This document shows, piece after piece, positions 1-64,000 of a DNA stretch of 64,000 nt (the stretch's first letter is position 1; each line of letters opens with the position of its first letter). The stretch spans positions 3,328,001 through 3,392,000 of the forward strand of contig OZ241892.1 of assembly GCA_965203485.1 (NCBI GenBank), in the 5' to 3' direction. The notes under the pieces were generated by a model. That model saw nothing but the letters and a program-made list of their open reading frames with translations, was not told where the DNA came from and did not search any database. Made by a program: the position numbers and the translations under genes. The stretch is from Longimicrobiales bacterium (lineage in GTDB: Bacteria > Gemmatimonadota > Gemmatimonadetes > Longimicrobiales > Gaopeijiaceae).

Positions 1-846
1 GACGGCTTCGAGGCGTTCGCGGACGGTGCGGGCGAATGCCGACGCCGCGGCGTCCGGGTCGGTGGAGGGGTCGGCGAGCGAGGCTCGGACGGAAGCGGTC
101 CAGCACTCGAGTTCGTTCTCCAGCTGGGCGAAGTGCGAACGGGCGTCTTCGTAGGCGCCGAAGTGCGTGGGCACGATGCGTTCCGGGCTCCAGTCGAGGA
201 CGCGGCGCATGCTGGCGGTCCAGAGCGCGGGATCGATGTCCGGGGGCGGCGTGACGGGCATCGCGGGGCCGCCGCCGATGCGAATGCCGCCCACGTCGCC
301 CAGCCAAGCGGTCTTGGCCGCTTCCTCGTAGTACGCCACGTGGTGCTTGGCGTGGCCGGGCACGTAGGCGACCTGGAGGCGTCGTTCGCCGAGCACGATC
401 TCGTCTCCCTCGCCGGCTTCGCGGATCGCGGCCGCGGGCACGGGCACGAATTCGCCCCAGAGAGTCGCCATGGCGTCGCCGTACAGACGCTCGGCCGAGG
501 CCAGCAGGCGCGCCGGATCGATCATGTGGCGGGCGCCCGCCGGGTGAACGTGCACGAGGGCGTCGGGAACGGCCCGGACGACAGCGCCCGCCGCCGTGGC
601 ATGATCCAGATGGATGTGCGTGAGCAGCACCGCCCGCACGTCGTCCAAGGAGCGCCCCAGGGCCGCCAAGCCGTCCCGCAAGGCGTCCAAGCACGCTTCG
701 GGCCCCGGGTCCACCAGCGCGATTCCGGCCTCGGTCTCCAGAACGCCCGTTCCGATCACGCCCGGCGACCCTTGGTGCAGCAGGTCCACGACCGACGTGC
801 CGGGGGCGACGCGCAACGGAGCGCTCGCTACCCGGCCTTCCGTCAA
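1..846 (-). CDS. MBL-fold metallo-hydrolase (runs off the left edge)
   Basis: Manual minus-strand translation from TTG at 846 gives ...GIALVDPGP...VLLTHIHLDHATAAG (HxHxDH motif). Absent from the ORF track because its stop lies outside the window. Confidence 0.85.
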   Translation of the reverse strand, partial: MTEGRVASAPLRVAPGTSVVDLLHQGSPGVIGTGVLETEAGIALVDPGPEACLDALRDGLAALGRSLDDVRAVLLTHIHLDHATAAGAVVRAVPDALVHVHPAGARHMIDPARLLASAERLYGDAMATLWGEFVPVPAAAIREAGEGDEIVLGERRLQVAYVPGHAKHHVAYYEEAAKTAWLGDVGGIRIGGGPAMPVTPPPDIDPALWTASMRRVLDWSPERIVPTHFGAYEDARSHFAQLENELECWTASVRASLADPSTDPDAAASAFARTVRERLEAV

Positions 847-997
847 GGCAGGCCCTCGCAACCTTGCGCGGCCAGGCGCCCGAGGAACGTGGCGTCGTCG
901 CACCGCCGACCGCTTTCCGTCAACAAAGCTCCTCCTCGCCTCCTCGCACGTGCTCGTCCGCCCCCCGCGGCCCTCCGCATGTCCCCAACGCTTCCCG

Positions 998-2578
998 TCA
1001 ACGCTCGTCCTCGCCGCCCCGCACGGCCTGCCCCGGATACGGGCCCACGACGTGCCGCCCAAGCCTGATCACGGGCACCCCTCCCACTACCACGAACCAC
1101 ATCCCCCGCGACGGAATGTTGGGCACTGCGTACGTGGCCCGGTCGCCCACGACCCTCGGATTGAAGATCGCCAAGTCCGCGTCGGCTCCCACCTGGACTC
1201 GGCCCTTGCGCGCCATCGCCGGCGCCGCGCCCCGCACGCGCTCGGCGGGAAGCAACGTCATCTTGGCCAGCGCGTCCATGAGCGAAAGGGTGCCGCGTTC
1301 GCGAACGTAGCGTCCCAGAATGCGGGTGAAGGTGCCCGCGCCGCGCGGATGCACCGCCGCGTGGAGGAAGGGAATGCCGTCGCTGGCGGCGATCACGTCG
1401 GGCTGGGCGACGATCCATTCGTTCGTCTCCTCGCTGCGCCCGTGGATCACGACCCAGCCGCCCTGCTCCCGGTACTCGCGGAAGGAGCGCGCGTCCAGCC
1501 GTTCCTCGCGGCCCGGCCGCTGCAAGCGAGCGTAAGCGGAATCGGCCCGTCCCTCCCACGAATCGAACAGCGCCGACTCGATGAAGGTGGCCGACGCGGT
1601 GTAGGGATAGGCTTCCGTGGTCACGTCCAGTCCCCGGCCCCTGGCGCCGCGGATCATCTCCAGCGCCTGCTCCGCCTGCTCGCCCGCGCTCGAGTTCAGG
1701 TGCACCACGTGGGCCGCCGCGCCCGTGCCCGCCGCGTTGGCGATCACCTCCTGGAACGGCTCCAGCGCCCCGCCTTCCCCAGCGGCGCGCAAGTGGACGT
1801 AGGCCGGCACGTTTCGCCGCGCCGCCGACTCGAACAAGCGAAGGACTTCCGTCCGCGAGGCGCCCGGCGTGTAGGTGATGCCGAAGCCGTAGCCCAGGCC
1901 GCCCTCGTCCAAGCCCGCCTCCATGAGCGCGGCCAGTTCGGCGATGCGCCCGTCGTCCAAGGTCTCGTAGACGATGTCGGAGCCCATCGAGGCATTGCCT
2001 TGTCCCGGCGGTTGCGTGGGTTGATGGCCCACGTCCACCCCGGTGATCAGCTTCGCGCGGGCCCCCGGATGACTGACTGTCGCGCCGTAGTTGATGAGCG
2101 CCCGGCCCTCGCGCGACTCGTACCAGGGGGCGACCGGGTAGACGCCCACTTCCATCTCCAGGGCCGTGGTGACGCCGTCCATCGCCTGAAGCTTCGCGCT
2201 TGCCGAGTCCTGTCCATGGGCGTGGAGGTCGATGAATCCGGGCGCGACGATCAAGCCCTCCGCATCGAGCGTGTCGCGGCCCGTGAGCGGATCCTCGGTC
2301 AGGGCGGCGATGAGGCCGTCGCGGACGCCGACGTTGCGGGGCGCGTCCAGTCCCGTCTCCGGATCCATGACGCGGCCGCCGAGCACGACCAGGTCGTGGG
2401 GGTTCGAGCAGCCGGCCAGCGTCGAGCCGGCCAGCAACGCGAAGAACGCGCGGCGAAAGAGAGCGGCCGCCGCGCGGAGAAGGAAACCGGCATGCGGAGA
2501 GGGCCGTCGGCGCGCGGTTCGGAAGGAGTCGGCCGAGCGCGCGGCGGCTTCGCGGTCACGGTCGCATTGGAGCGTCAT
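998..2578 (-). CDS. Amidohydrolase, N-acyl-D-amino-acid deacylase-like, probable lipoprotein
   Basis: C-terminal part of ORF 998..3901: APGFIDLHAH, IAASDG, HPRGAGTF, KGRVQVGADADL; LAGC lipobox. Start uncertain. Confidence 0.85.
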   Translation of the reverse strand: MTLQCDRDREAAARSADSFRTARRRPSPHAGFLLRAAAALFRRAFFALLAGSTLAGCSNPHDLVVLGGRVMDPETGLDAPRNVGVRDGLIAALTEDPLTGRDTLDAEGLIVAPGFIDLHAHGQDSASAKLQAMDGVTTALEMEVGVYPVAPWYESREGRALINYGATVSHPGARAKLITGVDVGHQPTQPPGQGNASMGSDIVYETLDDGRIAELAALMEAGLDEGGLGYGFGITYTPGASRTEVLRLFESAARRNVPAYVHLRAAGEGGALEPFQEVIANAAGTGAAAHVVHLNSSAGEQAEQALEMIRGARGRGLDVTTEAYPYTASATFIESALFDSWEGRADSAYARLQRPGREERLDARSFREYREQGGWVVIHGRSEETNEWIVAQPDVIAASDGIPFLHAAVHPRGAGTFTRILGRYVRERGTLSLMDALAKMTLLPAERVRGAAPAMARKGRVQVGADADLAIFNPRVVGDRATYAVPNIPSRGMWFVVVGGVPVIRLGRHVVGPYPGQAVRGGEDER

Positions 2579-2761
2579 GACGGTTAATGTCGGCGGATTC
2601 GGAGGCGACAGCAACAACACTCGGGGCAGGTAGCCTGCGACGGGCCCTGGGCGTGGTTGCTGCGCCGGTCCGGCGCCCAGCCGGAGGCCCACTCGCAGGG
2701 CGAGCGTCGCCGGTGGCCGCGCGGACAACGTAAAGCTCTTGCGAAGAACCGGGGCCAGCCC

Positions 2762-3382
2762 ATGAGCGATTCGGACAACCAGTGGTGGGCCGAGGGCCTG
2801 CTCTTCGAGAATTGCAACTGCACGGCGGTGTGCCCCGGACATGTTCATTTCAGCCAACGCTGCACGCACGAGGCGTGTCACGGCTTCTGGGCCGTCCGGT
2901 TCGAGAAGGGCCTGCACGAGGGAACCGACCTTTCGGGCGCCGACGCCGTCGTGATCTTCGAGTCTCCCCAAGTGATGATCCAGGGGGGCTGGAAGCAGCG
3001 GATCGTCGTGTCCGACCGGGCGGCGAAGGCGCAGGTCCAAGCCGTCGACGCCATCCTGAAGGGGGAGAGCGGCGGGCCGTGGTCCGTCCTCTCCGGCTTC
3101 GTGGGCCAGCGGCTCTCGACGCGGACGGCTCCCGTGCGGATCGCGGACGGCCCGACCAGGAAGTCCGTGACGGTCGCGGGCGTCCTGGAAGGCGTGGTCG
3201 AGGCCATAAAGGGAAGGGACCGCGCCCGGCCGGTCGTCTTCGAGAACATCTACAACCAAATCCACGACTCGCGGCAGGTGATCGCGCGCGGCTCCACGCG
3301 GTGCGACGACGACGGCGGCATCGTGATTCGGACCGAGGGCACGCACGGGCTCTGGTCGCGGTTCCGGTGGGCGGGACCTTGA
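2762..3382 (+). CDS. DUF1326 family protein
   Basis: N-terminal ENCNCTAVCPG...C...C pattern; sits next to a DUF2182-like gene, its usual partner. Confidence 0.8.
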   Translation: MSDSDNQWWAEGLLFENCNCTAVCPGHVHFSQRCTHEACHGFWAVRFEKGLHEGTDLSGADAVVIFESPQVMIQGGWKQRIVVSDRAAKAQVQAVDAILKGESGGPWSVLSGFVGQRLSTRTAPVRIADGPTRKSVTVAGVLEGVVEAIKGRDRARPVVFENIYNQIHDSRQVIARGSTRCDDDGGIVIRTEGTHGLWSRFRWAGP

Positions 3383-3472
3383 CCGGCGGTCGATGAGCGC
3401 CTGGACACGCTCGCGCATGTCGCTCCGGTCGCCGTCGGTCCGTGCCGGAGGGTCCGCGCCGGAGTTGCTCCG

Positions 3473-4114
3473 GTGGATGGAGCCTTGACCGGTTCGTCGA
3501 GCTATTTCTCCGCCCTCGGAATGTGGACGGCGATGACGGCCGCCATGATGACGCCGGTGGTGGTTCCGTGGGTCGGGGCGGTCGGCCGCGCGGAAGCTCG
3601 GCGAAGCGGCCGGGGCCCCGTTGTGGCGGTGGCGCCTTTTGCCTTGGGGTACGCCGTGGCATGGGCGGGATTCGCGGCGCTTGCCGGCGGTGGACAGCAC
3701 CTCCTGGCCGAGTCGGGGTTGCGCGTGCCCTTCGCCCGCGAGGCGCCGGCGCTGGCGGCGGGGGTCGTGGTTCTCGCCGGCGCGTTTCAGTTCACGGCAT
3801 TGAAGCGGGCATGCTTGGCGCACTGCCGCTCGCCGGCGGGCTATCTGCTGACGCGGTGGCGCCCGGGCAGGCTCGGTCTGGCGCGGCTCGGCGTCTCCCA
3901 CGGACTCTACTGCATAGGCTGTTGCTGGGCCCTCATGGCTCTTGCGTTCGTCGTCGGGATGGCTAACGTCTTGTGGATGGGGCTGATGGCGCTTCTGATG
4001 TTCGCGGAGACCGCGTTGCCCGGCGGCGGCCGGTTGACCAAGCCGGCGGGCGCCTTGTTGGTTCTCGTGGGCGCGGCCATGGCGATCTGGGCCGTTTGGG
4101 CGCCCAGCGCATGA
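3473..4114 (+). CDS. DUF2182 family metal-binding membrane protein
   Basis: MWTAMTAAMMTP, FQFTALKRACLAHCRSP, GLYCIGCCWALM motifs and hydrophobic helices; N-terminus may be short. Confidence 0.85.
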   Translation: MDGALTGSSSYFSALGMWTAMTAAMMTPVVVPWVGAVGRAEARRSGRGPVVAVAPFALGYAVAWAGFAALAGGGQHLLAESGLRVPFAREAPALAAGVVVLAGAFQFTALKRACLAHCRSPAGYLLTRWRPGRLGLARLGVSHGLYCIGCCWALMALAFVVGMANVLWMGLMALLMFAETALPGGGRLTKPAGALLVLVGAAMAIWAVWAPSA

Positions 4115-4842
4115 AGGTCGCGCTGCTCGTCACCTGTCTCGCGGACCACTACTTCGCGAATGCCGCCGCAGACGCGGTTCGCCTCTTGCGCCACTTGGGA
4201 TGCGAAGTCGTCTTCCCCGAGGACCAGACCTGTTGCGGCCAGCCGGCCCATACCGCCGGCCGGGCCGCGGACGCGGCGCGCATGACGGAGCACACGACCC
4301 GCGTGTTCGCCGAAGCGGCGCCTTTGGACGCGGTGGTGGCGCCCAGCGGCTCGTGCGCCGCAATGGTCCGAAGGGTCTATCCGAGCCTCGTCGTGGCCCA
4401 GCCCGCGTCCACGGCCGCGTTGGCCGCCAAGACCTGCGAGCTGGCGGAGTTCCTGGTCCGCCGCTTGAGAGTGGAGCGCTTGGGGACGGGGCTCGGCGGA
4501 CGGCGCGTCGCTCTGCACCACGGATGCCACGGCCTGCGCGAACTGGGACTCGAGTCCGAAGCCCGCGTCCTGCTCGAAGGGGCGGGCGCGGAAGTCGTTT
4601 CGTGGGCGGCGGACCGGGAATGCTGCGGGTTCGGAGGACTGTTCTCGGCCAAGTTCCCCGAGGTTTCCGTGGCCATGGCGGACCGCAAGCTCGACGACCT
4701 GCCCGAAGCCGACTGGCTCGTTTCGGGCGACCCCGGATGTCTGCTGCAACTCGAAGGAAGAAGCCGCGCGCGCGGCCTGGACGCGAAATGCGTGCATCTG
4801 GCGACGGCGCTGTGGAAGGGAGTCGCCCGTGGGGATCGGTGA
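4111..4842 (+). CDS. lutA: Lactate utilisation Fe-S protein LutA/LldE/YkgE (CCG domains)
   Basis: MKVALLVTCLAD, QTCCGQPA, PSGSC, ECCGFGGLFS. Confidence 0.88.
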   Translation: MKVALLVTCLADHYFANAAADAVRLLRHLGCEVVFPEDQTCCGQPAHTAGRAADAARMTEHTTRVFAEAAPLDAVVAPSGSCAAMVRRVYPSLVVAQPASTAALAAKTCELAEFLVRRLRVERLGTGLGGRRVALHHGCHGLRELGLESEARVLLEGAGAEVVSWAADRECCGFGGLFSAKFPEVSVAMADRKLDDLPEADWLVSGDPGCLLQLEGRSRARGLDAKCVHLATALWKGVARGDR

Positions 4843-6256
4843 CGCCGTGCGCGGCGACGCTTCGGCACGGCGCTCCGGCAGTCGGTATCGCGTCCTCTCG
4901 AGGCGGATCATCGGCGGCGCTCCCGAAGTTCGCGAAGCGGTGACGGAGGCCACGCTCTCCTTCGACCGAAAGCGCGAGCAGGCGTACGCGGAGGTGGAAG
5001 CGGACGCGTGGCGCTCGTGGGCGCAGGACGTCAAGAATCACGTCCTCGGCCGGCTGGACCACTACTTGGCCGAGGCAGAGACGCGGCTGACGGACCACGG
5101 CGCCTGCGTGCACTGGGCCGCCGGCGCGCGCGAGGCGCAGGAGATCGTGATCCGCTTGGCGGCGAAAGCGCGGGCCAAGACCGTCGTCAAGGGCAAGAGC
5201 ATGCTCTCCGAGGAAATCGGCTTGAACACGGCGCTGGAGCAGGCCGGCATAGCCGTCTTCGAGACTGACCTCGGCGAGTACGTCCTCCAGCTGCTGGGAG
5301 AGTCGCCGAGCCATATTGTCGGGCCCGCGATTCACAAGAATCTGGAGCAAGTCCAGCGTCTATTCGCCGAGCGCCTGGGCACCCCGCCGTCCAGCCGTCC
5401 CGGCGAACTCGCCCAGGCTGCCCGTCGCGTGCTCCGCGAAGCCTTCGCAAGCGCCGACATGGGAATCACCGGCGCCAACTTCGTAGTGGCGGAAACGGGG
5501 ACCGTCGCCCTCGTCGAGAACGAAGGGAACATCCGCCTGGCCACATCCCTTCCCAAGGTGCACGTCGTCCTCGCGGGCATCGAGAAGCTGTTGCCTCGCA
5601 TGAGCGATCTGGCCGGCTTCCTTCAACTCACCGCCCGCGCCGCGACCGGCCAGCCGCTGGGAAGCTTCGTCACCCTTGTACAAGGTCCGGCCGCGCAGCC
5701 CGGCGACGACGGCCCCCAGGAAGTCCACGTCGTCTTCCTGGACAACGGACGCACGTCCGTGCTCGAGCACGAGCACGCCTGGGAAGTCCTGCGTTGCGTC
5801 CGTTGCGGCGCCTGCCTGAACGCTTGTCCCGTGTACCGCCAGACCGGCGGCCACGCCTACGGCTCGGTCTATTCGGGGCCGGTGGGCGCCGTCCTCAACC
5901 CCGCCCTCGACGGCCTGCGCCAAGCCATGCCGTTGCCGTTCGCGTCGTCGCTGTGCGGCGCGTGCGGCGACGCTTGCCCCGTCCGCATTCCCATTCCCGA
6001 GCTTCTGGTGCGCTGGCGCCAAGAAGCGGCGGAGGCCGGCTTGGCGCCGAGGACGGAGCAGGCGGCGCTGTCGGCGTTCACGAAGGCCGCCGCCCACCCG
6101 GCCGTCTTTCGCTTGGCCGGCAGGGCGGGAACCCGGCTCGGCGCGACCAAGGTTGCGCGGACATTGCCGACGATTGGCGCATGGGGCCGCGAACGAGCAT
6201 TGCCTCGCCCCAGCGGTCGCACTTTCCGAGACCTCTGGCGGGAGGGCGTCGAATGA
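4829..6256 (+). CDS. lutB: Lactate utilisation protein LutB/LldF (LUD domain + 4Fe-4S)
   Basis: KGKSMLSEE, ETDLGEY, ENEGN, CVRCGACLNACP, SSLCGACGDACP. Confidence 0.92.
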   Translation: MGIGDAVRGDASARRSGSRYRVLSRRIIGGAPEVREAVTEATLSFDRKREQAYAEVEADAWRSWAQDVKNHVLGRLDHYLAEAETRLTDHGACVHWAAGAREAQEIVIRLAAKARAKTVVKGKSMLSEEIGLNTALEQAGIAVFETDLGEYVLQLLGESPSHIVGPAIHKNLEQVQRLFAERLGTPPSSRPGELAQAARRVLREAFASADMGITGANFVVAETGTVALVENEGNIRLATSLPKVHVVLAGIEKLLPRMSDLAGFLQLTARAATGQPLGSFVTLVQGPAAQPGDDGPQEVHVVFLDNGRTSVLEHEHAWEVLRCVRCGACLNACPVYRQTGGHAYGSVYSGPVGAVLNPALDGLRQAMPLPFASSLCGACGDACPVRIPIPELLVRWRQEAAEAGLAPRTEQAALSAFTKAAAHPAVFRLAGRAGTRLGATKVARTLPTIGAWGRERALPRPSGRTFRDLWREGVE

Positions 6257-6909
6257 AGGCCCGCGTTCGGGACTCGGCGGCGGCGCCGGACCGGGTCCGC
6301 ATCCTGACCCGAATCGCGCGGGCGAACGCCGGACGGAACGCCCTTCCTCATCCGGGCCGCCTGGAGACGCCGGCGCCGCCCGATCCGGCCGCCGCGTTTG
6401 CGGCCAAGTTTGCGGCGAGCGGAGGCGAAGTCGTCGTGTTGGACGAGGCGGCGGGGGACTCGGCCGGCAGGGAGCGCTCTCCGGGGGAATGGCTCGGCGA
6501 CTTCGTTGCCGGGCTGGGATTGGAGACGCCGGGCGTTGCGGTCGGGGCCCGCGTGCCGGTCGACTTGCGCCCGCCCGTCGCCTTCGCACCGCCGGAGACC
6601 GCAGGCGTGGGCGTGTGCCTCGCCTGGGCCGCCGTAGCAGAGACGGGTAGCTTGGTTCTGGAGTCCACCGGCGGACGGGCGGCGCAGCTGTTGCCGCCCG
6701 TCCTTGTCGTTTGGGTGCAACGGATATTCGGCCGGCTGGCCGACGCGCTGGCCGAAATGGCGCCTTCGTTGCCTGCCGCGATGGGACTGCACTCCGGCCC
6801 CAGCAAGTCGGCGGACATCGGCGGAACGGTAGTGACCGGCGTCCACGGTCCCGGACGGTGCATTGCCGTGTTGGACTGGCCGAGCGCGCCGAGTCGGCGA
6901 CGGCTATGA
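6253..6909 (+). CDS. lutC: Lactate utilisation protein LutC/LldG (LUD domain)
   Basis: AETGSLV, SGPSKSADI...GVHGP; ATGA overlap with lutB. Confidence 0.85.
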   Translation: MKARVRDSAAAPDRVRILTRIARANAGRNALPHPGRLETPAPPDPAAAFAAKFAASGGEVVVLDEAAGDSAGRERSPGEWLGDFVAGLGLETPGVAVGARVPVDLRPPVAFAPPETAGVGVCLAWAAVAETGSLVLESTGGRAAQLLPPVLVVWVQRIFGRLADALAEMAPSLPAAMGLHSGPSKSADIGGTVVTGVHGPGRCIAVLDWPSAPSRRRL

Positions 6910-6955
6910 GATCCGCCCCCGCCCCCCCGCCCCGAAGAGTCGCCTGCACGCTCTG

Positions 6956-7249
6956 ATGAGGGTCGTCCGTTGGACGCGGTGTCTCGTCGCAGGCTTGATC
7001 GTCTGGGCCGTGGCCAGGGACATCGCGGCGATCGACCAGACCGACTGGATTCTCCGCCAAGGCGACGCGCCGGACGCCGTCCACTGGGATCACGACCTCC
7101 ATTGGAGCACGCGTGGCCATCAACGGGCGGCCCGAAGCCCTCTCTTGCGTTGTTGGAGGAGCGTCCGGAGATCCGCCACGGACGACGGCCGCGCGATTCG
7201 GAGCGTCGAGATCGTCGTTGCCGTCGGGCGCCGCTTGACGGGGACATGA
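6956..7249 (+). pseudogene. Possible remnant of an SGNH/GDSL-type hydrolase C-terminus
   Basis: HDLHWSTRGHQRAA resembles the DxH...GH block V; too short for a complete enzyme. Confidence 0.35.
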
Positions 7250-8079
7250 CCCTCGCCGTCGCCTTTCTCGGCCCCGAGGGCACTTACAGCGAGGAGGCGG
7301 CCCTTGCCCACGATCCCCGGGCTCGCCGTGTGCCTTGCGCCAGCATTGCGGCGGCCATCCGGGCGGCGGACCGCGGGGAAGCGGACGAGGTCGTCGTGCC
7401 CGTCGAGAACAGCCTCGAGGGCGCCGTTACGTCCACGACGGACCTCCTGATCCACGAGACGGCGCTGAAGATCAAGCGCGAGATCGTCGTCCCAATCCGC
7501 CATTGCCTCGTCGTGCCGCCGGGAGCGAAAGGAGCTCGGTTGGCCGGCGTCGCCGTCGTGTTCTCCCATCCTCAGGGGGCGGCGCAGTGCAGGGGCTACC
7601 TCGAGCGGCGCCTTCCCAAGGCGGCCTTTTCGGCGTCGCTCAGCACCGCCGCGGCCGTCAAGGACATGCTTCGGAGCGACCGGCCCGCCGCGGCCGTGTC
7701 CAGCCGCCGCGCGGCGGAGCTCTTCGGCGCGGTCGTCGCCGCGCACGGCATCGAGGACGCCGCGCACAACCAGACTCGGTTCGTGGTCCTGGGCGCCGCC
7801 GACGCCGCTCCCACGGGCCGGGACAAGACGTCCATCTGCTTCGACTTCAGCCACGACGGGCCCGGGATTCTCCACAACGCCTTGGGCGAGCTCGCCTCGC
7901 GCGGCATCAACATGCTCAAGATCGAGTCCAGGCCCGACAAGCGGAGCCCGGGCCGGTACTTCTTCCTTCTGGACGTGGAGGGCCACCGAACCGACCCCGC
8001 CGTGGAAGAGGCCCTGGCGTGCATTGCGAAGCCCGCCGCGTCGTTCAAGGTGCTGGGGTCCTACCCGAGGGCGGATTGA
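7246..8079 (+). CDS. pheA: Prephenate dehydratase with ACT domain
   Basis: AFLGPEGTYSEEAA, PVENSLEG, SHPQ, NQTRF, KIESRP, LGSYP. Confidence 0.95.
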   Translation: MTLAVAFLGPEGTYSEEAALAHDPRARRVPCASIAAAIRAADRGEADEVVVPVENSLEGAVTSTTDLLIHETALKIKREIVVPIRHCLVVPPGAKGARLAGVAVVFSHPQGAAQCRGYLERRLPKAAFSASLSTAAAVKDMLRSDRPAAAVSSRRAAELFGAVVAAHGIEDAAHNQTRFVVLGAADAAPTGRDKTSICFDFSHDGPGILHNALGELASRGINMLKIESRPDKRSPGRYFFLLDVEGHRTDPAVEEALACIAKPAASFKVLGSYPRAD

Positions 8080-8261
8080 GCCGCACCGCCCGCCCGCCGA
8101 ACCAGCGGCCGGTCCGTGGTCGCGCGCCGTCTTCGTGCGACATCCTGCCCGAAGGGGTATGTTCGACCCGGCTTCCGAAGCGCAACCCATGCGTCGGCGC
8201 CCGTCGCGTCCGGCGGCCCGCGCTTCCGTCACTTCGTTTCCGAAGAGGAGACCCATTCAGC

Positions 8262-8864
8262 ATGAGGACATCACGCATTGCAGCAGCCGGCGCTCTCGCC
8301 TTGCTGGCCTGCCAACCGGGCGGCGAAGCCGGATACGCCAGCGGCGGAGACGCCGAGACCGAGCCGTCTTCCGCGCCTTCCGTCTACACGGACATTGAGG
8401 CCGACTTGGCAACCGTCGAAGAAAAGCTGGTCGGCCTGGCCGAGGCCATGAACGAAGAGCAGTACGGATGGCGGCCCATGGAGGGCGTGCGGTCGGCCCG
8501 CGAGCTGTTCATGCACGTGACCGCGGACAACTACTTGTTGCCGGTGCTGGCGGGCGTTCCAGCGCCGGAACGCACCAAGATCACGGACGACTACCAGACG
8601 GCCCTCGACTTCGAGGCAAGCGTCACCGAGCGGCAAGCGGTCATCGACGAGATGAAGGCGTCGTTCGCCCACTTGCGCGAGGCGCTGGCGGCCGCCGATC
8701 CGGCCATGGCGGGCGACGAGCTCACCTTCTTCGGCCGCACGTCCACTGTCCAGGGGCTGTGGCTCCTCACCACCTTCCACCTCCACGAGCATCTCGGCAA
8801 TGCGATCACCTACGCCCGCGCCAACCAAGTCGTTCCGCCGTGGAGCCAAGGCCAGGGCGGATAG
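8262..8864 (+). CDS. DinB family protein, probable lipoprotein
   Basis: LLAC lipobox; YGWRPMEGVRSARELFMH and HLHEHLGNAITYARANQVVPPW. Confidence 0.85.
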   Translation: MRTSRIAAAGALALLACQPGGEAGYASGGDAETEPSSAPSVYTDIEADLATVEEKLVGLAEAMNEEQYGWRPMEGVRSARELFMHVTADNYLLPVLAGVPAPERTKITDDYQTALDFEASVTERQAVIDEMKASFAHLREALAAADPAMAGDELTFFGRTSTVQGLWLLTTFHLHEHLGNAITYARANQVVPPWSQGQGG

Positions 8865-8907
8865 CCCGGGCCCGCGGGCCCGGGCGGTCGTGGACGAGCG
8901 AGGCTCG

Positions 8908-9966
8908 ATGGACAAACGAGACTTCCTGAAGACTGCGGGCGCCGCCGGGCTGGGCGCGACGGTCCTGGGCCCGGCCGCGTGCGCGTCCAACGTCTCCACG
9001 CGCTCCGCGCCGCCCATCCGCTGGCGGCTCCAGACTTACGCCGGCGCTCCGCTGGCCGAGCACGTGGTCAAGCCCGCCGTCGACGCGTTCAACCGCGTTG
9101 CCGGCGGCGAGATGACGATCGAGCTCTTCACGGCGGACGAGCTGGCGCCCACCGCCGAACTCTTCGCCGCCCTGCAGGAGGGCGTGCTGGACGCCGTCCA
9201 GAGCGACGACGACTCGATGGCGTCGCCAGCCGACGTCGCCGTGTTCGGGGGCTACTTCCCCTTCGCGACGCGCTACAGCCTGGACGTGCCCGTCCTGTTC
9301 CATCAATACGGCCTGGCGGAGATATGGGAGGAAGCCTACGCCGAGATCGACGGCGTCACGTGGCTCAGCGCGGGGTCGTGGGATCCCTGTCACTTCGCCA
9401 CCGTCCGGCCCGTCCGCGGCCTGGCCGACCTGCAGGGCCTGCGCGTGTTCACCATGCCGACCGCGGGCGAGTTCCTGACGCGCTTCGGCGTGGTTCCCGT
9501 CACCGTCCCCTGGGACGACGCCGCGGACGCCGTGCGCCGGGGGGACTTGGACGGCATCGCCTGGTCCGGCATCACCGAAGACTACACGGCGGGCTGGGCC
9601 GACGTGACCAACTACTTCCTGACCAACAGCCTCTCGGGCGCGTGGTGCGGCTCCTTCTTCGCCAACACGGATTCGTGGAACGCCGTGCCGCCCCACCTCC
9701 AGGAACTGTTCCGTCTGTGCATGGACAGTTCCCACTACTACCGGCTCCATTGGTACTGGGGGGGCGAGGCCCGGCTCCGCACCGAGGGAACCAAGCTGAC
9801 GCTCACTTCCGTGCCGGACGAAGAGTGGCGGCAGGTCGAGGAAGAAGCGCTCCGCTTTTGGGACGAGACCGCGACGACCAGTCCGCGGGCGGCGCGGGTA
9901 GTGGAGGCGCTGAAGGCGTACCGGGCCACGATGGAGCGAGCGGGAAGGCCGTATCGGCATGGGTGA
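8908..9966 (+). CDS. dctP: TRAP transporter substrate-binding protein (DctP family)
   Basis: Tat-like leader MDKRDFLK; IRWRLQTYAG, LADLQGLRV; no dctQM beside it. Confidence 0.85.
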   Translation: MDKRDFLKTAGAAGLGATVLGPAACASNVSTRSAPPIRWRLQTYAGAPLAEHVVKPAVDAFNRVAGGEMTIELFTADELAPTAELFAALQEGVLDAVQSDDDSMASPADVAVFGGYFPFATRYSLDVPVLFHQYGLAEIWEEAYAEIDGVTWLSAGSWDPCHFATVRPVRGLADLQGLRVFTMPTAGEFLTRFGVVPVTVPWDDAADAVRRGDLDGIAWSGITEDYTAGWADVTNYFLTNSLSGAWCGSFFANTDSWNAVPPHLQELFRLCMDSSHYYRLHWYWGGEARLRTEGTKLTLTSVPDEEWRQVEEEALRFWDETATTSPRAARVVEALKAYRATMERAGRPYRHG

Positions 9967-9972
9967 GGGACC

Positions 9973-10797
9973 ATGAACGTCCCCCAATCTTTGGACCTGT
10001 CGCCAGTATCCGAAGTGCCGCTAACGGATTCGCCGTTGGTTGCGGTCGTGGCGCAAGTTCGCTTTCCCACGATCCTGACAATTCGGCAAGCAAACGATGC
10101 CCAGGTGGCCGCCCTTCAGGCAAGACTACGAGGCATATATCCGTACCTGAACGAACACCACGCCTATCATTTCGATGTCGTAGAACCTTCTGAGCCCCGG
10201 GTTGCGCGGGCTGTCGTCTGGCGCTTTTCCGACCGAAAGCAGGATCCGAATTGGCGTATTTCACTAGGCGACGACTTCGTGGCGCTGGAGGCGCGCAATT
10301 ATACCAGCCGCAAAGATTTCTTGGAACGACTGGGAGTTGTGCTTGATGCTGTCTGCGACGTCATAGAGCCTGCAAGTGCGACACGCCTTGGAATACGCTA
10401 CGTCGATCGGTTGACTGGCAATGCAGTTGATCGAATTGACGACCTGCTGATTCCCGAAGTGCTAGGTGTCGCCCGCCGTTGCGACGACCATCCGAATGCC
10501 ATTGAACGATCAATCGTCAATCTCATGACGCACGCGCAGTTGCGAGGACCGAGAGACGCCGTCGTGGCGGTGCGGTGGGGCGTTTTGCCGCCGAGTGCAA
10601 CACATGACCCCGACATGTTGCCGCCGGTTGCCGAGACAAGTTGGATATTGGACATGGATATGTTTACGACGGCGCCTTGCGACTTCTCTGCATCCGGCTT
10701 GTCGGCTACGGCTGCAAGCTTTGCTGAATATCTGTATAGCTTGTTTCGCCAAGTCGTCACCGATGATTTTCTCGAACACTACGGAGGCCAGTTATGA
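9973..10797 (+). CDS. TIGR04255 family protein
   Basis: LTDSPLVAVVAQVRFP, RLGIRYVDR, WILDMD motifs; visibly AT-richer than the flanks. Confidence 0.85.
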   Translation: MNVPQSLDLSPVSEVPLTDSPLVAVVAQVRFPTILTIRQANDAQVAALQARLRGIYPYLNEHHAYHFDVVEPSEPRVARAVVWRFSDRKQDPNWRISLGDDFVALEARNYTSRKDFLERLGVVLDAVCDVIEPASATRLGIRYVDRLTGNAVDRIDDLLIPEVLGVARRCDDHPNAIERSIVNLMTHAQLRGPRDAVVAVRWGVLPPSATHDPDMLPPVAETSWILDMDMFTTAPCDFSASGLSATAASFAEYLYSLFRQVVTDDFLEHYGGQL

Positions 10798-11360
10798 CAA
10801 CTCTCGAGCCGTCGTCGGCGACGCGGTTGAACGCATCGACGGCGGGCTTGACCAGTACTCGAGGGACGAAGATCGATGTTGACGCTACGGCGCCGCTTTC
10901 GAAGAAGATTGAGCATGACAACCCGGTGATCAGTGCCGATGCTTTTTTCTTCTACATGCCGCACATGTATGGCAATAGTTGCGAACGATCTCCATCAGCT
11001 GCAACGGCAAGCAAGATTCCGTTTATTGTGTTCGGAACAGCGGCGGGACCTAACGGCTATGCGCCGCATGGCAGTCCCTTCGCTGGGCTTGGCCGTTTTC
11101 GCTTTTGGGCATTGAATGATGATGAAGCATTGCGGCTAAAAGCCATCGTTGAGAATAACGCAGCAGCTGTTGCCGACCTGCGAACGGCAACCGATTTGCT
11201 GGAACGTTACCTGAAACATGACAGAATTGCAGGAATAGTGCGCAGACCGATGCCATCCAGAAGCGAGACGACGCTCCTTGACTTGCTGTTGAAGGGAAAA
11301 ACAGACGAACTACTCGAGACGTGTCAAGACATGTTTCAGTTCGACGACGCGCACAGCTGA
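10794..11360 (+). CDS. Hypothetical protein with Xre/MbcA/ParS-like antitoxin C-terminal region
   Basis: C-terminal ATDLLERYLKHDRIAGIVRRP...TLLDLL resembles RES-partner antitoxins; directly upstream of the RES gene. Confidence 0.55.
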   Translation: MTTLEPSSATRLNASTAGLTSTRGTKIDVDATAPLSKKIEHDNPVISADAFFFYMPHMYGNSCERSPSAATASKIPFIVFGTAAGPNGYAPHGSPFAGLGRFRFWALNDDEALRLKAIVENNAAAVADLRTATDLLERYLKHDRIAGIVRRPMPSRSETTLLDLLLKGKTDELLETCQDMFQFDDAHS

Positions 11361-11363
11361 CTT

Positions 11364-11751
11364 GTGGAGTTGTTGCAGGAAGGACTGATAGACGCGGTTA
11401 GCTGGTGGCGCATTGCGGACCGGCGATGGTCCGATCCCCTTGGCCCCGGCTTCGCAGGCCAACAAGGGGGTCGCTGGAATTCCCCAGGAAGCTTTGACGT
11501 TCTCTACCTCAACGAAGACAAGAACGCGGCGCGTGCCACTCTGCGTAGATTCGTGAGCAGACAGCCGTACGAGCTGGAAGACCTAAACGAATCGGAAGCG
11601 CCAGTGCTGGTTGAGTGTCAGTTGCCCAAGCCGGTCGGCCGCGGATCGCTCCGGGAGAACTCGCGAACTAGCGTGGTTTCCCGGCGAAGAAGGCGCTCGT
11701 GCCCACCAAGTGAGGCGGATGGCCTTCGGTCAATGGTTCCAATATCCATGA
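11364..11751 (+). pseudogene. RES-domain (NAD+ phosphorylase-type) toxin, internally deleted and frameshifted
   Basis: First frame: WWRIAD...GGRWNSPGSFDVLYLNED; from 11632 the +1 frame reads RSAADRSGRTRELAWFPG...QWFQYP* (stop 11749-11751). Confidence 0.75.
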
Positions 11752-11921
11752 CGCGGTCCGATTCGCGGTCGGGCCGGTGGCCGCGTCGTGCCGTCTCGCC
11801 CGGCCTGAAATCGCTGATGGCGAGCGATCGAAGCGCCGACGAAATATATTGGCGGCGGTACACCGTCCGGCCATTCCCGCGACGACCGCTCGCCGTTCCC
11901 TGCACAATCTGGAGAGTTCTC

Positions 11922-14900
11922 ATGCGCGCTAGCTTTGCCAACTCCGTGACCTTCGCGACCGGGCTGTTCCTGGCCGCCGCCTTCAGCCCGGAGGCGTTCG
12001 CCAACCCCGCGGCCGCCCAGGAGGTGCCGGGATCGGCGCTCGAGGCGATGAAGTTCCGCCACATCGGGCCGGTTGGGAACCGGGTCACGTCGGTGGCGGG
12101 GGTGGCCGGCGATCCGCTGACGTACTACGCGGGCGCGGCGTCGGGCGGGCTGTGGAAGACGGAGGACGGCGGCGTCAACTGGCGGCCCGTCTTCGACGAG
12201 CAGCTGGTTCACTCGATAGGGGAAGTCGCGGTCGCGCCGGCGGATCCGAACCTGGTGTGGGTTGGGACGGGGGAGCCGTTCATTCGCTCCAACGTGTCCA
12301 TCGGCAACGGCGTCTGGAAGTCGCTGGACGCGGGCGAGACTTGGATGCACATGGGCCTGGAGGGGACGGGGCGGATCAGCCGCGTCGTGGTGCATCCGGC
12401 GGACCCGGACGTGGTGTACGCCGCTGCGGTCGGCCACGGCTACGCGCCCCAGCCGGAGCGGGGCGTCTACCGCACGCTGGACGGCGGCGCCACCTGGGAG
12501 CACGTCCTCTTCGTGGATGAGGAGACCGGCGCCAGCGATCTGGTCATGCACCCGTCGAATCCGCGCATCCTCTTCGCGGGGACTTGGCAGATCGCCATCC
12601 GCACGTGGACGCGCAAGTCCGGCGGGCCCGGCAGCGCCATCCACGTGTCCCGCGACGCGGGTGCCACGTGGACGCGGCTCGAAGGGAACGGCCTGCCCAC
12701 CCGCGAGATCGGCAAGATCGCGCTGTGCATGAGCGCCGCCGACCCGGATCGCGTCTACGCGCTCATCGAGACCGGCGACGGCGTGCCGTGGGAAGGCGGC
12801 GACACGGACGGAGGCGAGCTGTGGCGCTCCGACGACGGCGGCCGCCAGTGGGCGCTGACCAGCCACGACCGGGACTTGGCCGGCCGCACCGCCTACTACT
12901 CCCGTTGCGAGGCCAACCCCGACGACGCCGACGAAGCCTACTTCCTGGCGGCCGCCTACAGCACCACGCTCGACGGCGGCGTCACTTCGACGGCGGCCCC
13001 GTTCCTGCAGGGCCCCGTCTGGGACCACCACGACATGTGGATTGATCCGGAGGACGGCGGCCGCCAGATCGTTGCCGGCGACGGCGGCGTCGCCATCTCC
13101 CGCAACCGGGGCAAGACGTGGTACCGCCAGCAGCTTCCCATCGCGCAGATGTACCACGTCACGGTCGACAACGCGGTTCCCTACAACGTCATGGGCAACC
13201 GGCAGGACGGCCCCTCCACGCGGGGGCCGAGCAATAGCCGCACGGGCGGCCTCTTCTTGGGCGGCATTCCCCGTGGGATGTGGCATACCGTGGGCGGGGG
13301 CGAGTCGGGATTCGCCACTCCGGACCCGACGGACCCCAACATCGTCTGGTCCAGCGCGTCGGGGGCCGGAGGCGGGGGCGGCATCGTGTCTCGCTGGGAC
13401 GCGCGCACGCGCCAGTACCGGGAAGTGGAGGTGTGGCCCGAGTCGACGATCGGCCAGCCGGCCGACAGCCTTCGGTACCGCTTCCAGTGGACCTTTCCGC
13501 TGCTGGTCTCGCCCCACGACAACAACACCGTCTACGTGACCAGCCAGCACGTTCACCGCACCACCAACGGCGGCCAGAGCTGGGAGGAGATCAGCCCGGA
13601 CCTGACCACGAACAACCGGGCGCGCATGGGCATCAGCGGCGGCCTCACGCCCGACAACATCGGCGTCGAGTACTGCTGCGTGATCTACGCCTTCGACGAG
13701 TCGCCCCTGGAGCGCGGCGTCTTCTGGGCCGGCACCAACGACGGTCTCGTGCACGTCAGCCGGGACGGCGGCGCCGCCTGGACCGACGTCACCGGGAACA
13801 TCCCCGACCTGCCGCCCGACGGCGTGGTGCGGGGTATCGACGCCTCCCGCCACGCGCCGGGCAAGGCGTACATGGTGGTGGAGCATCACCAAGTCGGCGG
13901 ATTCGAGGCCCGCGCCTACCGAACCGGCGACTACGGCGAGAGCTGGACCGAGATCGTGGACGGCATCGACGACGGCGTGCTCAGCTACACGCGGAGCATC
14001 CACGAGGACCCCGTGCGCCCCGGCCTGCTCTACCTGGGCACCGAGGCGTCGCTGTACGTGTCGTTCGACGACGGCGAGCGATGGCAGTCCCTTCACACCA
14101 ACCTGCCCCACGCGCCCATGTACGGGCTCGTCGTTCAGAAGCATTTCAACGACCTGGTGATCGGCACCTACGGCCGCGGCTTCTGGATTCTCGACGACGT
14201 GACGCCCCTGCAGCAGCTCACGCCCGAGGTGGCCGCCGCTTCCGCGCATCTCTTCGCCCCGAGGCCCGCCTACCGCTTCCGGCCCGTCTCGGAGCCCTTC
14301 GCCATGTTCGACGACCAGTCCGACGGCGAGAATCCGCCCTACGGCGCCTCGATCAACTATTGGCTCGCCCAGGAGACCGAGGACAGCGTGAAGATCGAGA
14401 TCGCGAACGCCGCCGGAGAGGTCGTGCGCACGCTCGAGGGCACCGGCCAAGCGGGCGTGAACAGGGTGTGGTGGGACCTCGCCGGCGAGCCCGCCACCGA
14501 GATCAAGCTCCGCACCAAGCCCCTCCACGCCGACGACATCGAGCTGGGCGAGGAACGCTGGCGGCCCCTGCCGAACGTGCTGGGCGGTCCCGGCCAAGGC
14601 GCGGCGGTCGTTCTCCAGCCGCCCGGCGAGTACACGGTCGCACTGAAGATCGGCAGGGCGAGCGACGAGTCCGCCGCCGCCGAGCCCACAGGCGGGAGAA
14701 GCGACGAATCCACCGTCCCCGCCGAGGATCCCGTGGGCGCGGCCGTGCTGGCCCAGCCCCTCGAAGTCCTCAAGGATCCCCATTCCGAGGGCACGCTGGC
14801 GGACATCCGCGCCCAGCAGGCCATGCTGGAGGCGATTCGCGCCGACTACGAGACCGCCGCCGAGCTGGTCAACCGAGTGGAGTGGGTGCGCCGACAGCTC

Positions 14901-15251
14901 CGCGACGCGAAGGCCGTGCTCCAAGACCGCGGCGACTCCGCGCTGGCCGCCGCCGCCGACTCTCTCGACGAACGCCTGATCGCGGCGGAGCAGGGCCTCT
15001 TCCAGATGCGGTCCACCGGGACGGGCCAGGACGGCATCCGCTATCCGACCCGCCTGATCGAGCGGCTGGGCTACCTCTTCACCACGGTGTCGGTGGGCGA
15101 CTTCCCCCCCACGGACCAGCAGGGCGAGGTCCACGCCGTCCTGCAGGAACGCCTCCTGCGCATCCGCGACGAGCTGGAGTCCATCCTGGGCGACGACTTG
15201 GCCGAGTTCAACCGGCGGGTCCAGGCGCTGGGGCTGGGGGTGATTTCGTAG
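11922..15251 (+). CDS. Secreted VPS10/BNR (Asp-box) repeat glycosyl hydrolase-like protein
   Basis: Signal peptide from ATG 11922; many S/T-x-D-x-G-x-x-W boxes; FRHIGP, DLVIGTYGRGFWILDD; C-terminal coiled coil. Confidence 0.88.
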   Translation: MRASFANSVTFATGLFLAAAFSPEAFANPAAAQEVPGSALEAMKFRHIGPVGNRVTSVAGVAGDPLTYYAGAASGGLWKTEDGGVNWRPVFDEQLVHSIGEVAVAPADPNLVWVGTGEPFIRSNVSIGNGVWKSLDAGETWMHMGLEGTGRISRVVVHPADPDVVYAAAVGHGYAPQPERGVYRTLDGGATWEHVLFVDEETGASDLVMHPSNPRILFAGTWQIAIRTWTRKSGGPGSAIHVSRDAGATWTRLEGNGLPTREIGKIALCMSAADPDRVYALIETGDGVPWEGGDTDGGELWRSDDGGRQWALTSHDRDLAGRTAYYSRCEANPDDADEAYFLAAAYSTTLDGGVTSTAAPFLQGPVWDHHDMWIDPEDGGRQIVAGDGGVAISRNRGKTWYRQQLPIAQMYHVTVDNAVPYNVMGNRQDGPSTRGPSNSRTGGLFLGGIPRGMWHTVGGGESGFATPDPTDPNIVWSSASGAGGGGGIVSRWDARTRQYREVEVWPESTIGQPADSLRYRFQWTFPLLVSPHDNNTVYVTSQHVHRTTNGGQSWEEISPDLTTNNRARMGISGGLTPDNIGVEYCCVIYAFDESPLERGVFWAGTNDGLVHVSRDGGAAWTDVTGNIPDLPPDGVVRGIDASRHAPGKAYMVVEHHQVGGFEARAYRTGDYGESWTEIVDGIDDGVLSYTRSIHEDPVRPGLLYLGTEASLYVSFDDGERWQSLHTNLPHAPMYGLVVQKHFNDLVIGTYGRGFWILDDVTPLQQLTPEVAAASAHLFAPRPAYRFRPVSEPFAMFDDQSDGENPPYGASINYWLAQETEDSVKIEIANAAGEVVRTLEGTGQAGVNRVWWDLAGEPATEIKLRTKPLHADDIELGEERWRPLPNVLGGPGQGAAVVLQPPGEYTVALKIGRASDESAAAEPTGGRSDESTVPAEDPVGAAVLAQPLEVLKDPHSEGTLADIRAQQAMLEAIRADYETAAELVNRVEWVRRQLRDAKAVLQDRGDSALAAAADSLDERLIAAEQGLFQMRSTGTGQDGIRYPTRLIERLGYLFTTVSVGDFPPTDQQGEVHAVLQERLLRIRDELESILGDDLAEFNRRVQALGLGVIS

Positions 15252-15266
15252 GAGGCGGCCGGGCCG

Positions 15267-15304
15267 TGACAGATTCTCGGACAGATTCCCCTATGAATCT
15301 GTCA
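15267..15304 (+). repeat. 38-bp palindromic element, copy 1 (TGACAGATTCTCGGACAGATTCCCCTATGAATCTGTCA)
   Basis: 35/38 identical to the reverse complement of 25905-25942; perfect 10-bp terminal inverted repeat. Confidence 0.85.
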
Positions 15305-15367
15305 GGGCCCGCACGGCGGTAAGAGAGCGGTCGGAGCGGCGGATGAAGAGCGCCCGCCGCGAGGCCG

Positions 15368-15554
15368 TTGCGCCCGATCCCGATCGACGCGCCCATCGCC
15401 GTGGCCAGCGCCCGCTGCCTGGAAACTTCCACGCCGACCCCGCCAACCCCTTGCATCGTCGCCACGGCGCGCCACCACGGCGCGCCGCTCGCGACGGCGG
15501 GACCGCGCCATCCCCGCGTACGCCCAGCAGGGCCATGTCCGGGCGATGGACGCG
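15368..15554 (+). pseudogene. 3' remnant of a VapC/PIN toxin
   Basis: Joining across three frameshifts gives LRPIPIDAPIAVASAR-LPGNFHADPANP-CIVATARHHGAPLATA-DRAIPAYAQQGHVRAMDA, a typical PIN C-terminus. Confidence 0.7.
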
Positions 15555-15706
15555 TGTCGGCAGGGCCGGGGACACGCCGCGCTCGCGTCAACGGCCGGGG
15601 CAGGAGGATGCCGATCCTTGCCAGCCTACCGCGTAAGCGAGTACCTTCGCGCGTTCCGCTTCCGACGTGTTTCGGGAGCAAGGAATGACCTCCTTGAGCG
15701 AGAGAG

Positions 15707-17452
15707 ATGACGGCCGAGTCCCGCAACGCTCCTGGCGCGGAACATGTCCTTCTGACGGTGCTGGGCACGCGAACGCGGGAAGCGGCCTACAGCATGGGTG
15801 GCAGGCAAAGCGTCGCTCAGCTGGCTCCGGTGGCCCTGATGGGTCTCTTGTCGCCGGACGAGCGACCGTGTCGCGTACTGGCCTTCTGCACCAACGAGGC
15901 CGAGGCGAGAAGCCTTCCGGTGTTGGAGGATGCGCTGGCGTCCGATGTGGTTGAGTCCGTTCACGTGCCGATGGGCAATCGCCAAGACGACATCGACAGC
16001 TTTCTGGATGCCGTGGCAAGAAAAGTGCCGGAGGGCGCCCAACTCACAGTGGACATGACCCACGGCTTCCGGCACTTCGCAGTCTTGACGTACGTCGCCG
16101 TGCTGTATGTGGCGGCGCTTCGGGACGTTCGGGTCCGCGGAGCGTATTATGCGATGCTGAGTCGCGATGGCGACCCGAGTCCGTTTCTAAACCTGCGCCC
16201 GCTCTTGGACTTGCCCCGATGGGTGCACGCCTTGAAGGTCATTCAGGAAACGGGGAGCACGCGGCCGCTTGCGAAGATCGTCGCCGACGGGCCGGATAGC
16301 GCGGCTGGGCCAGCCAAGGACCGGATTGTCCAGGACTTCCGTAATCTCGCCGACAGATACCTCTCGGGATTGCCGCTCGAGTTGGGCCAGGAAGCGGCCG
16401 ATGTTCGCCGGAAACATGCCAAGTCGCTCCGGAAGGCCCTCAAGCGGGACCATAGTCTGCCGCTGGCCGAGAACGTGATAGACCACCTTGATGAGGTGCT
16501 TGGCCGGTTTGCCTTTGCTAATCCGATTCAGCGCGGCGGATGGAAGAAGGGCGTGAAACTCACGAGAGACGAATTGACGCGACAAGCCAAGGTTATTGAC
16601 GACCTCCTGGAGCAAGCCAATGTATCCGCAGGACTTGGCCTCATGCGGGAATGGATCATCAACTTGGCGGCTCACAGCGCCGACAACGCCGATTGCTGGT
16701 TGGATCGCAAGACGCGCCAGCGGATCGCAAGTCGGCTTCACGCCGTGAGAGCGATAGGAGAATCCGATTTGGCCGACGATCATCTGACGGTAGATCAACG
16801 CGAATTGGGTCAGTTCTGGCAACGGCTCTGTGAGCTCCGCAATGCCTATCATCACCATGGAATGCGTCCGCAAGTAGTTGGCGACAAGGATTTTGTCGGT
16901 AAACTATGCAAGATTCGCGAATTCTGGGATGGAACTCTTAGGTTCTGTCCAGCGATTCACTTGACGCTGGGCAATCCCCCTAGGTGCCGGATAGTAGTCA
17001 GTCCCATGGGCAAGCTTCCGGGCGTCCTCTTCAGTGCCTTGCATGCGTATCGAACGCGATTCGGCGATTATCCTAGCCTGTGCATCGTCATCTGTTCGGA
17101 CCAGACGCGGCCGATGATGGACGAAGCGTTGGCAACAGCTCGATACGAGGGCATATGTGAAGCATTGACCCTGGACGATCCCTTTGGCGGGGTTCAAGAA
17201 ATGGAGAAGAGAGTCAAGGCGACGCGGCGATTTTTCGTCGGTGCGGAGCGAGTAGCCGTGAACGTGACCGGCGGCACGACGTTGATGGGCATTGCGGCAC
17301 AGAGGCTGGCCGGTGAAGCCCGGAGTCTCGCATGCCCCGTTCTTCAGTTTGGGTTGGTTGACTGCAGGCCGTCGGAAGAGCAACGTTTCGATCCATATCA
17401 GATGGGACAAGCGTTCTGGCTGGATTCGGAAAGAGGTGGAGATGTCCATTAG
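15707..17452 (+). CDS. csx1: Csx1 (TM1812/DxTHG family) CARF-HEPN ribonuclease with an extra C-terminal CARF-like domain
   Basis: VLLTVLG, DMTHGFRH (DxTHG), HEPN RNAYHH (RxxxxH), then IVVSPMGKLPGVL...VNVTGGTTLMG. Confidence 0.85.
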   Translation: MTAESRNAPGAEHVLLTVLGTRTREAAYSMGGRQSVAQLAPVALMGLLSPDERPCRVLAFCTNEAEARSLPVLEDALASDVVESVHVPMGNRQDDIDSFLDAVARKVPEGAQLTVDMTHGFRHFAVLTYVAVLYVAALRDVRVRGAYYAMLSRDGDPSPFLNLRPLLDLPRWVHALKVIQETGSTRPLAKIVADGPDSAAGPAKDRIVQDFRNLADRYLSGLPLELGQEAADVRRKHAKSLRKALKRDHSLPLAENVIDHLDEVLGRFAFANPIQRGGWKKGVKLTRDELTRQAKVIDDLLEQANVSAGLGLMREWIINLAAHSADNADCWLDRKTRQRIASRLHAVRAIGESDLADDHLTVDQRELGQFWQRLCELRNAYHHHGMRPQVVGDKDFVGKLCKIREFWDGTLRFCPAIHLTLGNPPRCRIVVSPMGKLPGVLFSALHAYRTRFGDYPSLCIVICSDQTRPMMDEALATARYEGICEALTLDDPFGGVQEMEKRVKATRRFFVGAERVAVNVTGGTTLMGIAAQRLAGEARSLACPVLQFGLVDCRPSEEQRFDPYQMGQAFWLDSERGGDVH

Positions 17453-18662
17453 AAGGGTCGACGCTACCTTCGACGCCACCTTCAGAGTGACCACGCCGAT
17501 GTTTTGCCGCGGTGCTGATGCAACGGGCGCGGAGTTGCGCCTTCCCAGCTTCAAAGGCGTGCTTCGCTACTGGTGGCGTGCGCTGGCCTGGTCCGAGTTC
17601 GGTGGCGACCTTGGCAAGATCAAGAAGAAGGAAGATGATCTCTTCGGTAGCGCAGAATGTGGTCAATCTCGCGTATCAATGCGGCTGAAGGAGCGGCAGT
17701 CGTCGTTGCGTAGTACTAATACTGGTCACGTGTTGAAAGTGCCCGGCACGAATCAACCCGTGGGGTACGGAGCACGGTATCTGGGGTACGGCGTCATGGA
17801 AGCCTTTGCGAGCAAGCCAAAAGGCACGAATGCCGGACAGCTGACACGCGATTGCATCGATAGCGGATTCGATTTTGCCGTGCGAATGCGGGTTTCCGCA
17901 GGTTTCGACCGATCGGTGGCCCTGCTTGAGCGTGCCTTGATTGCGGCTGGATGCTTGGGCGGCCTCGGCGCCAAGAGCCGAAGGGGCTACGGATCGATCG
18001 CCATTTGTTCGCTGATCGTCGACAAGCAATCACGCTCCATGCCGTCGTCCATGGAGGACTTGCGTGCGGCCATCGCTGGTCTTTATCGTAAGTGCCATGC
18101 ATCGCCTGGGCGTTCAGAGCATCCTGAGTACACAGCCTTCTCCGAACATGCCCGTCATGTGTTACTGACGAGCAAGAAGAAGGAATCGCTCGACTTGCTT
18201 GATCTCGTGGGTCGCGAAATCATCCGTTATCGTAGCTGGGGCCGAAATGGGAAAATATTAGGAGACGTCAAGTCGGAAAAGAACTTCAGGAAGGATCATG
18301 ACCTCATGAAGAAGGTGGGAGCCGGCGATCAACCGAACAGACATCCTGAGCGTATTGCTTTTGGTCTTCCCCACAACTATGGACAACGCCAGCAAGTTGG
18401 TCCGAGCGACAAGGATCTGGATCGCAGAGCCAGTCCATTGTTCATCCACATTCACGAATTCGTCGAAGGCCCGGTCGCGGTCCTGTCGTTCCTGCCGGCG
18501 CGTTTCTTGCCCGACCGGTGCGGCATCCGTGTGGGCGGACACAATGTGCAGCAGTTGTCGGAGGAACAGCTGTACGGCCCGGTCACTCGCTTTCTTGACC
18601 GCCTCCTCAATCCGGGCAAACGCAAGGAGGAATTTGTCGACGCAGTGGAGGTAAGGCGGTGA
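17442..18662 (+). CDS. cmr1: Type III-B RAMP Cmr1
   Basis: FRVTTPMF, ELRLPSFKGVLRYWWRA, GGLGAKSRRGYGS, FGLP, RRASPL. Confidence 0.92.
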   Translation: MSIRRVDATFDATFRVTTPMFCRGADATGAELRLPSFKGVLRYWWRALAWSEFGGDLGKIKKKEDDLFGSAECGQSRVSMRLKERQSSLRSTNTGHVLKVPGTNQPVGYGARYLGYGVMEAFASKPKGTNAGQLTRDCIDSGFDFAVRMRVSAGFDRSVALLERALIAAGCLGGLGAKSRRGYGSIAICSLIVDKQSRSMPSSMEDLRAAIAGLYRKCHASPGRSEHPEYTAFSEHARHVLLTSKKKESLDLLDLVGREIIRYRSWGRNGKILGDVKSEKNFRKDHDLMKKVGAGDQPNRHPERIAFGLPHNYGQRQQVGPSDKDLDRRASPLFIHIHEFVEGPVAVLSFLPARFLPDRCGIRVGGHNVQQLSEEQLYGPVTRFLDRLLNPGKRKEEFVDAVEVRR

Positions 18663-20599
18663 TCACGCGGCTCGACATCTCCATCGGCCCGGTTCAGGGC
18701 TTCGTTAGGCAATCCCGGCGAACTCGCGACCTGTGGGGCAGTTCCTACCTCTTGTCGTTCCTTTCGGCTCACGCGATGCACGGTGCCGAGCGGGCGGGCG
18801 GTCAAATTGTCCGGCCACTGGTGGCAAACGACGACCTCTACAAATGGGTGCAGGGTTCCCGGAGCGGCGAGGCGCCGCAGATCGGCTCTCTTCCAAACCA
18901 CTTTGTGGTCGAAGTCGATGGCGACGCACGTAGCGTGGCCGTTAGCGCGAGGGAAGCCCTCGCAACCGCGTGGCGGCAGGTGCACGAGTCCGTCTGGCGC
19001 AAGTTCGTGAAGCCAGTCGAATCGGCTGGGTTGGGCACGCGTGCCATTTGGGATCGCCAAGTGGATGCTTTCTGGGAGATGGCTTGGACAGCCGGCCCAG
19101 CGGGCGACAAACCGGAGCACCGAGGCATGCTGGCGCGACGGAAGCATTGGCGAATCCACGAGCCGACCGAAGAGCCCGGCGACAAGTGCACGATCATGCA
19201 TGACCTGCAAGAACTCTCGGGCTACGTTCGCGCAAGGGATCGCCGGAGTCAAGATCAGTTTTGGTGCGATCTAGGCACGCAGCTGGGAGCGTTGGATCGT
19301 CGCAACAACGAGCGGCTGTGCGCGGTCGCGTTCGTGAAGAGAATGTTTCCGAAAGTCGCGAAAGACGCACTGGGTTGGGATGTCGACCGATCACGATGGT
19401 CTTCAACTATCTACGTTGCGGCCGTGCCTTGGATCGACCGGGTGGCGACGGCGGCGCTCGAGAAGGCGAAATGTTACGCAAAAATCGTCGATGAACATGC
19501 TCCAAAGGGCGTCTTTGCCGAACAGCCGCTCATAAGGAAGGAGATCGGAAGCTTCGCGCGGTTGGATGCCAACTGGTTTCACGCCGAGTCCGTGAAGGAC
19601 GAGGATCGGTGTCCATTGCCGGACGGTGTCACCAGGGTCGGGGAAGTCCGTGAAGAACTTGCTATAATGCTGAAGACCATTTCCAAGACTAAAGACGAGT
19701 CGGGACGTCGGACTGGGGTTCCATCTCTCTACTATGCGCTCTTGCTCGCCGACGGCGACCGCCTGGGCCAATTGGTGGGGAAGTGCGGGAGTGAGTCGGT
19801 GGGAACAGCGCTGGCTGACTTTACTGGTGCCGTTGAAAGAATCGTGCGAAACCACGACGGCGTTACGATCTACGTCGGAGGTGACGACGTGATGGCAATG
19901 TTGCCGTTGCCGAAGGCCTTTCAATGCGCGGCCGAGTTGGAGAGACGCTACCGCAACGCGTTCCGGGACGGCCAGAAGACAGAGATGGAAGCCACGCTCT
20001 CGGCCGGGGTCGCTCTCGCGCACATTCGGTATCCGCTCAGTGGCGTGATTCGCGAAGCCCATCGCCTTCTCGACGATGTGGCCAAGAACGGCAACGGACG
20101 CGATTCGATGGCTGTCGGCGTCCTAAAACGGGGTGGATTGCACTGTCAGTGGACGACTACCTGGAAGCGTCGAGGAGAAGTTGAGCGGGTCCCTGCCCAG
20201 GCGCTTTTGGACGATTTGGTCGGCATTCTCAAGGATGCCGCACTTGATCCGGGCGTCTCGTCGGGACTCATCTATCGCGTGCGGGAGACGCTCACGATGC
20301 TGTGCGGGTGGGATCGCTGGGAGCCAGGAAAATGGGGTGGTGTGCCCGACGATCTTGACGTGCGGGCGTTTCTTCAAGCCGAAATCGCTCGAAGCTTCGC
20401 CGACCGCCGCGCGTCGGTAAGTGTGCCGAAGATGGTGGATCGAGCTAGACAGGCAAGCAATCTGGTCTACGACTTGCTCAAGCGGTCACGCGCCCCAAGT
20501 CCCGACGGACAGGAAACCGAAACCGTCGAAGTGGGCGTCGACGCTCTTCTGCTTGCACGGTTTCTGGCCGACGGTGGCGACGAAGAGGCGACGCGATGA
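18659..20599 (+). CDS. cas10: Cas10/Cmr2, no HD domain, palm motifs intact
   Basis: ISIGPVQGFVRQSRRTRDLWGSSYLLS at the N-terminus; LLLADGDRLG; YVGGDDV. Confidence 0.95.
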   Translation: MITRLDISIGPVQGFVRQSRRTRDLWGSSYLLSFLSAHAMHGAERAGGQIVRPLVANDDLYKWVQGSRSGEAPQIGSLPNHFVVEVDGDARSVAVSAREALATAWRQVHESVWRKFVKPVESAGLGTRAIWDRQVDAFWEMAWTAGPAGDKPEHRGMLARRKHWRIHEPTEEPGDKCTIMHDLQELSGYVRARDRRSQDQFWCDLGTQLGALDRRNNERLCAVAFVKRMFPKVAKDALGWDVDRSRWSSTIYVAAVPWIDRVATAALEKAKCYAKIVDEHAPKGVFAEQPLIRKEIGSFARLDANWFHAESVKDEDRCPLPDGVTRVGEVREELAIMLKTISKTKDESGRRTGVPSLYYALLLADGDRLGQLVGKCGSESVGTALADFTGAVERIVRNHDGVTIYVGGDDVMAMLPLPKAFQCAAELERRYRNAFRDGQKTEMEATLSAGVALAHIRYPLSGVIREAHRLLDDVAKNGNGRDSMAVGVLKRGGLHCQWTTTWKRRGEVERVPAQALLDDLVGILKDAALDPGVSSGLIYRVRETLTMLCGWDRWEPGKWGGVPDDLDVRAFLQAEIARSFADRRASVSVPKMVDRARQASNLVYDLLKRSRAPSPDGQETETVEVGVDALLLARFLADGGDEEATR

Positions 20600-21732
20600 C
20601 CGGCGCCATCAAGTTCGGCCTTCAACTTCGTCCGTTGGACACGTGGTTCTTTCGCGACGGAACGCCCTTCTCGGCCGACGGGGCGCCGCAAGAAGACGTG
20701 AACAGCCTGTTCCCGCCGCACCCTGCGACCGTGGCAGGCGCCGTTCGGGCTTGGCTTGCCCTCCACAACGGCTGGAACGGCCGGGATCGGTGGTCGCCCG
20801 AGATATGCGAGGTGCTTGGCGACGGCCCGGACGAGCTGGGAAAGGTGTCCTTGGAGTGTCCCTTCATTCTTCGTTGCGGACGGCCGCTGTTCCGGGCGCC
20901 ACGGCACTTGCTTGGCACGACGAGCGCCGTCGGATGGAAGCCGCGCGTCTTGTTGCGCCCCGGCAACCCGGTCCTTTGCGACCTGGGCGATGATGTGCGC
21001 CTTCCCGCGCTCCTCGACGTTGCTTCCGGCTGGACCGACGCGAGACCTGGCGAAGACATCTGGCTCAATGAGGACGGGATGCGCGCCGTGCTGAAGGGAC
21101 GGCTTCCGCGCGACGGGGAAGTCATGCATTCCGAGTGCATCTGGGCCAAGGAGCCGCGCATCGGCCTAGAGAGAGATACAACAACCCGGACCGCCGAGGA
21201 AGGCATGCTTTATAGTTCGAGCCACGTCCGTCCAGGACGCGGCGTGTCGCTCGGCGTACGGATCGCTGGCGTCCCGGATCGCTGGACACGGCCTTTCGGT
21301 TCCCTGGTTCCATTGGGAGGCGAGAGTCGACTTGCGGAAGTCGGCGAGTGGGACGGGAACTTTTCGTTGGCGTCAGGCCAGGATCCCCAAAGACACGTGA
21401 CGCTGGTGGCGTTGTCGCCGCTGGATTTGCCGCAAGACGTCTATCGTGGCCGTGGACGGTTGCCTTTGACGGATTTCGGCGATGCGCTGGTGGTGAGCGC
21501 CTGCCTTGGCCGTCCGCAACGCGTCGGCGGTTGGGATTCGCGGAAGCGACGACCGGTGCCCATGAAGTCCGTCCTGGCCCCCGGTAGCGTGCTGTTCTGC
21601 GAATTGCCAGCAACGCCCGCGGAGGATAGCCTGCCGAGCGACGGCCTGATGCGCGTCGGCGCCCGCCAGGAGTGGGGGTTCGGACTGGTGGCTGTCGGCC
21701 GCTGGCCATGCACAGAGGAGATGAACCCATGA
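20596..21732 (+). CDS. cmr3: Type III-B Cmr3 (Cas5 group)
   Basis: LRPLDTWFFRDGTPF, LGGESR, GGWD, APGSV, WGFG. Confidence 0.93.
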   Translation: MTGAIKFGLQLRPLDTWFFRDGTPFSADGAPQEDVNSLFPPHPATVAGAVRAWLALHNGWNGRDRWSPEICEVLGDGPDELGKVSLECPFILRCGRPLFRAPRHLLGTTSAVGWKPRVLLRPGNPVLCDLGDDVRLPALLDVASGWTDARPGEDIWLNEDGMRAVLKGRLPRDGEVMHSECIWAKEPRIGLERDTTTRTAEEGMLYSSSHVRPGRGVSLGVRIAGVPDRWTRPFGSLVPLGGESRLAEVGEWDGNFSLASGQDPQRHVTLVALSPLDLPQDVYRGRGRLPLTDFGDALVVSACLGRPQRVGGWDSRKRRPVPMKSVLAPGSVLFCELPATPAEDSLPSDGLMRVGARQEWGFGLVAVGRWPCTEEMNP

Positions 21733-22571
21733 AAACAGCCATGCTCGGTTTTCTGGCCGAGACGCCGGTACACCCCGGCACAGGACGCGGGATGGGCGTC
21801 GTGGATCTACCAGTAGCTCGCGAGGCCGCCACCGACTATCCGGTCATCGTCGGGTCGAGCCTCAAGGGTGCTCTGCGGGACAAGGAGCAACGGCGGGGTC
21901 AAGACGAGAAGTCCGAGCGACTCTTCGGGAAGGCGGACCAAGCCGGCGACCTCATCATCTCTGACGGCAGGTTGCTGTTGCTTCCGGTTCGCAGCTTGAC
22001 GTCCGCCTACTGCTGGGCGACATGCCCGCACCTGCTGGAACGCTACCGGCGCGATTTAAGGCGTGCGGGTCTGATGTCGCGTGCGGGTCTGATGTCGAAG
22101 TTGATGCTTCCCAACATGGAAAGCAACTTGGACGTCTTGGCCGCCGCCGACGGCGAGCACCTGTTCCTTGAAGAACGACAGTTTTCCATCAAGGGCCAGC
22201 CGCCAGACGAGTTGGTCGAAGCACTCGAGCCGCTCATGCTTCACGAAGAGACCGCACAGCGACTACATAAGCAGTTGGTTGTCCTGCACGACGACGCCTT
22301 CGCATGGTTCGCCAGATATGGCCTCGCCATACAGGCGCGCAATGTCCTAGACGAGAAGAAGAGGAGCAAGAATCTGTGGTATGAAGAGACGTTGCCACCG
22401 GACACGCTGATGTATGCTCTGGTGGCTAGCCGCAACGGAACGCCAACCAACGACCTCAAGCCGATTTTTCGGATGAATGACCCGTATCTCCAAGTTGGTG
22501 GCAACGAAACTGTTGGGCACGGCTGGTTTGTGGTCACGGTGCACCCTGCTGACGACGGAGGCAATCAATGA
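21729..22571 (+). CDS. cmr4: Type III-B Cmr4 (Cas7, target-RNA cleavage)
   Basis: ETPVHPGTG, VDLPVARE (catalytic Asp position), GSSLKGALR, LQVGGNETVGHG. Confidence 0.95.
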   Translation: MKTAMLGFLAETPVHPGTGRGMGVVDLPVAREAATDYPVIVGSSLKGALRDKEQRRGQDEKSERLFGKADQAGDLIISDGRLLLLPVRSLTSAYCWATCPHLLERYRRDLRRAGLMSRAGLMSKLMLPNMESNLDVLAAADGEHLFLEERQFSIKGQPPDELVEALEPLMLHEETAQRLHKQLVVLHDDAFAWFARYGLAIQARNVLDEKKRSKNLWYEETLPPDTLMYALVASRNGTPTNDLKPIFRMNDPYLQVGGNETVGHGWFVVTVHPADDGGNQ

Positions 22572-22948
22572 GGACGTATGAACAAAAAAGAGCAACAGAC
22601 GCGCTGACACGCGTTGAACAGATCGATAAGTCTGAGAACAGTGAAAAAAAGAAAAACTACCGAGCTTACGTAGATCGGCTTGGACCCACGATCGTTGTAA
22701 ACGGCTTGGGCCAGGCGCTCGCATCGGAACTCGCCGCGGATGACCCGTTGCACAAGAAGCTATATAAGAATCTGAAAGGTTGGCTTTGTAGAGACAACGG
22801 CGTATATCCGAAGGATAAGGACCTTCTCCGTGCTATAATGGAACATGACGAATCAAAGTACCTTCGCGCTCAGGCGGAGGCGTTGGCATGGTTGGAATGG
22901 CACAAGAAGTTCTGCCGAGCCAAGTTCCCCAAAGGCGAGGACGATTGA
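22568..22948 (+). CDS. cmr5: Type III-B Cmr5 (small subunit)
   Basis: YRAYVDRLGPTIVVNGLGQALA; EALAWLEWHKKF. Confidence 0.92.
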   Translation: MRTYEQKRATDALTRVEQIDKSENSEKKKNYRAYVDRLGPTIVVNGLGQALASELAADDPLHKKLYKNLKGWLCRDNGVYPKDKDLLRAIMEHDESKYLRAQAEALAWLEWHKKFCRAKFPKGEDD

Positions 22949-22949
22949 G

Positions 22950-24029
22950 GTGGTTCGGCCGCTCTATCGCATCCTGGACGAAGGTGCTCCACCTCGGGTA
23001 CAGCAGGGACATGCGGGTTTGTGGTTCGACAAGTTCTGCGACAAATGGCAAGTGCGGTCCCAATGGGAGATGGGTCAGAACAAGCTGAAGTGGATTGTCG
23101 AATTGACGAAGGAAAAGGTTGGCGGATCATGTCGGGAGAATGCCCATCGGTTGATGAGACTAGCGCAGGCCGCAGGCGGGTGCGCCCAAATCTTCACGAC
23201 GGAATCCCGCTTCGTGACTGGATTAGGGCGCAGTCATCCCGTCGAAAACGGCTTTGCATGGCACCCGACAATGGGCACGCCTTTTCTTCCGGGAAGCTCG
23301 GTCAAGGGGATGATTAGAGCGTGGGCCGAGGCGGAACAGGTGCCCCCATCCGCGTATGAAGGATTGCTCGGATCGGCGGGATCAGTGGGCCGCGTAATCT
23401 TCTTGGACGCGATTCCCACAGAACCGGTGTCGCTGGAAGCCGATGTGATGACGCCCCATTTCGGAGGATGGGACGAGAGCAATCCGCCTGGCGATTGGCG
23501 GTCACCCAAGCCTATCCCGTTCTTGGTTGCGGCGGTTGGGACGCCTTTTCTTTTCTGCCTCGTCCCGACTCCGACGACGAAGGATGACGAGCTAGCCGTC
23601 GCGTCACGGTGGTTGCACGATGCGCTTGCTTGGGCCGGAGCAGGAGCGAAGACGGCCGTGGGCTATGGACGGATGACGCGGGACGAGGAGCGTGAGGGCG
23701 ACCTTCGCAACGAACTCAAGGAACGCGAGGTGGGGGTACGGAGACAACGGGAAAAAGAAGGCCGCTTGGCGGCAATGAGTCCGCTCGAACGAGAGATCGA
23801 TCAAATCCTGACGAACCGGGACGACAAGGGCGTGCCAAGCAGCACGGTCATCTTCAAAGAAATCAAGCGCGGTCGCTGGCAAGGCGACGACAAGAAGGCG
23901 GCGGCGATGCGGTTGGAAACGATGATGAAGGAGGAGAAGAAATGGAGGCCGAAGAGCCAGAAGAAGCGTCCCGAGAAGGACACGGCCCACCGGAGGACCG
24001 GTCGCATTCAGGAATGGCTGAACGAATGA
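22950..24029 (+). CDS. cmr6: Type III-B Cmr6
   Basis: FVTGLG...ENG, PFLPGSSVKG, DVMTPH, PKPIPFL, GAGAKTAVGYG; charged C-terminal extension. Confidence 0.93.
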   Translation: MVRPLYRILDEGAPPRVQQGHAGLWFDKFCDKWQVRSQWEMGQNKLKWIVELTKEKVGGSCRENAHRLMRLAQAAGGCAQIFTTESRFVTGLGRSHPVENGFAWHPTMGTPFLPGSSVKGMIRAWAEAEQVPPSAYEGLLGSAGSVGRVIFLDAIPTEPVSLEADVMTPHFGGWDESNPPGDWRSPKPIPFLVAAVGTPFLFCLVPTPTTKDDELAVASRWLHDALAWAGAGAKTAVGYGRMTRDEEREGDLRNELKEREVGVRRQREKEGRLAAMSPLEREIDQILTNRDDKGVPSSTVIFKEIKRGRWQGDDKKAAAMRLETMMKEEKKWRPKSQKKRPEKDTAHRRTGRIQEWLNE

Positions 24030-24110
24030 GTCGGGCAGTCCGCATGGTGAAGCCAAATGGCCAAGAAGTCTCTTAGCTGGCCCGCAAGTTCCACGGCGAC
24101 CTCAGGCCCC

Positions 24111-25745
24111 ATGCGCTTCTTCAACACCACGGGCCCCGTAGTCGCGGCGGACCACTACCATATTCCGCCTCTCGAGCGCTGGGACTTGGCGGAAATCCGC
24201 AGGCTCATCGCCGAGAAGCGCTACTTCGTGCTTCACGCGCCGCGCCAGACGGGCAAGACCTCTTCGTTGCTGGCCCTGCGCGACCTGCTGAACTCGGAGG
24301 GCGGCCACCGGTGCGTCTACGTCAACGTGGAAGGGGCGCAGGCGGCGCGGGAGGATGTGGGCCGGGTCGTTCGCACGGTGCTGTCTGAGACGGCGTCCCG
24401 GGCAAGCGACGCGTGGGGCGACGAGCACCTGGAGAACATTTGGCCGGACGTGTTGGAGCGTCGCGGTCCGGACAGTGCGTTGCGAGTGGCCTTGACGCTC
24501 TGGGCGCGGGCCGAGCCGAAGCCGCTGGTGCTGCTGGTCGACGAGATCGACGCCCTGGTGGGAGATTCGTTGCTGTCGGTATTGCGCCAGTTGAGGGCGG
24601 GGTACGACATGCGGCCGGCGGGGTTTCCGCAGAGCGTGGTGTTGTGCGGGGTGCGCGACGTGCGGGACTTCCGCATCCACTCGGGTTCGGCGAACATGCT
24701 GGTGGCCGGCGGCAGCGCGTTCAACGTGAAGGCGGCGTCGTTGCGGCTGGGCGACTTCAGCGAGGAGGACGTCCGGGCCTTGCTGGGACAGCACGCGGAG
24801 GAGACGGGACAAGCGTTCACGGACGGGGCGCTGGAGACGGCGTGGGCCCAGACGCGCGGCCAGCCCTGGCTGGTCAACGCGCTGGCGTACGAGGCGTGCT
24901 TTCGCGGCCCGGAGGCCCGAGATCGTTCGCGGCCGGTCGGCGAGCCGGACGTATGGGCGGCCAGGGAGGCGCTGATCCTGCGGCGCGACACGCACTTGGA
25001 CCAGCTGGCCGACAAGTTGCAGGAGGAACGGGTGCGGCGGGTGATCGAGCCGCTGCTGGCGGGCGGCGGTCCCAAGGAATTCGGGCCGCCGGACCTGGAG
25101 TACGTGCAGGACCTGGGGCTGGTGGCGCGCGACCTGCCGGTCCGCATCGCGAACCCGATCTACGCGGAGGTGGTGCCGCGGGAGCTCAGCTGGGGCCCTC
25201 AGACGCACTTGGAGCAAGACCCGGCTTGGTACGTGGACGCGGACGGCGGGCTCGACCTGGACAAGCTTCTGGCGGCGTTCCAGGAATTCTTCCGCGAGCA
25301 TTCGGAGCACTGGGTGGAGCGGTTCCAGTACAAGGAGGCGGGACCGCAACTGCTCTTGCAAGCGTTTCTGCAACGGGTGGTGAACAGCGGGGGGCGCATC
25401 GAGCGGGAGTACGGTTTGGGCCGGCGGCGGACGGACCTGCTGGTGATCTGGCCCCGGAGCGCGGGTCGTTCGGGGGACGGGGAGAGGCCGCGGGAGGGGG
25501 TCGGCGGGCTGATCGGAGACGGTTCCCAGAAGTTCGTCGTCGAATGCAAGGTCTTGAGCAAGAGCTTGGAGCGGACGGTCGCGGAGGGAGTGGAGCAAAC
25601 GGCGGCGTACATGGACGGATGCGGCGCCGAGGCCGGGCACTTGGTGGTGTTCGACCGCCGGGCGGGGCGAAGCTGGGACGAGAGAGTGTTCGGATTCAGC
25701 CGCAGGGCCGAGAGCGGCGCCGAGATTCGGGTCTGGGGGATGTGA
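24111..25745 (+). CDS. AAA-like ATPase with C-terminal PD-(D/E)XK nuclease-like domain
   Basis: MRFFNTTGP, Walker A APRQTGKT, Walker B LLVDEID; C-terminal REY...RTDL...VECK...QTAAY. Confidence 0.82.
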   Translation: MRFFNTTGPVVAADHYHIPPLERWDLAEIRRLIAEKRYFVLHAPRQTGKTSSLLALRDLLNSEGGHRCVYVNVEGAQAAREDVGRVVRTVLSETASRASDAWGDEHLENIWPDVLERRGPDSALRVALTLWARAEPKPLVLLVDEIDALVGDSLLSVLRQLRAGYDMRPAGFPQSVVLCGVRDVRDFRIHSGSANMLVAGGSAFNVKAASLRLGDFSEEDVRALLGQHAEETGQAFTDGALETAWAQTRGQPWLVNALAYEACFRGPEARDRSRPVGEPDVWAAREALILRRDTHLDQLADKLQEERVRRVIEPLLAGGGPKEFGPPDLEYVQDLGLVARDLPVRIANPIYAEVVPRELSWGPQTHLEQDPAWYVDADGGLDLDKLLAAFQEFFREHSEHWVERFQYKEAGPQLLLQAFLQRVVNSGGRIEREYGLGRRRTDLLVIWPRSAGRSGDGERPREGVGGLIGDGSQKFVVECKVLSKSLERTVAEGVEQTAAYMDGCGAEAGHLVVFDRRAGRSWDERVFGFSRRAESGAEIRVWGM

Positions 25746-25904
25746 TGCGACGCTTGAAGAGGTCAAGGTTGAGCCCCCCACGCGTAGTGGAGCGGACCCC
25801 TGCTCCGGAGTGACACTTCGGCGACGGGCGAACCGCATCCGAGGTAGCCGAACTGCAGGACGCTGACGATGCTCGGGCGGCGTCGCGGATCGACCGCGGA
25901 CCGT

Positions 25905-25942
25905 GGACAGATTGATGGGGGAATCTGTCCGAGAATCTGTCA
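25905..25942 (-). repeat. 38-bp palindromic element, copy 2 (inverted relative to copy 1)
   Basis: Reverse complement reads TGACAGATTCTCGGACAGATTCCCCCATCAATCTGTCC; 3 mismatches to 15267-15304. Confidence 0.85.
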
Positions 25943-26113
25943 TGGATCGACGCGGTCCCCTGGGTGGTCCGGCCCCGTCGCGGCACTTCTCGGCGGGGGC
26001 GCAAGTGCTTCCATCTGCCCGAGAGCTGATCAGTACGTTAAACCTTGCTGTTTTCTCTTTCTTACCATCTTATTTTGAGATCGTTCTCCCCCAACACGAC
26101 GGAGCACCAAGCA

Positions 26114-27676
26114 ATGGCCTGCCAGGTCCCTGACCGGCCGTCAACCACCACGCCTCAAGCATCCGCATCCGCGACGCCCGCGAAGGCCGCCGTCGCATTG
26201 GCCGCGGCACCCGAGGCGTTCGTGTCCACCAGAGCCGTCAGCCGCGCCGTCTGGCGGGCTGTCCAGGGCGGCAAGCTGCGGAAGCTCGGCTCCCGCCTCT
26301 ACACCAAGAACTTGACCGATCCGCCCGAGGTCGTCGTGCGCCGCAACCTCTGGGCCATCGTCGCGGGATACTTTCCCGGCGCGGTCGTCGCCGACCGCAC
26401 GGCGTTCGAGGTCGGCCCCGCCTCGGACGGCTCCGTCTGCGTCGTCGCCGCGCGGGGGCGGAACATCGAGTTGCCGGGGGTCGTCCTCCGTCCTCGCCGG
26501 GGCGCGGGGCCGATCGAGCTGGACCGGCCGTTCATGGACGGCCTCCACTTGAGCTCGCGGGCGCGGGCGTTCTTGGACAACATGCGGTCCAGCCGGGCGA
26601 GAGGCGGGCGCGTGCCGCGGACCCTGTCCCGCCGAGAGATCGAAGAGCGCCTGGACGCCCTGATTTCCCTGTCGGGCGAAGCGGCGGCCAATCGACTGCG
26701 CGACCAAGTGCGGATCGCGGCGGCGTCCTTGGACATGCACGACGAAGCGGCGGCTCTGGACGACTTGATCGGCGCGCTCCTGGGTACCCGCCGAGCCCGG
26801 CTCGCGTCCCCCGCGGCCCGGGCACGCAGGCGAGGCCGTCCCTTCGACGCCCGCCGGGCCACCCTCTTCGAAGCGTTGCATCGCGCTCTTCGGGACTACC
26901 CGCCGCGGGTCGTCCCCGCACCGCCGCGCAACCCCGTCGCCCGAAAGACGCTGGCCTTCTTCGAGGCGTACTTCTCGAACTTCATCGAAGGCACCGAGTT
27001 CAGCGTCGAAGAAGCGGCCGGCATCGTGTTCGAAGGCAACGTCCCGGCGGAACGCCCGGCGGACGCCCACGACGTGGCGGGCACGTGGCGCTTGGTGTCC
27101 GACGACGCCGAGATGGTCCGGACCCCGGACAGCGTCCGCAGCCTCGAAGCGCTGCTCCGGTCGCGCCACCGAACGATCATGGGCGCGCGGCCCGACACGC
27201 GGCCCGGCGAGTTCAAGTCCGTGCCCAACCGAGCCGGGGCGACGGTCTTCGTGGCTCCCGAGCTCGTGCGCGGGACGCTGGAGCAGGGCTTCGGACATTG
27301 GCGGAGCCTGGAGACGCCCTTCCAGCGCGCCGTCTTCGCGATGTTCCTCGTGACCGAGGTCCACCCCTTCGCGGACGGCAACGGACGAGTGGCCCGCGTC
27401 ATGATGAACGCGGAACTGGTGGCCGCCGGAGAACACCGCATCCTGGTGCCCACGGTCTTCCGCGCCAACTACCTCGCGGCGCTCCGGGCCCTGTCGCGCA
27501 CGGACCGCCCGGAACCCCTCGTCCAGGCGATCGACTACGCCTGGCGCTGGACGGCCCAGGTCCCGTGGCGCTCGCTGGACGAGACGCGCCGGGAACTCGA
27601 GGAGCGCCACGCCTTCCTGGACCCGGACGAGGCCGAAGCCGAGGGGAAGCGGCTGCGGATGCCCGGCGGCCCTTGA
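26114..27676 (+). CDS. Fic family protein with long N-terminal region
   Basis: YFSNFIEG and the canonical HPFADGNGRVAR motif. Confidence 0.9.
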   Translation: MACQVPDRPSTTTPQASASATPAKAAVALAAAPEAFVSTRAVSRAVWRAVQGGKLRKLGSRLYTKNLTDPPEVVVRRNLWAIVAGYFPGAVVADRTAFEVGPASDGSVCVVAARGRNIELPGVVLRPRRGAGPIELDRPFMDGLHLSSRARAFLDNMRSSRARGGRVPRTLSRREIEERLDALISLSGEAAANRLRDQVRIAAASLDMHDEAAALDDLIGALLGTRRARLASPAARARRRGRPFDARRATLFEALHRALRDYPPRVVPAPPRNPVARKTLAFFEAYFSNFIEGTEFSVEEAAGIVFEGNVPAERPADAHDVAGTWRLVSDDAEMVRTPDSVRSLEALLRSRHRTIMGARPDTRPGEFKSVPNRAGATVFVAPELVRGTLEQGFGHWRSLETPFQRAVFAMFLVTEVHPFADGNGRVARVMMNAELVAAGEHRILVPTVFRANYLAALRALSRTDRPEPLVQAIDYAWRWTAQVPWRSLDETRRELEERHAFLDPDEAEAEGKRLRMPGGP

Positions 27677-27773
27677 TTCCGGGCGCCGGTTGCGTACCTT
27701 GATCGTGCCCTTCCCGACATCCCGCCCCATCCACTGGAGGATCGGGCTCTTTGCATCAGGCCTGGCTGAACGG

Positions 27774-30351
27774 ATGAATCGCACAGGTCACGTGGACGTC
27801 CCGGCCGTCTACGAACGTGCGCTCGGATCGGGCGTGCGCCCGTATGAATGGCAGATTGCGCTCGCAACCGACGAATGGCCAAGTGTGCTCGTAGCACCGA
27901 CAGGATCCGGCAAGACGGCCGCCGTAACCCTCGGCTGGGCTGTTCAGCGGCTACGTCGATCTGCGGGTACGCGACGGCGACTCGTGTGGTGCCTTCCGAT
28001 GCGGACGCTCGTGGAACAGACGACGAAGGCAGTTCGGCATTGGTTTGATCAGCTGGCGCCGCTTGACGAGACGAACCGGCTCCCGAGCTGCGAGGATGTC
28101 TACACGCTCATGGGGGGCGCCGACGTCGCCGACTGGGTCGAACGGCCCGAACGGCCTGCGGTGCTCGTGGGCACGCAGGACATGCTCCTGAGCCGGGCAC
28201 TGATGCGTGGCTACGCGTCGTCTCGTGCGCGCTGGCCGATGGAATTCGCACTCTTGCACGAGGATGCCCAATGGGTGTTCGACGAAGTGCAGCTGATGGA
28301 TGCAGGGCGTGCGACATCTGCGCAATTGGAGGCGTTTCGCCAGGCCGAGTCAGCGCGTACGACCGTTGCCGACATTTCGTCGCGCCGACCGTCTCGTAGC
28401 CTGTGGGTCTCCGCGACGCTTGATGCTAGTTGGCTCAAGACCGTCGACCATCCCGAGCCACAGTCCGTCGTCAGGGTCGATCCCTTGGAGGATGATCGAC
28501 TTGCCCGTCTGGCGTGCGCTACCAAGCAGTTGCGTCGTTCGCAGGTAGCACCCGCATCATCGAAGAAAGACGATATCAAGGCCTACATCCGAGATCTCGC
28601 GGAGGCCGTTCTAGGCGCGCACCGCCACGGCCGGATGACGCTGGTCATCGTCAATCGAGTGGATCGGGCGCGGAATCTGCACGAGGCACTCGCGAAAGGG
28701 ATCGGAACGCAGGGCCAGCCCCCGCCGACACTAGCATTGATTCATTCTCGCTTCCGTCCTCTGGACCGCGAGCGAGAGATGGCGAAGGTCACCAACAACT
28801 CCAACCCATGTGGTCGCATCGTTGTCGCTACCCAGGCCATTGAAGCTGGCGTCGACATTTCAGCCGCAGTCTTGTTCACGGAGGTCGCTCCTTGGTCTTC
28901 GATGGTCCAGCGGTTCGGCCGCGCCAACCGGTACGCGGAGCATCCCGAGCCCGACGGAGCAGATGTGTGCTGGATCGACCTGCTACAGGCTATCCACGAC
29001 GGAACGGGATCAGAGAAACACGCAGAGGACTTGGCGGCTCCCTACACCGTTTCGGAACTCGCGTCCGCACGCGAACGCCTTGCAGGCATGACAGACGTGG
29101 CGCCGGTGCGCCTTCCCCCGCCCGACGACCTTGAGCCGCCGCGCCGCGTCATCAGGCGCAAGGACCTCGATGACCTCTTCGACACCGACCCGGACCTCAC
29201 CGGCTTCGATGTCGACGTGTCGGCCTACGTGCGCGACACGGACGACACGGACATCCGCGTCTTTTGGCGCGATCTCTCCGTGGCAGATGACGAACTGCCA
29301 CGCCCCCGAAGGGAAGAGCTGTGCGCGGTGTCCATCGGCGTTGCTCGCGATTGGCTTGGCAAGCTCCGCAAGCAAGAGAGCGGAAACAATCTGGTGTTCC
29401 AGCGCGACCCTCAATGGCGCCGCAACAATGGTGCTTCGACGACCGCGCCGATCGGCTGGAGTCCCTTTCGGGATCAGCCATGGCCGGGACTGGTGTTGCT
29501 CGCCGACTTGAAGGCGGGCGGGTATCTTGACAGTAGCGGATTTACGGGTGATCCGAAGCACGTGCCTAACCCCTTGGCCCCAGATGACTTGGCCCTTCCG
29601 GCTGACGCTGATGGTGGCCCCGGCCCTCTGGCTTCTAGTGCCCCCGCCGAGACAGAAGGGCATGACGAGGACCATATGAGCCAGATTGACGCGGTGGTTT
29701 CGCTCGATGATCACCTCCAGCACGTGATGGCAGAAGTAGGCGGCCTCTGTCGTGGGCTCGACATCGAACCAAGCGTGCGTGCCGTCCTCAATCGCGCCGC
29801 CCGCTGGCACGATGTCGGCAAAGCCCACGACGTCTTCCAAGACACAATGCGCCGTGGCCTCGTAGATCAGGAGGCTGCCTCGGCAACGCTACTTGCAAAA
29901 ACCGTCGGCCGCGCTCGTCACAGTCGACCGTACTTCCGACATGAATTTGCATCCGCGCTCGCGTTCCTCGCCCATGCAGGCTGGTCGCGCGACGCAGATC
30001 TGATCGCCTATCTGATCGCAGCCCACCATGGCAAAGTGCGGATGAACCTGCGGGCATTGCCTCGCGAATCAGCGCCGAAGGATGAGGGGCGTGCCACGGC
30101 GCGCTTCGCTCGCGGCGTCTGGGAGGGAGACGAGTTGCCCCCTCTTGACTTGGAAGGAAACGAGCATTGGAGCGGAGGTCCGCTGTTGTTGTCGATCATG
30201 GAACTCGGCTGGGACGAGATTACCCACGAGAGTTGGACTGAACGCACGAGGGATCTTCTGGAACGATTCGGACCCTTCCATTTGGCTTGGCTGGAAACAG
30301 TCCTGCGTATTGCGGATTGGCGCGCATCTGCAAAGGAACGCGAAGGGAGCT

Positions 30352-30365
<14 letters not shown>
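27774..30365 (+). CDS. cas3: Type I-G Cas3 (helicase followed by C-terminal HD nuclease)
   Basis: APTGSGKT, DEVQ, SAT, HSRF, QRFGRANR; C-terminal WHDVGK, RHE, HHG, ADWRAS. Confidence 0.93.
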
Positions 30366-33685
<3,320 letters not shown>

Positions 33686-33689
33686 TCGG

Positions 33690-35333
33690 GTGTTCGCTTT
33701 TTCCTTTCACTTCCCGGCCGGCCGTTATCATGCGACTCCGTGGGGCCGCAACGTCAACGAAGCCGATGTCGCATGGCCTCCTGAGCCCTGGCGTCTATTA
33801 CGTGCGCTGATCGCGGTCTACAGGCGCAAGGGCAATCGCGAACGTTGGTCCGAGGACCATCTTGGCACGCTCATCCAGAGGCTTGCGGAAAGGCCGCCAG
33901 AATACCGATTGCCAGTCGGAGCCATCCACGCCCACACCCGCCACTATATGCCGAGCGGTCCAAAGACCACGCTGGTCTTCGATGCCTTCCTTAGATTGCC
34001 GATCGACGCAACCTTGGTCGTTTCCTGGCCTCGCGTATCGCTGGAGCCAGAGCTGTTCTCTCTTGCCGCGGACCTCGCCGATGCAGTTGGGTACTTGGGC
34101 CGGGCAGAGAGCTGGACCGAGTGCGAAGCGCATGCAGTGTGGGACGGCCAGTCGAACTGCTGTCCCGCGACCATGGATCTGCAAGGCGATCCGGTACGGC
34201 TGATTGTTCCACTGGGCCAAGATGAATATTCGACGGAGCGAGAGCGCATTATGAGCGAGGTGGAGCGTCAGGTATCTGCGACCGCCAAGCGACCGCTCAC
34301 GAAACGGCAAATCGAAAGCAAGGTCGCCAAGGCATTGATCAGCAAGGGAAGCGGTGCCCATACGTTGCCTGAGCGTCTCGTTGATGCATTGGCACTGGAC
34401 ACGGCCGACTTTCAAGATTGTGGATGGAGCCGCCCGCCAGCATCTCGCGAGATTTTGTATACGCGTGCACCAGAAGTTGTTGCGGGCACGGTTTCTCGTC
34501 GTCGCGTTGGTCGTCGTGCGTCGCGCACGAGACAACAACATCTGCCGACTGTCGCTCGCTTCTTGTTGGCAGGGCGGCCACGTCCCCGCATTGAGGATGC
34601 GGTCACGATTGGCGAGTTGATGCGCCGTGCTGCCCTTTCCCAATTCGGGTGGCGGAAGGAGGAGGCGACGAGACGGTCATTTCCCAACGCTCCACCGGAG
34701 ATTTCCGGGCGCGATGCCGAAGGCAAACCCTTGAAGACCCCGTCGCACGTGCATGCATTCTGGTTACCGGAGGACGCCGACGAGGACGGCAGGATCGACC
34801 ATGTTTCGGTTTTTGTCAGGGGCGGCATGGACGAAGATGTTCAAGCAAAGCTCGGTCGCATCACTCGCCTTTGGCTTGGCGGGGGGCCGCGATCGGAGGA
34901 AGTGGAGGCAGAACCCGGCAACGTGAAGGAATGGCACCTCGCTCTTGAAGGCTTCGGCCAACCGTCGGACTTTGCCGGCGATGCGCGCATCTTCGCCCGA
35001 TCCCGTCGCTGGCGGAGCGTCACGCCGTTCCTTGCGGCCGGGTACTTGAAGGCGGGATACCGCGGGGAAATACATCGTCTGCTGAAGCGGCGCGGAATGG
35101 ACATAGCAGGCGTTGAGGTCAAAGTTCTCGACGACATCTCAGTTGGTGGAACTAAACGGCGCACTTTGCACTATCGACGCTTCCGTTCTCGTGGCCGCGA
35201 GCGGCGCCCAGATTCGGCTGGAGCCCTGCTTGAAGTTGCCTTCCCTGCCGTGAAGGAAGGTCCGTTGGCGATCGGTTACGGGAGCCATTTCGGTCTGGGC
35301 CTCTTCGTCGGAGAGCCGATTGGCGACGATTGA
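33690..35333 (+). CDS. csb2: Type I-G Csb2 (Cas5-Cas6 fusion)
   Basis: GRYHATPW, WPPEPWRLLRAL, YLGRAESW; C-terminal WRSVTPF and Cas6-type G-loop GPLAIGYGSHFGLGLF. Confidence 0.92.
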   Translation: MFAFSFHFPAGRYHATPWGRNVNEADVAWPPEPWRLLRALIAVYRRKGNRERWSEDHLGTLIQRLAERPPEYRLPVGAIHAHTRHYMPSGPKTTLVFDAFLRLPIDATLVVSWPRVSLEPELFSLAADLADAVGYLGRAESWTECEAHAVWDGQSNCCPATMDLQGDPVRLIVPLGQDEYSTERERIMSEVERQVSATAKRPLTKRQIESKVAKALISKGSGAHTLPERLVDALALDTADFQDCGWSRPPASREILYTRAPEVVAGTVSRRRVGRRASRTRQQHLPTVARFLLAGRPRPRIEDAVTIGELMRRAALSQFGWRKEEATRRSFPNAPPEISGRDAEGKPLKTPSHVHAFWLPEDADEDGRIDHVSVFVRGGMDEDVQAKLGRITRLWLGGGPRSEEVEAEPGNVKEWHLALEGFGQPSDFAGDARIFARSRRWRSVTPFLAAGYLKAGYRGEIHRLLKRRGMDIAGVEVKVLDDISVGGTKRRTLHYRRFRSRGRERRPDSAGALLEVAFPAVKEGPLAIGYGSHFGLGLFVGEPIGDD

Positions 35334-35403
35334 TTCCGTGCCCATTATTCCGAGGACCGACTAGCGCCCCACCGCAGGAACCGAAAGCAGGGCCGCCCAT
35401 GGG

Positions 35404-37110
35404 GTGAGACGAGAAGACCAGCTGAGCCTCGCCCTGCCCCCGCTGTCGGCCGACTTCGTCCTTCCGCTGACGCCGGCCCGCATGGTGAACGAATGGGTCT
35501 ACTGCCCTCGGCTGGCGTATTTGGAATGGGTGGAAGGCGAATGGGCGGACAGCGTGGACACGGCCCAGGGGAAGCGGGCTCATGCGGCGGTGGACAAGGG
35601 CGGCGGCGCGTTGCCGGAGCCCGATGCGCTGGACGAGGAGAGGACGCGGGCGAGGTCCGTCATGCTGTCGTCGGAACGGCTGGGCGTGATTGCGAAGATG
35701 GACGTCGTGGAGACGGCCGGCGGCGTGGCCGTTCCGGTGGACTTCAAGAAGGGAAAGCGGCCTCACGTGGCGGCGGGCGCGTACGATCCGGAGCGCGTGC
35801 AGATTTGCGTGCAGGGCATGATTCTCGAGGACAACGGCTACACCGTGAAGGAGGGGGCGCTGTGGTACGCGGGATCGCGGGAGCGAGTTCGGATCGTGTT
35901 GGACGACGAACTCCGGCGCATGACGCTCGAGGCGATTTCGGGTCTTCGGATGGCGGCGTCGGCCCGCCGCCGGCCTCCCCCGCTGGAGAACAGCAGGAAG
36001 TGTCCCAAGTGCTCGTTGGCGGGAATCTGCTTGCCCGACGAGACGAACATGTTCCGCAAGGGCTATCCGCCTCGGCCGCTGAACCCGGCGGACGATCCGG
36101 CGCTCCCGTTGCACGTTCAGGCGCCGGGATCGAAGCTTCGCAAGCGGGGCGACTGCTTGGTGGTGGAGACCGAAGAGGAGTCGGTCGAGGTGCCCATGGT
36201 TCACGTTTCCCAAGTGTCCGTCTACGGCCCCGTGTACGTCACGACGCCGGCTCTTCACGCGTTGATGCGCGCGAAGATTCCGGTCGCTTGGTTCTCGACG
36301 GGCAACTGGTTTCTGGGCCATACGGTCGGCACCGGTCATGGCAACGTCGATGTCCGCCGTGCTCAATACAAGGCGGCCTTCGACCGGCATCGGAGCCTTG
36401 ACTTCGCCCGTTCGCTCGTGACGGCGAAGATTCGCAACTCGTCCACGATGCTGCGTCGGAACTGGCGGCCGGAACGAGGAACGGAAGGCAAGGCGGACGC
36501 GCTGGCGGGGATGAAGCGAGTGGTCCGTCGGGCGCAACATGCAAAGGAACCGCTCGAGCTCCTGGGGATGGAGGGCGAGGCCGCCGCAATCTACTTCGCT
36601 CACTTCGGCCAGATGATCGCGGAGAAGGCATCGGGGCTGGGATTCTCGTTCGAAACGCGGAATCGCCGCCCGCCCACGGATCCGATCAACGCGTTGCTCG
36701 GGTTGGCCTATGCCGTGCTGACGCGGGCGTTCACCGTGGCCGTGTCCACGGTCGGCCTTGATTCCTACTTGGGCCTCTACCACCGGCCCAGGCACGGCCG
36801 TCCTGCGCTCGCCTTGGACCTGATGGAACCGTTTCGGCCCATCGTGGGCGACTCCTGCGTCATTCAAGTCGTCAACAACGGCGAGATCGGCCCCGGCGAC
36901 TTCGTCTTCAACGGTCCGGCCTGCTCCCTCAAGCCCGGCGGCCGCAAGTCGTTCCTTCGGGCGTTCGAGCGGCGGATGGACCAAGAGACAACGCATCCGG
37001 TGTTCGGCTACCGGGTCTCCATGCGCCGGATGATCGAGATACAGGCACGGTTGTTGGCGCGACACCTGCAAGGCGAGGTGTCCCCATATCCCCACTTCCT
37101 TCCGCGGTGA
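35404..37110 (+). CDS. cas1: Cas4-Cas1 fusion
   Basis: YCPRLAY, DFKKG, KCPKCSLAGIC (Cas4); LGMEGEAA, RRPPTDPINALL, LALDLMEPFRP (Cas1). Confidence 0.95.
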   Translation: MRREDQLSLALPPLSADFVLPLTPARMVNEWVYCPRLAYLEWVEGEWADSVDTAQGKRAHAAVDKGGGALPEPDALDEERTRARSVMLSSERLGVIAKMDVVETAGGVAVPVDFKKGKRPHVAAGAYDPERVQICVQGMILEDNGYTVKEGALWYAGSRERVRIVLDDELRRMTLEAISGLRMAASARRRPPPLENSRKCPKCSLAGICLPDETNMFRKGYPPRPLNPADDPALPLHVQAPGSKLRKRGDCLVVETEEESVEVPMVHVSQVSVYGPVYVTTPALHALMRAKIPVAWFSTGNWFLGHTVGTGHGNVDVRRAQYKAAFDRHRSLDFARSLVTAKIRNSSTMLRRNWRPERGTEGKADALAGMKRVVRRAQHAKEPLELLGMEGEAAAIYFAHFGQMIAEKASGLGFSFETRNRRPPTDPINALLGLAYAVLTRAFTVAVSTVGLDSYLGLYHRPRHGRPALALDLMEPFRPIVGDSCVIQVVNNGEIGPGDFVFNGPACSLKPGGRKSFLRAFERRMDQETTHPVFGYRVSMRRMIEIQARLLARHLQGEVSPYPHFLPR

Positions 37111-37119
37111 CGGGCAGAA

Positions 37120-37413
37120 ATGGCCAAGGAGCGTCTGTACATCGTCGCCTACGACATCGCCGACCCGAAGAGATGGCAACGTGTCTTCGGATTGATGAAG
37201 GGCTACGGCTACTGGCTCCAGCTGTCGGTCTTCCAGTGCAGGCTCGCCGGTCGTCGGAGAGCGGAGATGGCGACGCGCCTGAATGAGTTGATAAATTCCG
37301 CCGAAGACCATATTCTGATCATGGACATGGGACCCGCGGACCAGGTGGAGCCACTCGTGGAGAGCCTTGGCAAGAGCTACGAAGCCCCAAAGCGGCAGGC
37401 GACGGTTGTTTAG
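37120..37413 (+). CDS. cas2: Cas2
   Basis: YIVAYDIADPKRW, LQLSVFQC. Confidence 0.95.
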   Translation: MAKERLYIVAYDIADPKRWQRVFGLMKGYGYWLQLSVFQCRLAGRRRAEMATRLNELINSAEDHILIMDMGPADQVEPLVESLGKSYEAPKRQATVV

Positions 37414-37631
37414 GCTCCGCGCCCGCCCGCCTCGGTCGGCGCGACCGCTCGAGTACCGCCCAGGACCCCGCCAGCGGTCGAAAACGTCCGTTTCCCTTAC
37501 CCGGCAACGGCCGCTGATTGACAATACAGGTACAGCAACGCATCGTTACGCGGGCGCAGCGGGCGCACAACAGCCACCGCTCGCAAGTCGTCCCCAAAAT
37601 CGCGGCGCGACACCGACTTGCGGCTAGGTGG
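37414..37631 (+). promoter_or_regulatory. CRISPR leader
   Basis: Non-coding gap between cas2 and repeat 1; TTGACA at 37518-37523; ACCGCTCG twice; GCAAGTCG/CGACTTGC inverted pair near the first repeat. Confidence 0.8.
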
Positions 37632-40600
37632 ACTTCCCCGGCCACCAAGCCGGGGCCTCATTGAAGCGTCCGCGCGCCGCGTGCATTCGACGCCGCGAGT
37701 TCGCGCGACTTCCCCGGCCACCAAGCCGGGGCCTCATTGAAGCGCGTGCGCCCGGTGCGTTTCGCGACGAGCGCGCGTCGAACACTTCCCCGGCCACCAA
37801 GCCGGGGCCTCATTGAAGCGTCCGCACGCCGCCCACCGTCGCGCAATGCGGCTCGCAATAACTTCCCCGGCCACCAAGCCGGGGCCTCATTGAAGCGCCG
37901 GCCATGCCGGTGGCGTCGGCCGCGCGCGCGCGCGACTTCCCCGGCCACCAAGCCGGGGCCTCATTGAAGCGCAGGACGGCGGAGCGACTTGGCACGTGTT
38001 GCCGTTACTTCCCCGGCCACCAAGCCGGGGCCTCATTGAAGCGCGTACTCTTCGCGGACGGTGCCGTCCCACGTGTAGACACTTCCCCGGCCACCAAGCC
38101 GGGGCCTCATTGAAGCGTTGTACCTTACGTCGCGGTCGCTGCCGCGATTCAAGGCACTTCCCCGGCCACCAAGCCGGGGCCTCATTGAAGCACCGAGTTC
38201 CAGTGGGAACAACGCGCCGAGGCGTTCGAACTTCCCCGGCCACCAAGCCGGGGCCTCATTGAAGCGAGGATATGTCCGTGCGGTCCGACGACGCCGCCGA
38301 GGCGGACTTCCCCGGCCACCAAGCCGGGGCCTCATTGAAGCGCTTCGGGCACGACGGCCGGATCGCCGGTCCGCGCGAACACTTCCCCGGCCACCAAGCC
38401 GGGGCCTCATTGAAGCGGCCGGTTGTCGCCGTCCAGCTCGCGGCGCAAGTGGAACACTTCCCCGGCCACCAAGCCGGGGCCTCATTGAAGCATCAGCGCG
38501 CTTGCCAAATGCGCATACGCCGTAAACGACTTCCCCGGCCACCAAGCCGGGGCCTCATTGAAGCGATCCTGCTTTCGCGGCCCGATGTTTCTCACGGAGT
38601 GACTTCCCCGGCCACCAAGCCGGGGCCTCATTGAAGCGAGCCCAGGACATGCGGGAGCGGGCCGAATACTTCACTTCCCCGGCCACCAAGCCGGGGCCTC
38701 ATTGAAGCGGTGCCAAAGATCCCCGAATCGCTAATCCCTTACACAACTTCCCCGGCCACCAAGCCGGGGCCTCATTGAAGCCCCGTCCTGCTCCGTCCAC
38801 AGGCGCAAGTGCTCCCGTACTTCCCCGGCCACCAAGCCGGGGCCTCATTGAAGCTAGCTGGAAGCCGCCCTGCCCTGCCGCCCTGCCCTGCACTTCCCCG
38901 GCCACCAAGCCGGGGCCTCATTGAAGCACCTCCAGCACGTTGCCGGCCTTCGGCGTCGTGGGCACTTCCCCGGCCACCAAGCCGGGGCCTCATTGAAGCG
39001 CGGTGTATGTCAGCAACCGCATGGCGGCCTTCCGGGTCACTTCCCCGGCCACCAAGCCGGGGCCTCATTGAAGCGTTCTTCATCGCGCCGTCATCGCCAA
39101 ACTTCGCTACCGACTTCCCCGGCCACCAAGCCGGGGCCTCATTGAAGCCAAGCGGGGGGATAGCCCTAGCCGCCCATCTTTACGCCCAACTTCCCCGGCC
39201 ACCAAGCCGGGGCCTCATTGAAGCGGAGTTGCCCAGGGCCTTGACCACGGCGTCTCCAAACTTCCCCGGCCACCAAGCCGGGGCCTCATTGAAGCGGGGC
39301 CAAAAAATCCGACACCGGCAGTTTTTCGTCCGCCGACTTCCCCGGCCACCAAGCCGGGGCCTCATTGAAGCGGCTTTCCGGCGGAGTTCAACGGTTTCAT
39401 CAGTAGAACTTCCCCGGCCACCAAGCCGGGGCCTCATTGAAGCTCCACCCCCAGTTCGTGGCACTTGGCCACCACGGTAGACTTCCCCGGCCACCAAGCC
39501 GGGGCCTCATTGAAGCACAGCGTCCCCTTGGCCCCGTGGGCCGTTTGGATGGCGACTTCCCCGGCCACCAAGCCGGGGCCTCATTGAAGCGACACCTATG
39601 CCTTTTTCCTTCAACCAATCACAAAGCACTTCCCCGGCCACCAAGCCGGGGCCTCATTGAAGCCGCAGGAACGTCAATATTTCAGGCCACGTTCCGCTGT
39701 AACTTCCCCGGCCACCAAGCCGGGGCCTCATTGAAGCGTCCGCGTTCCTTAAGCTCCATGGGCGACACTTCGGGTTACTTCCCCGGCCACCAAGCCGGGG
39801 CCTCATTGAAGCTTGTTGAGCTCCGTCACCGTCACCGGCTCCCCGGACTTACTTCCCCGGCCACCAAGCCGGGGCCTCATTGAAGCCCACTTCTACATGC
39901 GCTAGTCTATCGTCGTCACTATCCCACTTCCCCGGCCACCAAGCCGGGGCCTCATTGAAGCCGAATCGCCTAAATCCTTACGTAGCAACGATTTAGGCAC
40001 TTCCCCGGCCACCAAGCCGGGGCCTCATTGAAGCCCCCTCGGCCCCGAAGCACCGGGGCCGGGGCCGAGGGACTTCCCCGGCCACCAAGCCGGGGCCTCA
40101 TTGAAGCGGGAGAGACTGGTTTGGGGTTCCCGAGCCAACACGAACTTCCCCGGCCACCAAGCCGGGGCCTCATTGAAGCGGCATCGGACTTGCACTATCA
40201 CGGGGCACTTGGGCGGACTTCCCCGGCCACCAAGCCGGGGCCTCATTGAAGCGACGGCCCGACCGGGGCTGTCCGTTCCGAAATCGGCCCACTTCCCCGG
40301 CCACCAAGCCGGGGCCTCATTGAAGCTGGTACAAGTACTTGTTTACCGCAAGCGAATCGTTATGACTTCCCCGGCCACCAAGCCGGGGCCTCATTGAAGC
40401 AGGGGAACTCGGGAACATCCGTTTGGGGCCAAAAAATACTTCCCCGGCCACCAAGCCGGGGCCTCATTGAAGCATATCGAGGGTCGATTGCGTTAGGGTT
40501 AATGCTCGCAACTTCCCCGGCCACCAAGCCGGGGCCTCATTGAAGCGGGGGATCCAGGGAACATCCGTTTGGGGTCAAATAATACTTCCCCGGCCACCAA

Positions 40601-42298
40601 GCCGGGGCCTCATTGAAGCCCCGCTTCCGGTACTCTTCCCAGGCCGAACGCTCTTACTTCCCCGGCCACCAAGCCGGGGCCTCATTGAAGCTCGGCCGCC
40701 GGCGTCGGGCGGCGCGTTCGCGGCGCCGGACTTCCCCGGCCACCAAGCCGGGGCCTCATTGAAGCGGCCTCCGTTCGGGCGGGCAATGGCTCCATGGGGG
40801 CACACTTCCCCGGCCACCAAGCCGGGGCCTCATTGAAGCACGATCACGTCGCGGCGCGCCGAGCCCGAGTCGCCAAACTTCCCCGGCCACCAAGCCGGGG
40901 CCTCATTGAAGCGGGCCGCCCCGAAGCCCGAAGAACGCGCGGCGCCGCACTTCCCCGGCCACCAAGCCGGGGCCTCATTGAAGCCCGGATGCGCGGTGTT
41001 CGGCCCAGCGCGCGCGCATCACTTCCCCGGCCACCAAGCCGGGGCCTCATTGAAGCCCTAGGGCTGTGCGCCCGTCCGCGCCGTCCGCGCCCGACTTCCC
41101 CGGCCACCAAGCCGGGGCCTCATTGAAGCTGGCTCATCGGCGGCAAGGACACGGACACCTCTACCCAGACTTCCCCGGCCACCAAGCCGGGGCCTCATTG
41201 AAGCGACCGCGCAGTCGGCGTGACGGGCGCACAGTCGACACTTCCCCGGCCACCAAGCCGGGGCCTCATTGAAGCGACCGCGCAGTCGGCGTGACGGGCG
41301 CACAGTCGACACTTCCCCGGCCACCAAGCCGGGGCCTCATTGAAGCCGGAGGTTCGCCAATGCTGTTGCTAGGCTGTCCATCTTACTTCCCCGGCCACCA
41401 AGCCGGGGCCTCATTGAAGCCCATTTGGTGTGCCCGGTCAGCCATCACTCCAAAAAAGGACTTCCCCGGCCACCAAGCCGGGGCCTCATTGAAGCCGGCC
41501 ATGATTCCTGCCCTGCCAACAGATGCAGATTCGACACTTCCCCGGCCACCAAGCCGGGGCCTCATTGAAGCTCCACTTTTGGTTCTCCAAAAGTGAGCTC
41601 TCGTATGAAACTTCCCCGGCCACCAAGCCGGGGCCTCATTGAAGCGCCTTGGCTTGCCGCAAGCTCGAAAGATTGTTGGCACTTCCCCGGCCACCAAGCC
41701 GGGGCCTCATTGAAGCAAGCGCACCAACCTTCCGTGTATGTGCCATACCCGAACTTCCCCGGCCACCAAGCCGGGGCCTCATTGAAGCGCTATGTTCGTT
41801 CCGGCGTACAAGGTCGAGAGAGTGAACTTCCCCGGCCACCAAGCCGGGGCCTCATTGAAGCCGCTCGACCGGCGCGCCCCGGATCCGCACTGCGCTCGAC
41901 TTCCCCGGCCACCAAGCCGGGGCCTCATTGAAGCGTGGCGCGGCTGGAAAGGGGGGACGAATAATGCAACAACTTCCCCGGCCACCAAGCCGGGGCCTCA
42001 TTGAAGCCCGGGATTGTCGCCTAGGCTATGTCGCGCCGGTAGCTACTTCCCCGGCCACCAAGCCGGGGCCTCATTGAAGCACGGTGTCCCCTTGGCCCCG
42101 TGGGCCGATTTCGGAACTTCCCCGGCCACCAAGCCGGGGCCTCATTGAAGCACGTGGGGCGTAGGTCACTCGTCTTGACATTCTGCCTCACTTCCCCGGC
42201 CACCAAGCCGGGGCCTCATTGAAGCGATCACGCCTTGTAGCTTGTGTACGAGTGAGTCGCGGACTTCCCCGGCCACCAAGCCGGGGCCTCATTGAAGC
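37632..42298 (+). CRISPR. CRISPR array: 64 repeats of 36 bp (ACTTCCCCGGCCACCAAGCCGGGGCCTCATTGAAGC), 63 spacers of 35-41 bp
   Basis: Counted by hand. Repeat has a 7-bp stem CCCCGGC/GCCGGGG and ends in ATTGAAGC, as in type I-G repeats. No degenerate terminal repeat seen. Confidence 0.98.
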
Positions 42299-43571
42299 GG
42301 AATGGCCCCATATTTGTGGACACCGGTCTACCATGAGAGGAGTATCCACAATGCCGAGGATGCGCAAGCAGTATCCGCTCGAATACCGACGGAGGATCGT
42401 GGAGCTTGCACGTGAGGGGCGGTCGTGCGAGGACTTGGCGCGCGAGTTTGAGCCGTCGGCGGCGGCGATTCGGGCGTGGGCCAAGGAGGCCGAACTCGAC
42501 GAGTTGCGCCGAGGCGAGGGAATCGCGGCACAAATGCGGGTCGAGCATCGCCGCCTGAAGAGAGAGGTCCAACAGCTTCGGCGTGATCGGGCCATACTGG
42601 CACGTGCCATCGCCTGGCTTCAAGGAGGTGAGCGCATCGACCCTCGAAAGGTGTTCGAGTTTGTGAGCGCCAACGTGGATGACTTTCCGATACGGTCGAT
42701 GTGCCGTGTTCTCGGCTCGTCGCCGAGCGGCTACTACGCTTGGCGGAGGCGGCCGCCTTCGGCCCGGGCCCGCCGGGATGCCGTGCTCCGGCGGCAAGTG
42801 CTTGCCTCTTGGGAAGAGAGTCGGAGGACATACGGGCGTCGGCGGATCCACGCTGACCTCAAGGCGCAAGGTGAGAAGGCGTCCTTGAAGCGAATCGCCA
42901 GACTCATGCACGAAGAAGGCATCGAGGGCGCTCGCAGACGGCCGAAGGGCAACAACTCGAGGGCGGAGCGGCGCGGTTCGGATCGTCGATCAGCGCCTGA
43001 CCTCGTGAACCGGAACTTCCATGTGGACGGCCCCGACCGCCTCTGGGTCGCCGACATAACGCAGGTGTGGACGCGAGCTGGCTGGTCGTACGTGGCCGTC
43101 ATTCTAGATGCATGGAGCCGGATGGTCGTCGGCTGGGCGGCGGAGACGTACGCTTGTGCAACGCTTGTCGAGCAGGCCCTGGCCATGGCTGTCCGCCGCC
43201 GTAGCCCGAACGGCGTCGTGCATCACTCCGACCGGGGCTCGCAGTACAGGTCTCGAGCTCTTGCCGAACGGTGCCGACGGGCGAGGGTGCGGCCATCCAT
43301 GGGAGCGGCCGGCGACACCCTTGCCAACGCTTTGTGCGAGAGCTTCTTCGCAACGCTGGAGTGCGAGTTGCTCGACCGTAGCGACTTCGCGAACCAAGCC
43401 GAGGCCGAAACGGCCATCATCGAATTCATGGAGTGCTTCTACAATCTCCAGCGGCGGCATTCGGCGCTGGGCTATCTCGCCCCTGCCGAGCACGAACGTC
43501 GTCGGGGGTCGGCGACATCCGGCCCGTGCCCGTTGAAGTCGGCCGTCTACCGCGACGCTTCCCGGCTGTAG
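42299..43571 (+). mobile_element. IS3-family insertion sequence; right end not clearly recognisable
   Basis: Left-end-like GGAATGGCCCCATATTTGTGGACACC directly after the last repeat, followed by a transposase. Confidence 0.85.
42351..43571 (+). CDS. IS3-family transposase, OrfA and OrfB in a single frame
   Basis: GAGGAG RBS; YPLEYRRRIVEL HTH; MCRVLG...SGYYAW; DDE motifs WVADIT, HHSDRGSQY, NALCESFF. Confidence 0.9.
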   Translation: MPRMRKQYPLEYRRRIVELAREGRSCEDLAREFEPSAAAIRAWAKEAELDELRRGEGIAAQMRVEHRRLKREVQQLRRDRAILARAIAWLQGGERIDPRKVFEFVSANVDDFPIRSMCRVLGSSPSGYYAWRRRPPSARARRDAVLRRQVLASWEESRRTYGRRRIHADLKAQGEKASLKRIARLMHEEGIEGARRRPKGNNSRAERRGSDRRSAPDLVNRNFHVDGPDRLWVADITQVWTRAGWSYVAVILDAWSRMVVGWAAETYACATLVEQALAMAVRRRSPNGVVHHSDRGSQYRSRALAERCRRARVRPSMGAAGDTLANALCESFFATLECELLDRSDFANQAEAETAIIEFMECFYNLQRRHSALGYLAPAEHERRRGSATSGPCPLKSAVYRDASRL

Positions 43572-44977
43572 AAGACATTGGCATCGGTTGAACGGAGCAC
43601 GCTGCTGTCGGGCGGCCGCAGGCCGGATCTCCGCACGTCGTGCAAGAAGTCGAACTCGGCCAGCACTTCGCCGTCTTCTATGCGCACTTCGACGGCCCGG
43701 CCGCGCGTCGTGTAGGACGCTAGCAACCGTTTGCCGTCGGGCGATATCGATATCCGGCCCCGGAATGCCACGCGCCAGTTCCAGTACTTCGAATCGTCCT
43801 TCGGGAAGACGACGGTTTCTTGGCCTGTCGCGAAGTTCACGACGAGCACACGCGAGTAGACGTAGCGCGCGCCGTCGCGACGCCCGTGTCCGCCGTCGTT
43901 GTCGAGCATGACGAATTCGGAGCCGCGCAGGTGCTTAACGCTGTGTTGCGCCCCGAACGTGCCCCTGACGTAGCGCTTGAGCGCGTGCGTGTTCCTGTCC
44001 AAGATCGCAACGGCACTCAGCGTTCTTAGCGATAGCACGATGTCTCCCGGTTGCACGTCTGCCAAGCCCGAGACGTCGCCGCGTACCAGCGAGACGGAAT
44101 TCAGGTGGAACGGGTCGCAGGGGTCCGTCGTGAGCAGCACGGAAGCCCAGCGGGATTGCGCAAAGGCGGCGACCAGGGAGATCTGCTTGACGAGGGCACC
44201 TTCCGCGTCGAGCACTTTGACCACGTCGACGACCGTGGGGCCAGCGCCGCACGACCACGTGCCGAGATTGCCCGGCAAAACGATGTCTTCGGCGAGTTCG
44301 GCGCCCGGGACCCACACGGTGTCTCCCGCGGCAACATGCGGTTCGTGGTGGCTGTAGTCGCGGCGGTACCAGATCGGCTCGCCGACGCGCGTCACGCGCG
44401 CCACCCCCGCGTAGGACGGAAAATGGTAGTTCGCGTAACCGAAAACGGCAAGCAGGTCGCCGTTCGGGTACGACGTCATGTTGAAGATATAGGTCACGTC
44501 GTCGCTGTTTGCGCCGAACCCCTTCTCGTACGGAGACTCGGCGATTCGCGTTGCACCCAACAGCTCCGGCCGAAACGGTGTCCCCCCCCCCCCCCCCCCC
44601 CCACGGTATCCAGGATGGTACTCGACAGCCATGCAGCCCGTGCGGCAGTCTTCTTCATCGCTGAACTGCCACCGGCCCCCTTTGAGCACCACGGGGTCGC
44701 GCAGGCCATCTGAAGAGGCCACGTGAACCCGCCTCGCTTCGACGCTGTCCGCCGGAACGTCCGCCGACAACCATTTCGTCCCCAGATCGTCCGCCATGTG
44801 CGCCGCCGCCATGCTGATGAGCGGCCGGGCGCCTTGCCGGACCACCTGGTACGGGAACGATTCCGTCCAAGCCGCCAGCAGGCCGCCGCCCCATGCCAAC
44901 AAGGCGACCAAGAGCCGGACGATCCAGCGCACGGCTATCCCGCTCGCTTTTCCCGCTCCGCGTCGCCCCGGACTCAA
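43547..44977 (-). CDS. Arylsulfotransferase (ASST)-family protein
   Basis: N-terminal TM helix; YSHHEP, DPFHLNSV, FGAQH, LDN motifs; contains an in-frame G21 run. Confidence 0.75.
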   Translation of the reverse strand: MSPGRRGAGKASGIAVRWIVRLLVALLAWGGGLLAAWTESFPYQVVRQGARPLISMAAAHMADDLGTKWLSADVPADSVEARRVHVASSDGLRDPVVLKGGRWQFSDEEDCRTGCMAVEYHPGYRGGGGGGGTPFRPELLGATRIAESPYEKGFGANSDDVTYIFNMTSYPNGDLLAVFGYANYHFPSYAGVARVTRVGEPIWYRRDYSHHEPHVAAGDTVWVPGAELAEDIVLPGNLGTWSCGAGPTVVDVVKVLDAEGALVKQISLVAAFAQSRWASVLLTTDPCDPFHLNSVSLVRGDVSGLADVQPGDIVLSLRTLSAVAILDRNTHALKRYVRGTFGAQHSVKHLRGSEFVMLDNDGGHGRRDGARYVYSRVLVVNFATGQETVVFPKDDSKYWNWRVAFRGRISISPDGKRLLASYTTRGRAVEVRIEDGEVLAEFDFLHDVRRSGLRPPDSSVLRSTDANVFYSREASR

Positions 44978-46446
44978 CGGCTCCGGCTCGCCGGTTCGCG
45001 CCCGGCGGCGTCATCGCCGTCTTGGGCGCCGATGCCCCCCGAGTACAAGAAACTGCCGCCGTCCAAGAACCGCACCACGCCGCTGCCGCCGGCAAACACT
45101 TCCAGCGCCCGCACGTCGTGCACGGCGTCGAACTCGGCCATCACGGCTCCGTCGTCGATCCGGACTTCCACGGCCTTCGCGTGCCGCGAATAGGACGCCA
45201 ACACTCGAAGGCCGTCCGGAGACACGGAGACGCGCCCGCCGTCGTACTGCTTCCAAAGTTCCGAGGCGGCGCGGGCCGTTGGGAAGACCGTGTTCTCCTC
45301 ACCGGTCGCGGCGTCGACTACGAGTACGCGAGAAAAAGCCATGGGCGCTCCGTCGTGGCGTTGCCGCACGCCCAAGTTGTCGAACATGACGAACTTGGAG
45401 CCGTCCAGGTGCTTGACGCTCCCTTGGCGGCCGAACGTGCCTCGAACATAGCGCAACACTTTGGCGGAATGCCGGTGCAGGATTGCGAATGCACTGTAGT
45501 TTTCAATTGAAACGACCACATCGCCCGGACTCACGTCGTCCAGGCCCCAGACGCTGTTGCCCACGAGCGCCACCGAGTTGACGTGAAGCGGATTGCAACG
45601 GTCGAATTGTAACACCGCCACAGTGTTGATCACATGGGCGGCCCAAGGCGAGTCGAGAATCGCGTCGACGACGGATATTTCCCGTGCGAGCCTGCCGTCG
45701 CCGTCCAGAACGCTGATGACGGCGAGTTGCATGTCTTCCGGGCAGGAGTGGTTCACCATGGGCTGGGGACGGAGGCGAAAGGACTCGTCCGCCAGTCGGT
45801 GGCTCGGTACCCAGATCGTATCGCCGGGGCCGACGTGCGGCTCGCCGTGGCTGTAGTCGCGCCGGTACCAAAGAACGCGGCCGGATTGGTCGATGCGGGC
45901 AATCCCTCCGCCGGACGGATGAAAGTGGTCGCGGTGCCGAAACGTGGCAAACAAGTCGTCCGTCGACGAGGATGTCGCCACATAGTCGACGGCGAGAACG
46001 TCGCCGGCCTGGACGCCGGGAGTACGCTTGAACGGCAGGTCGACGACGGGTTCCACGGTTGCCAGGTCGTCGATCTCGAACGGCCACGCCCGCACCACGC
46101 GCCCGTCTCCCCAGTGCTCCACGGCAAGGCATCCGCCGTACCGAGGGCAGTGTTCCCGAAACTGCCACTTTCCCCCGACCGACAAGACCGGATCCGCGAG
46201 CGGTGCGTCTTCGGCCGTGCGAACGCGCGCGCCCGCGACGCTGTCGGCCGACATGTCCGCGAACTCCCAGCCTCCGGGGTCGGGTCGCTCCGCGAGACGC
46301 GCCTCCAGCATTCGCGACGCAGTCGTCGCCCACCGCCACGCCAAGGGCGCGGGGAACATCCACTTCGCCGCCCAGTACATCCCGGCGGCGAAAAACGCAA
46401 AGACCACGGCAACGCGGAACATCCACTTCGCGAGCCGGTCGGCCAT
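44974..46446 (-). CDS. Arylsulfotransferase (ASST)-family protein, paralogue of the adjacent gene
   Basis: Shares WYRRDYSH.EPHV, H(V/L)NSV, RYVRGTFG.Q.SVKHL and AVEVRI.DG with 43547-44977. Confidence 0.75.
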   Translation of the reverse strand: MADRLAKWMFRVAVVFAFFAAGMYWAAKWMFPAPLAWRWATTASRMLEARLAERPDPGGWEFADMSADSVAGARVRTAEDAPLADPVLSVGGKWQFREHCPRYGGCLAVEHWGDGRVVRAWPFEIDDLATVEPVVDLPFKRTPGVQAGDVLAVDYVATSSSTDDLFATFRHRDHFHPSGGGIARIDQSGRVLWYRRDYSHGEPHVGPGDTIWVPSHRLADESFRLRPQPMVNHSCPEDMQLAVISVLDGDGRLAREISVVDAILDSPWAAHVINTVAVLQFDRCNPLHVNSVALVGNSVWGLDDVSPGDVVVSIENYSAFAILHRHSAKVLRYVRGTFGRQGSVKHLDGSKFVMFDNLGVRQRHDGAPMAFSRVLVVDAATGEENTVFPTARAASELWKQYDGGRVSVSPDGLRVLASYSRHAKAVEVRIDDGAVMAEFDAVHDVRALEVFAGGSGVVRFLDGGSFLYSGGIGAQDGDDAAGREPASRSR

Positions 46447-46528
46447 CCCGCTCGGCCCGCCCCGTCTCGGGCGGCGAACGGGATGTCGTCCCCGGCGTCC
46501 GTTGCTCGGCGCCACCGGAGTCGTCCGC

Positions 46529-46906
46529 CTACCGCTCCGCGTCCGGCTGGTCGTGCCGAACTGGCCGCGCAAGCGCCGCGTGCGCCGCCATGCCCTCCAG
46601 TGCTCGCTCGAAGCTCACTAGCCGCCGCACCAAGGCATTGTACTTGGAATGCGCGTCATCCGGATGCTTGGCGGCAACTGCCCGGTACAGCGCGATTTCG
46701 GGCGGCTCTCCAGCCTCCTGCGCGGCGTCGGCTGGCCCGAACTCTCCGCTTCCCGACGCTCCCGGCACTTCCAATCCGGCCGCCCGCAAGCGCGGCGCGC
46801 CCACAAGCACCAGCAATGCCTCGACAGTTCGTTCGCCTTCGCGCAAGGCATCCAAGCCCCGGTTCACGAGGTTTGTCCCGGGCAACCCCTCCGGCGCCCG
46901 CGTCAC
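46529..46906 (-). CDS. Small hypothetical protein, partner of the nucleotidyltransferase
   Basis: LPG..LV..GL, ALLVLVGAPRL, AHSKYNALVRRLVSFERAL; 4-bp overlap with the upstream gene. Confidence 0.65.
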   Translation of the reverse strand: MTRAPEGLPGTNLVNRGLDALREGERTVEALLVLVGAPRLRAAGLEVPGASGSGEFGPADAAQEAGEPPEIALYRAVAAKHPDDAHSKYNALVRRLVSFERALEGMAAHAALARPVRHDQPDAER

Positions 46907-47514
46907 GGCGCCATTCCAGCCAACGCCCGGTCGATCTTTCGGCGGAAGGATGCCGCGTCGAGCGCCGGATAGCGTACCAGAGCCGGACCAATCGCCTCGA
47001 AGTACGAACTCAACCGGGCCGGCTCAATCAATCCCAGCCGGTGCATCGCCGCCACGTCAGGCAGATCTTGCGCATGACCACGCTCGATCTTGGCCAGGGC
47101 CTGGCCGTAGAAGTCGTAGTGGAAGAACTCGACGCGCCCGGTTCTGTGCACGAACACGCTTCGGTCGCGCCAGTTCGGCAAAGCGGGAATGAAGTCGTCG
47201 GGCGCCGCCAGTTCGACGTTGATGTTCAGCGCCTCCTTGGCCTTCGCTATCGCCTCCAGCGCTCCGGCCGGCTCCGGGTCCAGCTTGAGGTCGACGTCCA
47301 CGGTCGTTTCCCGCCAACCGAGCAACACCGCCGAGCTGCCGCCGACCAAGTAGACGCGGCCTCGGCCCCGCGACTCGGCGCCGATCCGCCGCAACAGCGT
47401 GCGCACGGCCGCGGCGCCCGCCAGTCCTCGCCCGCCGCCGGGCTCGCGGGTCCCAGTCACGGCCCCGCCGACATCGCCCGCCGACGCCTCGGGCTCACGT
47501 CGTTGCTTGCTCAA
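46903..47514 (-). CDS. DUF6036-like nucleotidyltransferase
   Basis: VYLVGGSSAVLLGWRETTVDVD (GG...DxD), ALAKIERG...D. Start uncertain. Confidence 0.75.
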   Translation of the reverse strand: MSKQRREPEASAGDVGGAVTGTREPGGGRGLAGAAAVRTLLRRIGAESRGRGRVYLVGGSSAVLLGWRETTVDVDLKLDPEPAGALEAIAKAKEALNINVELAAPDDFIPALPNWRDRSVFVHRTGRVEFFHYDFYGQALAKIERGHAQDLPDVAAMHRLGLIEPARLSSYFEAIGPALVRYPALDAASFRRKIDRALAGMAP

Positions 47515-47568
47515 TCATTCCTCGAAGGCCCTCCCGCGGCGTCTTCCCGTCGGCCGCAACCCATCTCT

Positions 47569-47721
47569 TCACCGCCTGCGACCCAGCGCGATCGCTTGCG
47601 TGACCGACGTCTTGCCGCAGTTGTTGGGGCCCACCAGCACCGTCGGATGGTCCAGCTCGATGCGCTGCCTCTCTCGGAATCGCTTGAAGTTCTCGACCTC
47701 CACGTATTCGAGCCGGCTCAT
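47569..47721 (-). pseudogene. N-terminal fragment of an AAA_15/OLD/SMC-like ATPase
   Basis: MSRLEYVEVENFKRF...TVLVGPNNCGKTSVTQAI, then a stop after 50 aa. Confidence 0.75.
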
Positions 47722-48392
47722 CCGTCCTCCACCTTCTCGGCCAGCGTCTCGAGCACGCGATGCAACGTGCGCTCTTCTCGCCTGAACGCGTACTTCCACG
47801 GCCCGAACGCGGCCAATAGTCCTCCGGCCAGCGCGGCGGGCACGAACAGAAACGGGGTGGCGGCGCCGAGCGCCACGGCCAGCGCGCCCGTGCCCATGGT
47901 GGCGATGGGGCCGACGCCCAGGCACGCCACGAGCATGCCGTCGCGATAGTTGCCGAGGACCCGAATGCGAGTCCGGCCGTCCTCGGCGCGGATGGAGACG
48001 TAGCGCCCGCCCATGGCGCTGCGCGCGCGCCACTCGAATCCGCCGAGCACTTCTTCGACGATCCCCTGGCGGGCGAACTCGGAGCGAATGACGTGGAGCA
48101 GATCGGGGAGGCGCTGGGCGTCCAGTTCCGCGGGCACGACGCGCTCCAGTTGCACGGTCGTGGGCATTCCGAGGACTTCGCCCGTGATGGGCCGGGCCCG
48201 CCCGTCCGCGGCGACCGAACGCGCGGCCCTCTCGACGCGCGCCGGATCGATGCCCGCTTCGGCGCCGATCTCCTTGAGCTGCGCAAGCGTGAGGCCGTCG
48301 CCTCGCTCGGCGGCTGGATCATCAGGCGAAGGGACCGCGGCCCGGTGCAGAATCAAGGCGACTTCTTCGTCTCCGTAGCGGCGTTCCGTCAT
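47718..48392 (-). CDS. Hypothetical membrane protein
   Basis: MTERRYGDEEVALILHRAA...GLTLAQLKEIGAEAGIDP; two C-terminal TM helices. Confidence 0.7.
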   Translation of the reverse strand: MTERRYGDEEVALILHRAAVPSPDDPAAERGDGLTLAQLKEIGAEAGIDPARVERAARSVAADGRARPITGEVLGMPTTVQLERVVPAELDAQRLPDLLHVIRSEFARQGIVEEVLGGFEWRARSAMGGRYVSIRAEDGRTRIRVLGNYRDGMLVACLGVGPIATMGTGALAVALGAATPFLFVPAALAGGLLAAFGPWKYAFRREERTLHRVLETLAEKVEDG

Positions 48393-48601
48393 CGCGCGGC
48401 CACTGCGTCCTCGCGCGCCGGCGAGGTCGACGAGTCCCGTGCGTCCGGCCAGCGACTCCGGCACGTCCCAGACGAGCGTCGGCGAAGCGCTGCCGAGCGT
48501 TGCATCGGAAGCGGTCGGGCGACGATCATTTCGCCAACGATAAACCTGGAAAATCCTCATGTCCACTGCGGATTTTCCAGCGAGGCCACAATGGACGCTT
48601 C

Positions 48602-49627
48602 CTAGCCGCCTAGCCGAAACCGCGCCAGCACCGGCAGGTGGTCGCTGGTCGTCTCCCTGTACTGGGGCACGTGCTCGTCCACGCGGTGCACGAGGGCCGA
48701 TCCCGCTTCGTACCAGGCCATCGACTCGTCCGAAGCCAGGATGTGGTCGATTACGTCGGCGAAGCCCAGGATGGAGGTTGCGCCGTCCGCCCCCAGCGCC
48801 TCCGTGGGGAAGACCCAGTCGGGCGCGCCGTCCAAGAGGATGCGGTAGGGAGTGTCGCGTCCGGGCGTGATCGACTCGTCCAGATCGTCGTTCCAATCGC
48901 CCGGAACGAACACGGCGCGGTCCGGCCACTCCGCGTCCAAGTACTCGCGCAGGCCGGTTGCCGCCGCGGCCCGGCGTTCCCACGAGGCCACCTCCTGGTT
49001 GGCCTTGGCGTGAAGGACGAGCGCGACGGCGTCGTGCTGGGCCGCGTCGACGGAGATGCGCACGCGGACCTCGAGCGGCGGCCGCCCCGCGAACTCGCTG
49101 TTGAGGTCCGTGAGCACGATCCGCGCACCCTGCACTTGGACGGCGGACCGCTTGTACACCAGCCCCACCTTGATTTCGCCCGCGTCGTAGAAGGCCGCCC
49201 CGTTCTCGACGGACGGATCGTTCGCGAGCAGGCCGCCGTAGCCCGGAAGTTGCGCCAGCAGTTCGTCGAAGGCCGTCGCGCTCGTCACCTCCTGCACTCC
49301 CCACAGGTCCGCGTCGGTGCCCAGGATCACGTCGCGCACGCGGGCGCGCTGGAGCCGTTCGTCGGCCGGCCCCGCGTTGGGGGCGCCGAAGTTGAGCAGG
49401 TTCCAGGTCGCCACGTCGAAGGTGGACGAGTCGCCGGCTGCGGGGACGGCGACCGGCTCCGGGTCGGGTCCGGGCTCGTCCGGCGGGCGGGTCGGCGTCG
49501 TTCGGTCCGATCCGCACGCGGCGGTTGCGAGGAGGAGGGCGAAGGGCGCGGGTCGGCCTGGACGGGAAACGCGGCGGCGGACGCGGCGGGCACGCGGGTT
49601 GCGTTCGGGACGGCCGAAGAAAGCCAT
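48602..49627 (-). CDS. Endonuclease/exonuclease/phosphatase family lipoprotein
   Basis: TAAC lipobox; ATWNL, GVQEV, GDWND, IDHIL, SDHLPV. Start uncertain. Confidence 0.88.
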   Translation of the reverse strand: MAFFGRPERNPRARRVRRRVSRPGRPAPFALLLATAACGSDRTTPTRPPDEPGPDPEPVAVPAAGDSSTFDVATWNLLNFGAPNAGPADERLQRARVRDVILGTDADLWGVQEVTSATAFDELLAQLPGYGGLLANDPSVENGAAFYDAGEIKVGLVYKRSAVQVQGARIVLTDLNSEFAGRPPLEVRVRISVDAAQHDAVALVLHAKANQEVASWERRAAAATGLREYLDAEWPDRAVFVPGDWNDDLDESITPGRDTPYRILLDGAPDWVFPTEALGADGATSILGFADVIDHILASDESMAWYEAGSALVHRVDEHVPQYRETTSDHLPVLARFRLGG

Positions 49628-49843
49628 GCGTGGAATATGGGGGTCGAGGCGGGCGCTGGCACGCGGAGCACGCGAAAGCACGTCGGCGCGACCCATCCAA
49701 GCATGAGGCCGCCCGATCGGCTACGTTCTAGTCGGCGGATGTCCTAGCATGACGGTTCGCGAGGCCAGGCGTAAGGAGCCCGGCCGCTGGAGACCAACGC
49801 AAGCCGTCGAACGCCGAGGGCGACGGGAGAGGAGGCAAGCAGG

Positions 49844-50359
49844 ATGGAAATGCTGGGAAACGTCGTAGCGCTGGCCGTGGGCCTGATGGTGCTGGGGAGG
49901 TTCCTCGCCGGGCGCTTCGAAGGGAGCTTCGCCGCAATCGAGACGCGCTTCAAGGCATTGGACACGCGCTTCGACGCGGTGGACACGCGCTTCAAGGGGA
50001 TGGAAGAGCGCTTCGAAGGGATGGAAGAGCGCTTCAAGGGGATCGACGCGCGTTTCGAGACCATGAGCGACGAGATGAACCGCCGGTTCGACCACGTAGA
50101 CCTGCGGTTCGACCGAATGGACCAGCGGATCGACGCGTTGGGCACGAGGCTCGCCAAGGTCGAGCGAAGGATTGACGGCTTGGACCAGCGGATCGACGGC
50201 CTGGACCAGCGGATCGACGACATGGGCAATCGGATCGACGACATGGGCGCTCGGATCAACGACTTCAAGGACGTAACCGAGGCTCGCATAGAGGACCTCC
50301 GAGAGATCACGGCGGCGCGGATCACCGACATCAAGGAAGTGATGCTCGCAAGGGTCTGA
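49844..50359 (+). CDS. Membrane-anchored heptad-repeat coiled-coil protein
   Basis: N-terminal hydrophobic helix, then about 15 heptads of the form DTRFDAV/EERFEGM/DQRIDGL. Confidence 0.75.
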   Translation: MEMLGNVVALAVGLMVLGRFLAGRFEGSFAAIETRFKALDTRFDAVDTRFKGMEERFEGMEERFKGIDARFETMSDEMNRRFDHVDLRFDRMDQRIDALGTRLAKVERRIDGLDQRIDGLDQRIDDMGNRIDDMGARINDFKDVTEARIEDLREITAARITDIKEVMLARV

Positions 50360-51628
50360 CCGGCGCCGGAACCGCACCCACGCGATGGAGGGCGATCTTC
50401 GGGCCCGTGCACGCGTCGGCCGCCCGTCGCAGAGCGCGTTGCAGGTCCGCCTCCAAGTCTTCGGCCGCTTCGATCCCCACCGAAATCCGCAACAGCCCGT
50501 CGCGGATTCCGGCGGCTCGGCGGGCAGGCTCGTCCATCGACGCGTGGGTCATCGTCCAAGGATGCGCCACCAAGCTCTCCACGCCTCCGAGCGATTCGGC
50601 CAGCACGAACTGGCGCAGGCCCGCCGCGAACGCTTCCGCCGCTCGTCGGCCTCCCCGCAGCTCGAACGACAAGAGGCTGCCCCAGCCCAGTTGCTGGCGC
50701 GCCGCGACCTCGTGCCCCGGGTGGCTGGCGAGGCTCGGATGGTTGACGCGGCTCACCGCCTCGCTCCCCGCCAGCGTCGCCACGACCGCCAACGCGTTCT
50801 CCGCGTGCACGCGGCTTCGAGCGTGCAGCGTGCGGATGCCTCGCAACGTCAGGTAGGAATCGAAGGGCGCGCCGGATGCGCCAAGCGCGTTCGTCCACCA
50901 CTCCAACTCGTCCAGGACGGCCGGATCCGCCGCCACCGCCGCGCCGCCGACCACGTCGCTGTGGCCGTTCAGGAACTTCGTCGTCGAGTGGACCACGATA
51001 TCCGCGCCGAGTTCGAGCGGACGCTGGTTGACGGGCGACAGGAAGGTGTTGTCCACCACGCAAAGCGCGCCGGCCTGCCGCGCCGCGCCAGACGCGCCCA
51101 GCGAGCGATGTCGGCGATGCGCATCAGCGGATTGCTTGGCGTCTCCATCCAGATCATGCGGGGCCGCAGCCGGCGGACTTCGGCCCGCGCCGCGGGATCG
51201 GTCTGGTCGACGAAGCGGACCCGGTAGGCCCCGCGTCGCTCGTCGGCCGTGAACAGGCGATGGCATCCGCCGTAGCAGTCGTGCGGGGCCACCAGCAAGT
51301 CGCCCGCCGAGAGCAGCCGCGTGACGACGGCCACCGCCGCCATCCCCGAAGACGTGACCACTGCGCCCGCGCCTCCCTCCAGTTCGGAGACCGCCCCGGC
51401 CGCCAAGTCGCGCGTCGGGTTGCCGGAGCGCGTGTAGTCGTACCGCCCGAAGACGCCCGGCGAGTCGAACACGAAGTTGGACGAGAGATGGAGGGGTGGC
51501 ATGACCGCCCGGTGCGCCGCGTCCGAGCCGATGCCGGCGCGCACTGCCGACGTGACCGCCGATCGGCGCCGATCGGCCGCACAATCGGCGGGGACCTGCT
51601 CGCCGGCGCCCGCGGGCACGGCGGTCAC
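50331..51628 (-). pseudogene. metB: Cystathionine gamma-synthase, frameshifted
   Basis: YTRSGNPT, SSGMAA and ETPSNP in one frame; VVDNTF, HSTTKFLNGHSD and AESLGGVESL in another; 5-bp duplication at 51078-51087. Confidence 0.88.
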
Positions 51629-52773
51629 TGCCGTTCCTCCTCGTCCCTCAGCCCGAGCCGCACCTGCGACGCCACCGCCGCAACCTCCTTCAAGAAGGCG
51701 TCGTGGCCGAACCGCGACGACAGCGTCGCATGCGCCGCCCGCCCGCCCGCCTTCGCCGCCAAGCGGTCCACCAGCCACGGCGGCACCAGCGTGTCGCTGT
51801 CCACCGAGACGAGAAGCGTGGAGGGCGGCGCCGAGTCCGGGCGCGTGCGGTGCAGGTCGATCGACTCCGAAAGCGCGAGAAAGCGTTCGGGGTCGAAGTC
51901 GCGCGCGAAAGCCGTTCCGCGCGCCTCCAAATAGTCCTCCACCGGGAAGCGTTGGGCGACCCGGCGACCTCTGGCCAGCTGGCGGCGGCCCGGTGGTCCT
52001 GGTGGGTCGGCGGCCGGGCGGCCCTGGCCAGCGGGCGGCCGGGCGCGCGCGCCGCCGCGTCCCCCGTCCGGCAACGCCGCCGAAGAGAAGCGGCCCTCGA
52101 ACTCGCGGGCGCTGCGATACGTGGTCATCGCCAAGGCTCTGGCCAGCGCAAGCCCCTCGCCGTCGAGACCGGCGCGCGCGCCCAGCTGAACCGCCGCCCG
52201 CTGAAGCGACCGAAGCGCCGTCGCCATCGGGTGCGTGCGGTGCGCGGCGCACACGACGACCAGCCGCGACACACGCTCCGGAAACAGTTCGGCGAACGCC
52301 AGCGCGACCATGCCGCCGTAGGACGCTCCTACGAGGTCGGCCGGCCGGCCGTCGAGTTCGTCCAGGACGGCGGCCAGCGCGCGTGCTTGGTCGTGGGTCG
52401 TGACCGGCCGAAGCAGCCCGGCGCCCGACGGCCCGCCGAGAAAGTCGATGCCCACCAGCCTCCGCCGAGCCGGATCGAGCGCCCGGTGCCGCCCCACTAG
52501 CCCGGACCACCACCCCGGACGCGGATCGAAAGCGGTCGGCGCCAAGTGCCTGCCTGCCGAAATGCCGCCGAGGACGACCGTCGGCCGCGCGTAGGCGGGG
52601 CCATGCACCTCGAAGAAGACGGGCGTCCGGCGCCGCCCGAGATGGTCGAAGCGGATGCGCGGGCGGATCGTGCCGGCCTGCGCCTGGGCGGACGCAGGCA
52701 CGAAGGAATCCCGCGCGGTCGCGGGACGATGCTGCTGGGGGGGCCGCGCGAGCGCGGCGGAATTGCGTGTCAT
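51625..52773 (-). CDS. metX: Homoserine O-acyltransferase (MetX, alpha/beta hydrolase fold)
   Basis: GGISA, GWW, GASYGGMV, YRS, GHDAFL; lies between a SAM riboswitch and metB. Confidence 0.88.
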   Translation of the reverse strand: MTRNSAALARPPQQHRPATARDSFVPASAQAQAGTIRPRIRFDHLGRRRTPVFFEVHGPAYARPTVVLGGISAGRHLAPTAFDPRPGWWSGLVGRHRALDPARRRLVGIDFLGGPSGAGLLRPVTTHDQARALAAVLDELDGRPADLVGASYGGMVALAFAELFPERVSRLVVVCAAHRTHPMATALRSLQRAAVQLGARAGLDGEGLALARALAMTTYRSAREFEGRFSSAALPDGGRGGARARPPAGQGRPAADPPGPPGRRQLARGRRVAQRFPVEDYLEARGTAFARDFDPERFLALSESIDLHRTRPDSAPPSTLLVSVDSDTLVPPWLVDRLAAKAGGRAAHATLSSRFGHDAFLKEVAAVASQVRLGLRDEEERQ

Positions 52774-52871
52774 GAGGCGTGTTCTCCCGGAGTTGGAGTG
52801 GCCTCATCGGACTCCCGGAGAATCGACGCCCCGAAGTGCTTCCGGCTGCCGCGCCATCGGCGCGGTGGGCG

Positions 52872-52993
52872 CTCATCTTTGCCAGCGAACGGCTTCCAGG
52901 TTCGCTGCAGGAGTTGGCACATCAGTGGAAGAAGCCACCTTCCACAGGTTGCCCCGGCGTCGTAGGGCCTGTCCCTCGACCGGTCTCGATGAG
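52872..52993 (-). ncRNA. SAM-I riboswitch
   Basis: Minus strand reads CTCATCGAGA...GAGGGACAGGCCCTACGACGCCGGGGCAACC...GTGCCAACTCCTGCAG...CTGGCAAAGATGAG; P1 is CTCATC/GATGAG; upstream of metX. Confidence 0.92.
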
Positions 52994-53162
52994 TTGTCGC
53001 AGGAAGAACGGTAACCAAAGGACGCGGAGCGCGTCAACCCCCGCTTGGGGCCGCAACGGCGGAGCGGCCCGCAGTCGGCGGACGCAACAAGTCCAAGGAA
53101 GGCCTGAACGCTGCCGCGTGGCTGGACCGAAGACGACCCGGGTCGCCCGCTCCCGGCTTTGA

Positions 53163-54359
53163 CTAACGTCTGATCCGGAGGCGCGTCACATAGGGCGCAA
53201 GGTCGTCGCCGATGCCGGCCAGGAGCAGGTACCGGGGGGTGGCGTAAGCTGGCAACGAACCCAACAACTCGGTTGCCACGGGTTCGGGCAACGTCGCTCG
53301 CCCCAGATACTCGCCCGCGGGCCCGAATGCGTCGATCGCCGTCCCGCCGCGAACCGCGCTGGTCTCGGGCACCACGTACAAGGTCCCTGTCCCGTCAGCG
53401 AAAATGGCTCGGAGGATGGGCTTCTCGTCGGGCAGTCCGGCAAGGCGGTCTTCGGCTTCGGGGCTGTCGGCCAGGAGATCGCGAACCGCATCCGCGTCGG
53501 CTTGCGTCACCGGCGCCGGGGCTTCGTCCAACGAGACGGCAAGGAGCGTGTCGCCTTCCAGCGAACGCTTGTAGATGCGGTATTCGCGGGAATGGCCGAA
53601 CCAGATGTCGCGCCCGTTCTCCAGGGCGTACAGGAAGGAGCCGGCGTAGAAGTTCCTGTAGGTTGCTCTGCCTCCGACCTGCACCATCTCCGCCGCGTAC
53701 TCGAGCGGAGGAAACGAATCCGCCGGCTTCGCTCCGGCGTCGGCGTTCTCGGGAGGCGGGCTTCCGTCCTCGCCGCCGCCGAGAACGAAGGGCCAGACCT
53801 GCGTCTCGGCGGGAAGGCCGCCGTGCACCCGTCCGGGAAAATCAACTCTCCAGTCCGTGTAGCGACCGTCCCGGCCGACGGACCGGTCCCACTCTCCGGT
53901 CCCGGGATACCCTCGCCCACGCCGGGCCAAGGCGGCCACGAATTCGCCGCCGCGCTCGAAGACGGACACGCGAGCCGTCGCCGGGTCGGGCACCCAGATC
54001 CGGTTGCTGGGGCCGACGCTGACGCCGGAGGCTCTCGAGAACTCCCCCGGCCCCTCGCCGCTTCGCCCGATGGCATGGGAGTAGGCGCCGCTCGGGCCGA
54101 AGACGAACACCTGCTGGTCCGTCCGATCGAGAACGTAGATGTAGTCGTCGGCGTCGGCGGCAATCGCTTCGATTACGCCGAAGCCCTCGGGCGGGCCCAC
54201 GATCCTGAATTCCTCTTCGAGAAACCATCCGGCGCCGGGACTCCGTGCGGAATTCGGGGCGGCGCGGTCGTCGCAGGCCGCGAGGGCCAGCAGGAGGGCG
54301 AAGGCGGTCGCCGGAGCAAGCGCCCCATGCGAAGCGACTGTTCTGCGCAAGGTTGTCAT
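53163..54359 (-). CDS. 6-bladed beta-propeller lipoprotein
   Basis: LAAC lipobox; IYVLD, IGRSGEGPGEF NHL-like repeats. Confidence 0.8.
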   Translation of the reverse strand: MTTLRRTVASHGALAPATAFALLLALAACDDRAAPNSARSPGAGWFLEEEFRIVGPPEGFGVIEAIAADADDYIYVLDRTDQQVFVFGPSGAYSHAIGRSGEGPGEFSRASGVSVGPSNRIWVPDPATARVSVFERGGEFVAALARRGRGYPGTGEWDRSVGRDGRYTDWRVDFPGRVHGGLPAETQVWPFVLGGGEDGSPPPENADAGAKPADSFPPLEYAAEMVQVGGRATYRNFYAGSFLYALENGRDIWFGHSREYRIYKRSLEGDTLLAVSLDEAPAPVTQADADAVRDLLADSPEAEDRLAGLPDEKPILRAIFADGTGTLYVVPETSAVRGGTAIDAFGPAGEYLGRATLPEPVATELLGSLPAYATPRYLLLAGIGDDLAPYVTRLRIRR

Positions 54360-54602
54360 GCGTCTAGTTCCAGGCCCCGTGCTGTTCGCGACCGGCGCTG
54401 CTGCGGGTGAGGGCTGCCGCCGTGTCCGACACGCTCAAGGAAAAGAGGGCCGAAGCGGACAGCAGTCTCTTCCGACGACTTCCCCAAGGGAAAGGTAGGC
54501 GGAGCGCTTGGGTTCGCCAAACCCGTTTGCGCATCCCCCCCGGGCGTCCTATCGTGAAGCGCGGACGCGGACACGAGCAACCCGACAGCCGCGAGGCGCC
54601 GA

Positions 54603-55238
54603 ATGCTTCAACCCGACTTCATCGAATTGAGGAGGGGCGGCTTCACCCGCCGCAAGTTCGTCAAGGGCGTGATCGCCGCGGGCGCGACCGTCTCGGCGGC
54701 GGGCTACTTGTTCCGGGAAGGAGGCTTGTCGGCCCTTGGGCTCACGGCCCAGGGCGCAGTAGAGCGCATGGTCGCGCTGACCGTCAACGGCCGCCAACGC
54801 CGCGTGGACGTGATGAAGCAGGAGACGCTGGCCATGACGCTCCGCTACAAGCTCGGTCTCACGGGCACCAAGCTGGGGTGCGACCGGGCCGAGTGCGGCG
54901 CCTGCACGGTGCTGATCGACGGCGTGGCCCACTACGGCTGCTCCATCCTGACCCACTCCGTGCGAGGGCGCGCCGTCACGACGATCGAGGGGCTGGAGCA
55001 GGAAGACGGGACGCTCCACCCGGTCCAGCAGGCCGTCATGGACGAGGGCGGCTTCCAGTGCGCCTTCTGCGCGCCGGGATTCGCGATGAGCATGACCGCC
55101 ATGCTCGCCAAGAACCCGAACCCCACCCGCGACGAGGCCGCCATGGCGCTCTCGGGCAACCTCTGCCGCTGCGGCGACTACGACAAGATCCTGAACACGG
55201 CGATGCGGGCGGCGAAGCTGGCCCGCGCCCGCGCCTGA
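54603..55238 (+). CDS. Xanthine dehydrogenase-family 2Fe-2S subunit with Tat signal (PaoA/YagT-like)
   Basis: TRRKFVK; GCDRAECGACT, QCAFCAPG, NLCRC. Confidence 0.92.
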   Translation: MLQPDFIELRRGGFTRRKFVKGVIAAGATVSAAGYLFREGGLSALGLTAQGAVERMVALTVNGRQRRVDVMKQETLAMTLRYKLGLTGTKLGCDRAECGACTVLIDGVAHYGCSILTHSVRGRAVTTIEGLEQEDGTLHPVQQAVMDEGGFQCAFCAPGFAMSMTAMLAKNPNPTRDEAAMALSGNLCRCGDYDKILNTAMRAAKLARARA

Positions 55239-55328
55239 CCCGGTGCGCGACCCGCAGAGCGCGCGACGACGCGAGGCCGAGTCGGCCCGCACGCGGACCT
55301 GACCCTACCGAAGAGGGGGAGCGAACCA

Positions 55329-57722
55329 ATGGCCGAGAACCTGATCGGCGCCGACATCGCCCCGCCCGACCTGCGAGCCAAGATCACCGGCCGCGCCCGC
55401 TACGCCGAGGACTTCCGGGCCGAGGGCATGGTGTTCGCGAAGTTGCTGGCGAGCCCCATGCCTCACGCGCGGGTGCGCGGCGTGGACGCGCGCGCGGCCG
55501 AGGCGATGGAGGGCGTGCTGGGGATTCTTCGCGCCTCCGACTTGCCGGGCGACGACCCGGGCCGCGAGAAGGCGCTCACCGACGAGCCCAAGTACGAGGG
55601 CGAGCCGATTCTGGCGGTGGCGGCGGTGGACGAGACCACGGCGGCGGCGGCGGTCGAGGCGATCCGGGTGGACTTGGAGCCGTTGCCGTTCGTGCTGGAC
55701 CCGCTGGACAGCCTGCGCGAGGGCGGGCCGGACGCGCGCTTGGACGGGAACGTGAGGCGCGGGCGCGAAGTCGAGACGCTCAAGTGGCCGGACGCGGTGT
55801 TCGAGGAGGCCGGGCCGGACACGTTGCCGATGGGCGAGGCGACGGTCGAATGGGCCGTGGGCGACGTGGAGGCGGGCTTCGCGGCGGCGGACGCCGTCGT
55901 GGAGGAGACGATCGTCCACCAGTCGGTCACGCACCATCCCATGGAGCCCCGTAGCTGCATGGCGTACTGGCAGAACGGCAAGCTCTTCCTGCACGGCTCC
56001 ACGCAGAGCACGGCGCGCACCCGGCCCGCGGTCGCCGCCATGCTGGACATCGACGCGGACGACGTCGTGCTCGTGGCCGAGTACTGCGGCGGCGGCTTCG
56101 GCAGCAAGATCGCGGGCTCGCCGATCATGGCCGTGCCAGCGGCGCTCTCGCGCAAGATCGGCCGTCCGGTCATGCTGCGCGTCACCCGCTACGAGGAGAA
56201 CTACATCGGCCGCGCCCGCGCCGGATTCCAGGGCTGGGCGCGCCTGGGCTTCCGCGCCGACGGGCGCATGACCGCGCTCGACCTCTACCTCGTCCAGGAC
56301 AGCGGCCCCTACGGCGCTTCGGACTTCACGACCGCCGGGCTGGTCTCGTCCCTCTCCTACCAGCCCGAGAACATGCGCTTCCGCGGAGTGCCCGTGTACA
56401 CCAACACGCCGCCCCGCTCGGCCCAGCGCGCTCCCGGCGGCGCCCAGATCGTGGCCATGCTCGAGCCCCTCGTCGACAAGGCGGCGCGCGAGCTGAACGT
56501 GGACCGGCTGGAGATTCGCAAGATCAACGCGGCGGGCCACGACGGCTGGGTCGGCGCCAACCAGGGCGGGCTCACCAGCGCGTACGTGCGCGAGGCGCTC
56601 GACCTGGGCGCGAGCGTGTTCGACTGGGACGCGAAGAAGGCCCTCTCAGGCCGCCGGGAAGGGACCCGCGTGACCGGCGTCGGCATCGGCCTGAGTCCGT
56701 TCGTCAGCGGCACCACCGGCTTCGACGGACTGCTCGTGGTGCGCCCGGACGGCAAGCTCCACGTCCACCAGGGCATCGGCAATCTGGGCACGCACTCCAT
56801 CGCCGACACGGCCCGCGCCGCCGCGCAGGTTCTGGACCTCGCCTGGGACCAGGTGGCCGTCGTCTGGGGCGACACCAGCAAGCACCTGCCGTGGAGCTCC
56901 GTGCAGGCCGGCAGCCAGACCACGCACGCGCACACGCGGGCCAACCACGCGGCGGCCGAGGCGCTGGTGGGCCTGTTGCAGGAACTCGCGGCGCGGGACT
57001 TGGGCGGCTCGCCCGGCGACTACCGCGTGGCGGACGGGCGGGTCTTCCGGGCGCGCGACCGTTCCGTGGGGATGGACTTCGCGCGCGCGGCCCGGCGGGC
57101 GATCGAGCTGGGCGGCAAGTTCAGCGGCGGAGAGGCGCCCGACGACCTGCACGCCATGACCAAGGCGTCGGTGGCCGGCCTGGCGGGCTCCGGCCTCGTG
57201 GCCGCGGCCAAGGACAACTATCCCCGCGAAGGCGCCACGTTCTCGTGGGTGATCGGATTCTGCCAAGTGGAGCTGGACGTCGAGACGGGCCAAGTCGAGA
57301 TCGTGGACTTGGCTTCGTCCGCCGACTGCGGCACCGTGCTGCACGCCCGCAGCCTGGCCGCGCAGACCAACGGCGGCCTGATCCAGGGCGTCGGCATGGC
57401 CATGAGCCAGCGCTGGGTGTTCGACCCCAAGTGGGGCATTCCCTTCACCAAGCGCTTCTACACGGCCCGCCCGCCCGGCATCCTGGACGTGCCCCGCAGC
57501 CTTCGCTTCGCCGCCGTGGACCAGCCCGACCCGCAGACTCCGGTCGGCGCCAAGGGCATCGGCGAGCCCCCGGTCGGCGCCGGCGAGGCCGCCTACGCCT
57601 GCGCCGTGGCCGACGCGATGGGAGGCCGCTGCCTCTGCCGCACGCCGCTCACGGCCGACATGATCCTGGCGGAGCTCGAGGGCCGGCCGAGGCCGTACGG
57701 GACGCTGGAGACCCATGTCTGA
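55329..57722 (+). CDS. Xanthine dehydrogenase-family molybdopterin-binding subunit
   Basis: KITGRARY, MEP, GGGFGSK, QRAPG, GAKGIGEPP. Confidence 0.93.
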   Translation: MAENLIGADIAPPDLRAKITGRARYAEDFRAEGMVFAKLLASPMPHARVRGVDARAAEAMEGVLGILRASDLPGDDPGREKALTDEPKYEGEPILAVAAVDETTAAAAVEAIRVDLEPLPFVLDPLDSLREGGPDARLDGNVRRGREVETLKWPDAVFEEAGPDTLPMGEATVEWAVGDVEAGFAAADAVVEETIVHQSVTHHPMEPRSCMAYWQNGKLFLHGSTQSTARTRPAVAAMLDIDADDVVLVAEYCGGGFGSKIAGSPIMAVPAALSRKIGRPVMLRVTRYEENYIGRARAGFQGWARLGFRADGRMTALDLYLVQDSGPYGASDFTTAGLVSSLSYQPENMRFRGVPVYTNTPPRSAQRAPGGAQIVAMLEPLVDKAARELNVDRLEIRKINAAGHDGWVGANQGGLTSAYVREALDLGASVFDWDAKKALSGRREGTRVTGVGIGLSPFVSGTTGFDGLLVVRPDGKLHVHQGIGNLGTHSIADTARAAAQVLDLAWDQVAVVWGDTSKHLPWSSVQAGSQTTHAHTRANHAAAEALVGLLQELAARDLGGSPGDYRVADGRVFRARDRSVGMDFARAARRAIELGGKFSGGEAPDDLHAMTKASVAGLAGSGLVAAAKDNYPREGATFSWVIGFCQVELDVETGQVEIVDLASSADCGTVLHARSLAAQTNGGLIQGVGMAMSQRWVFDPKWGIPFTKRFYTARPPGILDVPRSLRFAAVDQPDPQTPVGAKGIGEPPVGAGEAAYACAVADAMGGRCLCRTPLTADMILAELEGRPRPYGTLETHV

Positions 57723-57758
57723 GCGCCGCGGCCCCCGCACACCGAAGAGGACCTGACC

Positions 57759-58766
57759 ATGGCAGTCATCCGCGACATGATTCCGCCCTTCGAGCTCTAC
57801 CAGCCGACGGACGTCGACGCCGCGCTGAGCCTCTTGCGGGAACATCGCGACGACGCCTGGGTGCTCGCGGGCGGGCTGGACAGCTTCGACTGGTTCAAGG
57901 ACCGGATCAAGCGGCCCTCCACGGTGATCGACCTGGGCGGCGTGGAAGCGCTCAAGGGCATCCGCGAACGCGACGACGGCGGCCTGGCGATCGGCGCCAT
58001 GACCAGCCTCGCGGACGTGGCCGAGGACGAGGCGGTGCGAGCGTCCTATCCCCTGCTGGCCGAATCCGCCGGCCTCGTCGCCACGCCCCAGATCCGCAAC
58101 CAGGGCACGCTGGGCGGCAACATCGCCCAGGACACGCGTTGCTGGTACTACCGCAGTGGATGGCCCTGCTACCGCGCGGGCGGCAACATCTGCTACGCGG
58201 CCACGCCCCGCTCCATGAACCGCGAGCACTGCATCCTGGGCGCCAGCCGCTGCGTGGCGGTGAATCCGTCCGACACTGCGCCCGCCCTGGTCGCGCTGGA
58301 CGCGCAGATGCTCGTTGCCCGCCGCGGCGGCGAACATCAACAAGGCTACGCCGCCGCCGACTTCTTCGTCGGCCCGGCCATCGACATCACCCGCATGACC
58401 GTCCTGGAGCCCGGCGATCTGCTGACGAGCATAGTCTTGCCCGCACCGCGCCCCGGCGTCCGCTGGTACTTCGAAAAGGTTCGCGACCGCAAGGCCTGGG
58501 ACTTCTCGCTGGCCAGCGTCGCCTCCGTGCTGGAGATGGACGGCGGCCGCATGCGCGACGCGAGAATTTCCGTCAACGGCGTGGCGCCCGTCCCCGTGCG
58601 TTGCAAAGCCGCCGAAGCGATCGTGCGCGGCCAAGCGCCCGGCGACGAGATCGCCTTGGCGGCGGGCGAGGCGGCCGTGGAAGACGCCCATCCATTGCGC
58701 CACAACGACTACAAGATCGCGCTCATGCGCAATTTGGTGCGCAGGGCGGTGCGCGATGCGGCGTGA
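57759..58766 (+). CDS. Xanthine dehydrogenase-family FAD subunit (PaoB/YagS-like, Cys-rich insert)
   Basis: LAGGLD, QIRNQGTLGGN, RCWYYR...CYRAGGNIC...C.AVNPSD. Confidence 0.92.
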   Translation: MAVIRDMIPPFELYQPTDVDAALSLLREHRDDAWVLAGGLDSFDWFKDRIKRPSTVIDLGGVEALKGIRERDDGGLAIGAMTSLADVAEDEAVRASYPLLAESAGLVATPQIRNQGTLGGNIAQDTRCWYYRSGWPCYRAGGNICYAATPRSMNREHCILGASRCVAVNPSDTAPALVALDAQMLVARRGGEHQQGYAAADFFVGPAIDITRMTVLEPGDLLTSIVLPAPRPGVRWYFEKVRDRKAWDFSLASVASVLEMDGGRMRDARISVNGVAPVPVRCKAAEAIVRGQAPGDEIALAAGEAAVEDAHPLRHNDYKIALMRNLVRRAVRDAA

Positions 58767-58776
58767 GGGGCGCTAG

Positions 58777-59649
58777 ATGGATTTCCTCCGGCGCGCCCTG
58801 AACCCCTGGGGCGAGAGCGTCCTGATCGGCGTTTCGTGGGACTTGATCTGGGCGGCGGTGGCCGTGGGCGCGCTGTTCGTTGCCGTACACGCCTTGCTGG
58901 TGCCCAAGAAGAAGGGGACGGGGCCGGTGGATCCGGCGGAAGCCGCGGGCTTGCCCGAGAAGATCCTGCGTCACACGACAGGCGCGCGGGCGTTTCATTG
59001 GTCGATGACCGTGGCCATGTTCGTGCTTCTGATCACCGCCTTCTTTCCGTTGCTGGGCATTCGCTTTCCGTGGGTGACGATTCACTGGATCGCTGGCTTC
59101 GGGCTGATTCTGACGGTTGTCTATCACATCTACCACGTGTTCGCCAAGCAGGACATCCGCACGATGTGGATGGGACGGCGCGACGTGGAGGAGACGGCGC
59201 GCAACTTGAAGCGGGCCCTCCGGGCGACGGACGAGGACCCGCCCCGCCCCGGCAAGTATCCGGCGGACCAGAAGATGTTCCACCATGCGGCCACGGTCGT
59301 GACCTTGGGCGCCGTGGCGACGGGCGTGCTCATGATGTTCCGCATCGACCACGTTCTCTGGGAGCAGAACCCCTACATCCTGAGCGACGCGGCCTGGGGA
59401 TGGGTGTACGTGATCCACGGCATCTGCGGCATCGGCCTCATCTTCCTGGTCATCGCGCACGTGTACTTCGCGATTCGGCCCGAGAAGCGTTGGATGACGT
59501 GGTCGATGATCAACGGCTGGATCGGACGCGACCGCTATCTGCAGAACCACGATCCGAAGCGGTGGGCGGTGGCGGAGGGCGGAGAAGGAGAACCGCGATC
59601 GCGGCATCGTCCGGCCAAGGGGAAACGGCGCCCCCGGCGGCCCTCGTGA
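58777..59649 (+). CDS. Membrane cytochrome b (formate dehydrogenase gamma/FdnI-like)
   Basis: RAFHW, IHWIAG, GKYPADQK, VIHG, IAHVYF...MING. Confidence 0.85.
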   Translation: MDFLRRALNPWGESVLIGVSWDLIWAAVAVGALFVAVHALLVPKKKGTGPVDPAEAAGLPEKILRHTTGARAFHWSMTVAMFVLLITAFFPLLGIRFPWVTIHWIAGFGLILTVVYHIYHVFAKQDIRTMWMGRRDVEETARNLKRALRATDEDPPRPGKYPADQKMFHHAATVVTLGAVATGVLMMFRIDHVLWEQNPYILSDAAWGWVYVIHGICGIGLIFLVIAHVYFAIRPEKRWMTWSMINGWIGRDRYLQNHDPKRWAVAEGGEGEPRSRHRPAKGKRRPRRPS

Positions 59650-60020
59650 CGCGCGACGACCTCAAGGCGCGCATCGACCACATCGAGGAGGCGTACGAGT
59701 TCTGCTTGGCGTACGCCGCCCAAGGGCTGTCCGGCGACGCGGCGGACGCGAGCAGCGATCAGGCGCGCGACTTCCTGCAACGCTTCGACAGCGCGCTCGA
59801 CGGCCTGGCGGACGGGTTCCGGGCGCTCCTGCCCGGCGCCGCCGATCATGAAGCGGCCGTCTCCGTGCTGGAGCGCGACGCGGCGGCCACCCGGGCGCTG
59901 GTTCGGCTTGCGCTGGCACAGCCGGGGCTTTCCTCGCAACTCGTGGACAACCTGAACGCTTCGATACACGTGCGCGCCCTGCTGACCGACGTCTTCTTCT
60001 TGGGCGACTTGGTCGGCTAG
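59646..60020 (+). CDS. Hypothetical helical protein in the oxidoreductase operon
   Basis: GTGA overlap; IEEAYEFCLAYAAQG...SSQLVDNLNASIHVRALLTD. Confidence 0.7.
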   Translation: MTRDDLKARIDHIEEAYEFCLAYAAQGLSGDAADASSDQARDFLQRFDSALDGLADGFRALLPGAADHEAAVSVLERDAAATRALVRLALAQPGLSSQLVDNLNASIHVRALLTDVFFLGDLVG

Positions 60021-60026
60021 TCCGTT

Positions 60027-61388
60027 CTACCGGGTCTCGCTTCGACTTCCAGTGGGATTTACGGGCTGTTTGCTCCACTCCCGGAGTACCGCCATGATTT
60101 CTCGCATGACGCCGTTGACGCATTTCTTGAGTTCGTCGAGGTCGTCGCCGGCATGAACGGTCGCGATTCGTTGCTCAGGCTCCGGATCGCGGCTGTCGAG
60201 CTTGAATCTCCACGCGCCGTCACCTGTTCTTTCTGTTGACAGGATCATCCCCCGGCGAGTCGCCCGAAAGTCGTGGAAGAAAGCAACGGCATTCATTCGC
60301 AAGAACATTGCATCTTGAGGGAGGTCGCTTATCTCACCCGTGAAAGGCAATCCAACTTCCCTTTTTGCTCCATCGCTCCCGAGGAAGCTTAACGTCCCGG
60401 CGACTTCGATCTTGACAAAAAACGATGCCAGCGATTCTGCCTTGTCGTGAAGGTATCCGTACAAGGGGAGTACTGTGTCGATGGCCAGTGCCCTTGCGTG
60501 AATCGGCCCGCCTTCGCCCGAAGGCGCCGCCATCTCGCGCTTGAAGACGGCGATCTCCCGGTCGATGTCGCCGGGTTCCTCTATGGATTCTCCGCGCGCG
60601 GCTCGCAGGTGCAGTTCCAGGCTGTACCGGCAACACTCGGCGATATACTGAATGAATTCAGCCAGGCTCCCCGTCGCTTGCGCCTGCTCGATCTCGGCGA
60701 TGTATCGGTCCCGTCCGTCTCGCTGGACCATGGCAATCGTGTACCCGTGCCTCATCAGGATCAGGTTCATCAGCAAGCGCGCCATTCGGCCGTTCCCGTC
60801 GTCGAAGGGATGAATCTGCACGAACCGGTAGTGAAACGTGGCCGCTATGACGATGGGGTGTTCGCCTTCGGCTTCCTTGGTGCGCTGCCAGTCCATCAGG
60901 TCGCTCATCATCGGCTGGACCTGTTCCGGAGGCGCGAAGTGGTGCATCTCGCCCGTCTGCGTCTGCACGTTGTTGGGGCTCTTCTTGTACTCGCCGACGG
61001 CGATGGTCCGCATGGCGCGTCGCCCGTCAGGAGTCTCGGCGGGCGCCTCGTAGGGCTCCTTCAGAAGGATCTTGTGCAGGTTGCGACTGAACGCTTGATT
61101 GAGCGCGTCGTCTTTTGCAACCGCTTCCTCGATTGCCTTCACGGCGTCGTCGTGCCCTTTGATGTCCAAGTGGTCCCGCAACGGCTTGCCGCGAGCGGTG
61201 AGGCCGTGGAGGATTAGCGATCGCGTCTCGCCCAAGGTCAGAACGTTGCCTTCAATGGCGTTGGAGTGGTAGTTCCACTCGATCCTCAGCTTCTGCGCCA
61301 CGCGGCCCACGGCCTCCGCCGGCAAGGGACGGCAATCGTCCAGTTCGGCTTTCAGCCGGTCGATCTCGGCAATGGCGTCGGTGGCCAT
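60027..61388 (-). CDS. Fic family protein
   Basis: YHSNAIEGN and HPFDDGNGRMAR; AGGAG RBS before ATG 61388. Confidence 0.92.
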   Translation of the reverse strand: MATDAIAEIDRLKAELDDCRPLPAEAVGRVAQKLRIEWNYHSNAIEGNVLTLGETRSLILHGLTARGKPLRDHLDIKGHDDAVKAIEEAVAKDDALNQAFSRNLHKILLKEPYEAPAETPDGRRAMRTIAVGEYKKSPNNVQTQTGEMHHFAPPEQVQPMMSDLMDWQRTKEAEGEHPIVIAATFHYRFVQIHPFDDGNGRMARLLMNLILMRHGYTIAMVQRDGRDRYIAEIEQAQATGSLAEFIQYIAECCRYSLELHLRAARGESIEEPGDIDREIAVFKREMAAPSGEGGPIHARALAIDTVLPLYGYLHDKAESLASFFVKIEVAGTLSFLGSDGAKREVGLPFTGEISDLPQDAMFLRMNAVAFFHDFRATRRGMILSTERTGDGAWRFKLDSRDPEPEQRIATVHAGDDLDELKKCVNGVMREIMAVLREWSKQPVNPTGSRSETR

Positions 61389-61425
61389 GGTGGTCTCCTT
61401 CTGGGGCGCGACAAGGCCAATATGC

Positions 61426-61615
61426 GTGTCCTCGTGTGGGCCGCAAGGCCGCGGCATGAACGTGCCGTCGCGCTCTTCGGTATCTTCGACCATGCGCAGA
61501 GCCGCCGCCGGCCGGCAGACGCGCGCGCTTCGGCGTCCCGCCGCGCTCGAGTTCGGAATGCCCTTGCACGCCCCCACGTCCGAGCCAGCCGAAAAGGAGT
61601 AGTATCATGATATCA
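61426..61615 (+). repeat. Diverged ~190-bp direct repeat, copy 1
   Basis: Shares blocks GTGTCCTCGT, CTTCGGTATCTTCG, TTCGGCGTCCC, ACGTCCGAGCCAGCC and GTATCATGATATCA with 63472-63662. Confidence 0.8.
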
Positions 61616-61719
61616 TTCACTTCACGAGGAAGCCTTGCCGTCCGTCGCGGGGCACGCTTCGCAGGACGGGCGCCGAGGTGATCCTGGAGCCTGCGCCCGG
61701 CAGCGGCTTGAGCGTCCAC

Positions 61720-61985
61720 GAAGAGGCCGGCGTAGCCCCCTTGACCGGGCCGCTCGGACCGCGGCCGACCTGCGTTGGGCCTAAACCGCTAGGAGATAAC
61801 GCTTGGCGTAGGTGGAGAGCGCCCCGATGCAGTGCCGCTGGCCCGCCGCGAAGAGCATGTCGAGCGCAAGCGTGGACTTGTCCGACCCCGACGGCGCGGT
61901 CAGCACGACCAGCGAGTCGCACGGAACATCGAGATCGACCCCCTTGAGGTTGTGCTGGCCCGCGAAAGCGGATGGCGTCCTTACG
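61720..61985 (-). pseudogene. uvrA: Degraded 5' fragment of uvrA
   Basis: QHNLKGVDLDVPCDSLVVLTAPSGSDKSTLALDMLFAAGQRHCIGALSTYAKRYL matches the UvrA N-terminus with a decayed Walker A. Bounds approximate. Confidence 0.75.
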
Positions 61986-62322
61986 TCCGGGCGTCCCCGC
62001 CGAGGTCGCGTTCCCTTCGAGCCTTCGGTTCGACTGCGCCCGGTCCCCTGCGTGTAGCGCCGGTGTCGGGAAGCCGGCGGACTCGGCTTCACGGGTGGGT
62101 CGCTGGCGGTCCAGCGCCAGTGGCCGCGAAGGGCGGAGTTCTCTTCGAAACGCCTTGTGTCGCAAGGAGAATCGATGGTCGGTGGGGCCTCCTTCGGGCG
62201 TGGTGGCGCGATCCGGGATTGCCATTCCCCGGCGAGTTGCCCACCTTCAAGGCGAGTCCTCCGTGTCTTGGCGAGCGCTGGATGGATCCAGACAATTCCT
62301 TCGCCAAACAGGAGTTGCCCGC

Positions 62323-63061
62323 ATGAACGGCAGATGCCGAATCCCTCTCGTGGTCGCCGGAATGCTTTCGGCGGCCTTCCACGCTGGCGTTGCCCCGGTG
62401 GCGGCTGGAGCCAGCCAATCCCCCCCCCCCCCCCCCCCCCCCGATTTCGCGGGTGGAAGTGACGGACGCGCCCAGTGACGCAGCGTCTAGTCGTGTAGCA
62501 ACGGTCTCCCAGGACGATGGTGGCTTGGCCCGGATCGAGACCGTTGCGATTTTGGAGTCGGCGAGTGCCAAGTCGCCGACGAGCCTAGTGGAGACATCCG
62601 AGACGGAACGCGAACCGGTCGTAAGTTGGTTCCCCGGAATTGAACGGCTTGATTGAGCCGAAGACTCGGTGGTGCCAGAAGACTGCGGACTGCCGTCCCC
62701 CGGTTCGAAGGCGGATGATGATGGTTGCCCGGAGGAGATTGCCATAGGTTCTTCCACCCCAAGCTCCGGGGCACCGGGCGAGATCGACGGAAGAATGATC
62801 TCGGTATGCAGGCTCATAGACTCGGAAACTGTCAATAGCAACGTTACAATCGATCTTGTCATTGTCGAATTCGGCTTTGGGGGTGGAAGGAACATATGCC
62901 TCTATGCCGATGGATGTGGTACCGATGGTTGGATGACGATGGAGACGAGGACGGTGGACGGTCGGCGTGTCCCCGTGTTCAGCGGGGACCGGACGCACAT
63001 CTTCGTGCGACCAGTGCGGGCCATAAGCGGGCGAGCCCTGCTCCTAGCGGAGCGTTCTTGA
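62323..63061 (+). pseudogene. Putative exported protein interrupted by a C23 frameshift and an in-frame TGA
   Basis: Signal-like MNGRCRIPLVVAGMLSAAFHAG; frame changes at poly-C 62420-62442; ORFs 62390-62656 and 62669-63061 share a frame. Confidence 0.45.
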
Positions 63062-63471
63062 ACGGACGCGGCCCGGGGGCATGGGTCGCGCCCGCTCACT
63101 CGGGCATCGGGGGGCCGAGCGCGTCTACGATACGGCCTATCGCGGCGAGCAACTGTTAGCCGAACCCGTCAAGAACCGTCTTGGCTCGATAAGACGGCAT
63201 CTTCGAAGCGGTTTTTCTGCAACTGCTCGATACGGTCGGCTCGTTCATTGCCGCCGTGCCCGGAGCAGCGATACGTGGGTTCGGAAGGTTCAACACGCCA
63301 CCGCAGGTAGACACAGTTGGACCAGCCGGCGAGCGCCGTGCGGTTTGCGCAGCCGTCGCCGAGACCGCCGCGCGGCCCGACCTCGGCACTGTACACGTTG
63401 CCGTGCCGGCCAGAACGGGCTTCGCAACTGGCCGCGATCCCCGTCGGCCGCTTTTGACGGCCGAGGCGCCG

Positions 63472-63662
63472 GTGTCCTCGTCCGCGCCCCTTCACGGCTT
63501 CACGCCGTCGCCCCCTTCGGTATCTTCGGACAGTACGCTGGGCCACCGCCGGGCGGCAGACATGCACGCTTTCGGCGTCCCCGTGCGCCCGCTTGCCCCG
63601 GACTCGGCAGCGCCATGCGCACTCAACGTCCGAGCCAGCCAAAGGATGGTATCATGATATCA
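63472..63662 (+). repeat. Diverged ~190-bp direct repeat, copy 2
   Basis: Same conserved blocks as 61426-61615. Confidence 0.8.
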
Positions 63663-64000
63663 CTTCGTGCCGACGGATCAGCCGCCGAACGAGATGCGCG
63701 TGCCGCCGGGAGACCGGGCCGGGCGGCGTCGTTCTCGCGCAAGCTGCCTTTCCGCGTCGAGGATGCGTTCCCGACGACAAGCGTCGCCGCCCTTTCGCCG
63801 GCCTTCGGCCTCCTTGCTGTGCCGGTCCTGGCCGTTGCGGCTTGTTCCACCGGCCCCTGGCCGGAGCCGCCGCCTGTCACCGTCGAGGCCCTGGCCGCCG
63901 AACACGAGGAATGGCGCGTCTACCGCCAAGGCCGTCTGGTGGAGCCGCCGGGAGGCGCGGTGATCTGGATCGGGCTCTGGGAGCTTCGCGAGGGCGAGGT
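63654..64000 (+). CDS. DUF1684-like lipoprotein (runs off the right edge)
   Basis: Manual translation: ...AVPVLAVAACSTGPWPEPP...EHEEWRVYRQGRLVEPPGGAVIWIGLWEL. Start uncertain. Confidence 0.55.
   Translation, partial: MISLRADGSAAERDARAAGRPGRAASFSRKLPFRVEDAFPTTSVAALSPAFGLLAVPVLAVAACSTGPWPEPPPVTVEALAAEHEEWRVYRQGRLVEPPGGAVIWIGLWELREGE

Follow-up and report, generated by a model that had tools for sequence, protein, structure and literature searches.

The closest described system to the one analysed here is that of Haliangium ochraceum, in which E. coli supplied with cmr1-6, csb2 and a minimal array showed target-dependent immunity and cA3 signalling (10.1101/2023.06.23.546230), and no control lacking Csb2 was found in the text of that study, as far as it was accessible. 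In type I-G itself, the accessible part of the work on Thioalkalivibrio sulfidiphilus (PMC9638904) describes Csb2 as the only protein to cut the repeat, 4 nt beyond a 7-bp stem, leaving an 8-nt handle, and as holding its 3' product tightly (KD ~43 nM). The first-pass annotation of the present locus knew of no crRNA supply to a Cmr complex by Csb2; with the H. ochraceum precedent, its novelty was overstated.

The window, that is, the whole 64-kb stretch of DNA that was analysed, carries csx1-cmr1-cas10-cmr3-4-5-6, then cas3g-cas8g1-csb1-csb2-cas4/1-cas2, and then the array, all on the + strand, and family profiles bear out both the gene order and the co-orientation given by the first-pass annotation. 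A complete III-B set (Cas10/Cmr2 with Cmr1, 3, 4, 5 and 6) stands beside a complete I-G set (Cas3g, Cas8g, Cas7g or Csb1, the Csb2 Cas5/6 fusion and Cas4/1), and the NCBIfam cut-offs were exceeded by Cmr1, Cas10/Cmr2, Cmr3, Cmr4, Cmr5 and Cmr6 and by Cas3g, Cas8g1/Csx17, Csb1, Csb2, Cas4g/1g and Cas2, with the Csx1-like protein scoring slightly below its own:

15707..17452, + strand: csx1-type effector of 581 aa, CARF-HTH-HEPN-CARF (PADLOC CARF2--CARF_HEPN_CARF, E 1e-132)
17292..18662, + strand: cmr1 (TIGR01894; likely start ATG 17442 from start context)
18659..20599, + strand: cas10/cmr2 (TIGR02577; GGDD at aa 407; without HD domain)
20596..21732, + strand: cmr3 (TIGR01888, PF09700)
21729..22571, + strand: cmr4 (TIGR02580; H15 and D26 present)
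22568..22948, + strand: cmr5 (TIGR01881, PF09701)
22845..24029, + strand: cmr6 (TIGR01898)
27774..30365, + strand: cas3g (start ATG 27774; TIGR02621, 717 bits)
30082..32739, + strand: cas8g1/csx17 (TIGR04113, 612 bits; true start probably ~30358)
32669..33685, + strand: cas7g/csb1 (TIGR02570; His-Arg pair retained)
33690..35333, + strand: csb2, a Cas5-like and Cas6-like fusion (TIGR02165, 153 bits; PADLOC Cas56g; H360 and G-loop H537)
35404..37110, + strand: cas4/cas1 fusion (NF049935)
37120..37413, + strand: cas2 (TIGR01573)

Cas10 keeps the cyclase motif GGDD and a CARF-HEPN effector for cOA is encoded in the same locus; no HD model matched Cas10, in which Pfam Cmr2_N starts at aa 6. We take Cmr4 H15 and D26 to be the counterparts of the Pyrococcus slicer residues. 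Neither a cas6 nor a second array was found within the window, as had been said before, and the one adaptation module also stood, the cas4/cas1 fusion being the sole cas1 of the genome. A promoter and terminator scan gave a signal no better than chance. Our main reading, to which we give a probability of about 0.78, is that this complete III-B module, lacking Cas6 and adaptation genes, depends on the I-G system for its crRNAs, with Csb2 as the processor; judging from the sequence, the Cmr complex is predicted most likely to draw on both the enzyme and the guides of its neighbour.

The array itself is where the predicted cut can be placed:

37414..37631, + strand: probable leader, from its place between cas2 and the first repeat
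37632..42298, + strand: CRISPR array of 64 identical 36-nt repeats, each with a 7-bp stem and then 12 unpaired nt ending ATTGAAGC
42303..43571, + strand: IS3-family element outside the system (NF033516, 350 bits), closing the trailer end of the array

The IS3 element, not mentioned in the first-pass annotation, begins a few bases beyond the last repeat, and the degenerate end-repeat is absent. In the folded window repeat, the 12 nt that remain past the 7-bp stem fit a cut 4 nt beyond it plus an 8-nt handle, and H360 and H537 of Csb2 are spaced like H331 and H503 of the Thioalkalivibrio (Tsu) enzyme. Because a sequence search of the PDB gave no match for Csb2, the proposed equivalence of H537 with the catalytic H503 is drawn from spacing and position rather than from a direct alignment to the Tsu protein. 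The predicted tag AUUGAAGC has the same first six bases as the Pyrococcus tag AUUGAAAG, the first two of which are required for Cmr assembly in Pyrococcus, and ATTGAAGC is also the ending of the arrays that adjoin the Cmr cassette in relatives. As a separate matter, a tight Csb2 hold on the 3' product could channel crRNA toward Cascade, which counts against sharing with Cmr.

In the genome that contains the window (G000; one contig, 95.2% complete, with ~5% possibly missing), eight family models that gave matches in control genomes found no Cas6, Cas6e, Cas6f or Cas5d, and no stand-alone Cas6 was recovered with a relative's Cas6 as query or by two custom HMMs that do recover Cas6 in related loci, which extends the earlier claim of no stand-alone cas6 to all of this assembly. 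A type III module with no Cas6, adaptation genes or array of its own in a 95%-complete genome has the gene content of category 3 in PMC8482600. The single array, by comparison, held within the 64-kb window and not genome-wide: a second array (G000:C1:103813-104363; seven near-identical repeats and one degenerate, with a repeat that differs from the window's) is preceded by a second I-G operon, csb1-csb2-cas3-cas8-like, without cas1 or cas2. Both arrays belong to I-G operons, and the genome has two copies of Csb2, the second missing the G-loop His. The different-repeat array for which the first-pass annotation had proposed a genome search was found, against its picture, and came with Csb2 and not with Cas6, in keeping with it; processing would therefore still depend on Csb2-type enzymes. 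We regard as the least probable of all the alternatives that this second array, cut by the second Csb2, is the main source of Cmr guides, even though both exist in G000 and another genome, G035, in which all Csb2 forms are His-less, suggests that such forms may be active: its repeat would yield the tag ACUGAAGG, which differs at position 2, a base important for Pyrococcus Cmr, it has only 6-7 spacers, and the ending of the relatives' arrays next to the Cmr cassette is that of the window repeat.

The distribution of Csb2 and Cas6 among relatives also argues for the main reading, that is, a Csb2-based I-G supply. In counts subject to confounding by kinship and a common habitat, Csb2 was present in 9/9 genomes with the closest Cas10 (49-58%) vs. 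0/5 with a more distant Cas10 (32-38%), and PF10040 Cas6 in 1/9 vs. 4/5, with Cas6e in three of the nine closest; in the class (250 genomes), 28 had Csb2, including all seven with a Cas10 match, in which three models found no Cas6 (0/7); and in the family (150 genomes), 24 had Csb2, which occurred in four of the five with a Cas10 palm match, the fifth being a weak match inside a 1546-aa frame. Among 21 related Cmr loci from metagenomes that extend at least 1 kb upstream, the C-terminal (Cas6) half of Csb2 alone lies upstream of csx1/cmr1 in eight and a conventional Cas6 is found in four, and I-G-type repeats occur in 8 of the 17 array-bearing metagenomic Cmr loci. Csb2 is not obligatory in the Cmr lineage: closely related Cmr genes adjoin a conventional Cas6 in G009 and L141, and G007 has a weak Cas6 match. 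In G004, Csb2 is split in two pieces. A quick Cmr4 tree was weakly resolved.

These related operons also bear on who cuts the repeat. The Cmr crRNAs could be made by Csb1 (Cas7g), either by itself or with Csb2 as a redundant second enzyme, the supply still being I-G, given that the Bifidobacterium Csb1 is reported, in the accessible part of a preprint (10.1101/2022.08.19.504415), to cut the repeat via H122/R123 and that the window Csb1 retains a His-Arg pair; we consider this improbable, though the foremost of the alternatives, as only Csb2 cut the repeat in the Thioalkalivibrio work, within its accessible part, and it is the Csb2 half that related Cmr operons have taken up, with no csb1 found next to it. 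It is highly improbable that RNase E of the host, perhaps together with RNase J, matures the Cmr guides, as in Synechocystis III-Bv. An RNase E/G gene is indeed present in G000, and RNase E takes the place of Cas6 in III-Bv, but the III-Bv handles have 13-14 nt and are cut in an AU-rich stretch (both from the part of PMC12464536 that was accessible), whereas the geometry of the window repeat is that of a Csb2 substrate, and the Cmr lineage goes together with genes for Csb2 or Cas6.

The same Cmr cassette adjoins an I-G locus or an I-G-type array in 4/6 class relatives and is unlinked in 2/6, and in the closest loci it is unlinked to I-G genes in 9/9, within the fetched flanks. The 63 window spacers (35-41 nt) had no matching protospacers, on which the TTN PAM of type I-G would be read, in phage records, viral contigs gave no match to one motif common to two of them, and no full-length self-target was found in G000. 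Their mRNA-pairing orientation, from an indirect codon-model test, was 37/62 (p 0.16, no detectable bias), and elsewhere 384/746 in Cmr-bearing genomes vs. 109/217 in genomes without a Cas10 match, again with no bias, the strand classifier being 80% accurate on host genes and too weak for the published ~55% effect. A cassette that moves as a unit, often distant from I-G genes, with no spacer strand bias and a genome 95% complete, might be a mobile orphan in a defence island, unloaded or served by a Cas6 that the assembly does not contain. We find this distinctly improbable, with all of its genes intact and bearing active-site motifs, Csb2 co-occurring in 9/9 and 7/7 genomes, and the cmr6/cas3 junction duplicated. 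That duplication brackets two genes between cmr6 and cas3 that the first-pass annotation had missed:

23985..24047, + strand: junction copy 1, the intact cmr6 end, whose stop overlaps the ATG of a decayed cas3 start (sequence comparison)
24057..25745, + strand: AAA ATPase, probable later insertion (Pfam AAA_22; GC3 0.89)
26045..27676, + strand: Fic-domain protein, probable later insertion (PF02661 just above cut-off; GC3 0.88)
27730..27795, + strand: junction copy 2, in which a decayed 3' end of cmr6 overlaps the true start of cas3g (local score 69)

The local score of the duplicate, 69, compares with 48 as the best among 5070 control windows. Because the junction is duplicated, the sequence points to the Cmr and I-G modules having formerly been one operon, with the cmr6 stop overlapping the cas3 start, which the AAA and Fic genes probably split later. 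In the related loci L148 and L160, cmr6 overlaps cas3 by ATGA, and one contig (sequencing run X5) diverges from the window sequence at 27744, ahead of cas3. The GC3 of the AAA and Fic genes lies above the 0.53-0.75 of the cmr and I-G effector genes, the Fic codon use is host-like, and the AAA family is multi-copy in G000 (seven matches); a role of the two as cas accessories was rejected on the host-like codons and the multi-copy AAA family.

Under the main reading, Cas4/1-Cas2 would, from their families, insert spacers into the array, and the Cas6-like C-terminal domain of the window Csb2 would cleave the repeat 4 nt beyond the 7-bp stem to produce the 8-nt 5' tag. Csb2 would then keep the 3' hairpin while the tag would stay free for assembly either by Cas7g, into the I-G Cascade, or by Cmr2-5, and the 3' end of the Cmr-bound RNA would be trimmed thereafter. 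DNA would be cut by Cascade and Cas3g, and RNA by Cmr via Cmr4, with cOA, probably cA4, made via GGDD without an HD domain; the cOA would activate the Csx1 HEPN RNase, and the second CARF of Csx1 probably degrades this signal, which is the weakest step. The supply of 8-nt-tagged crRNAs to Cmr by the Cas6 domain of Csb2, as the first-pass annotation proposed, is the best-supported reading, with the repeat geometry, the kept His, the co-occurrence and the half-Csb2 operons in its favour.

The extra domain of Csx1, overlooked earlier, is a second CARF at the C-terminus (aa ~425-576). The HEPN motif begins at R378, which is unchanged in 96/96 sequences, and the predicted structure has a pLDDT of 89. 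In structure comparisons of this model, aa 10-416 resemble Marinitoga Csx1 (Z 18.1, rmsd 4.5, 378 aligned), and aa 425-576 resemble the Can2 CARF (Z 15.5) and the Crn1-family Sis0455 (Z 13.0; Crn1 proteins overall Z 12.7-13.0); the core carries a second, fused nucleotide-binding domain, which resembles sensor CARFs (Can2) as closely as Crn1 ring nucleases. From the model, the C-terminal CARF is a putative built-in ring nuclease, and such a CARF-HEPN-CARF RNase may switch itself off. In the Marinitoga Csx1-Crn2 fusion (PDB 8y6z), too, the Csx1 core is followed by an add-on domain at the C-terminus, which is Crn2 there and a CARF fold in the window. A search with this domain returned 22 short homologues among 74 candidates, which were not accepted as stand-alone ring nucleases, as some may be fragments. 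The architecture as such is not new, since PADLOC already has a profile for it, and a literature search found no biochemical study of the add-on in CARF-HEPN-CARF proteins.

If the main reading holds, I-G would join the other type I systems as a natural source of crRNAs for type III effectors, and would do so as a recurring lineage trait, not as a laboratory expedient. An annotation tool that searches for Cas6 only would miscall such loci as incomplete and would label stand-alone Csb2 halves as broken I-G genes, although these halves probably act as Cas6 in III-B operons. The locus would also be a clean test case of a tightly 3'-bound nuclease passing one crRNA pool to two effectors. A broader scenario, which we hold to be unlikely, starts from L073 and L099, where a Cas10-Csm2-Csm3-Csm4 module without Csm5 lies immediately after csb2: there may be an undescribed Csb2-processed type III branch in which both Cmr and Csm modules have joined I-G operons many times over, with loss of their Cas6, some capturing no more than the Cas6 half of Csb2 for dedicated processing (with several independent origins), and in which, in L073/L099, hairpin-bound Csb2 acts as a 3' cap in an I-G/type III hybrid complex, the window being an intermediate stage, once a translationally coupled operon.

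In comparison with known systems, the Marinomonas I-F/III-B pair, the Pyrococcus I-A/Cst/III-B set and category 3 of PMC8482600 have, as is predicted for the window, a type III effector using type I crRNAs and adaptation. The partners with shared repeats in the PMC8482600 catalogue are I-A, I-B and I-C, with no I-G pair, unlike the window, and the Pyrococcus "I-G" was ruled out as a Csb2 precedent, being the Cst system, which relies on a stand-alone Cas6. The Thioalkalivibrio sulfidiphilus I-G system, according to the accessible part of PMC9638904, has the same Cas3g, Cas8g/Csx17, Cas7g and Csb2, 36-nt repeat, 7-bp stem and 8-nt handle, and the window differs from it by the Cas6-less Cmr module upstream. 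As far as the accessible part of that study goes, the H. ochraceum III-B system resembles the window in having Cmr1-6 with Csb2, there the sole processing enzyme supplied, and differs in its SAVED-CHAT/PCaspase effector and cA3, where the window has a CARF-HEPN-CARF Csx1; sharing there was a tool and not the subject of the study, whereas in the window the two modules lie side by side and retain a relic of their coupling. This type of sharing is already known, and here it probably recurs as a trait of one lineage.

The hybrid III-B plus I-G locus described by the first-pass annotation is real and both of its gene sets hold up, with csx1-cmr1-cas10-cmr3-4-5-6 lying, in the claimed order, ahead of cas3g-cas8g-cas7g-csb2-cas4/1-cas2, all on the + strand, and with AAA ATPase and Fic genes, also on the + strand, between the Cmr and I-G modules. 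The window Cas10 carries a GGDD motif and lacks an HD domain, and Cmr4 retains D26. Array 1 holds 64 repeats, all identical, and has probably lost its old end, given that no degenerate terminal repeat stands beside the IS3 element (window 42299-43571) that begins right past the final repeat. Spacers 49 and 50 are identical, and spacers at window 39296-39335, 39517-39554, 40253-40290, 40401-40437, 40547-40583, 42081-42115 and 41205-41310 share 13-23 nt among themselves, overlaps that, judged from sequence, suggest repeated hits on related elements. Elsewhere, a 21-nt tandem repeat lies inside a coding region (window 49919-50154).

The genome (G000) is a single contig of 3.56 Mb, 95.2% complete, and all of it contains one cas1, in keeping with the single adaptation module that had been proposed. 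The claim of one array stands inside the window and fails genome-wide, since a repeat scan located array 2 behind a second I-G operon of csb1, csb2, cas3 and a Cas8-like extension, without adaptation genes:
G000 contig C1 97735-104363 (= L004 9735-16363), second I-G operon and array 2 (C1 103813-104363), its Csb2 without the G-loop His
A close copy of this operon (76-84% identity), with a near-identical repeat, occurs in same-genus G334 (L113). Just upstream of it in G000, a DEAD/DEAH helicase of 2218 aa (L004 1347-8003) includes an MZB domain and has AAA_21 ATPases on its flanks, and this region looks like a defence island. The claimed absence of a stand-alone Cas6 extends to the whole genome, where no Cas6-type gene was found by PF10040, PF19308, TIGR01877, PF09559, PF01881, PF08798, PF09618 or PF09704, nor by a relative's Cas6 as query or two HMMs from the Cas6 genes of related loci; G000 has three RAMP-family genes, every one cmr, and two csb2 genes. 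By these searches, therefore, all crRNA sources and all recognisable processing enzymes there are of I-G type.

We consider it probable, at nearly four chances in five, that the I-G Csb2 supplies crRNAs to the window Cmr. When folded, the array 1 repeat forms a 7-bp stem and leaves 12 bases unpaired after it, and Thioalkalivibrio Csb2 is reported to cleave 4 nt past a 7-bp stem, giving an 8-nt handle, and to retain the 3' hairpin without binding to the handle (10.1101/2022.08.08.503147); by analogy, an equivalent cut in array 1 would yield the tag AUUGAAGC. The two histidines tested in that enzyme, H331 and H503 (PMC9638904 supplement), have a spacing of 172, and window Csb2 has a conserved H360 and the G-loop H537, with a spacing of 177. 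Pyrococcus Cmr reportedly requires the 8-nt tag, its 5'-OH and its first two bases (PMC4215187), and the array 2 tag departs from that of array 1 at base 2. Reasoning across species, array 1 with window Csb2 would be the favoured guide source for Cmr. Csb1, for which repeat cleavage is reported (10.1101/2022.08.19.504415), could be a second repeat nuclease feeding Cmr, and RNase E, reported to mature III-Bv guides (PMC12464536), could mature those of Cmr; we rate both as minor alternatives to supply by Csb2. An indirect codon-model test gave no spacer orientation bias (array 1, 37/62; Cmr-bearing genomes, 384/746; controls without a Cas10 match, 109/217), and no protospacers of array 1 were found in phage records, nor any full-length self-target in G000, nor any match in viral contigs to one motif that two spacers share.

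The association recurs in relatives. A Cas10 search returned 63 genome loci, nine of them at 49-58% identity, and processing enzymes were sought in those nine closest and in five more distant genomes: Csb2 occurred in 9/9 versus 0/5, and PF10040 Cas6 in 1/9 versus 4/5. Among 250 genomes of the class, Csb2 matched in 28 and Cas10 in seven, all seven being Csb2-positive and none having Cas6 by three models, while a family sample that overlaps this one had Csb2 in 24/150 and in four of five Cas10-palm genomes, all these counts being raised by kinship and habitat. Window-type Cmr cassettes lie inside an I-G locus in G019, G046 (between csb2 and array) and G161, and one adjoins cas4/1-cas2 and an I-G-type array in G015. 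Unrelated type III modules directly follow csb2 at four loci, with no cas6 match among the ORFs scanned:
L077 10290-18667 (G005), unrelated III-B clade with further CARF genes, immediately 3' of csb2
L083 3415-11397 (G008), the same
L073 7144-12348 (G003), reduced III-A behind csb2 inside an I-G operon
L099 3948-8843 (G125), the same
The reduced module comprises a Cas10 of ~500 aa, Csm2, Csm3, Csm4 and the CARF family TIGR02710, Csm5 also being without match among the ORFs scanned, and Csb2 might stand in for Csm5 as 3' cap. In G006, one 1523-aa open frame spans Csb2 and Cas3 (L079 5744-10312), a possible fusion.

The Cmr-Csb2 link is non-obligate. Conventional Cas6 adjoins close Cmr relatives in G009 and metagenomic L141, Cas6e is found in G002, G005 and G006, the Csb2 of G004 is split, and G035 has the His-less Csb2 only. 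I-G genes are absent from the extracted flanks of all nine closest cassettes, and one contig of sequencing run X5 diverges from the window upstream of cas3.

A metagenome scan with Cmr6 retained 80 of 169 loci, 21 of them with at least 1 kb upstream of the first csx1/cmr1 gene; there, eight loci have a gene whose match to Csb2 is confined to the C-terminal half, four have a conventional Cas6, and nine have neither. The eight half-Csb2 genes (six whole frames, one cut by a contig end, one in pieces) retain the G-loop His in seven, and Pfam matched one of seven scanned. The whole frames upstream of III-B csx1/cmr1 are:
L145 1182-2120
L161 3599-4501
L164 3256-4335
L195 1579-2388
L199 3319-4365
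L202 3470-4330
Among wider relatives of the window Cmr, a Csb2-type domain therefore takes the place of Cas6. I-G-type repeats with an identical 12-nt tail occur in 8 of 17 array-bearing loci. A tree built from the C-terminal domains of 57 Csb2 proteins requires at least five changes between full and half forms, and so a repeated origin of half-Csb2; a rapidly computed Cmr4 tree (84 rows, excluding duplicates and about three quarters of rows below 38% identity) puts the window, with weak support, in one group with three loci that carry half-Csb2 and one that carries Cas6. One further case suggests a separate nuclease domain supplementing a His-less Csb2:
L071 9562-11073 (G002), His-type half-Csb2 right after full-length His-less Csb2, I-G operon

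The two modules appear to descend from one coupled operon. In the window, 65 bases at the cmr6 stop are repeated at the cas3 start (score 69; best of 5070 control windows 48, mean 27); copy 1 has the cmr6 end, a motif conserved by Cmr6 homologues, intact and the cas3 start decayed, and copy 2 the opposite. The genes between the copies have host-like GC3 (AAA 0.89, Fic 0.88, versus 0.53-0.75 in cmr and I-G effector genes), and an ATGA overlap of cmr6 and cas3 persists in L148 and L160; we infer that the cmr and I-G genes were ancestrally coupled in a single operon. The same blocks, among them the joint between Fic and cas3, are also found on contigs of run X6, from another study, with no single contig spanning the whole stretch.

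As for the effector, the HEPN Arg of Csx1 is invariant in all 96 aligned proteins (96 of 121 sequences; 305 homologues among 8000 candidates). In a confident structure model, residues 10-416 resemble Marinitoga Csx1 and residues 425-576 are predicted to form a second CARF domain, plausibly a built-in ring nuclease, at the position where the Marinitoga protein instead has Crn2. This architecture is not new, given that a PADLOC profile of it already stands beside those of Csx1 fusions to Csx3, Csx16 and Csx20. A ring-nuclease survey reports limiting candidates to at most 250 aa (PMC12409355), so CARF-fused Csx1 proteins would go uncounted there.

Sharing of crRNAs between types I and III is reported as established (PMC7145637; PMC4436667), and the accessible text of a shared-array catalogue contains no I-G pairs (PMC8482600). 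In myxobacteria, III-B clusters are described as often without Cas6, and I-G as common in some suborders (PMC11237760). Our literature search, mostly without subscription papers, returned no paper dedicated to Csb2-to-Cmr supply or stand-alone Csb2 halves. The proposed supply by Csb2 is thus probably right, but less novel than first presented, given that Cmr1-6 of H. ochraceum, supplied with Csb2 and a mini-array, is reported as functional in E. coli (10.1101/2023.06.23.546230). The locus is a natural example of type I/III sharing already known in kind, to which it adds recurrence in relatives, Csb2 halves encoded as separate genes and the relic at the cmr6/cas3 junction.
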